Positions 1-47,009 of a DNA stretch of 47,009 nt are shown one piece after another; positions within the stretch are counted from its first letter, which is position 1; each line of letters opens with the position of its first letter. The stretch covers positions 1-47,009 of the forward strand of contig JBBSQY010000024.1 in NCBI GenBank assembly GCA_038243585.1, in the 5' to 3' direction. The DNA comes from Candidatus Sumerlaeales bacterium. GTDB taxonomy: Bacteria > Sumerlaeota > Sumerlaeia > Sumerlaeales > Sumerlaeaceae. The notes below the pieces were generated by a model that did not search any database, had not been told where the DNA came from, and worked only from the letters and a program-made list of their open reading frames with translations. Made by a program: the position numbers and the translations under genes.

Positions 1-486
1 AATATCGAACCGTCCCTGATCCGCACCGAGAGCGATGAAGTGACATACAATCTTCATATCATCCTGCGTTTCGAACTGGAACAGGCGCTGCTTTCGGGCG
101 AGCTGCCGGCGGCGGATCTGCCCGGCGCGTGGAGCGATGCCATGACACGAATGCTGGGCGTCCAGAGCAATTCCGACGCCGACGGTTGCCTGCAGGATAT
201 CCACTGGTCGGGTGGAGCCATTGGTTATTTCCCCACGTACACCCTTGGCAACTTGATCGCGGCCCAGTTATATGAGGCAGCGCTGCGCGACCTGCCGGGG
301 CTGGAATCGGGCTTTGCATCCGGAGATTTCACGCCACTACTTGGCTGGCTTCGGAAAAATGTCCACCAGCATGGACAGCGTTACACGTCGGCAGAACTCG
401 TTCGCAGGTCCACCGGAGCTGACCTGACTGCGGAGCCATTATTAAGGCGTCTGCGCGCGAAAGCCGAACATTATTACCTGAAGTAG
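1..486 (+). CDS. Carboxypeptidase, M32 (Taq) family; 3' part only, runs off the left edge
   Basis: Frame is open from base 1: PSLIRTESDEVTYNLH...GCLQDIHWSGG.IGYFPTYTLGN, the M32 C-terminal motifs. Confidence 0.92.
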   Translation, partial: NIEPSLIRTESDEVTYNLHIILRFELEQALLSGELPAADLPGAWSDAMTRMLGVQSNSDADGCLQDIHWSGGAIGYFPTYTLGNLIAAQLYEAALRDLPGLESGFASGDFTPLLGWLRKNVHQHGQRYTSAELVRRSTGADLTAEPLLRRLRAKAEHYYLK

Positions 487-533
487 CAAAGGCGTCTGCG
501 TTTTTTTGAAGTAGCATAGGCGTCCCGCCTGTG
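479..533 (+). repeat. GTAG-type REP-like palindrome with a degenerate tandem copy
   Basis: GTAG-CATAGGCG-tcc-CGCCTGTG at 511-533. TGAAGTAGCA[A/T]AGGCGTC occurs twice, at 479-496 and 507-524. Confidence 0.55.
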
Positions 534-656
534 TAATATTAAAATTTTGCGTGAGTGGTCTGATTAGGCCATATCCGTTATCCCACCGCCCGCATAAAAT
601 GTGCTCTTTTCCTTTCGGGCGCAAGGTTTTTGCGACAATTGAATAACAGTTTAACC

Positions 657-1460
657 ATGGCTGATCAAAAATTACGCATCTGGAAATCGTTGCAGCGGGA
701 AGTAAAGGAGATGGCAGATCGCGAGCCGATCCTGGCCAGCTTTTTGTATGCCACGGTTTTCAATCATACCACCTTCGAAGAGGCGCTGAGTTTCCTTCTG
801 GCAAGCAAACTGACCAGCGCCACCATCCACTCCATCACTCTGCGCGACGTGATGTACAAGGCGCACTGCGAGGACCCCTCCATCGCAGACGCCTGCGTCG
901 CCGATCTGATGGCGGTGCGCGAACGCGATCCCGCCTCGACAAGTTTCGCCCATCCGTTTCTTTACTTCAAAGGTTACCACGCGCTGCAGACCTATCGCGT
1001 GTCGCACCATCTTTGGAAAAACGACCGCAAGGAACTCGCGCTTCATCTGCAAAGCCGCATGAGCGAGATTTTTTCCGTGGATATCCATCCGGCAGCTCGG
1101 ATCGGCCAGGGGATCATGCTGGATCACGGCACAGGCGTAGTAATAGGCGAGACGGCGGTGGTGGAAGACAACGTTTCCATCATGCACGAGGTAACCCTTG
1201 GCGGTACAGGAAAACAGGGTGGCGATCGCCACCCGAAGATTCGCAAAGGCTGCCTCATCAGCGTGGGTGCCAAAATCCTGGGCAACATCGAAATTGGTGA
1301 AGGTGCCAAGGTCGGCGGGGGAGCAGTAGTGCTGAACGACGTGGCACCTCATATGACAGTCGCCGGAATACCAGCGCGGCCTGTCGGAGCTGTAAAGGGA
1401 GCCGCCTTCAAAGAAATGGATCAGACTTTTACAGATTCAACTTATGCGGAAGGTATCTAA
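657..1460 (+). CDS. cysE: Serine O-acetyltransferase
   Basis: RDPA, FKGYHALQ.YR, VDIHPAA.IG.G.MLDHGTG, VTLGGTGK..GDRHPK and hexapeptide repeats. ATG 657 preferred over TTG 630. Confidence 0.95.
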   Translation: MADQKLRIWKSLQREVKEMADREPILASFLYATVFNHTTFEEALSFLLASKLTSATIHSITLRDVMYKAHCEDPSIADACVADLMAVRERDPASTSFAHPFLYFKGYHALQTYRVSHHLWKNDRKELALHLQSRMSEIFSVDIHPAARIGQGIMLDHGTGVVIGETAVVEDNVSIMHEVTLGGTGKQGGDRHPKIRKGCLISVGAKILGNIEIGEGAKVGGGAVVLNDVAPHMTVAGIPARPVGAVKGAAFKEMDQTFTDSTYAEGI

Positions 1461-1474
1461 AAGGTGTACTACTC

Positions 1475-2569
1475 ATGCTGAAAACCCGCCCCAAATCAGA
1501 ATGCCGTTGGGATATCCTCAGCCTTGGAGAGGTGATGCTTCGCCTTGATCCGGGAAGCGGCCGGATTCACACCGCTCGCGGCTTTGAGGTATGGGAAGGT
1601 GGCGGCGAATACAACGTGGCGAGGGGCCTGAAGCGCTGCTTTGGCCTGGACGCCGCCGTGGTAACCGCCTTTGCGGATAACCCGGTGGGCCGCCTGGTGC
1701 AGGATCTTATTTACCAGGGTGGGGTGGATCAGAGCCTGGTTAAGTGGGTAAAATATGACGGCGTAGGGCGCGAAGTTCGTAACGGCCTTAACTTTACCGA
1801 GCGCGGTTTCGGCGTCCGCGGAGCCGTGGGCTGCAGCGATCGGGGCAACACCGCCGTATCTCAACTGAAGCCAGGCGACATCGATTGGGACGACATATTT
1901 GGCCGCAACGGGGTGCGGTGGTTTCATACCGGCGGAATTTTCGCAGCCCTCAGCGAGACGACCCCCGGCGTGGCGCAGGAAGCGATGGAAGCAGCCCGAC
2001 GCCATGGCACGCTTGTCAGTTATGACCTGAACTACCGCGACAGCCTGTGGAAGTCCATCGGCGGCCAGACCCGCGCCAGGGAAGTCAATCGGACCCTTGC
2101 CCCGTATGTGGACGTAATGATCGGCAATGAAGAAGACTTCACAGCGGCCCTCGGGTTTGAGGTGGACGGGCTGGATGAACACCACAGCAAGCTCGACCCC
2201 GCTAATTTCGAGAAGATGATCGAACGCGCCTGCAGCGAATTCCCGAATTTTCAGTGTGTGGCTACCACTCTTCGCCACGCAAAAACCGCCAGCGTGAACG
2301 ACTGGGGCGCAGTGCTTTACACGGATGGCAAACTATATCAGTCGCGCATCCGTGAGAACCTGGAAATCTTTGACCGCGTGGGCGGCGGAGACAGCTTCGC
2401 CAGCGGAGTAATCTATGGCATACTGACGGAACAAGACGCCCAGTACTGCGTAGACTGCGGTGCGGCTCACGGCGCCCTGGCCATGACCACCCCCGGCGAT
2501 ACAACCATGGCCACCCTGCCCGAAGTCGAAAAGCTGATGAAAGGCGGAACAGCCCGCGTAGCCCGGTAA
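1475..2569 (+). CDS. kdgK: PfkB-family sugar kinase, 2-keto-3-deoxygluconate kinase-like
   Basis: GEVMLRL, GGGEYNVA, YDLNYR, GNEED, DRVGGGDSFASG. Confidence 0.85.
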   Translation: MLKTRPKSECRWDILSLGEVMLRLDPGSGRIHTARGFEVWEGGGEYNVARGLKRCFGLDAAVVTAFADNPVGRLVQDLIYQGGVDQSLVKWVKYDGVGREVRNGLNFTERGFGVRGAVGCSDRGNTAVSQLKPGDIDWDDIFGRNGVRWFHTGGIFAALSETTPGVAQEAMEAARRHGTLVSYDLNYRDSLWKSIGGQTRAREVNRTLAPYVDVMIGNEEDFTAALGFEVDGLDEHHSKLDPANFEKMIERACSEFPNFQCVATTLRHAKTASVNDWGAVLYTDGKLYQSRIRENLEIFDRVGGGDSFASGVIYGILTEQDAQYCVDCGAAHGALAMTTPGDTTMATLPEVEKLMKGGTARVAR

Positions 2570-2686
2570 AATACAACGCTGTCACTCCCATGAGAAGGCC
2601 TCGCACCATGCCGGGATTCATTATTTCAGGTTCCAGCCCCGGCGTCTGCACAGGTAGTTTTCTATTGACGATTAATCCCGGTCCTC

Positions 2687-4066
2687 TTGTATTTGGTACT
2701 TACTGCTGAACCAGGGAGTACTACTATTAAAACTCGCCAGCTATCTCGCCGTTCCTTCCTCCAAACCGCTGCAGGTCTCGTGGCCGCGCCTTATTTTATT
2801 CCCTCTACTGTTCTGGGAAAAGACGGCGGTGTTGCCCCTTCCAACCGAATTACCATGGCGCAGATCGGACTCGGCGGCCAGGGTAGTTATCATCTAAGAG
2901 TTCAAAGCAAGCGTAAGGACATCCAAATAGTTGCCTTGTGCGACGTAGACCGGCGTCATCTGGATCGCGCGCGCGAAACCATGAAAGATGCTGGGGTTGC
3001 CGATGCTGGAGTAGAATACCACCAGGATTTTCGCCGGTTGCTGGATTCCAGGGACCGCTTTGACGCTGTCCTGATCGCAACGCCAGACCACAGCCACGCT
3101 ATGGTGACCATCGCCATGTTAAAAAACGGCAAAGACGTTTACTGTGAAAAGCCGCTGACCCGGACTATCCATGAAGGACGAGTCGTATCCGACACCGTGG
3201 CCCGCTATGGCCGAGTGCTTCAAACCGGCAGCCATGAACGTTCCAATCGCAAGGCCAGATATGTGGCGGATCTTGTCCGCAATGGCTACCTGGGTAAAAT
3301 CGACCGGGTGGAAGTAAGTCTTCCGAATACCAGTCATAACCGCCTTGCCATGCAGGAACCTTCCGACCCGCCGTCAGAATTGGATTATGATCTATGGTTG
3401 GGTCCGGCCCCTTACAAACCGTATTTCGACGCGGGACGCAAAGATGACATACTGAAAATTCCGTTGGAAAGATGCCATTTCTGGTTCCGCTATCAGCTCG
3501 ACTATGCCACCGGAGAAATGTCTGATCGTGGTGCCCATGTCCTTGATCTCGTCCAGATGATCCTGAACAAGGACAAGACAGGCCCTGTGGAAGTCTCAGC
3601 TCGAGGCGAAAGCAACGTGGACAGCGAATTCAACACGTTCATGAAATACGATTTCGATATCAAGTATGATGACGGCGTTACCGTTCATGGCTCGAGCCTG
3701 GGAGATGACGACTCGCGCGGTCTTAAGATTTTCGGAGAAAACGGCTGGATCAACGTTCACATCCACGGGTGCGCATTGACGGCGTCCGACCCTAAGCTGT
3801 TGGAGATTAAGCTGAAGCCAAGTGACCAGACGGTAGGGCGCGTAGTCAGTCATCACGACGATTTCTATGATGCCGTTCGCCACCGTGGAGACACCGTTGC
3901 CAGCGCGGAAACGGGACATCGCACTGCTTCAATCTGTCACATGGCCACCATCGCCATGCAACTGGGGCGCCCGCTAAAATGGGATCCGGTAAATGAGCGG
4001 TTCCTCAATGACAGCGAGGCAAACCGCTACCTGCATTACACATACCGCGAGCCGTGGACGCTCTAA
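2687..4066 (+). CDS. Tat-exported Gfo/Idh/MocA oxidoreductase (true start may be ATT at 2726)
   Basis: SRRSFL twin-arginine motif, IGLGGQG, IATPDHSH, DVYCEKP, DYDLWLGPAP. Confidence 0.9.
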   Translation: MYLVLTAEPGSTTIKTRQLSRRSFLQTAAGLVAAPYFIPSTVLGKDGGVAPSNRITMAQIGLGGQGSYHLRVQSKRKDIQIVALCDVDRRHLDRARETMKDAGVADAGVEYHQDFRRLLDSRDRFDAVLIATPDHSHAMVTIAMLKNGKDVYCEKPLTRTIHEGRVVSDTVARYGRVLQTGSHERSNRKARYVADLVRNGYLGKIDRVEVSLPNTSHNRLAMQEPSDPPSELDYDLWLGPAPYKPYFDAGRKDDILKIPLERCHFWFRYQLDYATGEMSDRGAHVLDLVQMILNKDKTGPVEVSARGESNVDSEFNTFMKYDFDIKYDDGVTVHGSSLGDDDSRGLKIFGENGWINVHIHGCALTASDPKLLEIKLKPSDQTVGRVVSHHDDFYDAVRHRGDTVASAETGHRTASICHMATIAMQLGRPLKWDPVNERFLNDSEANRYLHYTYREPWTL

Positions 4067-4165
4067 GCCAAACGACCCTGGGTTTTAAGTTTTAGATTAG
4101 CATTTGTTTACAGATTGATTATTGTCCTGCATTCCTGCTGAGTTGTACCCCGAGACTACAAATGC

Positions 4166-4206
4166 AAAAAGCCCTTCCGGCCTGATGAGCCGGAAGGGCT
4201 CTTTAT
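4166..4206. terminator. Intrinsic terminator between convergent genes, probably bidirectional
   Basis: 12-bp stem AGCCCTTCCGGC/GCCGGAAGGGCT, A-tract on the left, CTTTATT on the right. Confidence 0.8.
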
Positions 4207-4243
4207 TAGCTTCTTGTTTTGTGATTCAGACTAACCGCACCGG

Positions 4244-5338
4244 TCAGGGTTTTACATACCGGACCGCATCGGCCACAACCACGTATCCGGTGGTTGTCCA
4301 TACGGATAGCTTGGTGGCTTTGTTGCCGGCGGTGAGGCTTACATTGCCAAGGCTGTTCCACTGACCACCGCTGGACTGCTGATTCCGCGACACTGTTACG
4401 CCATTAGGCAGGATGTACGGAGCAGTTGCGGAGCGATTGCTGCCCTGGGCCCACCAGGCTGATATGGTATATGTGCCGGGGATCGTAATGTTGGCGTTCC
4501 ATGTGGCAGAGTCACTTAACGCAGCAGTGCTGCGGAAACGGTAGTTGCTGCCATATTTATCAGCGGCAGAACTTCCAGTGCTCCAGTTTGTGGAAGCCGA
4601 AAATCCTGAGCTGCTGTTGTCGACAACGATGGTTGCAGAGCCGCCGCCACCGCCACTTGTCAGGTTCTTCGTAGTCCATCCGAAGGCGTCAAAGTAGTGA
4701 TCTACAATCCACTGATAACCCATTCCACGGTTGGAGGCCCAGCGCTGGGTGCCCCACTGACACATACCACGGCCGTGGCCGTTTTGGGTGTAACCGCAGC
4801 ATACGGAATCGCTAAGGCACACGCCGTCGCCCGGAGCGTTGGAGATGTAGCAGTTGCCACAACCGTCTCTGTTTCCCGAATCATTGTTTTCCGCGCTATA
4901 CTCAGCGCGAACAATGTTGTCGTTGCCATCTACAACATACTTCCCGGCTGTAGCATCGACAGCGTTGTTCGTGCTCGTATACTGGGTCGTAGTATATTTC
5001 TGGCAACAGGTGGTGTCGCAAATGTCATAGGTTGAAGTTTTGGGATGATATACGTGCCACGCGCCATAGCTGCGAATGGCGATGGCGCCTGCTTTTAAGG
5101 ATTCTGCGTGCCAGCCAGAGATCCATTCAGCTGGCAGCACCCGTTTAACGTAGGTTTCCATGCTGACGGTGACGACGCTGCCGCAAGATGAGCAACTGCA
5201 GTTGCGTCCGACGCGAATGCTCGTAGGCGCGGGGTTCGCGGCAGAGACCTGAGCGGTAAAGGATGGGACAATACCGAGAACCATAATGCCGGCGAGAGAG
5301 ACGTTGCGCCAGGCGGATTTGAAGAAGTTGAATTTCAT
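4244..5338 (-). CDS. Exported SpoIID/LytB-domain peptidoglycan hydrolase-like protein with C-terminal golvesin/CBM-like domain
   Basis: Signal peptide; ETYVKRVLPAE..W..ESLKAGAIAIRSY, DICDTTCCQ.Y, GHGRGMCQWG; Gly linker then IVVDN...GGQWNSLG...VVADAV. Confidence 0.85.
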   Translation of the reverse strand: MKFNFFKSAWRNVSLAGIMVLGIVPSFTAQVSAANPAPTSIRVGRNCSCSSCGSVVTVSMETYVKRVLPAEWISGWHAESLKAGAIAIRSYGAWHVYHPKTSTYDICDTTCCQKYTTTQYTSTNNAVDATAGKYVVDGNDNIVRAEYSAENNDSGNRDGCGNCYISNAPGDGVCLSDSVCCGYTQNGHGRGMCQWGTQRWASNRGMGYQWIVDHYFDAFGWTTKNLTSGGGGGSATIVVDNSSSGFSASTNWSTGSSAADKYGSNYRFRSTAALSDSATWNANITIPGTYTISAWWAQGSNRSATAPYILPNGVTVSRNQQSSGGQWNSLGNVSLTAGNKATKLSVWTTTGYVVVADAVRYVKP

Positions 5339-6340
5339 GTGCGAGAACAATTCCTTTCATTTCGGCCATTTCTTAAATCCGGATCCGCCTGGTTTCGGCG
5401 GCCGACTACTTAAGATATGCCCGAGCGAAATTTCCGTGAACTGCCGCAGGCCTCCGTTCGCGTTGAGCAAACGGTTTCGATAGGTCTCGATAGCCTGGCA
5501 TTCCGGATCCAACATCTCGTTAAAGTGTTAGTGTTATTCGTTCGCCTTGCGTTGTCCAGTCAGAAGTCTGGCGAATTTTCAACCAGTGTGATCTGCGGAT
5601 CAAAAAGAAGTTTAGTTGAGTAACCTCCTGCAATGTCATTGCGCTGCGGGCCATGCAAGTAAGCAAAGAGGGCGCTCACCGGCATTATAGCCCCGCGGTA
5701 CGATCTCCATTTCTCCTAACCGAATTCTCGATTCAAAACCCATAGTTCGAGTAAGAGGATTAACCGATAGCTCAACTGTCAGGATTGTCAAACCAAATGA
5801 GTTAAAATCGTAATAAGGGGGCTCAACTCAGCAAAATGCGCGAAGGACTAGGACTTCGAGTTTCCGGCTTTAGCCGGATCCCTCTTTGCACCCTCATTTA
5901 TGAGGGGTGTTGCTGATTTGTAAAGGATTATAGCGCGCTTCAGCGTGGCTTGTTACCGCTTCAGCGCCAGTCGCGGCAACAGTAGATGTACTTTATAACC
6001 AGCCGCTCATTCAAAACTGAAAAATTCCCTTATTGAAATGCACGGAACTGCGTTGCAATCGTAATGAAGGTGCGCAATTACTGAAATGGATGGCGCCAAT
6101 GCAAACCATTACAGATGATTAAAGAACAGGTGCTGATTCTTCGGCCGGAATTTGAAACGTCTTTGGAATGCATGCGGCCCTCCGTCTTTATCGTGTCCGG
6201 AGCGCCCCTGCAGCCGATTTAAAATAGATATCGTTTTCTCTTGAAATCCGAAAGACGTCTATGGTGAGTTGTGTTAAATGCCTGCGGTTCCGGAGGCTTA
6301 ACTACCTTGGAAAAGGCGTTGCAGGCCATTTGGAAAATTT

Positions 6341-6370
6341 TTGCATAAATTTTTCAGGTGCCCCTATAAG
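6341..6370 (+). promoter_or_regulatory. Putative sigma70 promoter for the small RNA or ilvE leader
   Basis: TTGCAT-N18-TATAAG. Confidence 0.45.
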
Positions 6371-6376
6371 GTCAAA

Positions 6377-6510
6377 TTGAAGCACAAGTTTACGGTCCGC
6401 CGTCCTTCGGGGTGGTAAGCCGGGGGGTATCACCTCCTCCCCCCTCCCGGCCTCAGGTCCAAGGCCCGCGTCGGCTCCCCCCCTGCCGCCGGCGCGGGCG
6501 TCCTTTTTCT
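6377..6510 (+). ncRNA. Putative structured small RNA or leader with C-rich anti-SD loops
   Basis: cUUCGg hairpin (6400-6415); hairpin 6419-6451 with loop ATCACCTCCTCCCC; hairpin 6464-6499 with C-rich loop followed by TCCTTTTT. Confidence 0.55.
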
Positions 6511-6597
6511 ACGGGACCCTTCCGATTTCCCCTGCGAATTCTTTTGCTACACCTCGCATAGAACAAGGCACAAATTTCTGGCCGAGGAGATGGTGGC

Positions 6598-7479
6598 ATG
6601 ACGCAGGAGCAAAAGGTTTGGATAGACGGAACCCTTTACAATAAAGAGGATGCCAAGATCAGCGTTTTTGATCATTGCGTGCTTTATGGAGACGGAGTCT
6701 TCGAGGGAATCCGGATTTACGCCGGCTGCATCTTTCGTCTTCGGCAGCATCTTGAGCGCCTGTGGTCGTCTGCTCGTTATCTGTGCCTGCAAATTCCGAT
6801 GAGCGTCGAAGAAATGACGGAAGCCATAAAGGAAACCATCCGCGCCAATAACCTCACGGATGGTTACATCCGCCTGGTCGTTACCCGCGGAACCGGTGAT
6901 CTCGGCCTCGACCCACGCCTGTGTCCAAAAGCGACGGTCTTTATCATTGCCGCCAATATTAAATTGTATCCGGAATCCGACTACGTAAACGGCCTGGAAA
7001 TTATCACGGTTCCGTCCAATCGCATGAACCTCGCAGCTTTTAACCCGCGGGTGAAAAGCTGCAATTACCTGAACAACATTATGGCCAAGATGGAAGGCCA
7101 GCTCGCCAACGTGCGCGAAGCTCTGATGCTGAACCAGGACGGTTATGTCGTGGAATGTACAGGCGATAACGTTTTTCTGGTAAAAGATGGCGTGCTGTAT
7201 ACGCCGCCTATCTACCTGGGGCCATTAAAGGGAATTACTCGCGACGCCATTATTGATATCGCCCAGGCGGACGGCATCTTTGTTAAAGAAGAGCCGTTTA
7301 CTCGCTTTGAAGTGTATGACTGCGATGAGATGTTTTTGACCGGTACCGCGGCGGAGGCTATTCCTGTGGTCAAAGTGGATGGCCGCACTATCGGCGATGG
7401 CTCCCCGGGCACTATGACGAAGGCGCTGATCGAGAAGTTCCGGGAAATCGTATGCACCGACGGGGTTATGGTCGATTAG
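6598..7479 (+). CDS. ilvE: Branched-chain amino acid aminotransferase (PLP class IV)
   Basis: YGDGVFEGIR.Y, HLERL, YIRLVVTRG.GDLGLDP, KSCNYLNNI, GITR, FLTGTAAE; SD GAGGAG. Confidence 0.93.
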   Translation: MTQEQKVWIDGTLYNKEDAKISVFDHCVLYGDGVFEGIRIYAGCIFRLRQHLERLWSSARYLCLQIPMSVEEMTEAIKETIRANNLTDGYIRLVVTRGTGDLGLDPRLCPKATVFIIAANIKLYPESDYVNGLEIITVPSNRMNLAAFNPRVKSCNYLNNIMAKMEGQLANVREALMLNQDGYVVECTGDNVFLVKDGVLYTPPIYLGPLKGITRDAIIDIAQADGIFVKEEPFTRFEVYDCDEMFLTGTAAEAIPVVKVDGRTIGDGSPGTMTKALIEKFREIVCTDGVMVD

Positions 7480-7652
7480 GAAAAAGAGTAAGCTTTGATA
7501 TCGAGGAGCGAACGTTATGATGGAAATACTTAACCTCGAATTTTCAGCCCGACTTCATTACTGAATGGTATCGCCTGCGTTTTAGTACAATATGACATGA
7601 ACGTGAGATTACGGGCGCGATGCCCGGTAAAACTCTCGCGAAGGAGTAATTT

Positions 7653-8096
7653 ATGAGTTTCAACCCTTTCCAGATGGCGGCGGGTTATCCGCCCGAAATG
7701 ACAGAACCTATGCGCGCGGAGCTGACTCGCCTTGGCGTAGAAGATTTGCGCACGGCTGAGCAGGTAGACGAGGTTTTACAGCCCGCAAGCGGCACCGTAC
7801 TTGTGGTAGTAAACAGCGTATGCGGTTGCGCTGCAGGCAATGCCCGCCCCGGCGTCGCAAAAGCCTTACAGAACGAGAAAATTCCAGATCGCATTGTCAC
7901 GGTGTTTGCGGGCGTAGATCGCGAAGCAGTTAATCGCGCACGCGGCTACTTTACCGGCTATCAGCCATCTTCACCGCAGATTGCGGTTTTAAAAGATGGT
8001 AAAGTCGTAAAAATGCTGGAGCGCACCGATATCGAAGGCCGTACGTCCGACGATGTGGCGAACGAGCTGGTTAGCGCATTTAATTCCAACTGCTGA
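7653..8096 (+). CDS. BrxA/BrxB (DUF1094) bacilliredoxin-family protein
   Basis: PMRAELT, VVNSVCGCAAGNARP, TVFAGVDREA, PSSPQIA; SD AAGGAG. Confidence 0.92.
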   Translation: MSFNPFQMAAGYPPEMTEPMRAELTRLGVEDLRTAEQVDEVLQPASGTVLVVVNSVCGCAAGNARPGVAKALQNEKIPDRIVTVFAGVDREAVNRARGYFTGYQPSSPQIAVLKDGKVVKMLERTDIEGRTSDDVANELVSAFNSNC

Positions 8097-8174
8097 ACAC
8101 AAATTACAAGGCGGAGGGCGGTTCAAAGGCCGTCCTCCGCTGGTACTAGTTTTCAGGGAAGCCACCATGGGCCA

Positions 8175-8642
8175 ATGATAATTAACTTTGGATATGTAAT
8201 CGACAACGAACTGGCAGGCCTCGCTCACCCGGACTCCCTTGGCAATGTTATGAGCGCGCTTTCTGACCTTCAAACGCGCGGCTTCGGTGCTATTGTTTCT
8301 CTCGACGAAATTGGCATCTCGCCAGCCCTCGCTGAGGAACAGGGGATGCGATACTGCCACATTCCCATTCCAGACTTTCACCCGCCGGATACCCGGCAGG
8401 CAACCCAGTTTGTGGATTTCGTGAAAGAGCGCCGGAATGAGGGCTTGCAGGTCGCAGTGCATTGCCGCGGCGGTTATGGCAGGACCGGCACCCTGATCGC
8501 CTGCTACCTGATAAGCGAGGGCAGTTCCGCTAGTGACGCCATTGACTTGGTAAGGCGCCGCCGGCCCGGCTCAATTGAAACCGCCGGCCAGGAACATTTC
8601 CTTGCGGATTACGAACGTAATGTGCGTAATAATCAGCGTTGA
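8175..8642 (+). CDS. Dual-specificity / cyclin-dependent-kinase-inhibitor-3-like protein phosphatase
   Basis: IPDFHPP acid loop, HCRGGYGRTG P-loop, RRRPGSIET. Confidence 0.9.
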   Translation: MIINFGYVIDNELAGLAHPDSLGNVMSALSDLQTRGFGAIVSLDEIGISPALAEEQGMRYCHIPIPDFHPPDTRQATQFVDFVKERRNEGLQVAVHCRGGYGRTGTLIACYLISEGSSASDAIDLVRRRRPGSIETAGQEHFLADYERNVRNNQR

Positions 8643-8762
8643 ACCCGCCGTCCCCGCTTCCGGATTTGCTTGCGGGGCAATATTTGTGCGGTTGAATTCC
8701 GGTTATCAAACGATAAAGGAACCGACCCCTCTAAATCGCGGGTGGGGTTGCTGGATAGTTTT

Positions 8763-9803
8763 ATGATATCACGACTTTGCATGGCTTCACTTCTCATTGC
8801 CGCAATCGGACCGGCCGGCCATATCTACGCCCAAATGGACGTTCCAATTGCCACAACAGCCACAATCACATCCTCGAAAACTGTCGCAGGGCGCAATCCC
8901 ATTCGGCTGACAGACACCCCGGATCCGGGAGTTGTACGCGCAAACGGAAAATGGTATGTCTATCACACGTCGGGCTGGAACACGGACGCGCGGTACCCCA
9001 TCCTGGTTTCCGACGACCTGACTTCATGGACGCAGGTTGGCAATATTTTCGAAGAAGGCCATACCCCGCCATGGGCGTCAAAAGCCCGCAACTGGTGGGC
9101 GCCCGAGGTCCATAAAATCAATGACAAATACGTCGCGTATTTTACCACCAGGGAAGACAGCACAGACCGGTTTGTAATAGGCGCCGCCATAGCGGATCGC
9201 CCGGAGGGACCTTTTGTAGACGTCGGCGAACCCATCCGGCGTACCGATGGTGTGGGACTGATAGACGTGAACTACTTTAAAGACCCAAAATCTGGCCGGC
9301 AGTACATTATCTGGAAGGAAGACCGCAACGATTTCAACCCCCAGGAGCCTACGCCGCTGATCATGCAGGAAGTGACCACCGACGGGCTTAAGATGCTGGG
9401 CAAACCACGAGAACTGCTTCGGAACGATCAACCGTGGGAGGGGGTCCTGGTCGAGGCACCAACCTTGATCCACCATAACGGATGGTATTACCTGTTCTAC
9501 AGTGCCAACATCTTTACGGATGACGCCTATTCCGTTGGCGTGGCGCGGTCTCGGGATGTGTGGGGGCCTTACGTAAAATACCCAAAGCCGATTTTATCCC
9601 ACGACGTTTATTTCAGCGGACCTGCCCACCAGTTTGTCATTCAGGATGAGAATGGCGTGTGGAATATGTTTTATCATGCGCGGGTGAAAAGCATGCAGCA
9701 GCGCCGATACCTTATGCACGATGTCATAAAGTTCAACTCAGACGGTTGGCCCGTAATTAACGACGGACATCCCGGACCACCGATCAAAAACCTTATCCAA
9801 TAA
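8763..9803 (+). CDS. Exported glycoside hydrolase, family 43
   Basis: Signal peptide; PDP, WAPE, GPF, ID and EAP motifs of the five-bladed propeller. Confidence 0.88.
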   Translation: MISRLCMASLLIAAIGPAGHIYAQMDVPIATTATITSSKTVAGRNPIRLTDTPDPGVVRANGKWYVYHTSGWNTDARYPILVSDDLTSWTQVGNIFEEGHTPPWASKARNWWAPEVHKINDKYVAYFTTREDSTDRFVIGAAIADRPEGPFVDVGEPIRRTDGVGLIDVNYFKDPKSGRQYIIWKEDRNDFNPQEPTPLIMQEVTTDGLKMLGKPRELLRNDQPWEGVLVEAPTLIHHNGWYYLFYSANIFTDDAYSVGVARSRDVWGPYVKYPKPILSHDVYFSGPAHQFVIQDENGVWNMFYHARVKSMQQRRYLMHDVIKFNSDGWPVINDGHPGPPIKNLIQ

Positions 9804-9901
9804 CGTTTTCCGCTTGCCTTGGTTTTTTCTTCCGTAAGAGCTGCACGTTTCCCGAGGATTCGGGTATAATAATTTTACAAGCCCAGCGAAAGGTATCGTC
9901 T

Positions 9902-10321
9902 ATGTCTGCTGACGAAAAAACAGGAACACTCCCCGCGGAACTCCCGGAAGTGTTTGAACACGACAACGGTCGTATAACGCTAAAGGATGATGTCGTCGCC
10001 TTTATTGCCACCATTGAAATGGTAAAGGTGGAAGGCGTAAGCACCATAAGCGGCCGCAGCAGCATTAGTGATTACGACGGAGCGCGCAGCAAAGACGTTG
10101 AAAAAGGCGTCACGGTAAAAATTGAAAACAACCATTGCTCCGTCGCTGTTGACGTTAACATCAAATACGGCTCCAACGTTTATGATACGGCCCGGCGGCT
10201 TCAACGCGCCATCAAGGACGCTATTGAAAACTACACGGGGCTTGTGGTGGATAAGGTAGATGTGACAATCCAGGGCATGATTAATGAATCCGGACTTCCA
10301 ATGCCCGGCGTCAAAAATTAA
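9902..10321 (+). CDS. Asp23/Gls24 family envelope stress protein
   Basis: G.I...DVV..IA...V.GV...KGVTV...D..I.YG...Q.AIK.AIE.YTGL.V..VDVTI; TATAAT at 9865-9870. Confidence 0.88.
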   Translation: MSADEKTGTLPAELPEVFEHDNGRITLKDDVVAFIATIEMVKVEGVSTISGRSSISDYDGARSKDVEKGVTVKIENNHCSVAVDVNIKYGSNVYDTARRLQRAIKDAIENYTGLVVDKVDVTIQGMINESGLPMPGVKN

Positions 10322-10394
10322 TCCCCGGAACAAAACTTGCATCTACAATCGGCGCAATAACCCATAATCTTTTAACTGACAGGACGCTTCCCCC

Positions 10395-11483
10395 ATGCTG
10401 ATACTCCGCAACATAATCATAACTGTTTTATTACTGACGCTGGCCGCCATCAGTGTGGTCGGGATTATGGTGGAAGCGCCTGAAATATGGAACTGGATCC
10501 CAGCACGCATTAACGCCCTGGGGCGCAGCGTACTCACGGTTATGCGACCTGGAATGATGCTTTTCCTTATCTGGTGGCTTATTCTTCTTGCGACCCTTCT
10601 TGTATTTTTCCTGACGGTTGTGCGCCCTCGCAAGCGTATGAAGATCGAAGTGCAGATGGGTGGCGGGCGCGTCGTCATAATGGACGCCGCCATTAAAAAA
10701 TATATCCGCAATGCCCTGTCTGAACTGGGCGAAGTGACAGTGAAGAAAATTGATCTTAACGAACGTCGCGGTCTGGTAACAACGGATATAACTGCCGATG
10801 TGCGCACGAAAGAAAACCTGCCTACCTTGGAACGGCGAATCATCAGCCGGGTACGCGCAGCGCTGGCGGAAGATCTGGGCATCACAAACCTCGGCGACGT
10901 TCACGTATTTGTTCGGAACTTTGAGGTATCAGGCCGCGCAATTACGCCGGATTCCAGCCACTCACCAGTCCCGTCTGAGCCAACAGCGGCTGAGCCTGTG
11001 CCCGCTGGGCGTTTTGCCAAACCGCTTGAACACGGTAACTTAAACATGAAGGATTCAGAGTCGGACGAGCAAATCTCGCACTCTGAGAATTTGGCGAATC
11101 TTGAGTCTCCAGCTTCCGCCGCAGCATATGAATCTCCCTCCGCGGTCCCCGACGCCACACCCCTTGCGTCCCCGGTAGAAACTTCTGATGCTGCGGCAGC
11201 ACCGATAATACTTTCGGATACGGATTCGCAAAGTGATAAGATCGAAAGGGAACACCGCAGCGAGTCTTCGCTTTTTTCTGCTTCTGATGCCGCCATCGCC
11301 AACCCGGTGCTCACAGAAACCTCAGACTCGCAACCGCTTATATTGCCAGATGGTTCTTCGTCTGTAGAAAGCACCATGGCGCCAGCTCCGCATCATGATG
11401 ATCTGGACGGGCCTTTGCCCTGGGAAAAAATAGACGCTGCGAAAAAACTAGCCGATGACGAGAAAGACTTCCGCTCGCTGTGA
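10395..11483 (+). CDS. amaP: AmaP-like membrane anchor protein with long disordered acidic tail
   Basis: Two N-terminal transmembrane segments, Asp23-like domain (GRVVI..AIKKYI...DLGI...VHVFV), directly after the asp23-like gene. Confidence 0.65.
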   Translation: MLILRNIIITVLLLTLAAISVVGIMVEAPEIWNWIPARINALGRSVLTVMRPGMMLFLIWWLILLATLLVFFLTVVRPRKRMKIEVQMGGGRVVIMDAAIKKYIRNALSELGEVTVKKIDLNERRGLVTTDITADVRTKENLPTLERRIISRVRAALAEDLGITNLGDVHVFVRNFEVSGRAITPDSSHSPVPSEPTAAEPVPAGRFAKPLEHGNLNMKDSESDEQISHSENLANLESPASAAAYESPSAVPDATPLASPVETSDAAAAPIILSDTDSQSDKIEREHRSESSLFSASDAAIANPVLTETSDSQPLILPDGSSSVESTMAPAPHHDDLDGPLPWEKIDAAKKLADDEKDFRSL

Positions 11484-11968
11484 TGCCAGCGTTGCCCCGG
11501 GCCTATACTGTAGAAGAAGTTGCGAAGGAACTTGAGCCTTTACGTTCCCTGGGGAATACAATAGTTTTTACCAACGGCGTATTCGACCTTCCACACCCCG
11601 GCCATGTCCGCAGTTTGCGCGCGGCGCGGGCGCTGGGCGATGTTTTAGTTGTGGCTGTAAACAGCGACGAATCCACACGCAGACTCAAAGGGGAACAACG
11701 CCCGATAATTTCCGCAAATGAGCGGGCGAAAATATTGGCTTCCTTCGATATGGTGGATTTTGTCGTTATTTTCGACGAAGATACCCCCTTGTCAGTCGTA
11801 CAGGCCCTTCAGCCGGATGTTATCGCAAAGGGCGCTGACTATCGCAATCGCGAAGTAGTTGGCTCCGAAGCGGTAAGGGTCCGTGGTGGGCGCGTGGAAT
11901 TTCTTCCTTTTGAAGAGGGGATTTCATCTTCTACGATAATTGAACGCATTGTGCAGGCGCATCAGTAG
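11483..11968 (+). CDS. rfaE2: D-glycero-beta-D-manno-heptose 1-phosphate adenylyltransferase
   Basis: VFTNGVFDL.HPGH, VAVNSD.S.RRLKG..RP, FDEDTP, PDVIAKGADY, SSSTIIERI; TGATG overlap with the upstream gene. Confidence 0.9.
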   Translation: MPALPRAYTVEEVAKELEPLRSLGNTIVFTNGVFDLPHPGHVRSLRAARALGDVLVVAVNSDESTRRLKGEQRPIISANERAKILASFDMVDFVVIFDEDTPLSVVQALQPDVIAKGADYRNREVVGSEAVRVRGGRVEFLPFEEGISSSTIIERIVQAHQ

Positions 11969-12006
11969 GCATTAAATAATATATTTGCTTTACCAAAGAG
12001 GAAACC

Positions 12007-12555
12007 ATGCAGGAAATTGATAATCTCGATATCGGCGACAAAGTCAAACACCCTAAATTTGGAACAGGTACCGTAGTTTTCCGTACCGGCGAAGGCGACA
12101 AACAGAAGGCGACCGTTAAGTTTGGCAGCGATGTCGGCGAAAAAAAGCTACTCGTGAGCCTTGCAAAGCTGAAGGTAATCTCTGAGCGTCCGACCCTGGT
12201 CGCCGAGGCACCCGTTGAAGCTGTCGCAGGCCGCACCCTGTTGGGTAAAGTCGCTGATGAAGATGAAGACGATAACCAGGCAAAAAAAGCCGCTGGTGTC
12301 GGTGATGAAGAAGATGACGACGCTGAAGAACTCGAAATCGACGACGATGAAATGGTCGAGGACGAGGACGAGGACGATGCTGAGGTCGTGGACGACGACG
12401 ACGAACCTGTAGCCAAGCCGTCTAAAGCCGCAAAAGGCAAAAAGAGCAAAGCCGTCATTGACGATGAAGAAGATGTGGAAACCGATGACGATGACGAAGA
12501 CGATGACGGCGAAGAAGCTGACGACGACGAGGACGCTGACGAGGACGAAGAATAG
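12007..12555 (+). CDS. Stand-alone PcrA/UvrD-type Tudor domain plus very acidic C-terminal tail
   Basis: IGDKVKHPKFGTGTVV..GEGD....VKF...VGEKKLL...AKL followed by D/E tracts; SD GAGGA. Confidence 0.8.
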   Translation: MQEIDNLDIGDKVKHPKFGTGTVVFRTGEGDKQKATVKFGSDVGEKKLLVSLAKLKVISERPTLVAEAPVEAVAGRTLLGKVADEDEDDNQAKKAAGVGDEEDDDAEELEIDDDEMVEDEDEDDAEVVDDDDEPVAKPSKAAKGKKSKAVIDDEEDVETDDDDEDDDGEEADDDEDADEDEE

Positions 12556-12860
12556 TGCAGGAGATCACGCCGGAGGTTGTCCGCCACGTGGCGCTGTTAA
12601 GCCGTCTGGAACTGGCTGAAGGCGAAGCCGAAAGTTATGCGGCCGATCTCGATAAGATTCTTCATTTCGTAGAAACACTCAGTGAGCTCGATACGACCGA
12701 TGTTCCGCCTACTTCTCACTCGTTTAAGATGCAAAATGTCTTTAGAGAAGACGAAGTTCGCCCTTCGCTCACCAATGAACAGGCGCTGGCAAACGCACCA
12801 GATTCCGAAGAGGAATGTTTTAAAGTGCCCGCCGTGCTACAGGATAGCGGTGGCGCGTAG
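12555..12860 (+). CDS. gatC: Asp/Glu-tRNA amidotransferase subunit C
   Basis: V.HVA.LSRL...IL.FVE.L.ELDT..VPPT...REDEV...ALANAP....FKVP; GTG start overlaps the upstream TAG. Confidence 0.93.
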   Translation: MQEITPEVVRHVALLSRLELAEGEAESYAADLDKILHFVETLSELDTTDVPPTSHSFKMQNVFREDEVRPSLTNEQALANAPDSEEECFKVPAVLQDSGGA

Positions 12861-12917
12861 CCCGGTTGAACTGGACGTCTAACGCAGTAGATAACATTAA
12901 GAAATCTTTATAAGAAG

Positions 12918-12949
12918 AGAGGCCCCGGCTTTAAGCCGGGGCCTCTTTT
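12918..12949 (+). terminator. Intrinsic terminator after gatC
   Basis: AGAGGCCCCGGCT/AGCCGGGGCCTCT stem followed by T-tract. Confidence 0.85.
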
Positions 12950-13124
12950 ACGTTACCAGCTTAAAACCATGCGAAAAGCCCATAAGTAGGATCAGCAATT
13001 CTGGCTTCCCATGTAAACCCATAAAGCCATTGACTGCGATTCTACGTAACTGGTCATAATTTACCTGTATCTAAATGCGATCGTAATTTTCGCTGCTTTA
13101 CAAAATGACCGGAGCCATCGTTAT

Positions 13125-15074
13125 ATGTTGAACATCAGCAAGACTCAAAACGCTGTAAAGACCGCCATTTGTCTTTCCGCAACAATGCTGCTGTCCTTTC
13201 CCAGCCAAGACTGTTTCGCATCCAAAGATTTGGGAAATGGGTTTACAGATCACGGTGTCGCCACCCCCATCAGTAACCACCGGGGCACAGTATGTACCGT
13301 AGACGGCAACGGCGACAATGTGGTGTTGCAGTGGATAATGGACCATAGAGGCGGCTATGCGGTGCTGATGGTTAACGCGGAAAAGGGCGGTGCTGAACAG
13401 TTTCCCATTCCGTTCGAGAACGTTTTAAAAGACTCGCCTTTTGCCAGCATCCTATCCAGCACCAATAAATTTTACACGCATTTCGGCGACCACTTCGTTG
13501 AGTTTGATCCCATCAAACCCGGCTTTACGTTTAGCGAAAAGACGGCTACACAGATGTCGATGGGAATGACAGAGGATGACAACGGCGTTATCTGGTCGGC
13601 CACATACCCGCAAAGCGGGATCGTGGCTTTTAATCCCAAAACAAGAGAGTTTCGAGACTTCGGCCACGTTTACAAACAGAACTGGCCTCAGTATCAGCGC
13701 TATATAGCAGCGGACGATACTGGACACATCTACTTTGCCATCGGCTCAACTGCCAGCCAGATTGTTGCTCTAGACCCTGCGACCAGCACGGCTACCGCTA
13801 TACTGCCAGAGGCTGAACGGACAAAGGGTACGGCTTACGTCTTTCGCTCCATGAATGGAAAGGTTTACGGGAAGGCCAATAAAGAGGAGGGAGATTCCTG
13901 GTACGAGCTCTATAAAGGGGAAGCCCGGAAGGTCTCTGAAATTGATGAAAGAGCCAAACCGTATATAAGCGGCAGCCAGGCTCTTACCCACGCCAGCTTC
14001 CCGGATGGGTCCAAGCTGTTAGCGTGCGACCTGGTAGAGCGGAAAGTCTCTGTAACAGATCCATCCAGCACCGGCACCTCACGGACTTTGGCCTTTGACT
14101 ACACCAGTGATGGCGCGCTTATCATGGGGCTCGCAAAGGCACCTGATAACACGATCTGTGGAGGAACCTGCTTCCCCATGCGCTTTTTCAGTTATGATCC
14201 TAAAACAGATAAGATAACGAATCGGGCTGCTTACGGTCAGTGGAATACCATAACAGCGCTAAAGGATAAGTTTTATGTGGGCGGTTATCCGGGGGGATTT
14301 CTGCTTGAGTGGCTTCCTTCAAAGGATTGGGTGCCCACCGACAGCCGGAAGGCGTCATCTAATCCCCGGTTTATTGATAAGGTCAGTCCGGTCATTCATC
14401 GCCCTCACGCGTTGCTGGCGATGGCAGATCAAAACACCGTCGTCATGGGCGGCACACCGGCCTACGGTTACACGGGAGGTGGACTTGTTTTCTGGGATCG
14501 CGCCTCCAGCAGCTCCACGGTGATTAAAGACACCGACATTATCCCTGACCAAGCACCCTTCAGCCTTATTGAGCTGCCTGGCAACAAAATTTTAGGTGGC
14601 ACCACCACCGAGGCGGGCACGGGGGGTGAGCAAAAGGCGAACCTGGCAGAGCTTTTCATAATGGATGCCAGTACGAAAAAGATGGAGTGGCACGCGCCTC
14701 TCATTAAAGGCGCACAGGGATACATAGACCTGTGCGAAGCCCCTGAAGGCAATATCTACGGGTTTGCGGACAAGAAGACATTTTTCGTATTTGACCCGGT
14801 CAAGCGCTCCATCATCCACCAGGCCGACGTGTCAGTCGAACTAGGCAATACCGTATCCGACCAGGGCCCCAGAATCTTTGTTCCTGTCGGTGAGAAAGTG
14901 TACGTCATATTTGAGAAAGGCATAGCTGCCGTAGATCATGCTACTTTCGAGATCAAGCTCCTGGCGGAGTCGCCTGTAAAAATCCAAACCGGCGGCGATT
15001 ATCTGGACGGCCGAATCTATTTCGGGACGCCGTCTCACATCGGCAGCTACGATCTAAACACAGCGGCAAAGTAA
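13125..15074 (+). CDS. Exported beta-propeller repeat protein of unknown function
   Basis: Signal peptide; recurring blades such as G.IW..TYP..G.V.FNP.T, ICGGT...FF.YDP.T, G.IYG...FF.FDP. Confidence 0.75.
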   Translation: MLNISKTQNAVKTAICLSATMLLSFPSQDCFASKDLGNGFTDHGVATPISNHRGTVCTVDGNGDNVVLQWIMDHRGGYAVLMVNAEKGGAEQFPIPFENVLKDSPFASILSSTNKFYTHFGDHFVEFDPIKPGFTFSEKTATQMSMGMTEDDNGVIWSATYPQSGIVAFNPKTREFRDFGHVYKQNWPQYQRYIAADDTGHIYFAIGSTASQIVALDPATSTATAILPEAERTKGTAYVFRSMNGKVYGKANKEEGDSWYELYKGEARKVSEIDERAKPYISGSQALTHASFPDGSKLLACDLVERKVSVTDPSSTGTSRTLAFDYTSDGALIMGLAKAPDNTICGGTCFPMRFFSYDPKTDKITNRAAYGQWNTITALKDKFYVGGYPGGFLLEWLPSKDWVPTDSRKASSNPRFIDKVSPVIHRPHALLAMADQNTVVMGGTPAYGYTGGGLVFWDRASSSSTVIKDTDIIPDQAPFSLIELPGNKILGGTTTEAGTGGEQKANLAELFIMDASTKKMEWHAPLIKGAQGYIDLCEAPEGNIYGFADKKTFFVFDPVKRSIIHQADVSVELGNTVSDQGPRIFVPVGEKVYVIFEKGIAAVDHATFEIKLLAESPVKIQTGGDYLDGRIYFGTPSHIGSYDLNTAAK

Positions 15075-15098
15075 GCAACTCGGGCTTCCTACACCAAT

Positions 15099-15132
15099 AA
15101 AAAAAGATAGCCGCCCGTTTCCGGGCGGCTAT
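15099..15132 (-). terminator. Intrinsic terminator of the ferritin-like gene
   Basis: ATAGCCGCCCG/CGGGCGGCTAT stem with A-tract on the left. Confidence 0.75.
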
Positions 15133-15166
15133 TCCTATATGCGTAGTACTTAAGTGCGGCCTTAGA

Positions 15167-16237
15167 TTATGCGGGGGTGCCGGTTCCACACTGGCGTTGC
15201 GCTGCGTCTGCTGCGCCGGCCATCATGACTACGGCGTTCAGGAAGTCCGAGCTTTGGCCTTCGAACAATCCCGATTTTACAAGCGCCGTTGCAGTGGCGC
15301 CCGCGCCTGCATGTTTTGTAGAAGAAGGATGCAACACGGATGCGAGAGGCAGTCCCGGACGTAGGAAGTTCGATGGTTCCGGAAGAATCGCCTGAGAAAG
15401 ACGGTCATCTTTTTTTAGATTCGGGAACTCAGGGCTGCCATTTTTCGACTTTAGACCCGTAATGTTTTCCAGAGATTTATGGAAAGCAGCGAACTGGTAG
15501 AACTCGACCGGCCCGATGGATGCAAGAATGAGAAGGACATCGAGGCTGGTAACCTTTTGCATAAGCGAAGCGTACAGGCTGGCTCCGCCCTGTTCGATCG
15601 TGGCAAAGTGAAACGCCGCGCTCATGGCCGCCGTTTTCACGTCCCTGCCTTTTTGTTTAAACATGGTGGGGATGGTGGGCTGGCCGACAATATTGACAAT
15701 CTGCGGGTATTCATCCACGCCTGCGTCGTTGTTTCCGGGGCTGCGGTAGCGAAAATACCATCCCGTATCGACGGTCAGATGTTTCAGGCATGTAAGACGA
15801 CCCACCTGCTGCGCACCCTCAGCTTGCGAACTTGGCAACGTGCGAAACGCGTCGAGATTAACGGCGGTTTCGCCCTTTGAAACCAGGTAGGCGTTGATAA
15901 GCTGATGATGGCTTCTTTCGTTGTCGCGATCATCGTTTACATATCGCGGTATTGCCCGGTCAATTCTCTGCAACTGTTTCTGATACTGCTTGTTGTCAGA
16001 CGCCAGCTCGGCATACTGCTGCCAGAGATCGTCCTCAATAAGTTCTGCGGCCGCCAGAAATTTAAGGATATCAATGTCGCCCTGGGACGGTTCATCATTG
16101 AACGTGTCAGCGTTTGCCCTGTTCAAGCTGCCAGACATCAATCCACCCGCAAGCAAGGCTGAGCCGCCTGCCATTGTTCCTGCTCGTGTTAAAAAGGATC
16201 GGCGCGAAAGGCCATTCTTATCATTATCAATACTCAT
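15167..16237 (-). CDS. Tat-exported ferritin-like domain protein
   Basis: SRRSFL signal; DIDILKFLAAAELIE.DLW.QY, DNERSH (ExxH), IEQGG..LY. Confidence 0.8.
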   Translation of the reverse strand: MSIDNDKNGLSRRSFLTRAGTMAGGSALLAGGLMSGSLNRANADTFNDEPSQGDIDILKFLAAAELIEDDLWQQYAELASDNKQYQKQLQRIDRAIPRYVNDDRDNERSHHQLINAYLVSKGETAVNLDAFRTLPSSQAEGAQQVGRLTCLKHLTVDTGWYFRYRSPGNNDAGVDEYPQIVNIVGQPTIPTMFKQKGRDVKTAAMSAAFHFATIEQGGASLYASLMQKVTSLDVLLILASIGPVEFYQFAAFHKSLENITGLKSKNGSPEFPNLKKDDRLSQAILPEPSNFLRPGLPLASVLHPSSTKHAGAGATATALVKSGLFEGQSSDFLNAVVMMAGAADAAQRQCGTGTPA

Positions 16238-16331
16238 GTTTCTTCTCCCTTGAAACTAGATATGCCCGAAATCATGTGCCGGCAATAAGCAGAGCAAGAG
16301 GAGGCATAAGAAAACAGACTTAATACATCTA

Positions 16332-16347
16332 AGCACAGATTGTGCCA
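16332..16347 (-). promoter_or_regulatory. Sigma54-type -24/-12 promoter of the ferritin-like gene
   Basis: Minus strand TGGCACAATCTGTGCT (GG-N10-GC). Confidence 0.6.
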
Positions 16348-16434
16348 CGAATTCTCACTACACCCTGTGCCAAGAGTTTCACATTAAAGCTCTTTAGCGG
16401 CTGAAAGTCTTATCCATTCCCCAGCTTTGGCCTT

Positions 16435-16450
16435 TGGCATATCGGTTGCT
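16435..16450 (+). promoter_or_regulatory. Sigma54-type -24/-12 promoter of the DUF4142 gene
   Basis: TGGCATATCGGTTGCT (GG-N10-GC), 45 nt before ATG 16496. Confidence 0.65.
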
Positions 16451-16495
16451 CGCTTTGCTCAGATAGGATTCAAAAACTGTTTGTTTGGAGATATC

Positions 16496-17641
16496 ATGAA
16501 AACATTTCAATTGGTCGCCGCTGCGTCGATGGTGGTTGCCTTAGCATCAGAAACATCTTTAAAGGCGCAGGATGCGGCAATGGCAATGAAGGACAGCAGC
16601 AGCAGCGCCACCATGGCTTCCGTCAATAAAGCCGACGTAGACAAAATCATCGCCACGTGGCCGGAACGCCCCAAGTTGGGCGCGACGGAAATGATGGTTA
16701 AATACGGGATGCCGCAGGAAGTGACCTCTGAAAGGGTTATATGGCACAACCCTGGACCTTTCAAAAGAATTGCCGTAACCCGCCAGGAAGATCCCCACGA
16801 CTTCCCGGCACCCCACATGGATTTTATGGAACATACCATTGCGTATAAAGTTCCTGCAGATAACATCGGCGACCTGATCGCCTTCGACGGAAGCAGCACC
16901 ATTGATCGTACAGTAGGCGAACTCTCGGCGCGGTGCGATCTTGAAGGACATAACATACTCACGCTTAACCTGGACCATGATATTGTTACGGGCAAAAAGA
17001 CGGTGGAGGAAGCGCGAGAAGCTTTTGGTAAAAATGTCGTGCAAGACCTCAAAGGTGAGGCTCCCCCTTATGTAGCCAAGCTTCAATTTGAGCCTGTTGC
17101 ACCGGCCGCTGCCGCCGATCCCGGAGAATCTGTTATCCCTGGTGCGCCCGTGCGTGCCGCGGAAGCTAAAGATATGTCAGCCAGTGCTGGAGACAAAACG
17201 GGTGACGCTGAAATCCTTGCAACCGTTCTCACTATCGATAAGGGCCAAATACTTGCAGCCTCTCAGGCTCAGATGAAAAAAATAAGCGCTCCCGTTCTTG
17301 AGTATGCTAAAATGCTCCATACCGAACATGGATTGCACATGGAAAAAACCATGATGCTCGGCAAGGAAATGGACGTCACGCCAGTCATTACCGATTCCGT
17401 GGACAAGCTCCAGCAACAGGGAGCGGGAGGGCTTGCCAAGCTTGTTCCTCTGGATGGCAAAGAGTTTGAGCAGGCTTATGTTGCGGCAATGGTGAAAGGC
17501 CACACTGAAGCTCTGGCCATGATAGATGATAAGCTCCTCACCGCAACAGACAACGACAAGTTGAAAGATCACCTTACGAAAACCCGCGCAGCCCTTGCCG
17601 CACACCTTGAGAAGGTCAAGGCGCTACAAAGCGGGATGTAG
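16496..17641 (+). CDS. Exported two-domain protein with C-terminal DUF4142 (ferritin-like fold) domain
   Basis: SD GGAG and signal peptide; D.EIL...V.EYA.ML..EH...L..L.GKEFEQAYV.AMV.GH...HLE. Confidence 0.78.
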   Translation: MKTFQLVAAASMVVALASETSLKAQDAAMAMKDSSSSATMASVNKADVDKIIATWPERPKLGATEMMVKYGMPQEVTSERVIWHNPGPFKRIAVTRQEDPHDFPAPHMDFMEHTIAYKVPADNIGDLIAFDGSSTIDRTVGELSARCDLEGHNILTLNLDHDIVTGKKTVEEAREAFGKNVVQDLKGEAPPYVAKLQFEPVAPAAAADPGESVIPGAPVRAAEAKDMSASAGDKTGDAEILATVLTIDKGQILAASQAQMKKISAPVLEYAKMLHTEHGLHMEKTMMLGKEMDVTPVITDSVDKLQQQGAGGLAKLVPLDGKEFEQAYVAAMVKGHTEALAMIDDKLLTATDNDKLKDHLTKTRAALAAHLEKVKALQSGM

Positions 17642-17713
17642 TCGCTGCATCTAAAAGCACAGACTTTTAAAGCAGTGCATATGTGGCTTTTGTAATATGG
17701 ATTTAACACGGAG

Positions 17714-17755
17714 TGGGGGAGTTCGGCAGAGTGTGCCGGCTCCCCATTTTTCTTT
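17714..17755 (+). terminator. Intrinsic terminator after the DUF4142 gene
   Basis: GGGGAG..CGGCA/TGCCG.CTCCCC hairpin followed by ATTTTTCTTT. Confidence 0.7.
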
Positions 17756-17914
17756 ACGTTTTTGAAATCTTTAAGCGCTTGTCGGAAATTTACTACGAAA
17801 AACGCGTCCCATGTCGATGTAGAGTGCCGTTGTAATCATAGCTGATGGACGTACGCTAAGCCGTTAGGATAAGTGGTCGCATCAGCTAAATCCTAAAAAG
17901 CTTAGTCAGGTCTG

Positions 17915-18400
17915 ATGACTGAAATTATACTTGAGACGATAGTGCAGGCTCCTTTGGAACGGGTGTTTGATTTGGCGAGAAGCATCGATTTCCACTGCCA
18001 CTCAACCGCCGACACTCAAGAGAAGGCCATTGCAGGCGTGACGCATGGGCTTATCGGGTTAAACGAAGAGGTCACATGGCGGGCGAGACATTTCTTAGTG
18101 TGGCAGAAGCTTACGGTTTGGATAACGGAGTATGAAAGCCCCACATTTTTTCAGGACGAAATGGTTGCTGGTGCTTTTCGCTGGATACGACATGATCACT
18201 TTTTCAGCAAAACGGCCGGCGACGGAACTTTAATGAGAGATGTTTTTACTTACGCACCGCCATTAGGCGTGGCCGGACGCATGGCGGACGAACTTGTTTT
18301 AAAGCGCTGTTTCCGGCGGTTTCTGTTGGCTCGTAACGACAAGCTAAAAACAGCGGCGGAGACAGACATCTGGAAAAAGCTTCTGCCACAATCCACGTGA
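17915..18400 (+). CDS. SRPBCC family protein
   Basis: LET.V.AP.ERVFDL.RSID.H, V.WRARH, P.FFQDEMV.GAF...HDH.F, M.D...Y.PPLG..G. Confidence 0.88.
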   Translation: MTEIILETIVQAPLERVFDLARSIDFHCHSTADTQEKAIAGVTHGLIGLNEEVTWRARHFLVWQKLTVWITEYESPTFFQDEMVAGAFRWIRHDHFFSKTAGDGTLMRDVFTYAPPLGVAGRMADELVLKRCFRRFLLARNDKLKTAAETDIWKKLLPQST

Positions 18401-18569
18401 CGATACCCTGTGGAAATCATTCCCGCTCCGTACGACATTGAGCGCATTTCAATAGCCAAGGCTGTGGCGGGCCTCGCGGCAATGGATTCCGGCGTGAGTA
18501 TTTTTTATCCTGGAACTCAGAAAGAACCTGTGGAATACGTCGCCGCCGTGATTGTGCTGATGGACAGCG

Positions 18570-19064
18570 ATGACAAGACATGCCCGAAAACGGCAGATGA
18601 TTTCCATTATGTTTCTTGCTGTTATGGCGGTTAACTTTGGAGCGGAAGGATTTTCCCTCTACTCCGCCCATGGCTTCGCCTTGTTTGAATCTGCAAAATC
18701 GCGTCTCTGTTCCGTGCCGGACGGCCCCGCCTCCTGTTGTGCAGAAAAACCGGCCACCGCCTGTGGTTGCCCGTGTTGTGGTGACAGTTGCCCCATGGGC
18801 GATGCCTGCACCTGCGGCGACGACGGCAAGTCCAAAGCGTTTGCCGGAGGGTTGTTTTTCCAGATGCCGGGTTGTCATCCCGACCAGGCAGCGCATAACT
18901 CTTCTTATCTTCCATTGTCTATGAGACTGGTTTTTCTAGAGGCGACGAAGCTCCCTCCAGGAATGGATTTTCCTCAGCCGCACATCATCGATTCGCGTGC
19001 GGGCCGGCCTGGTGTCCTATTACCGCCGCCGCCTGTTCCCCCTCCGAGGTACGCTACCGCCTAA
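18570..19064 (+). CDS. Small exported Cys-rich protein with C-terminal poly-proline motif (DUF2946/CutF/CruR-like architecture)
   Basis: Basic then hydrophobic N-terminus; CC..CGCPCCGDSCPMGDACTC cluster; ends LLPPPPVPPPRYATA. Confidence 0.65.
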   Translation: MTRHARKRQMISIMFLAVMAVNFGAEGFSLYSAHGFALFESAKSRLCSVPDGPASCCAEKPATACGCPCCGDSCPMGDACTCGDDGKSKAFAGGLFFQMPGCHPDQAAHNSSYLPLSMRLVFLEATKLPPGMDFPQPHIIDSRAGRPGVLLPPPPVPPPRYATA

Positions 19065-19151
19065 GAGCGGCCTTCCCCAGCGTAACCTTGACCGGATGCC
19101 TCTTAAGCAGGGGTCCGGCTACCAATCTCATACAATTCAGGAGTAACACAG

Positions 19152-20039
19152 ATGCCTCACGCCCAAAATCGGGTATTGCGGCGGATGATTGTGCCTGCCC
19201 TTGCGGTAGCATTCGCTTGCGCGGGCACGTCCGCCCACGCCCATTTACACTGGAGCCGCGTAAACACCGTGGATTCCGATACCATCGCCCTTTACCACTT
19301 CGACGACGCCACAACTGTGGCCGCGCCACCCTCATTGCCTCTTCCGCTCGGACTTGGTTTAACATCAATCGCCGCGGGCATACCACTGTCACCGACGACC
19401 GACACCCCCGGTGCCATTTTCACCCCCCAGGCGCTTGCCCTGCCGACTGCTCAGACCCTCCGCAGCACTGATACCATATCCCAGCTTGCGGGCGATCTTA
19501 CCATAGAATGCTGGTTTAAATGGACACCAGAAATGACATCCTCCACGCTGGAAATCGGGCTGCAATCCGGGGCGCGGCTCGTCGTAGCTCGGGATGAGGT
19601 AACCCCGGCCAACGACCGCTTCGGTATCGCGGGCACCCATGGTTCTTATCTTTCCGCGCCCGGGTTCACCAGTTGGGTCGATGTCGGATACGAGGAGGCA
19701 TCGCTGAACGAATGGCGCCACCTGGCACTAACCATTCACTCCACAGGGATCCATTACAACCCCGCGTCGTCCCATGATGTATACTCGACAGGCACAGTGG
19801 GGCGTCTCTATCTGAACGGTCATCCCACCGGCTCTTTCCCCCATTCGTTTGACCTTGCGGGGCTAAACGTCCACGATGCTTCGCGCGTAACGGTGGTCAT
19901 GCGCGGCGGGGAAATGGTTATTGATGAGCTGGCGGTCTGGCGGCGGGATTGGTCGGCCAACGGTGTCAATACTAACCCTTTCGCGAACGGCCGCGGTGTG
20001 GAATCCAGCGTGACCGGGTGGCTTGATTACCGTGAGTAA
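19152..20039 (+). CDS. Exported LamG/concanavalin-like jelly-roll protein with terminal VxGWxxY motif
   Basis: SD AGGAG; signal ending AHA; DTIALYHFDD, LTIECWFK, EWRHLALT, RLYLNG, IDELAVW; ends SSVTGWLDYRE. Confidence 0.8.
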   Translation: MPHAQNRVLRRMIVPALAVAFACAGTSAHAHLHWSRVNTVDSDTIALYHFDDATTVAAPPSLPLPLGLGLTSIAAGIPLSPTTDTPGAIFTPQALALPTAQTLRSTDTISQLAGDLTIECWFKWTPEMTSSTLEIGLQSGARLVVARDEVTPANDRFGIAGTHGSYLSAPGFTSWVDVGYEEASLNEWRHLALTIHSTGIHYNPASSHDVYSTGTVGRLYLNGHPTGSFPHSFDLAGLNVHDASRVTVVMRGGEMVIDELAVWRRDWSANGVNTNPFANGRGVESSVTGWLDYRE

Positions 20040-20070
20040 TCTCGGACGCAACAGAACGGAGGGCCGGGCG

Positions 20071-20649
20071 GTGTTGCCCGGCCCCCTTTTTCGAGCGTTT
20101 ACTTTAATCGAGCTGTTGGTGGTGGTGTTGATTCTGGCGTTGCTGGCGGCGATTGCAGTGCCGAACTTTCTGCTGGCGGGAACACGAGCGCGCGTTTCAC
20201 GAGCCACCGCGGATCAGCGGGCGCTCGCCACCGCTCTGGAGTCATACGCAATCGACGCCAGCGGCCGCTATCCCGCATATGGCAATCCGCGCGACCGCGC
20301 TCTATTTGCCGGAGAGCCCATAGTGTTTGTGCCGACGCGCCTTACAACTCCGGTGGCCTACATTAAACAGTTGCCTCCCGACATTTTCCCCGGTGTCAGA
20401 TCCGGCATCGCTAACGATTATCAGGACACGTACTTTTTCATGAACGACTACGCCTGTGTCTACCTCGGAAAGACCCAACCGCAGGGTCACGTGCAGGAGC
20501 ATTACCATTCGCTGACAGGAGGCACGCGAGCCGCGCACTGGACAATCTGGAGCTATGGCCCGGATTTGAAAGACAACCACGGCACCATAATGTACGACCC
20601 CACAAACGGAACAGTTTCAAAAGGAGACCTGATGCGCTTTGGGCCGTAG
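20071..20649 (+). CDS. Prepilin-type N-terminal methylation protein (type II secretion pseudopilin, GspG-like)
   Basis: RA|FTLIELLVVVLILALLAAIAVPNF, ALESY.ID, RLTTPVAY, WSYGPD, YDPTNGTVSKGD; GTG 20071 has SD GGAGG (ORF open from 20023). Confidence 0.88.
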   Translation: MLPGPLFRAFTLIELLVVVLILALLAAIAVPNFLLAGTRARVSRATADQRALATALESYAIDASGRYPAYGNPRDRALFAGEPIVFVPTRLTTPVAYIKQLPPDIFPGVRSGIANDYQDTYFFMNDYACVYLGKTQPQGHVQEHYHSLTGGTRAAHWTIWSYGPDLKDNHGTIMYDPTNGTVSKGDLMRFGP

Positions 20650-20654
20650 ATTCA

Positions 20655-20736
20655 TGACGCAAAGCAGATTAAGATGCTTTCTGTTTTTGCTTTTCTTGCT
20701 TTTGCTGTTCTTCGCGTCCTTTCCGTCTTTGCGTCA
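20655..20736. repeat. Small palindromic repeat element or hairpin
   Basis: TGACGCAAAG ... CTTTGCGTCA 10-bp inverted repeat; right arm made of three tandem CTTyGCGT-like units. Confidence 0.45.
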
Positions 20737-20808
20737 AAATTTTTGTGCGCGAATCCCCGCCCCCGTTTTGCGTAGTTGCCACACATAATACCAGCATTGA
20801 GGATAACA

Positions 20809-22665
20809 ATGGGTTCGCTATCGGGTGAGAAACGCACCTGCTACTGTGGCGAGGTGCGCGCATCTCACATTGGGCAGGAAGTTGTATTAAAGGGTTGGGT
20901 GCATCGGCGCCGCGACCACGGCGGCGTAATATTTGTGGATCTACGCGATCGCACCGGCCTTTGCCAGGTTGTGCTCAGCCCGGAAAATTTCCCAGCGGAA
21001 GAATTCGAAAAGGCCCACGACCTGCGCGACGAATTCGTAGTGGCGGTGCGCGGCACCGTTCGCAACCGGCCCGAAGGCACGCTCAACCCCAACCTGGCCA
21101 CCGGCGAAATCGAACTCAATACTTTACAGTTCGAGATCCTGAACACCTGCCGCCCTCTGCCGTTCCGACTGGATGAATACAGCAACGTAAACGAAGACGC
21201 GCGCCTGAAACATAGATTCCTCGATCTGCGCCGTCCCGAGATGCAGAAGAATTTCATGATGCGTCACCAGCTGAACCAGATCACACGCCGCTTCCTCAGC
21301 GACAACGGTTTCCTGGAATTCGCCACGCCGATCCTGACTAAAAGCACTCCAGAAGGCGCGCGGGATTTCCTCGTGCCGTCCCGCCACACGCCAGGGGCAT
21401 TCTTCGCCCTGCCCCAGTCGCCCCAGCTTTTCAAGCAGCTCCTTATGGTGGCCGGCTACGACCGGTATTTCCAGATTGCCACCTGTTTCCGCGATGAAGA
21501 TCTGCGGGCGAACCGCCAGCCGGAGTTCACCCAGATCGATATCGAGATGAGCTTCATCACGGCGGAAGAAATTTATGAACTGATGGAAGGCCTGATCGCA
21601 TCCGTTTGGAAAGAGTGCCGCGGTATCGACGTGCCCACGCCTTTCGAGCGCATCGGATATGCAGACGCCATGATGAAATATGGCAGCGACAAGCCCGACC
21701 TACGTTTTGACCTGTCGATCACAGATATGACAGAGTTCTTCAGCGCGACCGACATCAAAGTGTTTGCGGCCACCGCCGCTAATCGTGGCGTTATACGCGC
21801 CATGCGAGTGCCCGGCGGTGCGGCCTTCAGCCGGAAGCAGTTGGATGACTATACGACTTTCGCAGGCATCTACGGCGCGAAGGGCCTGGCGTGGTTCAAG
21901 CTGAATGAGGGCGGCGAGATGCAAAGCCCGCTCGCGAAATTCCTGGACGCTGACAAGCAGGCAGCTCTAATTTCTGCAGTTGGCGGCGAGACAGGCGACA
22001 TTATTTTCGTAGTCGCAGACCGCGAAAAGGTTGTTTGTGATGCCCTTGGACAGCTCCGTCTTAAGCTCGCGGCAGACCTTGGCATAATCAAAGACGACAC
22101 CTATAAGTTCGCCTGGGTGGTAGACTTCCCCCTGTTCGAGTATGCAGAACGGGACAAGGTTTTCACTCCGTCGCATCATCCGTTTACCATGCCTATGCCG
22201 GAAGACGTTCATTTTCTGGACGAGTACAATGCCGATCCAGCCAAACACGACGCAGGCCACATGCAGGATAATCCCCTGCGCGGCGTTCGTGCCCTCGCCT
22301 ACGATCTCGCCTGCAACGGCGAAGAGCTTGGCGGCGGTTCCATTCGTATCCATACGAAGGATGTTCAGGATAAGGTGTTCCAGACCATCGGCATTTCCGG
22401 CGAAGAAGCCCGGGAGAAATTCGGTTTCCTACTGGACGCCCTGTCTTACGGTGCCCCGCCCCACGGCGGCCTCGCGTTTGGTTTCGAGCGCATGCTGATG
22501 CTTCTTCTCAACGAGAAGAGCATCCGAGAAGTCATCGCGTTTCCCAAAACCCAAAGCGGTGCCGATCTTATGGTCGATGCCCCAAGCGCCGTTGATGACG
22601 AGCAATTAAAGGAGCTCAACGTCAAAGCGGTCATTCCGGTGCCGGTGGCGGTACCGGAGGCTTAG
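20809..22665 (+). CDS. aspS: Aspartate-tRNA ligase, probably non-discriminating Asp/Asn type
   Basis: GWVHRRRDHGG, STPEGARDFLVPSR, LPQSPQLFKQ, RQPEFTQ.D.E, GGGSIRIH, GAPPHGG, FPKT. Confidence 0.97.
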   Translation: MGSLSGEKRTCYCGEVRASHIGQEVVLKGWVHRRRDHGGVIFVDLRDRTGLCQVVLSPENFPAEEFEKAHDLRDEFVVAVRGTVRNRPEGTLNPNLATGEIELNTLQFEILNTCRPLPFRLDEYSNVNEDARLKHRFLDLRRPEMQKNFMMRHQLNQITRRFLSDNGFLEFATPILTKSTPEGARDFLVPSRHTPGAFFALPQSPQLFKQLLMVAGYDRYFQIATCFRDEDLRANRQPEFTQIDIEMSFITAEEIYELMEGLIASVWKECRGIDVPTPFERIGYADAMMKYGSDKPDLRFDLSITDMTEFFSATDIKVFAATAANRGVIRAMRVPGGAAFSRKQLDDYTTFAGIYGAKGLAWFKLNEGGEMQSPLAKFLDADKQAALISAVGGETGDIIFVVADREKVVCDALGQLRLKLAADLGIIKDDTYKFAWVVDFPLFEYAERDKVFTPSHHPFTMPMPEDVHFLDEYNADPAKHDAGHMQDNPLRGVRALAYDLACNGEELGGGSIRIHTKDVQDKVFQTIGISGEEAREKFGFLLDALSYGAPPHGGLAFGFERMLMLLLNEKSIREVIAFPKTQSGADLMVDAPSAVDDEQLKELNVKAVIPVPVAVPEA

Positions 22666-22733
22666 AGGCCTGGAACCGGAAGAAGCAAAATATCTATCCT
22701 GTGATCTTCAACGATTAGGCGCTCCCAGGCGAT

Positions 22734-23840
22734 TTACCCAATAAACATGGCGTCGCCGTAGCTGTAAAAACGATAGCTTTCGGCGATGGCCTCCCCGTAA
22801 GCTGCCATGATATGCTCGTGCCCCGCAAAGGCGCTGATCATCATGAGCAGCGTGCTGCGCGGCAAATGGAAATTAGTAACCATGGCATCCACCACTTTGA
22901 ATTCGTAGCCCGGCAGGATCAGGATATTGGTAGCCTTGCGTCCTTCGGCAAATGTGTCCACCTCGGCGTCCCATGCGGATTCCAGGGTACGGACGGTGGT
23001 CGTACCCACGGCGATAATGCGTCCGCCCGCGGCGCGGGTTTCGGCTATGGCGCGCGCCGTCTCCGCCGGCACTTCATAAAATTCCGTGTGCATGGGATGA
23101 GCAGCGGGATCCTCGACTTCGACCGGCTTAAAAGTTCCTGCGCCAACGTGCAGTGTAACCCAGGCGAGCCGCGCCCCCGTTGCCGCGATTTGCTCCAGAA
23201 GCTCCTCAGTAAAATGCAGTCCGGCCGTGGGTGCTGCTATGCTGCCAAAGTCGCGGGCATAAACCGTTTGATAGCGGACAGCATCGTCGTTTAGAGGATT
23301 AGTTGTGCCTTCCCCATCCGGCAAACCATCTTCCTTACGCCGTTGAACAATATACGGCGGCAGCGGAATCTCGCCGCATTGCTCCAGAAGCGGCAAAATA
23401 TCGGCATGGAGAAACTCCAGCGTGCGTGTTCCGTCAGATCCCTCAGCCACGACACGGGCCCTAAGCCGACCCCCTGCAAAATCAATGGTCTCACCAATAC
23501 GAAACTTCTTGGCGGGACGGCAAAATGCGGTCCAGGAGGATGTTCCGGTTATCCTATCAGTTTTCTCCTCCGCGACTGTTAATGGCTGGAGCAGGAGCGC
23601 TTCCACAGCAGCACCAGTATCACAACGCACCCCTCGCAGACGCGCCTTGATCACCCGGCTGTTGTTCATCACCAGCAGATCTCCGGGGCGAAGACAACCC
23701 GTCAAATCGCTAAAGCGGCGATGCCTGATTTCTCCTGATTCGCGATTCAGAACCAACAGGCGAGAGCCATCCCGACGGGGAGCAGGATGGGTGGCAATCA
23801 GACCCCGGGGTAGGTCATATTCAAAGTCAGAAGTAAGCAT
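22734..23840 (-). CDS. queA: S-adenosylmethionine:tRNA ribosyltransferase-isomerase
   Basis: DFEYDLP..LIA, PLPPYI, YQTVYA, AAPTAGLHFT, HVGAGTF, AVGTT, TNFHLP.STL, YRFYSYGDAM. Confidence 0.96.
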   Translation of the reverse strand: MLTSDFEYDLPRGLIATHPAPRRDGSRLLVLNRESGEIRHRRFSDLTGCLRPGDLLVMNNSRVIKARLRGVRCDTGAAVEALLLQPLTVAEEKTDRITGTSSWTAFCRPAKKFRIGETIDFAGGRLRARVVAEGSDGTRTLEFLHADILPLLEQCGEIPLPPYIVQRRKEDGLPDGEGTTNPLNDDAVRYQTVYARDFGSIAAPTAGLHFTEELLEQIAATGARLAWVTLHVGAGTFKPVEVEDPAAHPMHTEFYEVPAETARAIAETRAAGGRIIAVGTTTVRTLESAWDAEVDTFAEGRKATNILILPGYEFKVVDAMVTNFHLPRSTLLMMISAFAGHEHIMAAYGEAIAESYRFYSYGDAMFIG

Positions 23841-23910
23841 GGAAACTTCAAACACCATGGCCTGATTCGACTATTCGCTATTTGCGGGTCACCTCGTGGC
23901 TGGCAAAACG

Positions 23911-23949
23911 AAAAACACGGCTGCCATCAAAGATGGCAGCCGTGTTTTT
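23911..23949. terminator. Perfect 18-bp inverted repeat terminator
   Basis: AAAAACACGGCTGCCATC-aaa-GATGGCAGCCGTGTTTTT. Confidence 0.85.
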
Positions 23950-23972
23950 AAAACCAGCTTTATCGTTTTAGA

Positions 23973-24227
23973 TTACTGGGCAGGAACCGGAGTGGCGTTG
24001 CTTTCCGGCGGCATATTTACATCAACTGTTGGGACAGTAATGGTCTTTGACGTGGTACCCACATCTATGTCCGCTGCGTTGACTTCATACTTTGGCAACT
24101 GTGTTTCGCCCTCAGTGGTAATATCAACGTCCGGAATGTTGCCTTCCTGAGTTTTATCTACAGTACAACCTGCAAATACAAACATGGAAGCCGCAGCTAC
24201 AGTAACTAGTAAAGTGTTAAACTTCAT
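23973..24227 (-). CDS. Small acidic lipoprotein
   Basis: Lipobox FAG|C; CTVDKTQEG..PDVD...QLPKYEV..ADIDVGT...VPTVDV.MP. Confidence 0.8.
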   Translation of the reverse strand: MKFNTLLVTVAAASMFVFAGCTVDKTQEGNIPDVDITTEGETQLPKYEVNAADIDVGTTSKTITVPTVDVNMPPESNATPVPAQ

Positions 24228-24285
24228 AACCAAACCCCTTCTATAGTGGTAATTTGTTAATTTGTCATACGCTGGTAAGCACTAA

Positions 24286-24301
24286 AGCGAGAGATGTGCC
24301 A
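24286..24301 (-). promoter_or_regulatory. Sigma54-type -24/-12 promoter of the small lipoprotein gene
   Basis: Minus strand TGGCACATCTCTCGCT (GG-N10-GC). Confidence 0.55.
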
Positions 24302-24530
24302 TATTTAGAAGCGATAGATAAAACCGTTGCATATTTTAAAGTCGCCGATGGAGAGGCGTCATCGATAGGCCGGAACAGGTTTCGAGACCGGAATATTTCT
24401 TTATGCCTCGTCCGCATGCTGAGATTGTAATAATTACGGTCTAGGTTCGAGAGCTACTCGCAATGCAGAATAGGTAGGCCTGTAGGCGGCCTTCGTCTGT
24501 CACTACGGGACAATCCTGATTTACGAAAAC

Positions 24531-24563
24531 GCAAAGGGCCCGGGCGTATCCACCCAGGCCCTT
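24531..24563 (-). terminator. Probable terminator of the DUF11 gene
   Basis: AAGGGCC.GGG/CCC.GGCCCTT hairpin just past the stop codon. Confidence 0.6.
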
Positions 24564-24586
24564 CTCAAGTATACTGTCTAAAGTGG

Positions 24587-27220
24587 TTAAAAAGCCACAG
24601 CGTTGTTGTTAGCCTCATTACATTCCGGCACGTTGTTGTCACCGTCGGCCACCGCGATCAGATAGCGACCAGTTGGGTTGATGCCGCTATCCAGCTTCAT
24701 TTTGAAGTTCACTTTCTTGGCTTTTTTGTTATTCTTTCCGGGGCACTTGGCTTTCATGGATTTCACGCCGAGCAGCAAGTCGGAGGAATCTACTGTCAGA
24801 TCATCCGATAGATAAAGCTTAACCACCGTACGCGGAGCGCACTCCGTGCCCAAATTGGTCACTCCGACCTTCGCCTGAACCTTGAATTGCCATTCGCCGG
24901 TCTTCTTTTTAACCTTCCCTTTACTGCGGATTTTCAGCATTTGGGCAGCCAGATCAACTGGGTCTGTGCATGGGATATTGGGAATTGGCGGCACTACGGT
25001 AGGAGGATTGGCTACCGGAGGTTCTTCGACTGGCGGCACAACCACTGGCGGTGTTTCCACGACCAATGTCATCTTTTCCGAATAGTTGTTGGCAACATCT
25101 GGATCAAACATATCAGATGATCCTGCTGAATAGCTGGAAAACTGGCCAACCTGCGTCGGTGTAACATTGACCGTCATAGTCACAGCCTCGCCAACCGCCA
25201 GCGGCACATTTGATACGCTGGCATATTTGTTGACCAAAACAGGAACGCCCTTGTTTGAGGTAATGGAATTGATTGACACTCCCCCTGGAATCAGGGACCC
25301 AAGAAAAGTCCCGTTGGTTGGGTTCGGCCCCATGTTAAGCGCCGTTACGGAAATGGAGACAGGCTGATTGAGGACGGCTGCCTGAGCGGAGCCGGTCTGT
25401 GTAACCAGAATATCCGATTCAGGACCGCCTGCCACGCTAATTGGTGTCGATACCGTGGCACTATTGTTGTCCGTATTCGATTCGAAGAGTTCATGTCTTA
25501 CCACAATGCTGTTGTTGATGTTTCCCAGTTCATCACCCACGGCGTTCGGCGAAACGCTATAAACCAAAACAAGATTGGCCGTATCTCCTGCTGCCAGATA
25601 GGGCAATGATGCCATCAGACCTTGATTGTTAAAATTCAGGCTCCATTGTCCTTCATCTTGGATGCTGTAGAATTCCACGTCACCATCTTCAATCACCAAG
25701 GGTCCCATCGGCCCGTTTAATCCCCATTGCGGATATGTAAGCTTAGCCCAAACATTGCTGAGTGTAATTGTGCTAGGCATATCATCTGGGCCGACATTTG
25801 TTATTGCCATATTATAAACCAGCAGTCCGCTCGGCTGCGCCGTAGCCGCAGACGCCGTAATGTTTGCCTGCAGATCAAAGACCGGAGGTTCGCCTGTGGT
25901 GTTCAGCGTTATCGGTTCAGTGCTATTGTTACTATAGTTTGGATCGATAGATTTGGCCGAGTCAAAGCCGATATTAGCCCACGCCGTGACTTGACCAAAA
26001 TGCTTAATCCTGAACACAAGAGTCATCGTTTCCGTTTGCCCCGGATTTAACACAGGAACACGAAATCTTGCCCCGGAATCAACCAATGAGCCACCAAGAT
26101 ATAACTCAACAGGGTCTGCCGTGGACTCAGTCGAGATATAATCAACGTTCCGATTAAACATCATGCCTGAAAAACTACAACGGACATCATAAGCAGGATC
26201 AGGTCCATTGTTAGTAACTGCTACGCGAACTACCGCGTTTTCCCCAAAAGGGATCTCAGTGCGGTCAGCCGAAATGTTAAAGCTCACGTCGGCAAGTCCC
26301 TGCTGCTCACCATCCTTTACATTAATGGCACTATAGGTCAATATTTCCGGTCGGTCCGGAATGCTCTGCTGAGCTGTTGACACCGTTTCCATTCCATACC
26401 ATCCGGCAGTAAGCAGGGTATAGGTAAATCTAAACACGATTGAGGATCCCGGAGCCATAGACTGAATTGTATAGTCAATTCCGGCGCTCTGCACACCTGA
26501 AACTGCTCCAGTCGCTACGATGTCAGTTCGCAGGTTTGTTGCAATCCCTTCAGCGAAGAGATAGTTATCTAATGTAATGGAAGTTAACTCTGCCGGTCCA
26601 GTATTTTTGAAAGTAACCTCATATATCACGTCATTGTTGACATAAGTTTCATTGCCAGAAGAAGGCTCGAAGCCGGGGAATATTGTGAATGCCGTTGATG
26701 AAACATCCCATAAAGCAACTCCTGGCCGAAGTGGTTGGCGACCTGCGATTATGTGAGCGTCGTCAGTATTATTGGCAGGATTAGAATCGGCGGTAACGTT
26801 TGACTCGATGTAAGCGTAAAAACCGGGGGACGCTTCTGCGCGAGTCAGTAGCGTTACAGTCATTGTAACCGATTCTCCCGAAGCCATAACTGGTAGTTCA
26901 ATGGTTTCCAATATGATGTCAGCAAAACCTGACATCCGTACGATTGTTCCGGTGCTGGAGGTGGCAGAGACAAATTTGTACTCGTCGAGATTCCACCACT
27001 CAAAGATCAACCGAACATCAACAGCAGCATCAGGTCCGTTGTTTGTAAATGTCGACGTAAGAACAACCTCAGACCCAACTTCAACTTGGGATTCCTTAGG
27101 TGAAATGGTTACAGACATGTCAGCGGATGCCGCGGACGGCTGCGCAGCTGTAGTAAATGGCATTATTATAACCATGAATGCCATAATGCTCAACACATAC
27201 GTTCGAAGTCGAAGCAACAT
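24587..27220 (-). CDS. Exported DUF11-repeat (Ig-like) surface protein with Pro-rich linker and basic CARDB-like C-terminal domain
   Basis: Repeated AD.S.T...TNNGPD.A...DPN..NN modules; final LYLS.D...YLIAVADGDNNVPECNEANN. ORF is open to 27385; the signal peptide fits a start at 27220. Confidence 0.82.
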   Translation of the reverse strand: MLLRLRTYVLSIMAFMVIIMPFTTAAQPSAASADMSVTISPKESQVEVGSEVVLTSTFTNNGPDAAVDVRLIFEWWNLDEYKFVSATSSTGTIVRMSGFADIILETIELPVMASGESVTMTVTLLTRAEASPGFYAYIESNVTADSNPANNTDDAHIIAGRQPLRPGVALWDVSSTAFTIFPGFEPSSGNETYVNNDVIYEVTFKNTGPAELTSITLDNYLFAEGIATNLRTDIVATGAVSGVQSAGIDYTIQSMAPGSSIVFRFTYTLLTAGWYGMETVSTAQQSIPDRPEILTYSAINVKDGEQQGLADVSFNISADRTEIPFGENAVVRVAVTNNGPDPAYDVRCSFSGMMFNRNVDYISTESTADPVELYLGGSLVDSGARFRVPVLNPGQTETMTLVFRIKHFGQVTAWANIGFDSAKSIDPNYSNNSTEPITLNTTGEPPVFDLQANITASAATAQPSGLLVYNMAITNVGPDDMPSTITLSNVWAKLTYPQWGLNGPMGPLVIEDGDVEFYSIQDEGQWSLNFNNQGLMASLPYLAAGDTANLVLVYSVSPNAVGDELGNINNSIVVRHELFESNTDNNSATVSTPISVAGGPESDILVTQTGSAQAAVLNQPVSISVTALNMGPNPTNGTFLGSLIPGGVSINSITSNKGVPVLVNKYASVSNVPLAVGEAVTMTVNVTPTQVGQFSSYSAGSSDMFDPDVANNYSEKMTLVVETPPVVVPPVEEPPVANPPTVVPPIPNIPCTDPVDLAAQMLKIRSKGKVKKKTGEWQFKVQAKVGVTNLGTECAPRTVVKLYLSDDLTVDSSDLLLGVKSMKAKCPGKNNKKAKKVNFKMKLDSGINPTGRYLIAVADGDNNVPECNEANNNAVAF

Positions 27221-27580
27221 TTCTCCAGCGCCGCGGGCTATACCTGCCTCTGTCGTTGCTCGAGTGTCACGCCCGAATTTCGATTGAATCCCGCCACCTA
27301 TCATATCTGCGCCTCTTATACTTTTAAGTTCCGTAATGTTCCGTAATGTCAAGTATAGCGCACTTAGACGAATACGGCCAAACAAATAAGGATTAGTCTA
27401 AATCCCGTTATTTGTAAATGTAAAGGTAATCTTTCGTTTATTTTTGGAGCTCACTAGCAACTTCATTTAACTGGTCGACATCCCCTGTTTTTGTTTGCCT
27501 GCATGAGTTGCCCGCTCTTGATGTACCCTCAAACAGCCGGCAACGGCTCCACAAATTTTTTACGGGATTTGACCTGAGAC

Positions 27581-28996
27581 ATGAGTGATTCTTCTACTTC
27601 TTTCGATTGTATTATTATTGGCGCCGGGCCGGGAGGCTATGTCGCCGCGATACGAGCTGCGCAGCTGGGCCTTAACACTGCCATTATCGATAAGAGGGAT
27701 CGCCTGGGCGGGACCTGTCTCAACATCGGGTGCATCCCCAGCAAGGCCCTGCTCGATAGCAGCGAGTTGTATCACATGGCCAATCATTCCTTTAAAGCCC
27801 ACGGCATCACAGCAGAAGGCGTTTCTATAAACGTGCCGGCCATGATCGCCCGCAAAGATAAAGTCGTGGACGAACTGACCCGCGGTATTGCCGGTCTTAT
27901 GAAGAAGAACAACGTAACCGTGCTCCGCGGCAAAGGCGAACTTCTCGGCGACGGCAAAGTGAAGGTGACAGCCGACGACGGCGCGGAACAGACCATTTCC
28001 GCGACGAAAAACATTCTCATCGCCACCGGGTCGGTTTCGACGGAACTGCCGTTTGCCAAGGTCGACGGCAAAAACATTATCAGTTCCACGGAAGCCCTTG
28101 AGTTGCAGAACGTGCCGAAGCACCTCGTTGTAATCGGCGGCGGCTACATTGGGCTTGAGCTGGGTTCCGTTTGGCTGCGGCTGGGGGCCCAGGTAACCGT
28201 CATCGAAATGCTGCCGGAGCTGGTGCCGTTTATGGATCGTGAATGCGCCGCAGCCCTGCACAAATCCCTCCAGCGCCAGGGTATGACGTTTATGATGGGC
28301 ACGAAAGTGAACAGCGTCGATAATTCCAGCGACACGCCTTCCGTAACCGTGACCACGGCGGACGGTAAAGAAGAGCGCATCGAGTGCGACAAAATTCTTG
28401 TCTCCATCGGCCGCCGCCCGTCCACTCACGGCGTCGGGCTAGAGACCGCGGGCGTTGAACTGGACGAGCGCGGGCGCATCAAAGTTGACGAGCATTATAA
28501 CACCACCGCCGCCGGGATCAGCGCCATTGGCGATGTAATACCCGGCCCCATGCTGGCCCACAAGGCGGAAGAGGAAGGCATCGCCTGGGCGGAAATCATC
28601 GCCGGCAATGAAGGCCATGTAAACTACGACGTTATTCCTTCTGTTGTCTACACATGGCCAGAAGCCTCAAGCGTGGGCCTGACCGAAGAACAGGCCAGGG
28701 AAAAACACGGCGAGGACGTAAAGGTGGGCAAGTTCCCGTTCATGGCCAACGGCCGCGCCAAAGCCATGGGCGAACGCGATGGATTTGTAAAAGTGATCGC
28801 CGGCCCTTACGATCGCGTTCTGGGCGCTCACATCTTCGGCCCCCGGGCATCCGATCTGATTGCTGAACTGGCCACCATTATGGAATTTGGCGGCACGGCG
28901 GAAGACATCTACAGAACCTGTCACTCGCACCCGACGCTGGGAGAGGCCGTTAAAGAAGCAGCAATGGCGGTTCATGGTCGTGCCGTTCATTTTTAA
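27581..28996 (+). CDS. lpdA: Dihydrolipoyl dehydrogenase
   Basis: GAGPGGYVAAIRAAQLG, GGTCLNIGCIPSK, GGGYIGLE, LAHKA.EEG, HSHPTLGE. Confidence 0.96.
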   Translation: MSDSSTSFDCIIIGAGPGGYVAAIRAAQLGLNTAIIDKRDRLGGTCLNIGCIPSKALLDSSELYHMANHSFKAHGITAEGVSINVPAMIARKDKVVDELTRGIAGLMKKNNVTVLRGKGELLGDGKVKVTADDGAEQTISATKNILIATGSVSTELPFAKVDGKNIISSTEALELQNVPKHLVVIGGGYIGLELGSVWLRLGAQVTVIEMLPELVPFMDRECAAALHKSLQRQGMTFMMGTKVNSVDNSSDTPSVTVTTADGKEERIECDKILVSIGRRPSTHGVGLETAGVELDERGRIKVDEHYNTTAAGISAIGDVIPGPMLAHKAEEEGIAWAEIIAGNEGHVNYDVIPSVVYTWPEASSVGLTEEQAREKHGEDVKVGKFPFMANGRAKAMGERDGFVKVIAGPYDRVLGAHIFGPRASDLIAELATIMEFGGTAEDIYRTCHSHPTLGEAVKEAAMAVHGRAVHF

Positions 28997-29047
28997 ACTT
29001 CGCAACCTGCAAAACCGCACGGGTTTAATGACACCAATGGTTCTTCC

Positions 29048-30358
29048 ATGACAGCAGTTATAATATTAGCAGTTCTGATCCTGGTTAACGGCCTGTTTTC
29101 CATGGCCGAGACGGCCGTGGTGTCTTCCCGTAAGTCCCGTCTTAAACAACGGGCGCAGACGGGCAATCGCCAGGCGCGCGTTGCATATAAGCTGGCCAAG
29201 AACCCGAATAAGTTTCTGGCCACTGTTCAAATCGGTATCACGGTCATCGGCATTTTGTCTGGTGCGTTGGCTGAAGAACGCCTGGCGCTGCGTCTGAGCA
29301 CATGGCTTGAATCAATTCCAGTAATTGGTCCTTATAGTGATGGTCTCAGCACGGCAGTGCTGGTAGGCCTGCTCACGTATTTTTCCCTGGTTGTGGGTGA
29401 GCTGGTTCCAAAGCGCATTGGACTGATGTACGCAGAAAGCATTGCAAGTGCCATTGCTCTGCCGATGCGCTGGTTGAGCCGGTTTGCTGGTCCAATAGTC
29501 AAACTGCTTGATATGTCCTCCAGTCTTATTTTGCGAGTGTTTGGCCTGCGCCAGCCGAAAGAGGAGCCGGTAACTCCGGAAGAGCTGAAGGTTCTTATTC
29601 AGGAGGGCGCAAGCGCTGGCATTTTCGATCAGACGGAACAGGATATCGTTACAAACGTTTTTCGTCTGGCAGAGCGCCGGGCCAGCGCCATCATGACCCC
29701 ACGCACGGATATCGCCTACCTCGATATCACGGATTCCCAGGAAGCCATTCGCTCTAAGATACTTCAGGAACCCCACGCGTTCTATCCAGTTGTGGAAAAT
29801 CACATGGACCACGTAATGGGGGTTCTCAGCGCAAAAGATATCATGACGCGGGTGCTGGCGGGTGAAGCATTAGAGCTGAACGTGCTGATGAACCGGGCGC
29901 TGATTGTGCCGGAGAGCATCAGCGTGCTCCAGATGCTGGACAGCTTCCGCGAAAACCCGGCACAGATCGCCTTTATCGCCGATGAGTATGGTTCCATTCT
30001 GGGAATTGTCACTCAAAACTCTGTCGTGGAAGCTATCGTCGGCGAGATGCCGAACCTGGAAGACCGCCAGGAGCCGGACCTGGTGATGCGCGATGACGGC
30101 AGTTACCTGGTCAACGGCGCCATGGCCGCCGACGATTTGCAGGAGCAACTGCGACTGCCCACAATGCCGGGTCGCAACCACTATGATACCGTGGGCGGAT
30201 TTGCATTGCTTCAGCTTCAACGGATCCCGGCGATTGCCGATTTCTTCGAATGGAGCGGTGCACGTTTTGAAGTGGTCGATATGGACGGCAAACGGATCGA
30301 CAAACTGCTAGTGACGCTTCCCTATAAAGCGATTGATCCAGAGGATGCGCGGGATTAA
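29048..30358 (+). CDS. HlyC/CorC (CNNM) family membrane protein with CBS pair
   Basis: NGLFSMAE.A.VS, FLATVQIGIT, GELVPK, IMTPR, DEYG..G, FEVVDMDGKRIDK. Confidence 0.93.
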   Translation: MTAVIILAVLILVNGLFSMAETAVVSSRKSRLKQRAQTGNRQARVAYKLAKNPNKFLATVQIGITVIGILSGALAEERLALRLSTWLESIPVIGPYSDGLSTAVLVGLLTYFSLVVGELVPKRIGLMYAESIASAIALPMRWLSRFAGPIVKLLDMSSSLILRVFGLRQPKEEPVTPEELKVLIQEGASAGIFDQTEQDIVTNVFRLAERRASAIMTPRTDIAYLDITDSQEAIRSKILQEPHAFYPVVENHMDHVMGVLSAKDIMTRVLAGEALELNVLMNRALIVPESISVLQMLDSFRENPAQIAFIADEYGSILGIVTQNSVVEAIVGEMPNLEDRQEPDLVMRDDGSYLVNGAMAADDLQEQLRLPTMPGRNHYDTVGGFALLQLQRIPAIADFFEWSGARFEVVDMDGKRIDKLLVTLPYKAIDPEDARD

Positions 30359-30475
30359 CGCAGGATTCGATACGGAAACAACGTCGGGCCGCAGCAATTA
30401 ACGCATTATCAAATTCCCTATTAAAACCGTTTATACTTGCCAACACCACACTGAAAAATAGAGACTTAAATCTGT

Positions 30476-30676
30476 ATGAGACTCAGTATTTCCCACAGCC
30501 GCGAAGAAGAAACCTTGGAAGCGAAAGCGCGTTGGTTTCAATCGCTTTCATTGGAAGAAAGAATGGAATTGCTGTGCGAGTATACCGACCTTGCCCTGGA
30601 AATAAATCCTGATCTGCCAAAGCTGAAACGTGCTCAATCGATTACAGGTCGTATTCAAATCCTTACATTGCCATGA
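30476..30676 (+). CDS. Small protein, probable partner of a downstream nucleotidyltransferase (toxin-antitoxin-like module)
   Basis: 66 aa, ISH.REEET.EAKARWFQSLS.EERM.LLC..TDLAL; overlaps the start of the NTase remnant. Confidence 0.7.
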   Translation: MRLSISHSREEETLEAKARWFQSLSLEERMELLCEYTDLALEINPDLPKLKRAQSITGRIQILTLP

Positions 30677-30793
30677 CGTCCGCTATCTGGAAATGGACTG
30701 GTTTTTTCCAAAGCCGATCTGATTGCATCTAAACGAGCAGCTGGTCGCTACATTGACATTCAGGATGCAGATGCGTTAGACGCCACCTCTTAG
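30630..30793 (+). pseudogene. Internally deleted and frameshifted nucleotidyltransferase (DUF6036/AbiEii-like) remnant
   Basis: GTG frame gives MLNRLQVVFKSLHCHDVRYL; a second frame gives SKADLIASKRAAGRYIDIQDADAL*; the catalytic middle is absent. Confidence 0.65.
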
Positions 30794-30841
30794 CGTAAAA
30801 CTCATGAAGCATCATATAAACCTACAGGATGACAAACCACC

Positions 30842-32518
30842 ATGACCACAAAAGCACTGCTGGATTACTATTACAACGGCAACATCCTGACCATGAACCG
30901 GGCTGTCCCGACCTCCCCTCATATGCTGGTGGGCCAGGGGCGGGTGTTGCACTGCGACCCTTCTCCAGCGCCTCTGTCCCTGGATTTTCGCCAGCCGGAT
31001 TTTTCTGATACCATAAGTAAACTTGCTGGCGAAGTCCGGTTCGTCGACCTGAAAGGCAAAACGGTTATCCCCGGCATCTGCGACTCTCACGCGCATTTTA
31101 TCTGGTGGGGCACCACGCTGGTGCAGGCCGATCTTTCCCACTCAACCTCAGAGCAAAATTGCATTGAGATCGTTCGCGGTCACGCGCTCGAGCCGTCTTC
31201 CGGCGAATGGATTGTCGGCTTTGGCTGGGCTCACAATCTCTGGCCCAGCAGAGAGCTGCCGTCGCTGAAATCATTAGACGAAGCATTTCCTGATACGCCT
31301 GTTATCCTTTCGAGCAAGTGCGGCCATCTTGCCTGGATCAATAGCGCAGCGTTCCGGGCAGCCGGCATCACAGAGGACACGCCAGATCCATTCGGCGGAG
31401 AAATCGAACGCCGCGACGGACGCTTTACAGGTATTTTGAAAGAGACGGCGATCGCGCTGGTGGATGCCAAAATTGGTCCCGTGACGGATGCCCAGCGCCG
31501 CGCCGCTCTTGATCGGGCCCAGGCCAAGGCCCATTCTTACGGCATCACCTCGATGCACACGCCGGAGGATATGAACACTTGGGAATTTCTTCAGAATGCC
31601 CACGCGGAAGGGCTCCTTTCCATGCGGGTCAATTTCTGGATTCCTGTTGCCGCACTGGACGATCTTTGCGCCACGCGAACCCGCCACGGCCTGGGAGATC
31701 ATCACCTGCGAATCAGCGCGGTCAAAGTCTTCATGGATGGCAGCCTGGGCGGTCGTACAGCCCTGATGTATGATCCATACGAGAATGAGCCGGACAACCG
31801 CGGCATCGTGGTCACTGACGAAGAGACGGTCATCCAGAATACGCTGCAGGCGAACCGCGCGGGACTTTCCATGGCCATCCACGCCATCGGAGATCAGGCT
31901 GTTGGATTCGTGCTGACGGCATACGAGCGCGCCGCCGCCGAACTAGGCACGGAGGGCGATACCAGATCAAACCCCGTGCTGCGTAACCGCATTGAGCATC
32001 TGCAGGTGTTTTCTCCCCGCGACCTGGAACGTATTCGCGCCCTCAAACCCGTTGTCAGCATCCAGCCGATTCATCTTTGTGCCGATATGGGCCCGGCGGA
32101 TCGCCACTGGGGTGAGCGGGCGCAATACGCGTACGCTTGCCGCACGGTGGCAGATGCTGGATCATTAATCACATTCGGCTCGGATGTGCCCGTGGAATCT
32201 TGCAACCCTTTCCTGGGGATGTACGCGGCCATTACCCGGAAGGATCTGGAAGGGAAACCGGAGAACGGCTGGTTTCCAGGCGAGTGTCTGTCTCTGCAGG
32301 AAACTCTTGAGGCGTACACGATTAACTGCGCCACGGCATCCGGGGAACAGGATGTGCTTGGAAGTCTGGAAGCAGGAAAGCTGGCGGATTTTGTCATTCT
32401 GCCCGACGACCCTTTTAAGATTTCGCCGGAGCAGTTGAGAGACATGAAACCTCTGGCGACAGTGCTTGACGGAAAATGCGTATATGCGGATGGCGAATGG
32501 GAGAGCGTATTAAATTGA
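30842..32518 (+). CDS. Amidohydrolase_3 (YtcJ-like) metal-dependent hydrolase
   Basis: DLKGKTVIPG..DSHAH, K.FMDGSLGGRTA, IHAIGD, RIEH.Q, GSD.PV, G.LE.GKLADF. Confidence 0.92.
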   Translation: MTTKALLDYYYNGNILTMNRAVPTSPHMLVGQGRVLHCDPSPAPLSLDFRQPDFSDTISKLAGEVRFVDLKGKTVIPGICDSHAHFIWWGTTLVQADLSHSTSEQNCIEIVRGHALEPSSGEWIVGFGWAHNLWPSRELPSLKSLDEAFPDTPVILSSKCGHLAWINSAAFRAAGITEDTPDPFGGEIERRDGRFTGILKETAIALVDAKIGPVTDAQRRAALDRAQAKAHSYGITSMHTPEDMNTWEFLQNAHAEGLLSMRVNFWIPVAALDDLCATRTRHGLGDHHLRISAVKVFMDGSLGGRTALMYDPYENEPDNRGIVVTDEETVIQNTLQANRAGLSMAIHAIGDQAVGFVLTAYERAAAELGTEGDTRSNPVLRNRIEHLQVFSPRDLERIRALKPVVSIQPIHLCADMGPADRHWGERAQYAYACRTVADAGSLITFGSDVPVESCNPFLGMYAAITRKDLEGKPENGWFPGECLSLQETLEAYTINCATASGEQDVLGSLEAGKLADFVILPDDPFKISPEQLRDMKPLATVLDGKCVYADGEWESVLN

Positions 32519-34473
32519 AATCGGTACGGGGTTGGGCAGCAATTACGGGTGTCATATTTGGCGGTTTTCTATGCTCCGCCCGGCCTGCCACGGCTTTGTC
32601 TGCCGCCGTGCCCATGACCGTACCGGTCGATATACCGGTGGGTACGGCAGATGAGAATCTGCAGACCAGCCGCGCCCTTGTGGCGATTATGCAACACAGC
32701 ATTCAAGCCTATGCATCCACGGACCATATGCATGCCGAAGGCACTTACGTCGCCGCCAGCAAGTCAGAAGACGAAGAAACCAGTTACCTGGAAGCCAGGG
32801 TTGTCATGGATTACCATCGGCCTGGCAAAATGGCGATTATCAGCAAGTCGAAATCGCCAAGCTTAAATCGCAGTTTCATAGCCGACGGGACAACCGTGAC
32901 CATGGTTGATGCGGAAGGCTTTAAGGAAATGGCTCAGCCCGACAGCCTGTCAGCGTTTACGGACTTCTACCGCGCCGGAGAGATATACGAAGATAAATCC
33001 GGCGCCATCGCAATGACTTTCGCAGGGCCGATGCTTACGGCGGAGAACGCCGCTGGTATCCTGCTTGAGAAGATTGAGCAGTATATCTACGAAGGGGAAG
33101 AGCAGGTTGCGGGCGCCGACTGTCATCGGATGCGTTTTATCCAGAATGACCCCGACATGGTCGTGATTTTGTGGTTCGACAAAACCACGTGGCTTATCCG
33201 CAAGGCTTCATTCATTAGCAGCTACGACGAAAATTTTACCATGGTCGAAAGTTTTGAGGACGGAGTAAATTCCAGTCTGCTCGTTATGACCTGGGACGAA
33301 ATTTCCACGGATACGGCAAAAATTCCTGATGGCGCTTTTGCCTTGGCCGCCGTCGTGAGCAAGAAAAAAACCGAGGCCCCCGAGAAAACCCGCAAAATCA
33401 GACGTCGGGCACCGGGATTATGGGAATCGCTGGTATCCTCTGCCGCCGAAGCCAGCCCGGAAGCCACGACCTGGTCCCTGACCGGGGATTCCGACGACGT
33501 AAATCTGCGGATCACAAGGTTTGCGCAGCTTCCAGAAAGTATTCTCGATTTTGTACCCGCCCCCACGCCGGACGGAGGACAGCCGCGGCTTGCGGTTGCC
33601 ACCAAAGGTGGTGTCATCACCCTGCATAAACCGAACGGATCAGTAGATACTACAGTTACGCTGCCCGGAACGATAGCGGATTTTGAACTGTTGGATGTGG
33701 CAACGTCCGAACCACTAATTCTGGCCACAAACGAAAGCGGGAAGAACTTGTCAGCGTATAACCTGAAGGGTGAATTGGCCTGGACTTACAGCTACCCAAC
33801 CCAGGGCATAAGGCATATGGCCGTCACCACCGGGACTGTACCAGCCATCTACCTTACCCTTTCCGGTTTGGCAGGGCTGCGAAAGCTGGATGAAAACGGC
33901 AACGTGCTATTCGCCAACGTCAGCTCCTATTTTACCGGCAGCCCACACCCCGCGCCTGCCCCTGTCGACCGGCTTCTTTACAATAGTTCGTATGAAATCG
34001 CCGTCATGGATAAGAACCTGGCCCTGATCGGCGCTTTCGACACGGATGAGCGGGTACGATCCCTTCAGTGGGACCCTGAAAACGCCGATGCCCCCGTTTT
34101 GACAATTGCAGAATCCACTGATGATGATATCCTGCTTCAACGGCGTGACGAGAATGGCAATATCGTCTGGACAACGATGATCGCTCCAAAGGCTGAAGCG
34201 GTAAGCGGTTCCGGACTGGAGTTGGTTCGCCTGCGCATCGGCGGGCAGACGCAACGGTGTATTTTTGTTTTGTTGTCCGATGGGCAGGCGGTGATCACCA
34301 ACACCGAAGGCAAAGTGCTCTATCGCGGCCAGGTAAGCGCAAACGCGGCTTTGGTAAAACGCAACGACGATGACGTGTTGCAAAATATCGCGATTGCCGA
34401 TCTGAACCAGGACGGCATCCACGAGATTTACACGAAAATCGACAAACACATACTACAGCTTACAACACCCTAA
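32497..34473 (+). CDS. Exported protein with N-terminal DUF2092/LolA-like domain and C-terminal beta-propeller (FG-GAP-like) region
   Basis: Signal-like N-terminus; RPGK...F.ADG.T, G.E.V.G.DCH..F.Q......LW.D; terminal ADLNQDG..EI. Confidence 0.7.
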   Translation: MGERIKLKSVRGWAAITGVIFGGFLCSARPATALSAAVPMTVPVDIPVGTADENLQTSRALVAIMQHSIQAYASTDHMHAEGTYVAASKSEDEETSYLEARVVMDYHRPGKMAIISKSKSPSLNRSFIADGTTVTMVDAEGFKEMAQPDSLSAFTDFYRAGEIYEDKSGAIAMTFAGPMLTAENAAGILLEKIEQYIYEGEEQVAGADCHRMRFIQNDPDMVVILWFDKTTWLIRKASFISSYDENFTMVESFEDGVNSSLLVMTWDEISTDTAKIPDGAFALAAVVSKKKTEAPEKTRKIRRRAPGLWESLVSSAAEASPEATTWSLTGDSDDVNLRITRFAQLPESILDFVPAPTPDGGQPRLAVATKGGVITLHKPNGSVDTTVTLPGTIADFELLDVATSEPLILATNESGKNLSAYNLKGELAWTYSYPTQGIRHMAVTTGTVPAIYLTLSGLAGLRKLDENGNVLFANVSSYFTGSPHPAPAPVDRLLYNSSYEIAVMDKNLALIGAFDTDERVRSLQWDPENADAPVLTIAESTDDDILLQRRDENGNIVWTTMIAPKAEAVSGSGLELVRLRIGGQTQRCIFVLLSDGQAVITNTEGKVLYRGQVSANAALVKRNDDDVLQNIAIADLNQDGIHEIYTKIDKHILQLTTP

Positions 34474-34509
34474 GGGCCGGTTGGCTTTTGCGCCTCGCCT
34501 CGCGGATTT

Positions 34510-35838
34510 CTAATAAATCCCGAGGCCGGGACCCGTCAGACCAGTCGCCAGCACGCTGCCGCCCACCAGCTTCATCGCGTCGGGGTGCAGCCGGGCCGCA
34601 TCCTCGTTTGCCGCCGGACAAAACTGCCGGGCATTGGCTTCAAGCCCGTCCACTCCCACCCGCGCCGCCAGGGAGGCTGATTCCAGAAAAGAAACCCCGG
34701 GACACGTCAGATCCTGTACACACAGGAACAGGTCATGCGCTTTCGCGATCGCGGCCATTTGAATGCTGAATCCGAACCCCTTGCAGGTTTTCAGACAGAT
34801 GCCGTTGTATCCGTTTTCTAACGCCCGACCCAGCGCTTCCGTATCCACAAGTCCTTCGTCAATTACTACCGGCTTCAGCTTCGCCGCCTCGCCCACCTGT
34901 TCGTTTGGCGAACCGGAAAAGGCCCGCGACGTTGGTTGCTCCACAAAGGCTACCCGATTAAAGGCGCGGGGCTGATCCGCCTTCAAGCGTTTTAAAAGAT
35001 CTGCCAGCACATGCCCGCTCGGGCATTGTTCGTTGAGGTCGAGAGAGAATACCAAGCCGTTCTCTGCCCGACCCTCCCGGCCAGCCTGCTCACATACGGC
35101 AGCATCCACCGCGGCGACCCGCTGATAATCCCACTCCGGGTCTTTCCCCTGGAGTTTAATTTTAAAATGCGTAAGCCCGTCCCGCTGCATCCAGCCCTGG
35201 AGATCATCTGGAAGATCGTCTCCGGCGGATTTGGTTACTTCACCGGGCGTCAGCGGATCGAGTCCGCCCACCACATGATAGATTGCCAGCTTGTCGGACG
35301 GTTTTTCCGACAAAACCTGGTCTAGCGGCGCTAACCTGAAACCTTTTATATCACGCCCTACTCCCTCAGCGGATTCGCGTCGGAGAAGATCATAAGTGTT
35401 GGCTCCCTTGGCACGCCCCCAGGCGTCAAACAGGGCTATATCCCACGGGCTAAGCGTTACCAGCGTACACAGGTCAGGCATATGCACAGGCATCTCTACG
35501 TGGGAGGCCTGCAACTGTTTGGCCTGCGCCATGGCCGTCTCGCGCAGCAGGGCGCTCATGGCCCAAATGTCATCGGGCCCTTCAAGCCCGTCGATGGCGA
35601 CACGAAGTTGCTCCGTAAGTTGCTCCATTAATGAGAGTGAAACTTCGTAGGGAATCCCCGGATAGGACCACGCATTTCCGAGGGGCATGCTGCCTTCGCC
35701 GATCCCTTCGCCGTCCGGCGTAGTCAGGCGCAGACGAACCACCGGAACCAGAAGCGAATCTATAACCGCAGAGCCAAACTTAAACGGCGTGCGAAACGGC
35801 GCCGATAGTACCGAGAGGTTGTCGACTTTGATTTTCAT
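34510..35838 (-). CDS. Mandelate racemase/muconate lactonizing (enolase superfamily) enzyme
   Basis: RTPFKFG, DIAL.DA.G, HFKIKL (KxK), LD.NEQ, VEQP, IDE, LKTCKG, VQDL. Confidence 0.85.
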   Translation of the reverse strand: MKIKVDNLSVLSAPFRTPFKFGSAVIDSLLVPVVRLRLTTPDGEGIGEGSMPLGNAWSYPGIPYEVSLSLMEQLTEQLRVAIDGLEGPDDIWAMSALLRETAMAQAKQLQASHVEMPVHMPDLCTLVTLSPWDIALFDAWGRAKGANTYDLLRRESAEGVGRDIKGFRLAPLDQVLSEKPSDKLAIYHVVGGLDPLTPGEVTKSAGDDLPDDLQGWMQRDGLTHFKIKLQGKDPEWDYQRVAAVDAAVCEQAGREGRAENGLVFSLDLNEQCPSGHVLADLLKRLKADQPRAFNRVAFVEQPTSRAFSGSPNEQVGEAAKLKPVVIDEGLVDTEALGRALENGYNGICLKTCKGFGFSIQMAAIAKAHDLFLCVQDLTCPGVSFLESASLAARVGVDGLEANARQFCPAANEDAARLHPDAMKLVGGSVLATGLTGPGLGIY

Positions 35839-35955
35839 GGAGATCTTTCTTTCGGAGCTTCGTTAAATTTAGACCATTGCCGCTGGAATCAGCGGCTCGA
35901 TCAGAAAATGTTTAAACGTTCAACGTACTGGTGGACTGCGTGTTAAATCCTTCGG

Positions 35956-36924
35956 TTAATTGTGAAGCATTTCCCGGTGCATCCCCAGCGTATCCATCAG
36001 CCCAGCATCATGATCCTTACCTGGGTTTGGCGTGGTTAAAAGCTTTTCTCCGGCGAAGATGCTGTTGGCTCCGGCCAGGAAACAGAGCGCCTGCGTCTCA
36101 TCGCTCATTTCCATGCGCCCCGCGCTCAGCCGCACCCGCGATAGTGGCATCAGTATCCGCGCTGTGGCGATGCAGCGAACCATTTCAATTCCGTCCACAG
36201 GCTCGCGGTCGCCCAGCGGCGTCCCTTCCACCGGCACCAGCGCGTTGATCGGCACGCTTTCCGGATGCGGATTCAGATTGGCCAGTTCGCACAACAGACC
36301 GATCCGATCTTCCCGCGTTTCGCCCATGCCCAGGATCCCGCCACAGCAGACTTCTATTCCTGCGTCACGAACGTTCTGTATAGTGCGCAGGCGATCCTCA
36401 TAGGTACGCGTCGTAATAATTTCTTTGTAGTATTCCGGGCTGGTGTCGAGGTTGTGATTATAGGCCTTCAGCCCCGCCTCTTTCAGACGCTCCGCCTGCC
36501 CGGCTGACAACATCCCGAGCGTAACACAGCTCTCCATCCCCAGCCGGTTTACCCGGCGCACCATTTCAAGCACCCGTTCAAATTCTTCGCCGTCCCTCGG
36601 GCTGCGCCACGCCGCGCCCATGCAGAAGCGCGTGCTGCCCGCAGCGCGGGCCGCCTCCGCCTCCGCCGTTACTTCTTCAAGGTCGATCAGGCGCTCCGCC
36701 GGCACGCCGGTATTATATCGGGCGCTCTGGGGGCAATACTTGCAATCCTCCGGACACCCGCCGGATTTGATATTACTCAGGGTGCAATGCTGCACAGCCA
36801 GCGGGTCATTATGCTGCCGATGCACCGTCATCGCCTGAAAGATCAGTTCCGGCAGCGGAAGCTCATAAATCTCACGCACGCTATCGCGCGTTGATATCGG
36901 GAAGTTAACGGTCTCAGTACTCAC
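35956..36924 (-). CDS. bioB: Biotin synthase
   Basis: [11 protein letters not shown] radical-SAM motif, [46 protein letters not shown]. Confidence 0.97.
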
Positions 36925-37294
36925 AAACAGAAATTGTCACCGAGTGAAGGGGATGTGCAAGAGAGAAGTAGACCCGGCTTTTGGTGGCTATAGAATGTTT
37001 TCGCTTAGGATGTCGTCAACGTAACGTCTCACGTACCCTGGCGAATTGCGGAACCGAGTTCCACTCTCACCATTATTCCTCCCCGATAGGGTGCCTTTGA
37101 TAGCGTTAGCGCGGAGGGATAATGCCCAAAAAATCAACATTTTTTTGGTAAAGGTTCCTGACCTGTAAAAGCCGATAAAATATCGCATCGGAATATGAAG
37201 ATTGTCTTGCAAAACCATAAACTATTTTGTTTAGTCATTCGTCCCACTTTAGCTGGGAATTACTCACCTTCTCATCAAAGAAAGCACAGAAACC

Positions 37295-40200
37295 ATGCGA
37301 TCGCTCATTCGGGCATTTACTTTTATTGCAGTTGCGGCGTTTAGTATCCAATTTGGAACGAACTCCTTCGCGGTTCAGCCGGCCGTGAGCTTTGAGGAGG
37401 TTGTTCAGACGGCGGACCTCATATTTTCAGGACGGGTAACACACCTGGAAAATGTAATTGTTGGTGCCGCTGCCTTTACAGAGGTAACTTTTGCCGAGGT
37501 GGAAACCATCGAGGCCACTTCCAAATCTCGCCAGAAACATCAATCCGCCGTCAAACTCCGGTACGCTGGAGGACAAATCGGTGATGAAGTGCTCAGCGTT
37601 TCAGACGCTCCGCGGTTTCTTGCCGGACACAAGTATTTGATCTGCATGTTAGATGACAAGAATACCTATCTTAACCCAATTGTGGCCGGCCCACAGGGCT
37701 ATTTTGAAATCATTGAAGATGTTGCAGGCGACGCGGAATACGTCGTGAACGCGGCCGGGAAAAGCGTGCTCGGGATTACCGACAAAGGTGAGCTTACTCT
37801 AAGTGTCGGCAAGCTGGAATACGTGGGCAACGGAGTCGCGGGATATGCGCCGCCTCCTGCCGAAGCGGGTATTGAGACTCGACCTGCAGTGTCCGAGGAT
37901 GGCCGAGCGGCAGAGGTGTCGAATCTGAAGACAAAAGACTTAGTGCACCCACCTATTCTCCTCGAAGATTTCAAGCGAGCCATTCCCGCTAACGTATCCC
38001 GCAAGCGATCCGGCGAGCCACGACTTAAGCGGGGCGACGAACGCGGCGGGAAATTCTATACCATGGAAAATGGAAAGCTGGTGGGCCGTGATCTGGCAAC
38101 AACGATGACCAGAGAAACGGATTTCCAGTCGACCAACGACTTGGGGTTTGACGAATCAGAACAGCCGTCCCCGCCGTCGTCAGTTGGACCGCGAGGTCAG
38201 ACATTAGCGCCGTGTGGTTCCCATGACCTTTTTTTAATCATGGAAGATGTGCCGAATACTACGCCATGGGCCATGGAGTACAATGTCGACCAAAGCTGCA
38301 TGTCCTTGTACAACCAGTATATGGACATCTTCCGAGTCGGCATTAGTAATGGCGTTGGAAACAATTCCGAAAATGAGTTTGGTGGCTATCCGGATAGCGC
38401 CACTCTAGCCAGTCGCTACGGCATAGCCTTTAGTTGGGGCACATCGCTGGGAGTTTGTTTTACGTCTCGGATTTCCACTGCCGCCTGCGCCAAGATCATC
38501 CAATCCGACATTTACTGGAATCCCGCTTACAACTACTCAGAGGATCCAAACATCTGGTGGAACAGTAACAACATTTTCTGTATGCGCCAAATTACTGTTC
38601 ACGAACTGGGTCACGCGTGGGGCTACCAGGTCGGTGTCGCGGAACAGTACGACTACGATCAGCCGAGTGTGATGCATTCTGTATACAGTGACATTTATGA
38701 AACAGGTAAAGGCTTGCACGCGGAGGACGCCAGGCTGTTCCGCAACCTTTACAGTATCAAGACCGGCATAAAGAACATTCGAGACATAGGTGCGGAAGGT
38801 TACTATGCTCTAAATGGACTAAATAAGTCAGGCATCAACAAGCTGACCTTTGCCCGTGGAGAAGCCATGGACTTTACCAATGTCACCGTGGAAAACATGA
38901 GCAATTCCGACGTGAACGATGTAAAAATGCGATTCTACCTATCCACGAAGAGAGATTTTTCAGGTTCTGCATACCAGGTAGGGAACACATGGAGTTGGAG
39001 CACGTTTAATAAGGAATCAAGAAGCGTAGGGAACTATGCGGGGAACACCATTCCCCAGAACGTACCCCCTGGAACTTATTATGTCCTCGTTGACGCTAGT
39101 ATCAACTTCAACGGCGACGACTACAATGAAAACAACACCGGCGTATTTTCTGACCGCGTTACTATTTTCGCTCCCAGTATTGGCGTGTCTCCCCCACTTA
39201 CCAAAAACATTAATCAAGGGCAAAACGCTTCAGCCGACCTTATTTACATAGAGAATACTGTTTCAAAAAGCGGAGTCATGAACTACTCTCTTGCAGTGAG
39301 TTATGGCGGATCATCAAGTGGTTGGTTAAATATATCCCCCATGAGCGGCAGCTGCACTACAGAATATGATCCAATCAACTTAAACTTTTCGACAGCAGGC
39401 CTGTCGCCCGGAACGCATACGGCGACGATCTCCGTTTCCTCGCCGGAGGCAACTAATAGTCCCCAGACCTGTTTAATAACTGTAAATGTCGCAGCGGTTC
39501 CGACGCTGTCGCGTACCCCATCAACCATCACTCGCAATATTACAGGTGGAACGAATGCTTCGACGGATACTTTTGAGGTTTGGAATTCGGGCAATTCCAG
39601 CGCTCTATCGTACACTATTTCAGACGACGTAAGCTGGTTGAGTGTCAGCCCTTCAAGCGGAACTTCAACTGGCGCACATCAATTTCATACAATTTCCTAC
39701 AACACCAGCGGGCTTAGCCAGGGAAACTACTTTGCCACGATAACAATATCTTCTCCGGGAGCATCTAATCCATCATCAAGTATTCTTGTTTTTATGAATG
39801 TGGCGGCGCCTGTAACCAATCCGACAATTTCACGAACTCCTGCAACCTTATATCCCTATGCAGAGCAAGGGCAGAATGCGTCTTCAGAATCATTCGAAGT
39901 ATGGAATTCAGGCAATACAACCGCCCTTTCCTATAATATTTCGGACAATGTTTCTTGGCTAAGTGTTAGCCCTGGGAGCGGCATTTCGTCCGGAATTCAC
40001 CAGGTTCACCAGATCACCTACAGCACCAGCGGCCTCGCACCCGGCGGCCACACCGGCACTATAACAATTTCGGCGCCAGGGGCTACTAACCCAACTACAG
40101 TGATAGATGTAGCGTTATATGTGAACGCAAATATGACTCCTACATTGTCTGTTACCCCAACAGGAATTTTCAAATTTTTTGAGCAGGGTCAAAACGCACC

Positions 40201-40879
40201 AAATAGCACATTTAAAGTTTGGAACTCGGCCAATTCCACTCCTATGCCGTACAGCATTACTGATAATCAGCAATGGATGAGCGTTAGCCCGGCAAGTGGG
40301 ACCGCCTCATCTTCGCAACAGATACTCACTGTCACCTATGATACAGCAGGCCTTTCAGCAGGCAATTACAGCGGAACGATTACTGTAAACGCGCCTAATG
40401 CGACCAACACGTCTTCCAATATTTCTGTCAGTTTAACTGTTAACCCTTTGCCAGCCCCGCCGAATGACAATTTGGCCAACGCTATTAACCTTACAGGCGA
40501 AAATGGCACAATAACCGGGTCAAATGTTAACGCAACCCGAGAGACAAATGAACCCATTATCTTTTCAACGGCGCCAGGAGGTGCGTCCGTATGGTGGTCG
40601 TGGACAGCACCAATCACGGGTTCTGCTATTTTCGATACGTTTGGCAGCTCTTTTGATACTCTTCTTGGCGTTTATATTGGCAACAACTACCCTCTATTTT
40701 TCGTGGGCGACAACGACAACTTCGGAGGTACGACCAGTTATGTCAACTTTCAGGCAAGCATTGGGACTACTTATAAAATTGCAGTAGACGGATTTGGTGG
40801 TAGTACGGGAAACATTATCTTGAATCATGCAGTGACGCCAAACACCAGCCTCGTACCCGACTGGGCTATGTATGAGTAG
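37295..40879 (+). CDS. Large exported modular zinc-metalloprotease-like protein (prodomain, HExxH, CARDB-like domain, BACON-like repeats) with terminal VxDWxxY motif
   Basis: Signal peptide; HELGHAWG...SVMH; FYLST...PPGTYY...NENN; four W[LM]xxSP.SG repeats; PPNDN.ANA domain; ends TSLVPDWAMYE. Confidence 0.85.
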   Translation: MRSLIRAFTFIAVAAFSIQFGTNSFAVQPAVSFEEVVQTADLIFSGRVTHLENVIVGAAAFTEVTFAEVETIEATSKSRQKHQSAVKLRYAGGQIGDEVLSVSDAPRFLAGHKYLICMLDDKNTYLNPIVAGPQGYFEIIEDVAGDAEYVVNAAGKSVLGITDKGELTLSVGKLEYVGNGVAGYAPPPAEAGIETRPAVSEDGRAAEVSNLKTKDLVHPPILLEDFKRAIPANVSRKRSGEPRLKRGDERGGKFYTMENGKLVGRDLATTMTRETDFQSTNDLGFDESEQPSPPSSVGPRGQTLAPCGSHDLFLIMEDVPNTTPWAMEYNVDQSCMSLYNQYMDIFRVGISNGVGNNSENEFGGYPDSATLASRYGIAFSWGTSLGVCFTSRISTAACAKIIQSDIYWNPAYNYSEDPNIWWNSNNIFCMRQITVHELGHAWGYQVGVAEQYDYDQPSVMHSVYSDIYETGKGLHAEDARLFRNLYSIKTGIKNIRDIGAEGYYALNGLNKSGINKLTFARGEAMDFTNVTVENMSNSDVNDVKMRFYLSTKRDFSGSAYQVGNTWSWSTFNKESRSVGNYAGNTIPQNVPPGTYYVLVDASINFNGDDYNENNTGVFSDRVTIFAPSIGVSPPLTKNINQGQNASADLIYIENTVSKSGVMNYSLAVSYGGSSSGWLNISPMSGSCTTEYDPINLNFSTAGLSPGTHTATISVSSPEATNSPQTCLITVNVAAVPTLSRTPSTITRNITGGTNASTDTFEVWNSGNSSALSYTISDDVSWLSVSPSSGTSTGAHQFHTISYNTSGLSQGNYFATITISSPGASNPSSSILVFMNVAAPVTNPTISRTPATLYPYAEQGQNASSESFEVWNSGNTTALSYNISDNVSWLSVSPGSGISSGIHQVHQITYSTSGLAPGGHTGTITISAPGATNPTTVIDVALYVNANMTPTLSVTPTGIFKFFEQGQNAPNSTFKVWNSANSTPMPYSITDNQQWMSVSPASGTASSSQQILTVTYDTAGLSAGNYSGTITVNAPNATNTSSNISVSLTVNPLPAPPNDNLANAINLTGENGTITGSNVNATRETNEPIIFSTAPGGASVWWSWTAPITGSAIFDTFGSSFDTLLGVYIGNNYPLFFVGDNDNFGGTTSYVNFQASIGTTYKIAVDGFGGSTGNIILNHAVTPNTSLVPDWAMYE
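39170..40450 (+). repeat. Four tandem ~106-aa BACON-like Ig repeats within the CDS
   Basis: F[EK]VWNS...Y.I[ST]D...W.SVSP.SG.....Y.T.GL..G.....IT...P.A.N recurs about every 320 nt; the first copy is more diverged. Confidence 0.8.
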
Positions 40880-40902
40880 CTAGCACATCAAAACAAACAC
40901 TG

Positions 40903-40933
40903 GCCGGGTCGATTTACAGACCCGGCTTTTTTT
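40903..40933 (+). terminator. Intrinsic terminator
   Basis: GCCGGGTC/GACCCGGC stem followed by T7. Confidence 0.85.
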
Positions 40934-41016
40934 ATTGCTCTACACTTCACTAAGTAGCCGAACTCTCTATTCCTAATGGTTCAGCCGGTTTTATCTATGT
41001 CAGGAGAATCGTCCCA

Positions 41017-42771
41017 ATGAAAAGGGTATTCCGGTCCCCTTATTTTGCTAAGGTCATTGCACTTGTATTGTGGCTTACGATACTGGTTGTCCCTTCATAT
41101 GCCCAAACTGTGGCAAACGCCCCCTGGTTTTCCCGCCGGGTGGGAGTTGGGGTTGAGTGGAAACATTATCAGTTTGAAAACCTCTACGGCAATCGGCAAA
41201 GCATAAGCCTTGTCATCGCCGATCTTAACGCCCCCGGCGTCCAGGTGAAAATTCCGTATCTCCCGGCAACTCGACAGCGCATCAGCGCCATGATTCCGGC
41301 GCAATTTCCTAATGCGGTGGCCGGCGTGAACGGTTCATTTTTCGACACATCCGCTGGCGGCGGCGGATCCACTACATTTCTTCGTATCAACAACCAGATT
41401 ATAACTAATAACGACAATTCCGGGGAAGCTCTCCTGGGTGCCTTGACAATAGAAGCTGATGAGGACGTCCGTGTTCAAGCGAGGCCTTCCGGCGGCTGGG
41501 TCGGCGTCACCAACCGACGAGACATCCTTGTGCAGGGCCCGCTGCTTCTCCGGAACGACCTGCGTCAGCCCGCTGACTCCAGTTTCTGCACCGCCCGCCA
41601 CCCCCGAACCTTTGTTGGAATCACCATCGACAACAAGCTGATTCTCGCTACGGTCGACGGCCGCACGCCCCAGTCTGCCGGCATGACCTGCACGGAAATG
41701 CAGACGCTGATGATAGACCTGGGCTGCGACGACGCCACGAACATGGACGGGGGCGGCTCATCCACCATGTGGGTCGCGGGAGAAGCGTACAGTGGCGTCG
41801 TAAATTATCCCAGCGACAACGGCAGGTATGATCACATTGGCGAACGTTCGGTCAGCAATGGCATTGCCATTATCGCCAATCCGCCGCCGCCCGTCTCCAT
41901 CGATGCCCGGATTTTTAATACTGTCCAATCCCGGGTAATGACAGAACTAACCACCCAGGCTGTTACGGTGCGTTACACCAATATCGGCCAGACTACATGG
42001 ACCCCACAAACGGTTTCCCTGAACGTCACCCGCCCAACAACGCGGCAAAGCGTATTTCAAGACCCCACATGGGTTAGTACCATGAGACCAGCGGTTCTGA
42101 AGGAGTCCTCTGTGCCGCCCGGCGGCACTGGGACGTTTAACTTTGTCGTTCGCGCTCCAGACGTGCAAAACACTACTTCTTTTGGAGAAACCTTCGGTCT
42201 TGTTCATAGCACCCTGGGCAGCTTTGGTCCTGCGGACAACGAGCCGCGCCTGGAATTTGTGGTTTCACCGCCAGACATGCCAGCCACCGGACAGGTAATT
42301 ATCGAATCCCGCGAAGGCGGAAAAAATTACTCCTGGTATAAAGAAACCGTGGGCGCATGGGCCGACGTCAACACTAATGCCTCCGCGCCCGGTCTCACCC
42401 CCGGCATCGGCCAGCGCTACGCGTCCTCCTATCGCTCTGTGGCTGGGGCCAAGCACGCCACCTTCACTCCAAACCTGGCGAACGCAGGTCTTTATGACGT
42501 GGATATCGTATACGGGGACGCAGGCAACTTCGCCCGTGCCCCGATTACGTATGAAGTCCATCATGCCGGCGGCACTGCACGAGTTCTATTAGATCAAACC
42601 CAAAACAAAAATGGCTGGATAGCGCTTGGCCGCTATAGCCTTAAAGCAGGCGAGACCGGGTTTGTCGAGATCAACAATGATAGTATTGACGTAAGCGGAA
42701 ATTTCTACAGCACCGCAGCTCGCTTCACCCCCGTTCCTGCGGCGGCGGTCAATGAATGGAGCTTATACTAA
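41017..42771 (+). CDS. Exported phosphodiester glycosidase (NAGPA/DUF2233) with Ig-like and golvesin-like domains and terminal VxEWxxY motif
   Basis: GVNGSFF, GP.LL, RHPRT.VG, TVDGR...SAGM, A.NMDGGGSSTM, ERSVSN; ends AAAVNEWSLY; SD AGGAG. Confidence 0.88.
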   Translation: MKRVFRSPYFAKVIALVLWLTILVVPSYAQTVANAPWFSRRVGVGVEWKHYQFENLYGNRQSISLVIADLNAPGVQVKIPYLPATRQRISAMIPAQFPNAVAGVNGSFFDTSAGGGGSTTFLRINNQIITNNDNSGEALLGALTIEADEDVRVQARPSGGWVGVTNRRDILVQGPLLLRNDLRQPADSSFCTARHPRTFVGITIDNKLILATVDGRTPQSAGMTCTEMQTLMIDLGCDDATNMDGGGSSTMWVAGEAYSGVVNYPSDNGRYDHIGERSVSNGIAIIANPPPPVSIDARIFNTVQSRVMTELTTQAVTVRYTNIGQTTWTPQTVSLNVTRPTTRQSVFQDPTWVSTMRPAVLKESSVPPGGTGTFNFVVRAPDVQNTTSFGETFGLVHSTLGSFGPADNEPRLEFVVSPPDMPATGQVIIESREGGKNYSWYKETVGAWADVNTNASAPGLTPGIGQRYASSYRSVAGAKHATFTPNLANAGLYDVDIVYGDAGNFARAPITYEVHHAGGTARVLLDQTQNKNGWIALGRYSLKAGETGFVEINNDSIDVSGNFYSTAARFTPVPAAAVNEWSLY

Positions 42772-42856
42772 ACCAAACCGTTAATATCGAGTGTCGCTAA
42801 CCACGGGAGCATAACCTTCCGCTCCAGGAAGAAAAAAATAGTGGACGCGACACGAG

Positions 42857-44620
42857 ATGCGGGACGTGGTAAACCAGATGCTGAAAAATAAATATTCCGT
42901 ATGTTCCAGCCTTCCGTCCGGCGCGTTCTGGTGGTTATTCGCCGCCGTCTGGTTTGCCGTCTGGCACGTCTTTATAACGTGGCCCGTCTGGGCTGATCCT
43001 CTTGGTCGGGTCCCTGGTCCATATGGTGATAACTTTATGATGATGTGGAACCTGGGCTGGGTCAGGCATGCGTTTGCCCATGGATCGCCCGGCTTCTGGT
43101 CTCCAGCGGCTTATTTCCCTGACGGCTATTTGTTTATCTATGGCTCCCATACGTGGCTGGACGGATTTCTTTACTGGATCGCCTCCGCGCTGTTTCCGTC
43201 AGACTATCGGGGCGCGGTGTTATGGGCTAATATAACGATGCTCATGGCCACGGTTGGTACCGGAATGTTGACAATGTCGGCGTTAAGGGCATGGGGTGTA
43301 CGCCATTGGCCCGTCCTATTGCTGGTATCATCCGGCGCTGCATTTTCCTGGTTTCGGATGTTTGCGCTCACGGGACACTACAACTTTTTCGGCACCCAAT
43401 GGATGCTTCTCGCGTTGTGTTTTCTGTGCTGGGCGCGAGCAGCTTTTGTCCAGGGAGAAGAACTCCGATGGAAGCGCCTCTGCGCGGGCGCCGGCCTGGC
43501 ATTGGGCGTGTCTTTTCTTAACGATCAAACAATGGCCATCTTCGCCGGTATATTGGGCGGCCTGATTCTCCTCAGCGTGCCCGGGTCAGACAAGTCAGTG
43601 CGCCGGAGACAGATTGCGGGATTCGGACTGCGCTATTTCGGCTGGGCGATTATCCCGGCGTCTCTTCACCTGATTCCTGTCATGATCGCGGCCGCACAGT
43701 GGCGGCTCCACTACCACGTAGACAAATCCCTTCCCAGGCTGGTCGACGCCAGCAGCTTTCTTTTGCCGAACGATTACCACTTCCTCGGTCCTCATCTGAA
43801 AGCATTGCGGGCAGAAAGCGGCCTTGGCTGGTCAGAGGGAACATACCTGGGCGTCGTGCCGATTTTGCTACTTCTCCTATCCACCGTCGCCGCCATTCGT
43901 TACGTCACGCAAAAGCCCTCAGCTCTGAAAATTTGTTTCTACGCGACCCTGGCCGCATGGGGATTTATTATCATCGGCCTCGGCGATCGTTTGATGATCG
44001 GCGGTGAGCAGTTCTTCGTATTGCCAGAGCGCCTGCTTAAGGAAATACCGCTTTTTAATAACATGCGCGTGCCCCAGCGCTGGGTGTGGCCGGCCCATCT
44101 GTGCATCGCGCTGGCTGGCGGCTCTTTGCTGAGCGCCTGGGCCGGGCAGGCCAGTCGCCGCTGGGTCTCATGGGTGCCGCTTTTGGCGCTGGCAGCCGTC
44201 CCTCCACTGGAAGGCCGATCCTATCCGGTTCCAGCGCCCGTAGATTTCCGCAACGATCCAGTCATTCGTCCCCCTGGTCTGATCGAAGCTGTAGAAGATC
44301 GCTACCACTCCGGAGGCGTGCTCACAATGCCCGTGGAACTGACCTACGCCCACGCCAACATCCTTCAGTTTTTCTGGGGCTACGAGATTCCTATGACAGT
44401 GGTATACACTGCCAGAATGCCGCTGGACGTACACAAGCTGCCGTGGAAGTGGAGCACTTGGGCCCCCGGCTCAGGAGAATGGCTGAGAGAAAAACAAGTG
44501 TCTATCGTCGTTTTTCCCTACCACGGAGGCGACCTCGAAGAATTCCAGACATGGATCGCCGAAGCGAAAAAAGCGGTGCCGGGGCTGGTCGTGCTAAACA
44601 AGAACGGGCAACCACAATAA
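42857..44620 (+). CDS. Polytopic membrane protein, GT-C-like (YfhO-type) glycosyltransferase candidate
   Basis: Many hydrophobic segments; GD....WNLGW in the first loop, E.TYLG, P.F...RVP.R motif. Confidence 0.6.
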   Translation: MRDVVNQMLKNKYSVCSSLPSGAFWWLFAAVWFAVWHVFITWPVWADPLGRVPGPYGDNFMMMWNLGWVRHAFAHGSPGFWSPAAYFPDGYLFIYGSHTWLDGFLYWIASALFPSDYRGAVLWANITMLMATVGTGMLTMSALRAWGVRHWPVLLLVSSGAAFSWFRMFALTGHYNFFGTQWMLLALCFLCWARAAFVQGEELRWKRLCAGAGLALGVSFLNDQTMAIFAGILGGLILLSVPGSDKSVRRRQIAGFGLRYFGWAIIPASLHLIPVMIAAAQWRLHYHVDKSLPRLVDASSFLLPNDYHFLGPHLKALRAESGLGWSEGTYLGVVPILLLLLSTVAAIRYVTQKPSALKICFYATLAAWGFIIIGLGDRLMIGGEQFFVLPERLLKEIPLFNNMRVPQRWVWPAHLCIALAGGSLLSAWAGQASRRWVSWVPLLALAAVPPLEGRSYPVPAPVDFRNDPVIRPPGLIEAVEDRYHSGGVLTMPVELTYAHANILQFFWGYEIPMTVVYTARMPLDVHKLPWKWSTWAPGSGEWLREKQVSIVVFPYHGGDLEEFQTWIAEAKKAVPGLVVLNKNGQPQ

Positions 44621-44690
44621 TTATTGCCCGGCGGGGAAGCCAGAAAACCACTTAAATTAATCTGGCACTTGTTCCGGGTGTCGTTCTATG

Positions 44691-45695
44691 CTACCGTTCT
44701 TCCCGTGCGGAGATCTCTCTCGCGCCCCCGCTGCGGCCGCTTAGCGCCCAGCGCATGATCCACGGGATGTTGCCCAGCCAGCCGTGGCGCACCTGCGTCC
44801 AGCGGTAGCCTTTGGCGGCAGGTTCGTGACGCATCCAGCGATATTCGAAAGGCATGGCCCAGCCTGCCAATTGGCGTATAGTCAGATTTTTCAGTAGATA
44901 CCGAATCCGCATTCTCGGAAAGAGTCGGTGAATGCTTTTACTGTTTTTGCCGACAGAAACTGATTCGTGATGAACCAGGACAGCGTCAGGCACATAAACA
45001 ACCCGGTAGCCGGCACGGCGCACCCGCAGGCAGAGATCCACCTCTTCATAGTAGGCCGGAAAAAAATCCTCGTCCAATCCGCCGGTTTCTTCCAGCAGAG
45101 ACCGCCGCATGGCCAGCGCCGCCCCGGTAACGTAGTCAACGTCCCGAACCACGTCGTGCTGCCCGCGGTCTTCCTCACCTGCTCCGTAATGATTCGTCAT
45201 TCCATTGGGGTGAACGATCCCGCCAGCATGCTGGATGATCCGCCCGCCCGGAAAATACATTTTGGCGCCGGTAACGCCTATGGCCGGGTCGTCGAGTAGA
45301 GGCTTAATAAGCCGGGCCACGCAATCTGGTTCCATCTCGGTGTCCGGATTAAGGAACAAAACAATCTCGCCACCTGCACGGCGCCAACCGACGTTGTTGC
45401 CGCCAGCGCACCCGAGGTTTTTCTCAAGCGCGATTACCTCGCCGGGCAGGCGCAGGCGGGCCATGGCCTCCCGAGCCACCTGGGCGCTGTCGTCACTGGA
45501 AGCGTTGTCCACAAACAAAACTTCCATTGAGGGCGTAAAACTAGTCGGCAGGATTTGACGGGCCACTGCGTCCAGACAGGCGTCCACAAAGTCGCGGTTG
45601 CCATAAGCCAAAATGACAATACTAATAAGCGGACAGTTCGGGGTATCGCTTTTGCTCTGACTATTTTCATGGAAATTGGCTGGCACGGTTGTCAT
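44691..45695 (-). CDS. Glycosyltransferase family 2 (WbbL/RfbF-like)
   Basis: SIVIL.Y, VDNAS.D, NLG.AGGNN.G, LFLNPD, TGAALA, GGLDEDF...YEEVDLC.R, V.H.ES. ORF open to 45737. Confidence 0.9.
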   Translation of the reverse strand: MTTVPANFHENSQSKSDTPNCPLISIVILAYGNRDFVDACLDAVARQILPTSFTPSMEVLFVDNASSDDSAQVAREAMARLRLPGEVIALEKNLGCAGGNNVGWRRAGGEIVLFLNPDTEMEPDCVARLIKPLLDDPAIGVTGAKMYFPGGRIIQHAGGIVHPNGMTNHYGAGEEDRGQHDVVRDVDYVTGAALAMRRSLLEETGGLDEDFFPAYYEEVDLCLRVRRAGYRVVYVPDAVLVHHESVSVGKNSKSIHRLFPRMRIRYLLKNLTIRQLAGWAMPFEYRWMRHEPAAKGYRWTQVRHGWLGNIPWIMRWALSGRSGGAREISAREER

Positions 45696-45753
45696 TACTT
45701 CTTTTCTGGTATTCTGTTTCAGTTGGTGTTTCGTCATTTATTGGAGGCGGCAA

Positions 45754-46629
45754 ATGGGTAAAGCATTAAAGTCTGTTGGTTTGTGGATAATTTTAGTAGG
45801 AACGCTGTGCGGCAACGCGGTGGCGCAGTCATCCCCAATGGCGGCGACGCCAGACGGAGCTTTGCCGTCCGTCCGTGGGTCCCTCGAAATTAAGTCGGAC
45901 GGTAAAGTGGAGCTAACATCGGGCACCTATGCGGTTTTTCACACTTCTGAGGGTGATTTTATTGCAGCGCTTAATGAGCGGATTGCACCTGTCACGGCAC
46001 AGAACTTCCTGGAATTTGCTACGGGCAAAAAAAAATGGCGTCATCCAGTAACCCGACTTGAAACCACCCGGCCGCTCTACAGTAACACGGCTATATACAG
46101 GATCGTACCGAACGCCATGATTTATGGCGGCGACCCCTTAAACAAAGGCGAGGCTGATTCCGGAACCCAGCTTCCGCTGGAGGTTGCTCCCGAGTTGGCG
46201 TTTGATCAAAGCGGACTGTTGGCCATGGATGGCAGCGGAGAAAAAATGAGCGGCAGTCGCTGGTTTATCACGCTGCGCCCCTTTCCTGAGCGCACTGGCA
46301 GATACACGATTTTCGGTAAAGTAATAGGCGGGCTGGATCTCGTACAGCGCATCTCTCTCAAGCCAGTCAAACGCCCTCAGTTGCCCCTTGACCCAGTTAT
46401 GGTTTATTTTATCGAAGCAGTGCGGGTGCCCGCAGGACGTATCGCCCATGGAGTATTTAGAATGGAAAGTGGCCTGAAAGTGCTTCGCATCGACCCGAAC
46501 TTTGCGGATGCTCCGCTGGGCGCCGGGGACTTGGAACCTGGTGCGTTCGCGGGAGACGATTCAACGACGGCGGGCGACGAGGCGACGACCGGCCCCGCGA
46601 TTGTCGATGAGGACTCGGACGTCAATTAA
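45754..46629 (+). CDS. Exported cyclophilin-like protein with degenerate active site
   Basis: SD GGAGG; signal peptide; TSEG.F...L....AP.TA.NF, GGDP, FITL, YTIFGKV..G.D.V. Confidence 0.8.
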   Translation: MGKALKSVGLWIILVGTLCGNAVAQSSPMAATPDGALPSVRGSLEIKSDGKVELTSGTYAVFHTSEGDFIAALNERIAPVTAQNFLEFATGKKKWRHPVTRLETTRPLYSNTAIYRIVPNAMIYGGDPLNKGEADSGTQLPLEVAPELAFDQSGLLAMDGSGEKMSGSRWFITLRPFPERTGRYTIFGKVIGGLDLVQRISLKPVKRPQLPLDPVMVYFIEAVRVPAGRIAHGVFRMESGLKVLRIDPNFADAPLGAGDLEPGAFAGDDSTTAGDEATTGPAIVDEDSDVN

Positions 46630-46632
46630 AGG

Positions 46633-47009
46633 TTAAGACTGAGGCCAAAGCAGTTTGAAGCTTTCCGGCTTCACTGCAATGCCGCGGGCGGCGAGTTGCG
46701 CCTTGGCGGTATCTGTGGCGGTCCCGCTGATCCATAACTCCAGCGGATTGTTTCCCAATTCGCGCCGAATGTTTGAAAATCCGATGTCGACCTTCGCGTT
46801 CCAATAAAGATGCTCCAGCGGCGTGAACACGTAGGAAACGCCGTCGGCGTCGGACCATACTGCCGTGTCTGCCACAAACTTAACCGCCACCAGAGGCTTC
46901 CGCGAACGGTGAAACTGTTCCGCCATCTGGATCTGAGTCTGCGCAAGAAGCACTGATTCCGGCCCCTGTGCCGGTGGAAGCGCTTCTAAAACGCCGCAAA
47001 CGTTTTTCA
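46633..47009 (-). CDS. Hypothetical protein; 3' end only, frame open to the right edge
   Basis: No stop in this minus-strand frame up to the window end; ends ...PLEHLYW...ELWISGTATDTAKAQL.ARG. Confidence 0.6.
   Translation of the reverse strand, partial: KNVCGVLEALPPAQGPESVLLAQTQIQMAEQFHRSRKPLVAVKFVADTAVWSDADGVSYVFTPLEHLYWNAKVDIGFSNIRRELGNNPLELWISGTATDTAKAQLAARGIAVKPESFKLLWPQS

Follow-up and report, generated by a model that had tools for sequence, protein, structure and literature searches.

The cuckoo small RNAs (sRNAs) of the alpha-r14 and alpha-r7 families (NfeR1, CcsR1-4) occur in Alphaproteobacteria, where a genome typically carries several of them, and RoxS/RsaE (RF01820) of Bacillota contains C-rich unpaired regions aimed at ribosome-binding sites. 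According to the published descriptions, cuckoo family members bear the motif CCUCCUCCC in every hairpin loop (PMC4615179; PMC10746234), and the matcher for this family specifies 2–4 adjacent hairpins, with multiloops excluded (PMC4615179). In the alpha-r14 family, CCUCCUCCC is ultraconserved, and NfeR1 blocks the ribosome-binding site of ntrB via these motifs (PMC10746234). Published accounts likewise indicate that the 6C RNA (RF01066) of Actinobacteria binds multiple mRNAs through its C-rich loops (PMC6486639) and that Staphylococcus aureus RNAIII targets ribosome-binding sites with its C-rich loops (PMC4615179).

Architecture of the Sumerlaeota RNA and comparison with known families

The locus analyzed here lies in a stretch of 47,009 nucleotides (the window) from a metagenome-assembled genome (MAG) of Candidatus Sumerlaeota (G000; 89.7% complete). 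The predicted sRNA maps to positions 6377–6509 of the plus strand, is intergenic in G000, and would be ~125–135 nt long, with the 3′ end within a U-tract and the 5′ end only predicted. This region folds into three hairpins and a closing stem, the last hairpin being an intrinsic terminator. Hairpin 1 (6399–6416) is capped by a UUCG tetraloop at 6406–6409. Hairpin 2 (6419–6451) consists of a stem formed by 6419–6427 with 6443–6451 and the loop UAUCACCUCCUCCCC (6428–6442), the putative anti-Shine-Dalgarno seed. Hairpin 3 (6464–6508) has a 12-bp GC stem (6464–6475 with 6488–6499), the loop UCCCCCCCUGCC (6476–6487) and the U-tract at 6504–6508; its loop, with seven consecutive C, is the second C-rich loop of the RNA and is carried on the terminator itself. 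The three hairpins, the tetraloop, the C7 loop and the U-tract had been proposed in the initial annotation, and direct reading of the sequence places all of them at the same coordinates. The consensus scanner classed the inner portion of hairpin 3 as resembling a terminator, and a U-tract follows the terminator in all four complete sequences. The closing stem P1 (6394–6460), in which GGUCC at 6394–6398 faces GGUCC at 6456–6460 around hairpins 1 and 2, was predicted by RNAalifold and is also present in the minimum-energy fold of the homologue in the metagenome contig L059. Taken by itself, the folding energy does not stand out (z = −1.67; 11 of 200 shuffled sequences fold equally well).

A search of the whole window against Rfam 15 at gathering thresholds gave no matches, and neither did a search of the ORF-free gap at 5300–6400 in the E-value mode; the RNA thus has no Rfam family, and its description as unannotated holds. 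Five matches were listed when the search covered 6100–6700 at E ≤ 10. Alignment to the Sumerlaeota RNA over its full length was obtained with just two Rfam models, the cuckoo models ar7 (RF02342; E = 0.023, 22.7 bits against a cut-off of 60) and ar14 (RF02344; E = 0.82, 16.8 bits against a cut-off of 58.8), and both scores are far under the gathering cut-offs. The original comparison with cuckoo/CcsR and 6C RNAs is apt in the sense of a possible way of working, but membership of those families did not hold up.

Like the cuckoo sRNAs (~120–145 nt), the Sumerlaeota RNA has three GC-rich hairpins, the last of which is the terminator, and presents CCUCCUCCC in an open loop (loop 2, 6433–6441). Unlike the cuckoo sRNAs, it carries this motif in one of the three loops (loops 1 and 3 being UUCG and UCCCCCCCUGCC), is present in a single copy, and comes from the phylum Sumerlaeota rather than Alphaproteobacteria. 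Its hairpins number three, but a conserved, covarying stem (6394–6398/6456–6460) around hairpins 1 and 2 would close a multiloop, a feature that the cuckoo matcher excludes. The resemblance is most likely convergent. With 6C RNA, the likeness is one of design only, namely, two hairpin loops with at least six C (loop 2 reads CCUCCUCCCCCC when its closing bases are counted, and loop 3 contains seven consecutive C); the phylum and the architecture differ, the Sumerlaeota loop includes the full CCUCC anti-Shine-Dalgarno core, and RF01066 produced no match even at E ≤ 10 over 6100–6700. RoxS/RsaE and S. aureus RNAIII similarly have C-rich unpaired regions, one of these in the terminator loop, but are unrelated to the Sumerlaeota RNA in sequence and lineage; RF01820 produced no match at E ≤ 10 over 6100–6700.

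Conservation, covariation and genomic distribution

Two covariance models were employed: R1 was run on 13 genomes of the order and R2 on 75 genomes of the phylum. The sRNA was recovered at full length in the same-genus genome G002, in L059 and in L061, along with a copy in G001 that is cut by the contig end; in each of the genus's two other species, the homologue is 88–89% identical to the G000 sequence. Full-length model matches were found in two of the 12 metagenome contigs that contain the 20-base loop word, and three more sequence variants came from contigs of three of the four other runs compared with the stretch; a search for sequencing runs that cover the stretch listed no RNA run. Identity reaches 0.88 in the core of the RNA and 0.93 in loop 2, compared to 0.31–0.45 in the flanks. 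The hairpin 2 loop sequence CACCUCCUCCCCCCUCCCGG is identical in all five aligned sequences, and the C-rich loops are nearly invariant within the genus.

Covariation was assessed on the five aligned sequences and the three contig variants, all from this single genus. In the alignment, 96.7% of the cells are paired and 5 of the 33 pairs show changes on both sides, a count that 2 of 500 shuffles attained; in slid controls, 38–52% of the cells are paired, with 0–1 pairs changed on both sides. In hairpin 1, four of the seven pairs are changed on both sides across the five sequences and 100% of the cells are paired; in L061, a different stem and loop, CGCG-UUUA-CGCG, occupies the same place. Hairpin 3 also has 100% of the cells paired, and in L061 one of its C-G pairs is replaced by G-C, a compensatory change. 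Among the contig variants, stem P1 combines 6397 C>U with 6457 G>A and also shows 6396 U>A facing U6458, and in one contig the change of 6425 G>U in hairpin 2 is accompanied by 6445 U>G, so that the pair is kept. The initial annotation had staked its proposal on loop conservation in related genomes and looked to covariation among relatives for support; both were found.

The G-U pairs at alignment columns 20–82, 23–40, 26–37 and 97–114 are retained in most sequences and would be A-C mismatches on the opposite strand, so that the plus strand is the RNA. Loop 3 contains an indel of 1 base and hairpin 1 a gap of 2 bases, both of which disfavor a coding frame.

No strong matches to R1 or R2 were detected outside the genus among the 13 genomes of the order and the 75 genomes of the phylum. 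Matches of ~20 bits in G005, G007 and G008 are hairpin units with C-rich loops and a different sequence and were not taken as members; the remaining weak matches resemble coding DNA or chance. Three of the five loci with the 20-base loop word in public genome contigs had no model match, as was the case for 8 of the 12 in metagenome contigs, where two more matches were short and partial; these occurrences are attributable to chance or unrelated sequences. The RNA is present in one copy in G000 and as one match per genus member: a BLAST search of G000 with the unit gave, beyond the locus itself, just GC-rich matches of 14–26 bases, and none of the 52 candidates in a scan of G000 for C-rich hairpin loops resembles the unit.

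Upstream of the RNA gene and divergent from it lies a gene for a SpoIID/LytB-domain protein with a Golvesin_C domain (4244–5350, minus strand; Pfam and NCBIfam), the orthologue of which also adjoins the RNA divergently in G002 and L059; this is the neighbor that stays with the RNA. In G001, a DEAD-box helicase is encoded upstream. The downstream side is occupied by ilvE in G000 and L059, a convergent 445-aa ORF in G002, and a convergent pilin-like gene in L061.

A conserved A/T-rich block, GAAAATTTTTGCATAAATT (6330–6352, plus strand), contains a −35-like TTGCAT at 6341–6346 and may represent part of a promoter. In alignment A4, this hexamer reads TTGCAT in two sequences, TAGCAT in one and TCGCAT in one, L061 being unlike the others, and the mean pairwise identity is 0.64 across 6341–6352 compared to 0.31 farther downstream. 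A candidate −10-like TATAAG (6365–6370, plus strand) follows 18 bases after TTGCAT. The promoter-like TTGCAT-N18-TATAAG reported previously is located as described by direct reading, but TATAAG as a hexamer is not conserved among the relatives in A4, and the consensus promoter scanner made no call at this site because its rule demands T as the final base of the second hexamer.

Loop 2, Shine-Dalgarno sites and candidate targets

The 16S rRNA gene was not assembled in G000, and the 16S tail was accordingly read from G002 and G007. The 16S rRNA of the same-genus genome G002 ends in GGAUCACCUCCUUUC, so that AUCACCUCCU in loop 2 is a true 10-base copy of this lineage's own, canonical 16S tail, which bears out the earlier observation of a 16S-tail match. 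The 10-base identity is present in G000 and all three contig variants. In four of the five aligned genus sequences, the loop begins with UUCC rather than UAUC, and hence the match is conserved only over the eight bases CACCUCCU. The 10-mer occurs five times in the G000 genome, about as expected by chance, and CCTCCTCCC is not enriched (12 forward and 5 reverse occurrences; the backwards control gave 4 and 11); it is conservation and covariation, not motif count, that raise this feature above chance. Shine-Dalgarno sites are used in this lineage: GGAG precedes 15.4% of 2563 crude ORF starts compared to 4.6% of 5000 random places.

In G000, 25 candidate targets passed the geometry filter. Pfam assigned names to seven of these (PP-loop, SOUL, TauE, ribosomal L10 and S6, DAO-Rieske and ABC ATPase), which show no common theme. 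Perfect 9–10-base complements at ribosome-site distance are nearly absent in G000; the only convincing one, AAGGAGGAGGUG, precedes the PP-loop gene, and another two lie ahead of small, probably spurious ORFs of 121 and 142 aa. The PP-loop site, the best-placed long complement in G000, is absent upstream of the G002 and G001 orthologues, the TauE site is not kept in G002, and the query used retrieved no SOUL orthologues. These orthologue checks for three candidates revealed no conserved mRNA target, which, given that just three were tested, is weak evidence. The Hfq gene was identified in all five relatives tested, including both same-genus ones, but not in G000, where the miss is no evidence of absence because the genome is 89.7% complete. 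Assistance by Hfq is possible considering the U-tailed terminator and the presence of the gene in all tested relatives.

Competing explanations, mode of action and implications

The comparative analysis demonstrates a gene-like unit with a conserved predicted structure and an assignable strand. The conserved, covarying structure on the plus strand, the C-rich loops, the RNA's own terminator, the changing neighborhoods and the lack of an Rfam family together uphold the original proposal of an unannotated sRNA gene. We estimate the probability that 6377–6509 encodes an independently transcribed, trans-acting sRNA that masks the ribosome-binding sites of several mRNAs at roughly 60%.

The alternative that was originally offered along with this reading treats the RNA as a leader that acts in cis on ilvE, the gene for a branched-chain amino acid aminotransferase that lies outside the RNA, downstream (6598–7479, plus strand; Pfam Aminotran_4, with NCBIfam NF006185 and TIGR01122 scores exceeding the cut-offs). 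Under this scenario, ilvE would be transcribed from the promoter of the unit, with hairpin 3 as a regulated attenuator, and loop 2 of read-through transcripts would fold onto the ilvE ribosome site. The two features are on the same strand, with 88 bases from the terminator to the ilvE start, the same order recurs in L059, and, as initially noted, 11 of the 12 positions of loop 2 at 6428–6439 can pair with GAGGAGAUGGUG (6584–6595), two of these through G-U, at −15.3 kcal/mol. This extended complementarity is restricted to G000: in L059 and G002, just the 5-bp AGGAG core pairs with the ilvE site (−7.5 kcal/mol). Furthermore, ilvE lies 3′ of the RNA in two of the four homologues with a known downstream side; in G002, the convergent ORF comes after the RNA, and ilvE is on another contig with 1035 upstream bases devoid of the RNA, whereas in L061 the pilin-like gene is convergent. 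The ilvE gene has a conserved 5′ region of its own (6535–6597, plus strand), which includes the Shine-Dalgarno GAGGAG at 6584–6589 and CGAATTCTTT...GCATA, common to G000, L059 and G002; similarity to the G002 ilvE locus, where the sRNA is missing, begins at 6535, that is, 3′ of the terminator. In minimum-energy folds of the RNA with the ilvE leader (G000 and L059), loop 2 is open and no alternative anti-terminator fold was seen, although such folds cannot reveal loop-to-tail pairing. In a crude duplex scan of G000, ilvE ranked 174th of 2598. The decamer GCAYAAATTT, common to the block upstream of the sRNA and the ilvE leader, was rejected as a regulon signal, its 24 genome occurrences being near chance. 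With a varying neighbor, pairing that is not kept and a separate conserved region upstream of ilvE, the cis switch is disfavored and, in our judgment, improbable; the sequence comparisons indicate that the RNA is independent of ilvE rather than its dedicated switch.

The loop could also serve a different purpose, with the structured RNA binding a protein or the ribosome, for example, as a decoy or sponge for a 16S-3′-end factor or a poly(C)-binding protein. The identity of CACCUCCUCCCCCCUCCCGG and most of stem P3 in all five sequences, while the other stems vary, is compatible with this possibility: near-total invariance of a ~20-base loop and stem fits such a ligand as well as it fits mRNA pairing, no conserved mRNA target emerged, and the 10-base identity to the 16S tail is found in G000 and the three contig variants. 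Nevertheless, a partner for such a function is not known, seed loops of many-target sRNAs are typically invariant too, as exemplified by CCUCCUCCC of alpha-r14 (PMC10746234), and the AU at the start of the 16S match is not kept in four of the five sequences; we consider this a tentative and rather unlikely explanation. A further reading, a copy of the 16S 3′ tail on a stable scaffold that, instead of tuning a few mRNAs, would act as a general Shine-Dalgarno competitor or as a decoy for a 16S-3′-end factor or toxin, is compatible with the almost invariant loop and stem, the lack of a specific conserved target and the 8–10-base 16S match, and appears quite improbable; if true, the RNA would globally curb or shield translation initiation in this one genus. 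Finally, the locus might encode no functional RNA at all and represent a repeat-like DNA element, a GC-rich terminator that is conserved, or an intergenic fold arisen by chance, given that GC-rich sequence folds well regardless (z = −1.67), the promoter is weak by consensus, and neither the 10-mer nor CCTCCTCCC is enriched in the genome. The repeat version fails because the unit is single-copy in G000; a mere terminator is at odds with the gene order in G000, where no gene ends just upstream (the nearest ORF-bearing DNA upstream is ~1 kb off and divergent); and the unit is far better conserved than its flanks, changes neighborhood together with the upstream block, and shows compensatory changes and strand-specific G-U pairs. 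This explanation is highly improbable.

Under the preferred reading, that of a trans-acting sRNA, transcription would probably start a few bases after the promoter that includes the conserved GAAAATTTTTGCATAAATT and end at the hairpin 3 terminator. The closing stem surrounds the UUCG hairpin and the second hairpin, with the terminator hairpin next. The invariant loop CACCUCCUCCCC on the second hairpin mimics the anti-Shine-Dalgarno end of the 16S rRNA of the organism itself, prolonged by a C-run, and the terminator loop displays another C-run. By analogy with NfeR1, 6C and RoxS, for which a block of ribosome sites has been demonstrated, these open C-rich loops could pair in trans with the G-rich ribosome-binding sites of several mRNAs, possibly with the assistance of Hfq, and keep the 30S subunit off the paired sites, resulting in less translation. 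Because the open loop copies the sequence with which the ribosome docks on mRNA, the RNA probably dampens translation of several genes.

Sumerlaeota is an uncultured phylum known only from metagenomes, and the predicted sRNA gene is previously undescribed and, in the genomes compared here, confined to one genus of this phylum. A literature search found no paper mentioning both Sumerlaeota and small RNA; given this and the lack of an Rfam 15 family, the RNA would be the first regulatory RNA candidate for Sumerlaeota. New genomes from Sumerlaeota can be annotated for this RNA with the covariance model R2. The case of ilvE also calls for caution, in that complementarity to a neighbor gene in a single genome should not be taken as a regulatory link. 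The Sumerlaeota RNA adds one more independent lineage in which a stable GC scaffold appears to display an anti-Shine-Dalgarno sequence, and such repeated, lineage-independent emergence of the same design supports the view that sRNAs with C-rich loops may be a general, repeatedly invented translation throttle in bacteria with strong ribosome-binding sites.

Fold, conservation and predicted promoter of the RNA

Direct reading of window positions 6300-6620 confirmed, each in its place on the + strand, the elements listed in the initial annotation: a -35-like TTGCAT (6341-6346), a -10-like TATAAG 18 bases further on (6365-6370), hairpin 1 (6399-6416) closed by a UUCG tetraloop, hairpin 2 (stem 6419-6427 with 6443-6451) with the 15-base loop UAUCACCUCCUCCCC, hairpin 3 with a 12-bp GC stem (6464-6475 with 6488-6499) and the loop UCCCCCCCUGCC, and a U-tract (6504-6508) 3' of hairpin 3. 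The inner part of hairpin 3 was called terminator-like by a consensus scanner. In the RNAalifold consensus, hairpins 1 and 2 are enclosed by a closing stem, GGUCC 6394-6398 with GGUCC 6456-6460. The single-sequence fold of the unit (6377-6509) matches the hairpins as read, and the minimum-energy structure of the homolog in metagenome contig L059 is the same four-helix fold (closing stem and three hairpins); the fold energy of the unit is ordinary for such GC-rich sequence (z = -1.67; 11 of 200 shuffles equally stable).

Mean pairwise identity among the four full-length sequences is 0.88 over 6390-6500 (loop 2, 0.93; loop 3, 0.88), the loops being kept within the genus, and drops in the flanks to 0.45 before position 6341, 0.31 over 6353-6389 and 0.43 beyond position 6500. 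The covariation analysis suggested in the initial annotation supports the fold: in a 5-sequence alignment, 96.7% of cells are paired and both partners change in 5 of the 33 pairs, as many as in 2 of 500 shuffles, whereas sliding the partners by 1-3 columns left 38-52% pairing and 0-1 both-sided pairs. Most of the covariation is in hairpin 1, where metagenome contig L061 carries CGCG-UUUA-CGCG in place of the stem and loop; hairpin 3 contributes a single C-G to G-C swap. Variants from contigs include 6397 C>U together with 6457 G>A in the closing stem, 6396 U>A, which converts a U-U mismatch to a pair, and 6425 G>U together with 6445 U>G in hairpin 2. Several G-U pairs are retained in most sequences and would be A-C mismatches on the opposite strand, so the + strand is the RNA. 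Loop 3 also has a 1-base indel and hairpin 1 a 2-base gap, which speak against a protein-coding frame. Because the eight variants are close and come from a single genus, the structural and conservation support is good but not overwhelming.

The promoter proposed at 6341-6370 has the hexamers and the 18-base spacing, but its -10 hexamer is not kept among the five sequences, and the consensus scanner did not call it because TATAAG lacks the final T demanded by the scanner rule. The upstream block GAAAATTTTTGCATAAATT is discernible in four of the five sequences (TTGCAT twice, TAGCAT, TCGCAT), L061 being unlike the others. The promoter is accordingly a predicted one, and so is the 5' end of the RNA. 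GCATAAATTT lies upstream of the RNA (6343-6352) and GCACAAATTT directly upstream of the ilvE ribosome site (6568-6577); a relative's ilvE leader, from one sequencing run with related contigs, likewise holds GCATAAATTTT (loose end before 6595). Given that the common motif has 24 sites genome-wide, near chance, a regulator site common to the RNA and ilvE is a weak possibility. The preceding ~1 kb gap (5357-6340), between the SpoIID-like gene and the RNA, is an unusually long non-coding stretch for a compact genome. None of its frames has an ORF above ~75 aa, Rfam gave no match at E up to 1, and the counterpart gap in G002, another species of the genus, and in L059 is shorter (~550 bases) and dissimilar in sequence.

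Distribution and relation to known C-rich-loop RNAs

A search of Rfam 15 with the whole window produced no match at gathering thresholds. In E-value mode, the region 6100-6700 aligned at full length only to ar7 (22.7 bits, cut-off 60) and ar14 (16.8, cut-off 58.8), and 6C and RoxS/RsaE were absent from the matches. A literature search for Sumerlaeota together with "small RNA" found no paper. Among 60 relatives, BLAST gave true matches only in the two other species of the genus (88-89% identity), along with 19-38-base GC-rich matches in seven other genomes. Covariance models are likewise restricted: with one built from three sequences (R1), a search of the 13 genomes of the order (E up to 0.01) matched no genus but this one, and with one from five (R2), the 75 phylum genomes yielded matches in the genus alone (3 of 3, 91-152 bits; next best, 20.9 bits). 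Of the 5 genome records and 12 metagenome contigs with an exact copy of the 20-base loop word, R1 recovers the full RNA in two (both MAGs of the genus) and two (L059, L061), respectively. Three of four additional sequencing runs yielded three further variants, with 6 to 18 differences and the loop of the G000 type, G000 being the genome of the window.

The initial annotation compared the RNA with the cuckoo and 6C RNAs, and the likeness in mode of working holds on paper. NfeR1, an alpha-r14 member, covers the ntrB ribosome site with its loop motifs, silencing ntrB (PMC10746234), and 6C binds many mRNAs via C-rich loops, chaperone-free (PMC6486639). Membership, however, fails. As described in PMC4615179, cuckoo RNAs have 2-4 adjacent hairpins with CCUCCUCCC in each loop and no multiloop, and occur in Alphaproteobacteria, often in several copies; the RNA falls below the ar7 and ar14 cut-offs, has the motif in one of three loops, and differs in taxon (Sumerlaeota) and copy number.

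Hairpin units of different sequence were observed in other genera of the family (genomes G005, G007 and G008; loci L045:1501-1596, +, L047:1501-1624, - and L046:1501-1600, -). They have C-runs or CCUCCCCCUCC in 2-3 of their loops, the terminator loop among them, and in G007 the stem and loop of the terminator are similar to hairpin 3. The units score only ~18-21 bits under R1 and R2 and are possibly distant or analogous C-rich-loop sRNAs. A long GC stem (CCCCACCCCGCCUGG / CCGGGCGGGGCGGGG) with a ~23-base loop containing CACCUCCUCCCCCCUC is common to a Methanomicrobiales MAG (L053:420-500, +) and metagenome contigs L063 and L067; a possible reading is an archaeal anti-Shine-Dalgarno hairpin with no relation to the RNA. 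Outside the window, contig C6 of G000 has, near 91250 (+), three 7-9-base C-runs ~20 bases apart in A/T-rich surroundings (AAAACCCCCCCUUU... repeated), and G039, from another Sumerlaeota family, has a C-rich single-stranded CCUCCCCCUCCCCCUUCCCCCCUCC leading into a very long perfect hairpin of ~30 bp (L079:691-783, -).

ilvE, other candidate targets and probable mode of action

G000 (3.43 Mb, 99 contigs, 89.7% complete; the window is contig 24) has no assembled 16S gene. One same-genus and one same-family genome have the 16S rRNA 3' end GGAUCACCUCCUUUC; loop 2 thus copies a 10-base stretch of the anti-Shine-Dalgarno tail of its own lineage, bearing out the resemblance first noted. Shine-Dalgarno sites are enriched, GGAG preceding 15.4% of 2563 crude ORF starts vs 4.6% of 5000 random places. 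A search for Hfq in G000, at its 89.7% completeness, was negative; all five relatives tested have it, both same-genus species included. A U-tailed terminator is the usual 3' end of Hfq-dependent sRNAs, and the RNA ends in one.

The downstream gene in G000 is a true ilvE, and 11 of the 12 loop bases 6428-6439 do pair with GAGGAGAUGGUG (6584-6595), two of them as G-U. The order SpoIID-like gene (divergent), RNA, ilvE is common to G000 and L059. That the RNA is a cis switch in the ilvE leader is nevertheless very unlikely. ilvE follows the RNA in only two of the four cases with a known downstream side: in G002, the RNA is also divergent to the SpoIID-like gene but is followed by a convergent ORF of 445 aa that has no Pfam family, and ilvE is on a separate contig, with no RNA in its 1035 upstream bases; in L061, a convergent pilin-like gene lies 3' of the RNA. 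(In G001, the remaining species, the contig breaks off within hairpin 3, and a DEAD-box helicase gene is upstream.) The ilvE loci of G000 and G002 are similar from 6535 on, past the terminator, and CGAATTCTTT...GCATA is common to all three ilvE leaders; hence ilvE has its own control region, which moves with the gene. The extended pairing is peculiar to G000: loop 2 binds its own ilvE initiation region at -15.3 kcal/mol there and at -7.5 in L059 and G002, through the AGGAG core alone. In a crude duplex scan of the 2598 ORFs of G000, ilvE ranks 174th. The caution originally attached to its specificity was right, and the match is what any good Shine-Dalgarno site yields plus local coincidence.

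The best-placed candidates in G000 share no theme: a PP-loop ATPase, a SOUL protein, a TauE exporter, ribosomal L10 and S6, a DAO-Rieske oxidoreductase and an ABC ATPase. The long complement before the PP-loop gene is not retained in the G002 and G001 orthologs, nor is the TauE site in G002; the search found no SOUL orthologs. Perfect 9-10-base complements at ribosome-site distance are nearly absent in G000. If mRNAs are its targets, the RNA uses short seeds; an 8-base seed is described for NfeR1 (PMC10746234).

Conservation and covariation argue that the unit is very probably a real structured RNA gene, a non-functional element being the least likely reading, behind even the ilvE leader. A different ligand, with the RNA serving, for example, as a 16S-tail decoy or protein sponge, is a minor but more plausible alternative. 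The trans-acting option of the initial annotation, a regulator masking ribosome-binding sites, is the most likely role (probability about 0.6). The RNA fits best as a new family, confined to the genus, within a known kind, the C-rich-loop, anti-Shine-Dalgarno sRNAs.

Follow-up and report, generated by a model that had tools for sequence, protein, structure and literature searches.

Free-standing PcrA/UvrD-type Tudor proteins encoded before gatC across the Sumerlaeia as candidate docking factors of RNA polymerase

Here, we describe a PcrA/UvrD-type Tudor domain that, judged from sequence comparison, occurs class-wide in the Sumerlaeia as a free protein whose gene is fixed before gatC, while the helicase copy of the domain in the same class is without key residues. 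To this extent the finding is new. The gene under study is part of a window of 47,009 nucleotides from an uncultured Sumerlaeota bacterium, i.e., the whole stretch of DNA that was analysed, and its product combines the Tudor domain with a long acidic tail. In our judgement, chances are about even that this free domain is functional and docks on a hairpin of the RNA polymerase (RNAP) subunit RpoB, possibly also on that of UvrB, and that in this genus the tail could compete with DNA or RNA. It may represent an accessory factor of transcription that has so far escaped description. A search of the accessible literature returned no report on free-standing PcrA-type Tudor proteins.

According to the list of open reading frames and their translations, the gene occupies positions 12007..12555 of the forward strand (stop codon included), opens with ATG and encodes 182 amino acids. 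A Shine-Dalgarno-like GAGG can be read from the sequence at 11998..12001 (+), 5 nt 5' of this ATG. Downstream, the TAG stop shares one base with the GTG start of gatC (12555..12860, +), which was identified by PF02686 (E = 3.7e-25) and TIGR00135 (96 bits). The preceding gene on the same strand (11480..11968, +) encodes an RfaE-domain-II-type D-glycero-beta-D-manno-heptose 1-phosphate adenylyltransferase, as its score of 187.1 bits against TIGR02199 exceeds the cut-off of 181.5. No terminator-like site was reported among these three genes. After gatC, a 13-bp G+C-rich hairpin follows at 12918..12946, terminator-like on both strands, which is the probable end of the transcription unit. A serine-rich open reading frame of 218 amino acids runs antisense at 11931-12587 and merely mirrors the tail-coding DNA, which is GA-rich. 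The first-pass annotation had described the reading frame as a Tudor domain without a helicase, followed by an acidic tail with a lysine patch, with a Shine-Dalgarno sequence of its own and coupled to gatC; this description is correct in every point.

The wider surroundings hold further genes. An Asp23-family gene and a gene for a protein of 362 amino acids (window positions 9902-11483) precede the adenylyltransferase, Tudor and gatC genes, and this upstream order recurs in many loci of the class. The 362-residue product has a hydrophobic N-terminus and a low-complexity remainder rich in Ser, Ala and Pro, and gave no Pfam hit above threshold. On the 3' side of gatC, positions 13125-15074 carry an open reading frame of 649 amino acids with a signal-peptide-like N-terminus, for which no Pfam family was found at E <= 0.001.

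The assignment of the domain (residues 9-58, 12031..12180, +) is based on sequence profiles as well as on predicted structure. Residues 9-53 match the Pfam family PF21196 (PcrA_UvrD_tudor) with E = 1.4e-11 and 44.5 bits, compared to a gathering cut-off of 23.9, and this is the one significant Pfam family in the 182-residue protein. In NCBIfam, the helicase models pcrA and uvrD are matched over their last approximately 50 positions only; neither Pfam nor NCBIfam indicates a helicase domain in the protein. A profile of the family finds the C-terminal domains (CTDs) of UvrD/PcrA among solved structures (4c2t, 5.9e-11; 5dma, 2.2e-9). In the AlphaFold2 model, calculated from an alignment of 16 sequences, residues 11-60 reach a pLDDT of 82-92 and are predicted to form five strands (12-15, 19-27, 34-39, 45-49 and 56-59). 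The two best Foldseek matches of this model in the PDB are 7egs_B, the UvrD CTD bound to the lobe of E. coli RNAP, and 5dma, PcrA's C-terminal Tudor domain, each with an rmsd of 1.0 A over 53 columns and with target-normalised TM scores of 0.89 for 7egs_B and 0.93 for 5dma. They are followed by 6yi2, 9dqs and 7egt_B, the last being the CTD of Thermus UvrD with UvrB. A stand-alone PcrA/UvrD-type Tudor domain, as proposed before, is therefore borne out by the Pfam family, the profile matches to solved CTDs and the predicted fold.

Sequence and predicted fold thus identify the domain with the CTD of PcrA/UvrD; all four RNAP-binding residues are kept, and the predicted hairpin docking corresponds to the solved mode (see below). 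What differs is the context. Whereas the SF1 helicases UvrD and PcrA carry the domain at their C-terminus, here it is N-terminal in a small protein without a helicase, is followed by an acidic disordered tail, and lies directly 5' of gatC; the gene upstream does not encode a helicase either.

Two other groups of Tudor-like domains deserve comparison. CarD/CdnL and the RNAP-interacting domain of Mfd (PF02559) are Tudor-like and bind the RNAP beta subunit, and CarD and CdnL are small and free. However, Mfd and CarD are weak Foldseek matches (ranks 9-20) with far poorer E-values, PF02559 does not match the window protein in Pfam at E <= 1, and it matches one out of 16 family members (E = 0.0017). 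In the available parts of PMC5397179 and PMC8318588, the domains of CarD, CdnL and Mfd are described as binding the beta1 region and not the SI1 hairpin. The second group is DUF3553 (PF12073), a Tudor domain that resembles the PcrA CTD but occurs in proteins other than helicases, for instance C-terminally in DinX of mycobacteria, and for which RNAP binding was proposed (PMC6511836). As far as the accessible text of that paper goes, it has no described acidic tail or linkage to gatC. In the nearest Atlas cluster, 14% of the proteins carry PF12073, which gives no match to the window protein in Pfam at E <= 1.

Relatives of the protein were collected in several ways. A word-indexed search returned 34 proteins of 113-176 amino acids, all of which contain PF21196 and are named "hypothetical protein" only; their best named records are metagenome-assembled genomes (MAGs) of Candidatus Sumerlaeota, Sumerlaeia or BRC1. 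PF21196 is matched by all 16 sequences of the family alignment. In the alignment of the relatives, an invariant core (KVKHPKFG.GT..R.G...K...KFG...GEK.L..A..K) is followed by the linker motif ERPTL ... GR..L and then by acidic tails of widely differing length. A search for related loci with a narrower family alignment gave 26 loci, 19 of them from Sumerlaeota, Sumerlaeia or BRC1, two labelled "bacterium" and five from Bacillota or Bacteroidota-type records. The nearest Atlas clusters, named PcrA/UvrD tudor domain-containing protein, are mostly from Sumerlaeota, with one, of Tudor proteins of 76 amino acids, from Eiseniibacteriota; they score below 0.9 and serve as leads only.

Within the class Sumerlaeia, the protein was matched in 38 out of 41 genomes. 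In a sample of 61 genomes of the class, PF21196 was detected at E <= 0.01 in 60, and a small open frame with the domain, counted from the match table, is present in 58, including G057, whose match sits in an open frame of 491 amino acids. The distribution, which the first-pass annotation had proposed to check, is thus class-wide. In two genomes of family f3 (G014 and G023) a stand-alone gene was not found and the PF21196 match is helicase-borne only; G047, which is 58% complete, gave no PF21196 match.

In comparison with a congener, the first 65 codons differ at 33 out of 44.5 synonymous sites and at 7 out of 150.5 non-synonymous sites (pS = 0.742, pN = 0.047). The resulting ratio pN/pS of approximately 0.06, with synonymous sites being saturated, indicates that purifying selection maintains the gene and that it is not in decay. 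This is in good agreement with the earlier claim of a real gene with its own Shine-Dalgarno sequence, which the GAGG before the ATG and the class-wide conservation support as well.

A representative library contained 534 proteins with the Tudor family at E <= 0.001. Since many of its short proteins with a C-terminal Tudor domain may be helicases cut by contig ends, no stand-alone count was drawn from it. The library also comprises proteins with two to six tandem PcrA-type Tudor domains (P0041, P0048, P0057, P0073, P0059 and P0072 with 387, 1441, 739, 545, 183 and 180 amino acids, respectively), an architecture unrelated to helicases. In P0080, P0094 and P0121, an N-terminal stand-alone PcrA-type Tudor domain is combined with a non-acidic C-terminal region, and these regions share the motif W.E...; FWA.VRER.

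What could such a domain bind? In the available text of Sanders et al. (PMC5397179), each of the exchanges H681A, W684A, K712A and L714A in the PcrA CTD severely lowers the pull-down of RNAP. In an ungapped HMMER alignment to PcrA (1pjr), these residues correspond to H15, F18, K46 and L48 of the window protein, the tryptophan being replaced by phenylalanine. Alignment of the 38 stand-alone proteins of the class with hmmalign shows the histidine in 38, Phe or Trp in 38, the lysine in 36 and the leucine in 35 sequences. Among 20 helicase CTDs from other phyla treated in the same way, the histidine and Phe or Trp are each found in all 20 and the lysine in 16 (four are not aligned at this position). 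The picture is different for 20 helicase CTDs from the same class: All of them have the histidine, but two have an aromatic residue at the W684 position and none has the lysine (10 are not aligned). The class helicase locus L122 was left out of the latter counts, as it shows no credible CTD (E = 5.1).

The helicase of the window genome itself (G000; 768 amino acids, contig C4:99740-102046) is PcrA-like end to end and scores 751 bits with TIGR01073, below the equivalog cut-off of 911. It retains a CTD, but with a PF21196 score of 19.7 bits. Whether the PcrA of this genome keeps its own CTD had been raised in the first-pass annotation; it does, with two of the four binding residues lost. The free Tudor domain shows 24% identity with this CTD, but 53% with that of PcrA from a Desulfitobacteriia MAG. 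An unrooted tree of 73 Tudor domains (59 columns) separates the stand-alone domains (support 74/73, which is weak), the helicase CTDs of the class (97/98) and those of other phyla (91/75). The helicase CTDs of the class form a well-supported group with a long stem (0.79) and are conserved among themselves. This three-way split does not trace the free gene to a particular helicase copy. At the W684 position, aromatic residues among the class helicase CTDs are confined to G014 and G023, the two f3 genomes for which the search gave no free gene; since both belong to one lineage and may represent one event, this pattern is only a hint.

Several PcrA-like helicases of the class (L110, L111, L112, L117 and L118) carry an acidic stretch after the diverged Tudor-like domain, closed by LPF or LPY. 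These ends may resemble the C-terminal tip of SSB.

In Bacillus, the site contacted by the PcrA CTD was mapped to a beta-hairpin in the SI1 insert of RpoB, as reported in the available part of Urrutia-Irazabal et al. (PMC8318588). The helicase interaction motif given there reads [VIL]-D-x-x-T-G-E-[VIL]-[VILT] and also occurs in UvrB, and UvrB and RNAP compete for the CTD. The RpoB hairpin of the window genome, VVDQDTGEIM, differs in having methionine at the last position. In the UvrB hairpin, EIDPLTGDKK, D-K-K stands where the published motif has E-[VIL]-[VILT]. The pattern D..TGE is found at the same place in 26 of 27 RpoB fragments of the class, with D191, G195 and E196 (fragment numbering) invariant; the fragment from G004 has no D..TG match. 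G014 and G023, the f3 genomes without a detected stand-alone gene, have retained the hairpin too, so its conservation is independent of the Tudor protein.

A model of the complex with RpoB, as suggested in the first-pass annotation, was calculated from an RpoB fragment of 331 amino acids (alignment of 27 rows) and residues 1-66 of the Tudor protein (16 rows). The predicted complex scores 0.62 (0.65, 0.62 and 0.62 in the individual runs) versus 0.00 for the best of three controls; a score of 0.62 is reached by 116 out of 157 solved complexes and by two out of 215 mismatched pairs. At least 94% of the contacts are shared between the three runs, with a partner pLDDT of at least 75. The model places the domain on the RpoB hairpin in the known mode: The predicted interface comprises residues 188 and 190-197 of the RpoB fragment, i.e., the hairpin, and residues 15-18, 46-49 and 52-54 of the Tudor domain. 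Because a like complex (7egs) has already been solved, the score may come from memorisation of that structure by the predictor, and it speaks for likeness and not for binding.

The motif is also found elsewhere in the genome. YxaL is described as a Bacillus PcrA partner carrying the helicase interaction motif in the cited eLife paper, of which a part was available. A strict match, VDASTGELI, is present in a protein of 750 amino acids combining a metallophosphatase with a PQQ/BamB-like beta-propeller (C6:32521-34770). YxaL itself is presumably a beta-propeller. A looser match, LDVETGEL, lies in the N-terminal region of NusA (C58:6114-7757). RpoB of this genome (C55:4389-8546) is itself acidic-tailed, with DEDEEESPYDSLLSSVEDDVSFAERGGDDLDDEEL within its last approximately 40 residues.

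The part of the protein that follows the Tudor domain is predicted to be disordered. The tail (residues 59-182, 12181..12552, +), delimited by composition and pLDDT, begins with the family-level linker motif SERPTL...GR..L and comprises 124 residues, 61 of which are D or E and 11 K or R, with a net charge of -50. Its pLDDT in the AlphaFold2 model is mostly below 55. Within the acidic sequence lies a lysine patch, KPSKAAKGKKSK (residues 137-148, 12415..12450, +). The DNA encoding the D/E tracts contains short imperfect repeats of 6-30 nt.

Size and charge of this tail recall the delta subunit (RpoE) of Bacillota RNAP, which displaces nucleic acids from the enzyme and aids recycling. In the accessible text of PMC7749165, the first 90 residues of Bacillus delta are folded, and residues 91-173 form a C-terminal region that is disordered and has a net charge of -47; this region, anchored at the rim of the channel, competes with nucleic acids and is restrained by a basic stretch at its start. 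Both proteins, as far as delta is described there, combine a small folded anchor with a disordered polyanion of similar size and charge (-47 versus -50) and a basic patch. The anchors, however, are unrelated, as the window protein has a Tudor domain and no match to the delta-type N-terminal domain in Pfam or NCBIfam. They also differ in location, with delta on the shelf and jaw of beta' and the Tudor domain predicted on the beta lobe. Furthermore, a polyanionic tail is found in only part of the Tudor family. Among the 38 class members, 15 have a tail of at least 40 residues, all with a net charge of -12 or more negative, and 23 have shorter ones; the tail is net negative in 33 and essentially missing in four. 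A patch of at least five K/R within 12 residues occurs in four. The window tail is the longest of the 38 and one of the two most acidic, the 90-residue tail of a congener having a net charge of -54. The first-pass likening to delta is thus supported by size, charge and basic patch, while tail and lysine patch are lineage-specific and not family features, so that a delta-like step would hold for some lineages only.

Taking these observations together, the mechanism we propose at about even odds is the following. The Tudor domain would dock on the V-D-x-x-T-G-E-I hairpin of RpoB, which lies in its lobe/SI1 region, and perhaps also on the hairpin of similar sequence in UvrB, in the manner of the helicase-borne domain in Bacillus, E. 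coli and Thermus. Since two of the four residues needed for binding are gone from the helicase CTDs of the class, it may be mainly the free protein that occupies the hairpin. One side of the main channel is bounded by the beta lobe, in line with the description in the available part of PMC7749165. Tethered at this lobe, the tail of 124 residues could, by analogy, compete electrostatically with DNA or RNA, which would parallel the C-terminal region of Bacillus delta from a different anchor point. Of the earlier proposal of an RNAP-associated delta analogue, the RNAP-docking module has gained good indirect support, and the analogy to delta would apply to the long-tailed lineages only.

The free Tudor protein could also be inactive itself at RNAP and act as a decoy or gatekeeper that competes with the helicase and other binders for the TGE hairpins of RpoB and UvrB, controls how accessible these are, and in this way would tune transcription-coupled repair or the removal of R-loops. 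This would suit the many class members that are barely more than the domain (tails below 40 residues in 23 out of 38). In Bacillus, moreover, the CTD on its own associates with the elongation complex, RNAP and UvrB are rivals for this CTD, and blocking the association of PcrA with RNAP raises R-loops, as stated in the part of PMC8318588 at hand. Yet helicase CTDs that keep the lysine in none and the aromatic residue in two out of 20 cases may not use the hairpin site, which would remove the obvious competitor. The suggestion of the first-pass annotation that the protein is a competitor of helicase recruitment is weakened by the same counts for the K712 and W684 equivalents. We regard the decoy role as unlikely on the whole; it overlaps with the proposed docking on RNAP, and the two are not mutually exclusive.

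The strong support and long stem of the helicase CTD group can be read in another way. Since these CTDs are still conserved among themselves, a change rather than a loss of function is suggested, and the recruitment of PcrA might be split over two genes, with the free Tudor domain holding the RNAP hairpin and its linker or tail contacting the helicase or its diverged CTD. It would fit such a division that, out of 20 CTDs, only the two from the f3 genomes without a free gene found carry an aromatic residue at the equivalent of W684. But these represent a single lineage and one event, the ERPTL linker is conserved at the family level only and the tail is highly variable, and we consider a detached recruitment module of this kind improbable.

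Docking on the transcription machinery, our preferred reading, leaves the universal link to gatC unexplained. In 37 of the 38 class loci that were fetched, gatC lies directly 3' of the Tudor gene on the same strand, and in the remaining locus the contig ends too early; with G028, the count rises to 38 out of 39. The spacing of the two genes ranges from an overlap of a few bases up to approximately 100 nt. The adenylyltransferase gene is found 5' of the Tudor gene in 23 of the 38 loci. In the f3 genome G023 (C256:1990-5277), gatC directly follows glmS, without a Tudor gene.

A comparison sample of 61 genomes from the Bacillota-type phylum that holds the Desulfitobacteriia MAG of L027 offers an explanation for this adjacency. 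There, PF21196 was detected in 56 genomes, in all of them within frames of 527-972 amino acids and never stand-alone. In 33 of the 52 genomes with both genes, gatC and pcrA share the strand, and gatC lies 2.0-6.1 kb 3' of the end of pcrA that encodes the Tudor domain. ligA follows pcrA within 2 kb in 46 of the 56 genomes, among them 32 of the 33 with linkage of pcrA and gatC; in L027, the order is pcrA, ligA, one open reading frame, gatC. A neighbourhood of pcrA-ligA ... gatCAB is presumably present in Bacillus and Staphylococcus genomes as well. In the window genome, pcrA, ligA, gatA and gatC are located on four separate contigs. Given the order in the Bacillota-type phylum, the adjacency of Tudor gene and gatC can be inherited, and the gene may descend from the 3' end of the helicase gene. 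In the simplest reading, it would derive from the 3' end of a pcrA that was once located upstream of gatC, and would have been co-transcribed with gatC since.

The adjacency in 38 out of 39 loci could also be taken to mean that the protein is a partner of GatCAB in tRNA amidation, its acidic tail mimicking tRNA or chaperoning basic proteins. This becomes very improbable in view of an order that can be inherited, with ligA in between in nearly all of the linked Bacillota-type genomes, of gatA lying on another contig, of a strict hairpin motif in none of the Gat proteins of the genome, and of the f3 gatC behind glmS. That the gene is a decaying helicase remnant or a spurious, functionless open reading frame, for which its likely origin from a helicase 3' end and the repetitive D/E-coding DNA might speak, deserves practically no credence, being contradicted by the small open reading frame kept in 58 out of 61 genomes, the nearly invariant binding residues, the purifying selection and the presence of its own Shine-Dalgarno sequence and ATG. 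The first-pass annotation had set a real gene against a helicase remnant; selection and conservation uphold the former, and the position before gatC makes the choice a false one, as a selected gene can still descend from the 3' end of the helicase gene.

Joining origin and function, we tentatively consider as possible that the protein is a convergent, phylum-specific accessory subunit of RNAP: A former pcrA 3' end, released from a pcrA-ligA-gatC cluster, would hold the lobe hairpin, the helicase domain would have changed its specificity, and in some lineages a delta-like tail, with a charge of -50 as seen here, would compete with DNA in the main channel.

From a biological point of view, the Tudor domain of PcrA/UvrD is known as a tether that brings the helicase to RNAP and UvrB. 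A free and conserved tether next to a helicase copy without its key residues is a natural experiment on the contact of hairpin and Tudor domain alone, and the linkage to gatC would provide a dated example of how the end of a longer gene gives rise to a gene the size of one domain. If the tail acts on RNAP, this would be a second, independent invention of the delta principle, a small anchor with a tethered polyanion, and the protein would be a candidate for a transcription factor that is confined to a phylum without cultured members.

Follow-up and report, generated by a model that had tools for sequence, protein, structure and literature searches.

To our knowledge, the study of leaders that arrest the ribosome in response to extracytoplasmic conditions is a young field in which only CutF and CruR, both of the DUF2946 type, have been dissected, and the targets known for these two are metal transporters and oxidases. 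Among the secretion monitors, SecM reports on Sec, VemP on SecDF and MifM on YidC. CutF combines a signal peptide, a CxxxC motif and PPP with an RNA structure that masks the next ribosome-binding site, and its published model invokes both disulfide formation and a translocon pulling force (bioRxiv 10.1101/2025.02.05.636593). In DUF2946 proteins the distance between CXXC and RAPP is fixed at 45 residues, plus or minus one or two, and Roy et al. (PMC9426467), who report this spacing, show that regulation depends on it. RAPP and RGPP are described as experimentally robust arrest motifs, and arrest peptides located upstream of protein-localisation genes as a known class, in PMC12992588. Candidate CutF-like leaders were filtered to fewer than 150 amino acids by Ozturk et al. 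2023.

The locus considered here lies on the forward strand of the window, by which we mean the whole stretch of 47,009 nucleotides that was analysed and that belongs to a Candidatus Sumerlaeota genome. It consists of ORF1 (18570..19064; 164 amino acids), the proposed cis-acting leader or sensor, followed by ORF2 (19152..20039; 295 amino acids) and ORF3 (20023..20649), and this cassette is more than a chance arrangement. ORF1 begins with MTRHARKRQ and a hydrophobic stretch, and AlphaFold2 and conservation support a basic and hydrophobic N-terminal segment (aa 2-46; 18573..18707) that is modelled as a helix with pLDDT values of 85-98. This helix probably serves as a signal anchor or signal peptide with N-in/C-out orientation. 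Its conserved polar residues are N22 and E26, which, together with R8 and L16, are kept in at least 90% of the sequences in a 14-sequence alignment (A1).

The segment of ORF1 that is predicted to be exported carries ten conserved cysteines. It includes the cluster SCC...CGCPCCGDSCPMGDACTC (aa 55-82; 18732..18815), which contains C70-G-D-S-C74, and GCHP (aa 101-104; 18870..18881), wherein C102 is the last invariant cysteine. Positions C57, C67, C70, G71, C74, M76, G77, C80 and C82 are invariant among 14 family sequences. When 58 sequences are compared, C74, G77 and C82 remain invariant, as does C102 (58/58), while C67, C70 and C80 are retained by 90% or more. The motifs GLFFxxPGCHP and P.S..F.F are also conserved in the family alignments. 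A spacer of constant length (approximately aa 123-151; 18936..19022) then leads to PPPPVPPPR (aa 152-160; 19023..19049), the putative ribosome pause site, after which only YATA precedes the stop codon. The PPP at residues 157-159 is encoded by nucleotides 19038-19046, which include CCCCCUCCG, an anti-Shine-Dalgarno string. AlphaFold2 gives the exported part pLDDT values of 52-70, with no confident fold and no secondary structure in the spacer, and assigns the highest value in this part (86) to the PPP block. An earlier note on this DNA had described an export signal, a metallothionein-like cluster with GCH and a terminal PPPPVPPPR at about 19022-19050; the latter two are found in the sequence, and the basic N-terminus and modelled helix agree with the first as a prediction.

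Judged by its sequence, ORF1 defines an undescribed family of putatively exported, cysteine-rich proteins with a C-terminal PPP motif, which occurs in a few uncultured bacterial groups, including Sumerlaeota. There are 63 clusters of this family at E<=1e-3 among 1.84 billion representative proteins, and they share less than 50% identity. Relatives in related genomes are 31-51% identical to ORF1, and with these and the 63 clusters the reading frame looks translated and conserved, as had been supposed. Family members are 136-303 amino acids long, with about 60 well-conserved exported residues, and the gene is found as a single copy per genome in 14 of 75 genomes of the phylum. A search with the 14-sequence alignment returned 6 genome loci but, among metagenome contigs, just 2 short ones. 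The ORF1 family matches no Pfam or NCBIfam model, and a PDB sequence search with the family profile gave two chance matches only (E>=1). The closest ESM Atlas clusters are unnamed; CzcI and DUF6769, which were ESM Atlas leads at 0.90, were not confirmed as kin by hmmscan. Loci L006-L008 were set aside as family members because their matches in the single-protein genome search are weak or contain stop codons. Other identities were also rejected, including an anti-sigma factor (no sigma gene is nearby), a RiPP precursor (no modification gene is nearby) and a cytosolic metallothionein (the cysteine cluster is predicted to be exported).

Of the 63 cluster representatives, 57 have PPP among their last 12 residues, and the tail takes the form PPP[RKEQ] located 2-9 residues before the stop codon. 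In the 58-sequence alignment, P157-P159 are conserved to at least 90%. In the 53 of these sequences in which PPP is aligned, it lies 51-56 residues from C102 (median 54) and 70-80 residues from C82 (median 74). The part ahead of the cysteine cluster varies from 30 to 177 residues, and every spacer column has the consensus x in both the 14- and 58-sequence alignments. A spacer of this kind, with constant length and unconstrained sequence, is more readily explained as a ruler than as a domain.

There are 20 distinct loci carrying an ORF1-family gene, of which 19 are assessable, one having been looked at only after the rule was stated. In all 19, the ORF1-family gene comes first and a GspG-like pseudopilin on the same strand is the first or second gene that follows. 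The pseudopilin comes directly after the ORF1-family gene, with no cargo gene, in nine of these loci, and in the other ten a single gene for a secreted, C-terminally tagged cargo protein is located between them. This cargo is of the ORF2 type in seven loci and is an FG-GAP/ASPIC protein in three. The gap after the ORF1-family gene is 87 nucleotides in the window and ranges from 37 to 208 nucleotides across 15 loci. Synteny of the three genes had been anticipated, and the order ORF1, ORF2, pseudopilin indeed recurs in 7 of 7 assessable genomes of the phylum that have an ORF2 homologue. It had also been proposed that ORF1 controls a secreted metal-binding protein along with its pseudopilin. A pseudopilin follows at every assessable locus, whereas the His-tipped ORF2 is optional, and the conserved putative target is the pseudopilin and not the His-tipped, lectin-fold ORF2. 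No metal-homeostasis gene is found within any of the loci, and thus the cue of ORF1 is a guess. Nor does any locus have an adjacent gene for Sec, YidC or Dsb. The genome encodes EF-P, a prepilin peptidase, secretins and T2SS/T4P ATPases.

The earlier note likened ORF1 to DUF2946-type leaders, and this comparison holds for architecture but fails for kinship. The hallmarks of CutF and CruR are present, namely a predicted export signal, a cysteine motif and a proline motif a few residues before the stop codon. With regard to the features used to recognise CutF-like leaders, ORF1 has a CxxxC motif (C70-GDS-C74) in its putative exported part, PP within its last 15 residues, a first-gene position with a same-strand gene within 1000 nucleotides (the 87-nucleotide gap) and a cysteine-to-proline spacing that is conserved in its family, but at 164 amino acids it is longer than the limit of <150. 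However, ORF1 does not match DUF2946 (PF11162, cut-off 23.7 bits) at E<=1, none of 58 family members does so at E<=10, and a six-frame genome search at E<=10 gave no match at the ORF1 locus. Alignment of the family with five DUF2946-type leaders from Sumerlaeota by hhalign reached a probability of 13.8% over 15 columns, covering the membrane helix only. A weak PF11162 match elsewhere in the same genome (C1:62103-62288) is antisense inside a larger gene and is regarded as noise.

True DUF2946 leaders nevertheless occupy the slot of ORF1 before pseudopilins in other Sumerlaeota genomes. PF11162 matches are found at loci L031 and L032, which are over the cut-off, and at L034 and L035, which are just under it. 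The proteins at these four loci and at L005:65-394 end in PRAPP, RGPP or RSPPP, and each directly precedes a GspG-like pseudopilin.

The 87-nucleotide intergenic region between ORF1 and ORF2 (19065..19151) matches no Rfam family at E<=1. A hairpin at 19092-19118 had been pointed out ahead of the ORF2 Shine-Dalgarno sequence, and it is present (-14.8 kcal/mol, z -2.6; equally good folds in 3 of 200 shuffles), but it does not recur in relatives and the recurrent element lies elsewhere. Because it is unconserved and located 45 nucleotides past the PPP codons, this hairpin was rejected as a regulatory element. The stretch 19030-19175 as a whole is not unusually structured (z -1.06).

The recurrent predicted element instead pairs the Shine-Dalgarno sequence of the next gene with the proline codons of ORF1 or with bases just past its stop codon. 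The pairing count took 15 loci, four further loci without a GGAG-led start being left out. In eight of the 15, including the window and the three other tested Sumerlaeota triads (L010, L011 and L020), the pairing partner is located within -15 to +18 nucleotides of the third proline codon, and in the remaining seven it is predicted elsewhere. For the GGAG at 19140-19143 in the window, the predicted partner is at -2 to +1 of the third proline codon. Six of 15 loci have predicted pairing of GGAG with the last 16 codons of ORF1 at p>=0.5, compared with 24 of 150 background gene pairs; with the threshold raised to p>=0.8, the counts are 5 of 15 and 8 of 150. The pairing exceeds that of at least 97% of synonymous recodings in four of nine ORF1 loci. 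Selection for it is not supported in the window, where 81 of 150 synonymous recodings pair equally well; the pairing there is unexceptional because proline codons are complementary to GGAGG.

A second structure, at the junction of ORF2 and ORF3, is a GC-rich, terminator-like hairpin followed by a CCUUUUU run (20058..20086), and it encloses the GGAGG and the GTG at 20071 of ORF3. This hairpin is predicted at -26.2 kcal/mol (z -3.8), and none of 200 shuffles is as good. Analogous hairpins are located at the cargo-to-pilin junction in L010, L011, L020 and L015. An Rfam match to mir-4449 at 20058-20084 is sub-threshold and was dismissed as chance.

The start codon of ORF2, the ATG at 19152, is preceded by the GGAG described above. 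Its product is a predicted secreted concanavalin-A-like (LamG/lectin-fold) protein that begins with a signal-like helix (residues 3-23), followed by A-H-A|H-L-H-W. All 28 homologues have A, S or G at -1 of the putative cleavage site and share His31, the predicted mature N-terminus. Of the HLH start that the earlier note expected after AHA, the first histidine is thus invariant; the second, His33, is shared by no more than 18 of the 28. Six further histidines are near-invariant, and H190 and H224 are found in 28 of 28. In histidine-brace copper proteins such as LPMOs, CopC and YcnI, a histidine at mature position 1 surrounds copper together with the N-terminal amine and a second histidine. ORF2 would resemble these in that an invariant histidine is predicted to be residue 1 after signal-peptide cleavage, but differs in being a concanavalin-A-like jelly roll. 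The aligned core, with model ranges beginning at residues 35-41, does not include its N-terminal segment.

The jelly-roll assignment of ORF2 draws on its AlphaFold2 model (pLDDT 87.7), which by comparison with solved members is of the concanavalin-A-like type. There are 372 Foldseek matches at E<=0.001, with lectin-like domains leading, and the best VIA-align match is AbnA domain 4 (Z 15.6, rmsd 2.9 over 187 residues). The match to PF13385 (Laminin_G_3) is 25.0 bits (E 2.4e-5), below the 27.6 cut-off, and several homologues carry a precomputed PF13385 label. A further structural neighbour is PilC, a modular minor pilin of Streptococcus sanguinis that joins a lectin module to a type IV filament subunit (Foldseek rank 3, E 7.9e-6; VIA-align Z 11.9), although better neighbours exist, such as AbnA domain 4. 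In PilC the lectin module is grafted on the pilin, whereas in the present cassette the two are encoded by separate genes.

ORF2 ends with SSVTGWLDYRE, a disordered tag (aa 285-295; 20004-20036) in which 26 of 28 homologues retain W290 and 25 have Y or F at position 293, in agreement with the VxGWxxY ending reported before. The ending that earned ORF2 the description of a sorted protein is thus present, but it is a genome-wide C-terminal tag and is not special to the cassette. About 60 secreted proteins of this genome carry it, and no model matches the tag, ...V-x-D-W-x-L-Y.

ORF3 had been called a pseudopilin located within about 30 nucleotides of ORF2, and it is indeed a prepilin-type protein. 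It starts either at the GTG at 20071, which follows GGAGG and is 31 nucleotides past the ORF2 stop codon, or at a TTG at 20023 that overlaps ORF2. FTLIELL is encoded from nucleotide 20098, and the protein scores 23.2 bits against PF07963 (cut-off 21.2) and 25 bits against TIGR02532 (cut-off 16.3); it ends YDPTNGTVSKGDLMRFGP. ORF3 shares with GspG the prepilin N-terminal methylation motif and partial similarity, but its 50 bits against TIGR01710 (GspG) fall below the cut-off of 88.85, and it is consequently classed as GspG-like and not as GspG. Its orthologue group shows 54-76% identity. Some databases call relatives of ORF3 'type II secretion system protein G'. ORF3 is one of 31 prepilin-like ORFs in the genome and is not part of a gsp operon.

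By analogy with CutF and CruR, ORF1 may be a cis-acting, co-translationally exported arrest-peptide sensor in which pausing at the proline codons would free the next ribosome-binding site, which we regard as the best reading, at slightly less than even odds. In its favour are the architecture of the family, the fixed spacer, the first-gene position before a pseudopilin, the DUF2946 leaders in the same slot, the predicted RNA pairing, the lack of a confident fold in the exported part, the presence of EF-P and of the pilus and secretion machinery in the genome, and the precedent of CutF. ORF1 would lead a three-gene transcription unit and sense in cis through its exported nascent chain. The N-terminal helix would target this chain to the Sec translocon, and the cysteine cluster and GCHP would emerge on the periplasmic side. 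With a ribosome at the PPP codons, the last cysteine would be about 54 residues away from the peptidyl-transferase centre, a distance close to that spanned by the exit tunnel and the translocon together. Perhaps the length of the pause is set by the state of the cysteine cluster, which could hold a thiophilic metal, for example copper, or be left free to fold or oxidise. The paused ribosome would cover the proline codons that are predicted to pair with the ORF2 Shine-Dalgarno sequence, which would thereby be freed, and the pause could also shield the transcript from Rho. Pausing on ORF1 would in this manner set the output of ORF2 and of ORF3. Export, pausing, the cue and the direction, on or off, in which the cue would act are what we infer here.

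Several observations weigh against such a cis-acting sensor. The roughly 60 conserved exported residues and the polar N22 and E26 are more than a pure leader needs, and EF-P, which the genome encodes, normally relieves PPP pauses. The pairing in the window is matched by 81 of 150 synonymous recodings, the partner is elsewhere in 7 of 15 loci, no metal-homeostasis gene is present in the loci and ORF1 has no sequence homology to DUF2946. The missing predicted fold may only mean that the fold is metal-dependent.

Some of these same features would suit a stable bitopic membrane protein that acts post-translationally with its pseudopilin, perhaps as a metal-binding factor in the assembly, docking or gating of one type of pseudopilus, with the polyproline serving as a protein-binding (PPII) element and not as a pause site. 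We consider this rather unlikely. Contacts with the membrane helix of the pilin could be made by N22 and E26, which lie where the ORF1 helix ends, the family is strictly tied to one pseudopilin subtype (in 19 of 19 loci) and the conserved exported motifs GLFFxxPGCHP and P.S..F.F could be read in the same manner. ORF1 is also larger than most leaders, judging from the <150 amino acid filter of Ozturk et al., and the PPP block has the top pLDDT (86) of the exported part. However, PPP is always 2-9 residues from the stop codon, no confident fold exists beyond the helix, and the spacer is constant in length and free in sequence. Unrelated DUF2946 leaders in the same slot, and structured gaps of 37-208 nucleotides with a predicted masked ribosome-binding site, likewise speak against a purely post-translational role.

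Another possibility is that ORF1 is an arrest leader whose cue is not a metal, and that it monitors export or oxidative folding as SecM, VemP and MifM do. Disulfide formation in, or translocation of, the cysteine-rich segment would then supply the pulling force that ends the pause, and synthesis of the pseudopilin and its cargo would be matched to the secretion or folding capacity of the envelope. The putatively regulated genes encode export substrates (a pseudopilin and tagged secreted proteins) and not metal proteins, nine loci have the pilin only, without a candidate metal protein, and the exported segment holds ten conserved cysteines. Moreover, the CutF model includes disulfide formation and a translocon pulling force, and arrest peptides before protein-localisation genes are a known class. 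Yet the Cys/Met/His make-up of ORF1 (CPMG, GCHP) and the DUF2946 leaders in its slot point to metals, as do the invariant histidine at the predicted N-terminus and six near-invariant histidines of ORF2, and none of the loci has a neighbouring Sec, YidC or Dsb gene. We judge this alternative to be unlikely. An ordinary operon, in which ORF1 is a small secreted metal-binding or disulfide-rich protein with an incidental proline tail and RNA pairing, is improbable, for although any proline codons would give the pairing predicted in the window and the hairpin at 19092-19118 is unconserved, PPP lies near the stop codon in 57 of 63 clusters that share <50% identity, the spacer length is fixed, ORF1 is first in 19 of 19 loci and DUF2946 leaders take the same slot.

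The broader proposal would be that a non-DUF2946 family of exported, cysteine-rich polyproline arrest peptides, alongside true DUF2946 leaders, gates dedicated pseudopilins both in Sumerlaeota and in another uncultured phylum, which we put forward only tentatively, as somewhat doubtful. If true, nascent-chain sensing of envelope metals or thiols would be tied to a pilus-like export or display system whose cargo is marked by the short C-terminal tag. The existence of a second, non-homologous family on the same plan (export signal, cysteine sensor, tunnel-length spacer and proline stop) would mean that this design evolved more than once, and the regulated targets would extend to subunits of type II secretion systems or type IV filaments. 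It would offer a first functional handle on the very large, unexplained expansions of pseudopilins in uncultured phyla and on the tag of the secreted proteins in this genome. The 54-residue spacer provides a directly testable prediction on the geometry of ribosome and translocon. Full-text searches, the supplementary lists of Ozturk et al. 2023 and Roy et al. 2022 aside, which may list a pilin neighbour, gave no description of a pseudopilin gene under the control of an arrest peptide or a DUF2946 leader.

Among known systems, CutF, from the cutFOG operon of Rhodobacter capsulatus, is also a first gene with a Sec-type export signal, a CxxxC motif and PPP near the stop codon. As proposed for ORF1, the description of CutF includes a masked ribosome-binding site of the next gene and a proposed cis-only action during co-translational export. 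ORF1 differs in lacking sequence kinship, in having a cluster of ten cysteines compared with one CxxxC, and in its greater length. Downstream of ORF1 are a lectin-fold protein and a pseudopilin, whereas CutF is followed by a multicopper oxidase, and the predicted masking helix of ORF1 uses the proline codons themselves where CutF uses a separate stem-loop. CruR (Bp2923) of Bordetella pertussis is likewise an exported upstream ORF with conserved cysteine-to-proline spacing and a long gap to the next gene, and its description reports CXXC and RAPP at a 45-residue spacing, Rho-dependent termination and control of a TonB-dependent transporter (PMC9426467). In contrast, ORF1 has PPP[RKEQ] at spacings of 54 and 74 residues and does not match the HMM. 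SecM, VemP, MifM, ApdA/ApdP and CliM resemble ORF1 in being small exported or membrane proteins that are encoded upstream of envelope or secretion genes and carry a motif at the extreme C-terminus. Compared with the arrest peptides that end in RAPP or RGPP, however, the motif of ORF1 is polyproline, which is EF-P-sensitive in CutF, and not R-A/G-P-P.

The cassette consists of three open reading frames (ORFs) that share one strand. By ORF reading of the sequence, ORF1 (18570-19064, +; 164 amino acids) carries an N-terminal basic stretch and then a hydrophobic helix, a cysteine segment that reads SCC...CGCPCCGDSCPMGDACTC (residues 55-82), the sequence GCHP (residues 101-104) and the nine residues PPPPVPPPR (nucleotides 19023-19049), after which YATA ends the protein. 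A gap of 87 nucleotides, which holds a hairpin at 19092-19118 (-14.8 kcal/mol and z-score -2.6 by RNA folding) and the sequence GGAG at 19140-19143, separates it from ORF2 (19152-20039, +; 295 amino acids). The signal-like N-terminus of ORF2 runs to A-H-A and continues with H-L-H-W-S-R-V-N, and its tail is SSVTGWLDYRE. ORF3 (+) is prepilin-type and starts either at GTG 20071, behind a GGAGG and 31 nucleotides past ORF2, or at TTG 20023; it matches PF07963 above the cut-off and the GspG model below the cut-off. When the ORFs, motifs, hairpin and prepilin were re-read in the sequence, all that the earlier note had stated about them was correct, and its observation of a cassette is confirmed.

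There are no Pfam or NCBIfam models that match ORF1. As a protein it is conserved: identity is 51% and 37% with ORFs from two same-genus genomes and 31-34% with more distant ones, and there are 10 further metagenomic homologues. When a 14-sequence profile is searched against 1.84 billion proteins, 63 clusters (with 50%-identity representatives) are retrieved at E<=1e-3, 43 of them also at E<=1e-10. Within the Sumerlaeota phylum, 14 of 75 genomes carry the gene, each as a single copy; a second GTDB phylum, with members titled variously 'Omnitrophota' or 'bacterium', has it in 5 of 35 genomes. Four positions (C74, G77, C82 and C102) are invariant among 58 aligned members, and C67, C70, C80 and P157-P159 are present in at least 90% of them. 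The closer set of 14 sequences shares the helix motif MAVNFxAEG, wherein N22 and E26 are conserved, together with SCC, CGCPxCGDxCPMGDACxC, GLFFxxPGCHP and YLPLSMRLVF.

The most telling feature of the family is the fixed spacing from cysteines to prolines, which appears to serve as a ruler. PPP lies inside the last 12 residues in 57 of the 63 representatives, and the remaining six comprise one fragment and five that retain PP or PxP. The distance from the last invariant cysteine (C102) to PPP is 51-56 residues (median 54) in 53 of 58 sequences, and that from C82 is 70-80 residues (median 74), likewise in 53 of 58. The sequence between the last invariant cysteine and PPP is unconserved, the segment preceding the cysteine cluster ranges from 30 to 177 residues, and 2-9 residues follow PPP. 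An AlphaFold2 model made with the family alignment is confident only for the N-terminal helix (residues 2-46), and the predicted exported part (pLDDT 52-70) is without secondary structure. We tentatively favour ORF1 as a metal- or thiol-sensing arrest leader; for a leader system of this general kind, the candidate cues would be metal, thiol folding or export load.

We inspected 20 distinct ORF1-family loci, of which 19 are assessable since one (L029) ends at a contig end; another (L016) is a duplicate of the G092 type. At all 19, the ORF1-family gene leads, and downstream on the same strand is the gene for a GspG-like pseudopilin whose end reads NGTxSxGD...FGP or similar. The pseudopilin gene follows directly at nine loci (G064, G018, G068, G042, G037, G073, L012, L014 and L017), after one His1 lectin-fold gene at seven (the source genome G000, and G002, G001, G008, G045, G050 and G071), and after one gene for an FG-GAP/ASPIC protein of ~560-580 amino acids at three (L013, L015 and G092). 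The G092 pilin was sought only once the gene-order rule was stated, and it is present. Homologues of ORF2 are found in 8 of 75 Sumerlaeota-phylum genomes, and an ORF1-family gene is immediately upstream in all seven assessable cases, the eighth being cut by a contig end. From these counts, it is the pseudopilin that accompanies ORF1 throughout, and the cargo is optional and of two kinds, one of them ORF2.

At L046:637-2316 (reverse-complement orientation; G045), the His1 lectin-fold cargo is 559 amino acids long and carries its module in two tandem copies, still between the ORF1-family gene and the pseudopilin gene. In G008 (L005/L020), both leader types occur in one row: a DUF2946-like leader, a pseudopilin, an ORF1-family gene, a His1 lectin-fold gene and a pseudopilin.

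Another possibility is that ORF1 is a stable membrane partner of the pilin. The constant pairing with a pseudopilin speaks for it, the cysteine-proline ruler and the structureless exported part speak against it, and we regard this reading as doubtful.

A sensing leader could act on the next gene through RNA pairing. In the predicted minimum-free-energy fold of the window, the GGAG of ORF2 pairs to CUCC inside the PPP codons (19038-19046), which contain the anti-Shine-Dalgarno string CCCCCUCCG. The pairing survey covered 15 loci with a GGAG-led downstream start, four others without such a start being dropped. Pairing of the Shine-Dalgarno sequence to the last 16 ORF1 codons is found with p>=0.5 at 6 of 15 loci versus 24 of 150 background gene pairs from the same genome, and with p>=0.8 at 5 of 15 versus 8 of 150. 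At 8 of 15 loci the best predicted partner is located -15 to +18 nucleotides from the third proline codon, a zone that a ribosome paused at that codon would cover. Some of this pairing is inherent, since proline codons are complementary to GGAGG, and much of it survives synonymous recoding. The pairing in the window is unexceptional, being equalled by 81 of 150 synonymous recodings, and at 4 of 9 loci the pairing is above at least 97% of recodings. Therefore, we hold a recurrent masking helix over the Shine-Dalgarno sequence of the next gene to be plausible and not proven to be under selection. The hairpin at 19092-19118, to which the earlier note had drawn attention, has no counterpart in relatives and is dropped as a shared regulatory element.

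The ORF1 stop codon is located inside the loop or stem of a small hairpin at 19053-19070 (CCGC-CUAAGA-GCGG). Stop-codon hairpins are also found at two loci of the same genus (L010 and L011), and the three hairpin sequences are non-homologous. Nowhere else in the region does C outweigh G as strongly as at 19050-19500 (GC skew -0.21 to -0.29), an interval that runs across the ORF1-ORF2 gap into the 5' portion of ORF2. Since Rho prefers C-rich, G-poor RNA, a CruR-like Rho mechanism is conceivable here; the skew may also reflect mere Ala/Pro/His/Thr-rich coding.

The same arrest mechanism might instead read export or folding load. The conserved cysteines in the predicted exported part are compatible with this reading, which we consider unlikely. 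ORF2 is confidently modelled as a concanavalin-A-like jelly roll (pLDDT 87.7) with a disordered tail, and the structures that match it best are lectin-like domains and carbohydrate-binding modules (AbnA domain 4, Z 15.6). The lectin module of the Streptococcus sanguinis PilC pilin also resembles the model (Z 11.9). Among 28 homologues, His31 is invariant and always preceded by a small residue, H190 and H224 are invariant, and H49, H163, H208 and H241 are almost invariant. Only 18 of 28 retain His33, and thus a copper/nickel motif of the N-terminal X-X-His type is not a conserved feature. The protein might hold a histidine-brace-like metal site.

The orthologue group of ORF3 is tight (54-76% identity), and G000 encodes 31 prepilin-like ORFs, 18 matches to T2SS/T4P ATPases, three secretin ORFs, one prepilin peptidase and EF-P. 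A strong GC-rich hairpin at 20058-20086 (+; -26.2 kcal/mol, z-score -3.8), with CCUUUUU after it, holds within it both the GGAGG and the GTG at 20071 of the pseudopilin gene. Comparable cargo-to-pilin junction hairpins occur at L010, L011, L020 and L015, and those of L010 and L011 lie within pilin leader codons and have different stem sequences. This structure could serve in attenuation, or it could couple translation of the two genes and so fix the ratio of cargo to pilin.

At its tail, ORF2 carries a weak copy of a genome-wide C-terminal tag. The tag, [S/A/T]-x-[V/A/I]-x-D-W-x-[L/I/V]-Y with 0-1 residue after it, ends 62 of the 3,365 G000 ORFs of at least 150 amino acids, and 0-1 ORFs match when 10-40 terminal residues are trimmed. 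A hydrophobic N-terminal stretch is present in 60 of these 62. Tag-related ORFs in the window are ORF2 (19152-20039, +), 37295-40879 (+) and 41017-42771 (+), and three tagged proteins of the window matched no NCBIfam model. Related genomes (L010 and L011) have the tag too, a weakened form occurs in the second phylum (L013, L015 and L052), and the tag has the look of a sorting or secretion signal not described before. Near pseudopilin genes, tagged genes are over-represented: 8 of 63 have one within 300 nucleotides, whereas 2,000 random sets averaged 1.3 and never reached 8. Even so, the majority of tagged G000 genes have no adjacent pseudopilin gene. Conversely, 8 of 31 G000 pilins have a tagged neighbour, and order and strand vary (for example, contig positions C4:16908-20069, C11:7500-9871, C17:50277-54069, C26:7992-10377 and C33:8919-10439).

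G000 seems to encode another proline-tailed leader, distinct from ORF1. This exported His-rich ORF of 168 amino acids (G000:C70:4628-5134, -) contains ...HVIFDEHETHYHGHNH... and ends in ...GPPPQLRAPPAIS, and no Pfam family matches its first 60 residues at E<=0.1. Downstream is a gene for a 536-amino-acid membrane-anchored protein with a His-rich tail (G000:C70:2891-4501, -).

The earlier note had likened ORF1 to the DUF2946 (PF11162) leaders. The likeness is apt. Membership is rejected, as PF11162 does not match ORF1, its locus in a six-frame search at E<=10, or any of 58 family members at E<=10. True DUF2946 genes are found at other loci of the Sumerlaeota phylum, two above the cut-off (L031:1468-1788, -, 26 bits; L032:1486-1929, -, 24.7 bits) and two slightly below (L034:1486-1788, -; L035:1489-1851, -), and a 109-amino-acid ORF (L005:65-394, +) is similar to them. 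Four of these five aligned leaders match PF11162 at E<=1. Unexpectedly, all five, which come from five other Sumerlaeota genomes, are immediately upstream of a GspG-like pseudopilin gene. They carry a CxxC or His-rich motif, and PRAPP, RGPP or RSPPP a few residues ahead of the stop codon. Profile-profile comparison of the two leader types gives a probability of 13.8% over 15 columns, covering the membrane helix only. Two unrelated families with a common layout therefore fill one genomic slot. No other argument from context speaks as strongly for ORF1 being a leader, beyond a mere neighbour; that ORF1 has no special role is quite improbable.

The neighbour classes named for DUF2946-type leaders in the published text are efflux components, TonB-type transporters, copper chaperones and HupE/UreJ; pilins go unmentioned there, figures and main supplementary tables apart. 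In full-text literature searches, 'arrest peptide' together with 'pseudopilin' was not found, and 'DUF2946' with 'pilin' occurred only as a SignalP category label. The cassette would be of relevance to those who study arrest peptides or type II/type IV filament systems.

According to the published accounts, the CXXC and RAPP motifs of CruR are 45 residues apart, conserved within one or two, and this pair governs Rho-dependent termination in the copper response (PMC9426467). CutF is described as combining a signal peptide, CxxxC and a C-terminal PPP to give copper-dependent stalling in co-translational export; the stall opens a stem-loop that masks the cutO ribosome-binding site, and EF-P counteracts it (bioRxiv 10.1101/2025.02.05.636593; 10.1101/2022.11.11.516240). 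RAPP and RGPP are reported to be robust arrest motifs, over-represented at the C-terminal ends of small secreted proteins (PMC12992588). On comparative and predicted evidence, the interpretation in the earlier note is partly supported: the cassette is most likely a CutF/CruR-like leader system, with the amendment that it would be built from a new family whose conserved target is the pseudopilin.

What the first reader, a model, noticed from the sequence alone, without database searches (positions are those of the whole stretch)
20004..42771. Shared C-terminal V-x-[GDE]-W-x-x-Y motif on three unrelated exported proteins: candidate undescribed sorting or secretion signal
Seen: the LamG-like protein ends SSVTGWLDYRE* (stop 20039), the metalloprotease ends SLVPDWAMYE* (stop 40879) and the NAGPA protein ends AAVNEWSLY* (stop 42771). 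All three have Sec-type signal peptides and non-homologous bodies, and the motif follows the last domain within 2 residues of the stop. None of the cytoplasmic proteins called here ends this way. Known: LPXTG, PEP-CTERM and GlyGly-CTERM need a transmembrane helix and basic tail, and the T9SS CTD is a ~70-aa domain; this motif fits none of them. Inference: a short lineage-specific tag for outer-membrane secretion or surface anchoring. It may be read by a type II secretion or pilin apparatus, since one tagged gene abuts a pseudopilin. I recall similar endings in Sumerlaeota proteins but cannot verify that here.
Basis: partly seen in the sequence, partly recalled or inferred. Interest (0 to 1): 0.88.

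Follow-up and report, generated by a model that had tools for sequence, protein, structure and literature searches.

The report
Nine-residue C-terminal tag on exported proteins
About 3% of this bacterium's proteins, nearly all exported enzymes and binding proteins, end in the same short peptide (V-x-D-W-x-L-Y), which looks like an undescribed address label shared by two uncultured phyla and may offer a way to study how folded proteins are chosen for secretion.

Summary
In the window's genome (3.43 Mb, Sumerlaeota by nearest named relative), 76 of 2693 called proteins end in W-x-[LIVM]-[YF] plus at most one residue, against about 1.2 to 1.7 expected. The consensus is [STA]-[AS]-[VA]-x-D-W-x-L-Y.

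- **Carriers:** 54 unrelated families of hydrolases, proteases, nucleases and binding proteins. 67 of 76 have a signal-peptide-like N-terminus.
- **Nature of the tail:** it is conserved as peptide, not DNA. It is predicted disordered. It sits where homologues elsewhere carry T9SS, PEP-CTERM-like or dockerin ends.
- **Databases and papers:** no Pfam or NCBIfam model matched, and none of the papers I searched describes it.
- **Distribution:** patchy in Sumerlaeota and near-universal in a second small phylum (Hinthialibacterota, 34 of 35 genomes). 225 of 226 genomes of other phyla are at background.
- **Only genomic link found:** an expanded GspG-like pseudopilin family. 10 of its 33 genes abut a tagged gene, against 2.0 expected.
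- **Reader not identified:** secretins, Omp85, the T2SS core and the pilin expansion also occur in tag-less relatives.

Best reading: an ultrashort export or sorting signal, possibly read by a pseudopilin-type machine. Its function is untested. This scan noted the same tag earlier in another Sumerlaeota genome (e1-1212844).

The parts
19152..20039 (+). P0001, a 295-aa exported LamG-like protein carrying a divergent form of the tag.
   Evidence: Translation. Weak Laminin_G_3 hit. Orthologues with tag variants.
20004..20036 (+). Tag of P0001: SSVTGWLDYRE. It has G instead of D before W and two extra residues after Y.
   Evidence: The G062 orthologue has the canonical VAEWSLY.
20023..20649 (+). 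GspG-like prepilin-type gene with the FTLIELL N-terminus. Its longest ORF overlaps the end of P0001 by 17 nt; the true start is uncertain.
   Evidence: N_methyl hit. TIGR02532 above cut-off and GspG below cut-off. The pair is conserved in G061, G062 and G060.
37295..40879 (+). P0002, a 1194-aa exported protein with an HELGH motif and BACON repeats. It is tagged.
40847..40876 (+). Tag of P0002: SLVPDWAMYE, with one residue after Y.
41017..42771 (+). P0003, a 584-aa exported NAGPA (phosphodiester glycosidase) plus Golvesin_C protein. It is tagged.
42742..42768 (+). Tag of P0003: AAVNEWSLY, the canonical form with Y as the last residue.

Best explanation
The tail [STA]-[AS]-[VA]-x-D-W-x-[L/I/V/M]-[Y/F], followed by nothing or by one mostly acidic or amide residue, is an ultrashort, flexible C-terminal sorting signal.

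Proposed steps:
1. Cargo crosses the inner membrane by Sec. This rests on signal-peptide-like N-termini.
2. Cargo folds in the periplasm (inferred).
3. The exposed tail is bound by a component of a type IV filament (T2SS-like) apparatus (inferred). The most likely binder is one of the many GspG-like pseudopilin paralogues.
4. That apparatus carries the cargo through a secretin, or displays it at the surface (inferred).

What is shown:
- The tag exists, is under selection as a peptide, and is modular.
- It marks exported enzymes and binding proteins.
- It occupies the slot of known sorting signals.
- It is linked by gene neighbourhood to pseudopilin genes.

I put about 0.8 on 'it is a sorting or export tag of some kind' and about 0.4 on the pseudopilin/T2SS-type reader.
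For: Statistics:
- 76 of 2693 proteins carry the tail, against about 1.2-1.7 expected.
- It is the top-ranked C-terminal residue pair in an unbiased scan.

Peptide-level selection:
- All four Val codons, six Leu codons and both Tyr codons are used.
- All three stop codons are used.
- There is no conserved 3' flank.

Carriers:
- 67/76 have a signal-peptide-like N-terminus against 970/2617 of the rest.
- They fall into 54 BLAST families.
- 12 families have both tagged and untagged paralogues, for example GH43 2/5, GHL10 3/7 and GSDH 2/3.
- Domains include GH43, GHL10, NAGPA, S8, M12B, M23, trypsin, deacetylase, nucleases/phosphatases, LTD, BNR, FG-GAP, Kelch and Ice_binding.

Slot equivalence, among 120 Ice_binding homologues:
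- 15 end in the tag.
- Many stop right after the domain.
- Others carry PF18962 (3), dockerin (3) or PEP-CTERM-like TM tails (2-3) at the same place.

Structure:
- In an AlphaFold2 model the fold has pLDDT above 90, while tail residues 261-270 are below 50.

Pilin link:
- 10 of 33 pilin-family genes have a tagged immediate neighbour. Random expectation is 2.0, with a maximum of 7 in 2000 permutations.
- The P0001-pilin pair is kept in 3 relatives.
- The same arrangement is seen in another class (G001, contigs C253 and C337).
- It is also seen in the second phylum (G237 locus L179; G308 contigs C3 and C42).

Machinery and distribution:
- A T2SS-like cluster and three secretins are present.
- The tag occurs in two phyla, and 225 of 226 other-phylum genomes are at background.

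Precedent:
- A disordered terminal export signal bound by a minor pilin drives TcpF export (PMC10120004; abstract and introduction read).
Against: - No reader was identified.
- Components also present in tag-less Sumerlaeota families: secretins (75/75); the pilin expansion (75/75); Omp85; the giant TPR-secretin (70/75); the T2SS secretin and its small neighbour (5/5 handles). None of these explains the patchy distribution.
- Only about 10 of about 80 tagged genes abut a pilin gene.
- Outside the window's genome the adjacency is modest. In G308, 2 immediate pairs among 23 tags against about 0.25 expected. In G237, 1 of 10. In G001, 2 of 23.
- Classical T2SS substrates have no linear signal (established knowledge).
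- Export, cleavage and binding are all untested.
- Gene calls and signal peptides rest on crude methods.
Confidence: 0.4

Rival explanations
1. The tail is a surface-retention tag. After export by a general route, it holds enzymes and binding proteins non-covalently on the cell surface. The anchor could be an outer-membrane protein, lipopolysaccharide or a surface glycan. This would play the role that the T9SS CTD with A-LPS, PEP-CTERM or dockerin plays elsewhere. The reader would be unrelated to pilins.
For: - The tail occupies the same slot as anchoring signals in homologues.
- Cargo is typical of surface-displayed degradative enzymes and adhesin-like repeats.
- Aromatic W and Y residues suit binding to membrane interfaces or glycans (inference).
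- No secretion machine tracks the tag.
Against: - No candidate anchor was found.
- It does not explain the excess of pilin neighbours.
- Nine residues without a lipid or transmembrane segment would be a weak anchor (inference).
Confidence: 0.3
2. The tail is a ligand for a periplasmic PDZ- or TPR-type domain. Candidates are a tail-specific or HtrA-type protease, or a chaperone. It would then control processing, activation or turnover of exported proteins, not their destination.
For: - The tail lies at the extreme C-terminus with an aromatic last residue, and the only extra residue is usually acidic or amide. This resembles carboxylate-dependent recognition by PDZ or TPR domains (established knowledge).
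- The tail is predicted to be flexible.
Against: - The tag is selective for hydrolases and binding proteins, and it replaces known sorting signals in homologues.
- About 40% of tags have a residue after the aromatic, which a strict PDZ pocket would not accept.
- No PDZ was seen in the T2SS cluster proteins scanned.
- S41 and HtrA families were not profiled.
Confidence: 0.1
3. The tail has no function of its own. It is a chance or compositional feature, the end-cap of a shared domain, or a conserved DNA element overlapping gene ends.
For: - Some tagged proteins share Golvesin_C or DUF1349-type last domains.
- At least one hit is plainly chance: a cytoplasmic NAD synthase, locus L090.
Against: - Roughly 45- to 60-fold excess over expectation.
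- 54 unrelated families carry it.
- The same last domains also occur without the tail; window gene 4244-5350 ends at Golvesin_C with no tag.
- Synonymous codons vary and there is no conserved flank.
- The tail is disordered in the model.
- It is conserved across two phyla.
Confidence: 0.02

Closest known systems
YLP-box putative sorting motif (NCBIfam NF050076 sort_motif_YLP, NF053834 ultrashort_CTERM). The accessions came from earlier scan notes; NF053834 was tested here.
   Same: - An ultrashort (~10-residue) motif at the very C-terminus of many unrelated exported proteins.
- No transmembrane segment.
- Mechanism unknown.
   Different: - A different sequence: aromatic-Leu-Pro against V-x-D-W-x-L-Y.
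- A different lineage. Earlier notes place the YLP-box in Chloroflexota; I did not verify that.
- NF053834 finds nothing in this genome at E<=10, and NCBIfam scans of 4 full proteins and 12 tails were empty.
[quoted passage not shown]
   Same: - A short disordered terminal segment of a Sec-exported, folded periplasmic protein serves as the address.
- Cargo and pilin genes are linked.
   Different: - There the signal is N-terminal (after signal-peptide removal), serves one cargo per system, and is proven by experiment.
- Here it is C-terminal, sits on ~76 cargo proteins, and the pilin link is only a gene-neighbourhood statistic.
T9SS C-terminal domains (Pfam PF18962 Por_Secre_tail / TIGR04183)
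   Same: - C-terminal address on secreted hydrolases and adhesins of diderm bacteria.
- Occupies the same position in Ice_binding homologues.
   Different: - The T9SS CTD is a folded ~70-100-residue domain. This tag is ~9 disordered residues.
- No PF18962 hit at the thresholds used in any of the 77 tagged proteins scanned.
PEP-CTERM/exosortase, LPXTG/sortase, GlyGly-CTERM/rhombosortase (PMC3237569 seen in a search listing only; features recalled)
   Same: - A many-to-one C-terminal sorting signal on otherwise unrelated exported proteins.
- Lineage-restricted.
   Different: Those signals are a motif followed by a transmembrane helix and a basic tail. Here the protein ends at, or one residue after, the aromatic.
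Outer-membrane protein beta-signal read by BamA/BamD (established knowledge, recalled)
   Same: C-terminal aromatic last residue in a diderm bacterium.
   Different: - The carriers are soluble enzymes and repeat proteins, not beta-barrels.
- The hydrophobic pattern does not alternate.
- About 40% of tags have a residue after the aromatic.

Membership tests
YLP-box / ultrashort_CTERM (NF053834) | Match to the 10-position NCBIfam model at the C-terminus | tested here: not met
   0 matches in the whole genome at E<=10, with 16 candidates scored. NCBIfam scans of 4 full proteins and 12 tails returned nothing.
T9SS C-terminal domain (PF18962/TIGR04183) | Folded ~70-100-residue C-terminal beta-sandwich domain matching the family model | tested here: not met
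   No PF18962 hit in the 3 window proteins at E<=0.01 or in 74 other tagged proteins at E<=1e-5. The conserved part is ~9 residues and is predicted disordered.
T9SS C-terminal domain (PF18962/TIGR04183) | Presence of T9SS machinery (SprA, PorV, PorU and others) | not tested
   I ran no search for these families.
PEP-CTERM / LPXTG / GlyGly-CTERM class | Motif followed by a transmembrane helix and a basic tail | tested here: not met
   The tag ends the protein: 45 have nothing after the aromatic and 31 have one residue. The 38 TM-plus-basic tails found in the genome show no shared motif.
OMP beta-signal (BAM substrates) | The last strand of a beta-barrel, with alternating hydrophobic residues and a terminal aromatic | tested here: not met
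   Terminal Y/F is present in 45 of 76. The bodies are soluble enzyme or repeat domains, and the pattern V-x-D-W-x-L-Y does not alternate.
Type IV filament export signal (TcpF type) | Disordered terminal segment of a mature periplasmic protein | tested here: met
   In the AlphaFold2 model of the tagged Ice_binding protein, residues 261-270 have pLDDT below 50 while the fold is above 90. This is one protein only.
Type IV filament export signal (TcpF type) | [quoted passage not shown] | not testable with these tools
   Only gene-neighbourhood evidence is available. Binding and export need experiments.
WxL cell-wall-binding domain of Gram-positive bacteria (Pfam PF13731, recalled) | A ~150-200-residue domain with two WxL motifs | tested here: not met
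   No such Pfam hit at the thresholds used in the 77 tagged proteins. There is a single W-x-L within a ~9-residue tail.

The most novel reading that the evidence does not exclude
The tail is a true linear secretion signal for a type II-like (type IV filament) secretion system. Periplasmic cargo docks by its last nine residues on members of an expanded family of GspG-like pseudopilin 'adaptors'. These load it onto the piston and through the secretin, or keep it tethered on a short surface fibre for capturing nutrients. If so, two phyla would have T2SS-type substrates that can be read directly from sequence, which is not possible for any studied T2SS.
Probability: 0.22. Interest if true: 0.9.

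Novelty: new variant of a known kind. Interest (0 to 1): 0.72.

Why it matters
- **Open question it could address.** How folded proteins are chosen for transport across the outer membrane by pilus-like machines is a long-standing open question. For classical T2SS no linear signal is known. A nine-residue tail that is easy to recognise, marks about 3% of a proteome and sits next to pseudopilin genes would make that question testable with peptides and reporters.
- **Practical use.** The tag predicts the exported enzyme set (glycosidases, proteases, nucleases, binding proteins) of two uncultured, polymer-degrading phyla directly from sequence.
- **A growing class.** It adds to the set of ultrashort C-terminal tags that current domain libraries miss.

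Tried and rejected
**Candidate readers that do not follow the tag's presence or absence**
- Secretin family PF00263: 75/75 Sumerlaeota genomes, with more copies in tag-less families.
- A second Omp85: one copy almost everywhere. The window genome's second copy sits on a 3-kb contig.
- The N-terminal 1150 residues of the giant 1692-aa TPR-secretin: 70/75 genomes, including tag-less families.
- The T2SS-cluster secretin and the 222-aa gene beside it: found in all 5 handles tested, 3 tag-rich and 2 tag-poor.
- The size of the pilin expansion: 10-131 FTLIELL starts in all 75 genomes.
- P0004, the 587-aa membrane protein downstream of P0003: only 9/75 genomes.

**Complex prediction**
- I sent pseudopilin P0248 (residues 6-204) with the 30-residue tail of its tagged neighbour P0249. 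The result was 'no answer' (score 0.00, controls not run). This is no evidence either way.

**Alternative tail in tag-poor relatives**
- In 400 kb of G069 I called 276 ORFs. None of the exported-looking ones had the tag or any other shared tail.

**Searches that returned nothing useful**
- The search for related loci with P0003 in genome contigs found no relatives.
- The listing of cluster members gave no organism names for tagged Ice_binding homologues.
- Tag-adjacent pilins do not form an obvious subfamily in an alignment of 29 paralogues (inspected by eye only).

**Literature (nothing on this tag)**
- 'C-terminal sorting' + 'ultrashort': 0 papers.
- A five-term search on C-terminal motifs in candidate phyla: 0 papers.
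- 'Sumerlaeota': 143 papers, 25 listed. Term searches inside the two genome papers PMC8092238 and PMC10866078 found no 'C-terminal' or 'sorting'.
- 'Hinthialibacter': 7 papers. PMC9324843 has 0 hits for 'C-terminal', 'secretion', 'sorting' or 'prepilin'.
- Motif strings DWxLY, WxLY and similar: only irrelevant hits.
- I did not look at any paper's supplementary files.
Full report
**1. Checking the observation**

Each begins with a basic then hydrophobic N-terminus typical of Sec signal peptides (sequence).

Their bodies are unrelated:
- P0001 has a weak Laminin_G_3 match.
- P0002 has BACON repeats. An HELGH zinc-protease motif is visible in its sequence, but no Pfam protease model matched.
- P0003 has NAGPA plus Golvesin_C.

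None of the other 36 ORFs I called in the window ends this way. That includes other exported proteins, such as the SpoIID-Golvesin_C protein at 4244-5350 and the GH43 at 8670-9803.

**2. Genome-wide extent**

The window is a whole contig (C24) of a 3.43-Mb, 99-contig genome with 52.5% GC. No gene finder was available, so I called 2693 proteins with a hexamer log-odds model trained on long ORFs. They cover 88.8% of the bases.

Counts:
- Its core motif occurs only 60 times in about 1.02 million residues. 43 of those lie within two residues of a C-terminus, against 0.14 expected.
- The looser core W-x-[LIVM]-[YF] occurs 312 times. 45 are at the very end and 31 have one residue after, but only 5 lie 3-9 residues from the end.
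- Shuffling each protein's last 30 residues gives a mean of 1.2 and a maximum of 4 in 200 trials, against 76 observed.
- A scan of all residue pairs in the last seven positions, made without reference to the motif, ranks W(-4)/Y(-1) first: 48 observed against 1.04 expected. Nearly all other top-ranked pairs belong to the same tail; the remainder are K/K pairs.

The consensus, from 83 aligned tails under a slightly wider rule, is [S/T/A]-[A/S]-[V>A]-x-[D>G,N,E]-W-x-[L>I,V,M]-[Y>F]. It is preceded by Pro/Gly/Thr-rich positions and followed by nothing or by one residue, mostly E, D, Q or N.

**3. Peptide or DNA?**

Conservation is at the peptide level:
- Val is spelled with all four codons, Leu with six, and Tyr with both.
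- All three stop codons occur.
- The 40 bases downstream show no conserved column.

This rules out a repeat, terminator or mobile-element end as the source of the pattern.

**4. Who carries it**

- 67 of the 76 tagged proteins pass my signal-peptide heuristic, against 970 of 2617 others (Fisher p about 1e-19). The heuristic is loose, and several of the 9 misses sit at contig ends or have uncertain starts.
- The 76 fall into 54 BLAST families, 42 of them singletons. 12 families contain both tagged and untagged paralogues, for example GH43 2/5, GHL10 3/7 and glucose/sorbosone dehydrogenase 2/3. The tail therefore behaves as a module.
- Pfam named domains in 47 of the 74 tagged proteins outside the window:
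  - Enzymes: GH43, GHL10, NAGPA, S8, M12B, M23 and trypsin-like peptidases, polysaccharide deacetylase, Exo_endo_phos and Metallophos.
  - Binding and repeat domains: lamin-tail, BNR, FG-GAP, Kelch, Ice_binding, Golvesin_C and DUF1501.
- One hit is plainly chance: a cytoplasmic NAD synthase.

This cargo list resembles the substrates of T2SS or T9SS in other bacteria (established knowledge).

**5. Where the tail sits**

Among the 120 best homologues of a tagged 270-aa Ice_binding protein:
- 15 end in the tag or close variants (…DWQLFQ, …EWSIYQ, …LWRLYQ, …DDWELYD).
- Many stop right after the domain.
- Others carry, at the same point, a T9SS domain (PF18962, 3), a dockerin (PF00404, 3) or a PEP-CTERM-like transmembrane tail (2-3).
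- About twenty carry another C-terminal module ending …RFYRAFYP.

An AlphaFold2 model built on 30 of these sequences has a confident fold (mean pLDDT 85.6; above 90 through the domain). The last ten residues are below 50. The tail is therefore a flexible appendix in the slot that other lineages use for sorting signals.

**6. Known models and literature**

- Pfam and NCBIfam give nothing for the tails.
I searched the whole genome with NF053834 and it matched nothing at E<=10.
- My literature searches found no description of this tag. For the three genome papers I only ran term searches in the main text, and I saw no supplements.
- This scan itself has noted the same Trp…Tyr tail in another Sumerlaeota genome (e1-1212844). 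That is an unchecked note and not independent evidence, but it agrees with what I find.

**7. Taxonomic distribution**

The window's AspRS is 86% identical to that of a MAG titled Candidatus Sumerlaeales. That places the genome in Sumerlaeota.

A DNA pattern for D-W-x-Φ-Y-stop (Φ = hydrophobic residue) captures only part of the tag. It gives 32 hits in the window's genome, against 3 for the reversed-pattern control.

Across the 75 species genomes of the phylum the picture is patchy:
- The window's own family has 5-32 hits in 12 of 13 genomes. The exception is a genome that is 66% complete.
- Families f10, f11, f12 and parts of f9, f13 and f15 have 5-12 hits.
- The two genomes from other classes have 23 and 8 hits.
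- Families f2, f4, f7, f8, f14 and f16 are at control level.

A 400-kb sample of a complete tag-poor genome (G069) showed no tag and no substitute tail among its exported-looking ORFs.

Among 226 genomes from other phyla the pattern stays at about one hit per genome, with one exception, G237 (12 against 3). All ten G237 loci I fetched encode large proteins with signal-peptide-like starts that end in V/I-x-D-W-x-[L/M]-Y. In G237's phylum, 34 of 35 genomes have hits, 472 in all against 71 for the control.

G237's RpoD is identical to a protein that a source names Candidatus Hinthialibacter antarcticus. The second phylum is therefore Hinthialibacterota. The tag is thus shared by two small uncultured phyla and is not a single-lineage feature.

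**8.

The genome is diderm. It has Omp85, three secretins and a T2SS-like cluster encoding GspE, GspF, GspH-like, GspK-like, a PilM/PilN-type GspL, GspM and GspD.

The one gene family clearly enriched next to tagged genes is a 33-member family of ~200-250-aa prepilin-type proteins:
- Their N-terminus is nearly invariant (FTLIELLIVVAIIAILAAIAVPNFLEAQTRAK…).
- Their best named match is GspG, below its cut-off, and they pass TIGR02532.
- Ten of the 33 have a tagged immediate neighbour. Random expectation is 2.0, and no permutation in 2000 exceeded 7.
- Several pairs are separated by only 13-43 nt on the same strand, or overlap as in the window.

Evidence from other genomes:
- The P0001-pilin pair is kept in three relatives of two genera, and their tails include a canonical VAEWSLY.
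- The same arrangement appears in another class: G001 contigs C253 and C337.
- It also appears in Hinthialibacterota. In G237 locus L179 the pilin gene starts 22 nt after the tagged gene. On G308 contigs C3 and C42, one pilin motif starts 11 nt after the tag's stop.
- The excess in those genomes is modest: in G308, 2 immediate pairs among 23 tags against roughly 0.25 expected by my estimate.

An earlier scan note describes a Sumerlaeota operon that joins a pilin-like gene to secreted partners sharing a C-terminal tail (e1-5066765). I did not test that operon.

**9. What does not track the tag**

These are all present in tag-less families too:
- secretins;
- the pilin expansion;
- Omp85;
- the giant TPR-secretin;
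- the T2SS secretin and its small neighbour.

P0004, downstream of P0003, is sporadic (9/75). Either it is a gene I did not test, or the machine is general and only the tag was gained or lost.

**10. Mechanism**

The best-supported reading is an export or sorting signal acting after Sec transport.

- The extreme C-terminal position and the aromatic end, with at most one further and usually acidic or amide residue, suggest recognition of the chain end by a binding pocket (inference).
- The closest mechanistic precedent is the disordered export signal of TcpF. It binds the minor pilin TcpB at the tip of a type IV pilus, which then extrudes the protein through the secretin (PMC10120004; abstract and introduction read). 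There the signal is N-terminal and serves a single cargo.
- By analogy, I propose that the tail docks cargo onto GspG-like pseudopilin paralogues of a T2SS-type machine. I put this at about 0.4.
- The main rival is a surface-retention tag with a non-pilin anchor (about 0.3). A PDZ/TPR-type processing ligand comes next (about 0.1). Chance or a domain end-cap is essentially excluded.

**11. Novelty and limits**

This is a new variant of a known kind: C-terminal sorting signals, and within them the barely explored ultrashort class.

Limits:
- Gene calls and signal-peptide calls are crude.
- The DNA pattern under-counts tags, and its stop position also admits TGG, which codes for Trp.
- Only species representatives were searched, and only 226 genomes outside the two phyla.
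- There is no experimental evidence on localisation, cleavage or binding.

Noticed in passing
G000 contig C32:28553-33631 (locus L157:10557-15632, minus strand): A 1692-aa secretin with TPR repeats in a long N-terminal extension. Its region 710-1150 is conserved in 70 of 75 Sumerlaeota genomes, with open frames of 1200-2000 aa. Its function is unknown.
   Followed up: partly
G001 and G074 (Sumerlaeota genomes of other classes): No Omp85 (PF01103) match at E<=1e-10, although both have secretins and the tag. They are 88% and 87% complete. Either BamA is very divergent or it is missing from the bins.
   Followed up: no
Proteins P0051-P0121 (homologues of L150): About twenty Ice_binding homologues end in a different shared C-terminal module (…W.T…P…RFYRAFYP / …SRFYRV.QLP). 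Some are named by their source as Pedosphaera or Verrucomicrobiota. This may be another lineage-specific tail.
   Followed up: no
Genome-wide: Tags ending in F almost always carry one more residue (12 of 14). Tags ending in Y are mostly the true C-terminus (43 of 62). This is unexplained and may bear on how the chain end is recognised.
   Followed up: no
Window 4244-5350 (minus strand); tagged proteins: The Golvesin_C domain (PF25275) recurs in 10 of the 74 tagged proteins scanned outside the window, and in P0003. It is usually next to a catalytic domain. The window's SpoIID-Golvesin_C protein has the domain as its last element but no tag.
   Followed up: no
G000 contig C95:392-1270: A second full-length Omp85 gene (864-aa frame) lies on a contig of about 3 kb, while nearly all relatives have one copy. 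It may be a strain variant or contamination (3.6% by the tool's figure) and not a true paralogue.
   Followed up: partly
Loci L191-L194 (P0001 neighbourhood in G000, G061, G062, G060): A small exported protein of 164-177 aa, ending in a Pro-rich stretch (…PPVPPP…), lies directly upstream of the LamG-like tagged gene in all four genomes. This makes a conserved three-gene unit with the pilin gene.
   Followed up: no
G069:C1:19773-23230 (loci L159-L160): Three tandem exported paralogues of about 250 aa end in …NGNT[ST]NE[LM]N[HQ]YIEVEVWG[RK]…. This is a family-specific end in the tag-poor genome and is unrelated to the tag.
   Followed up: no
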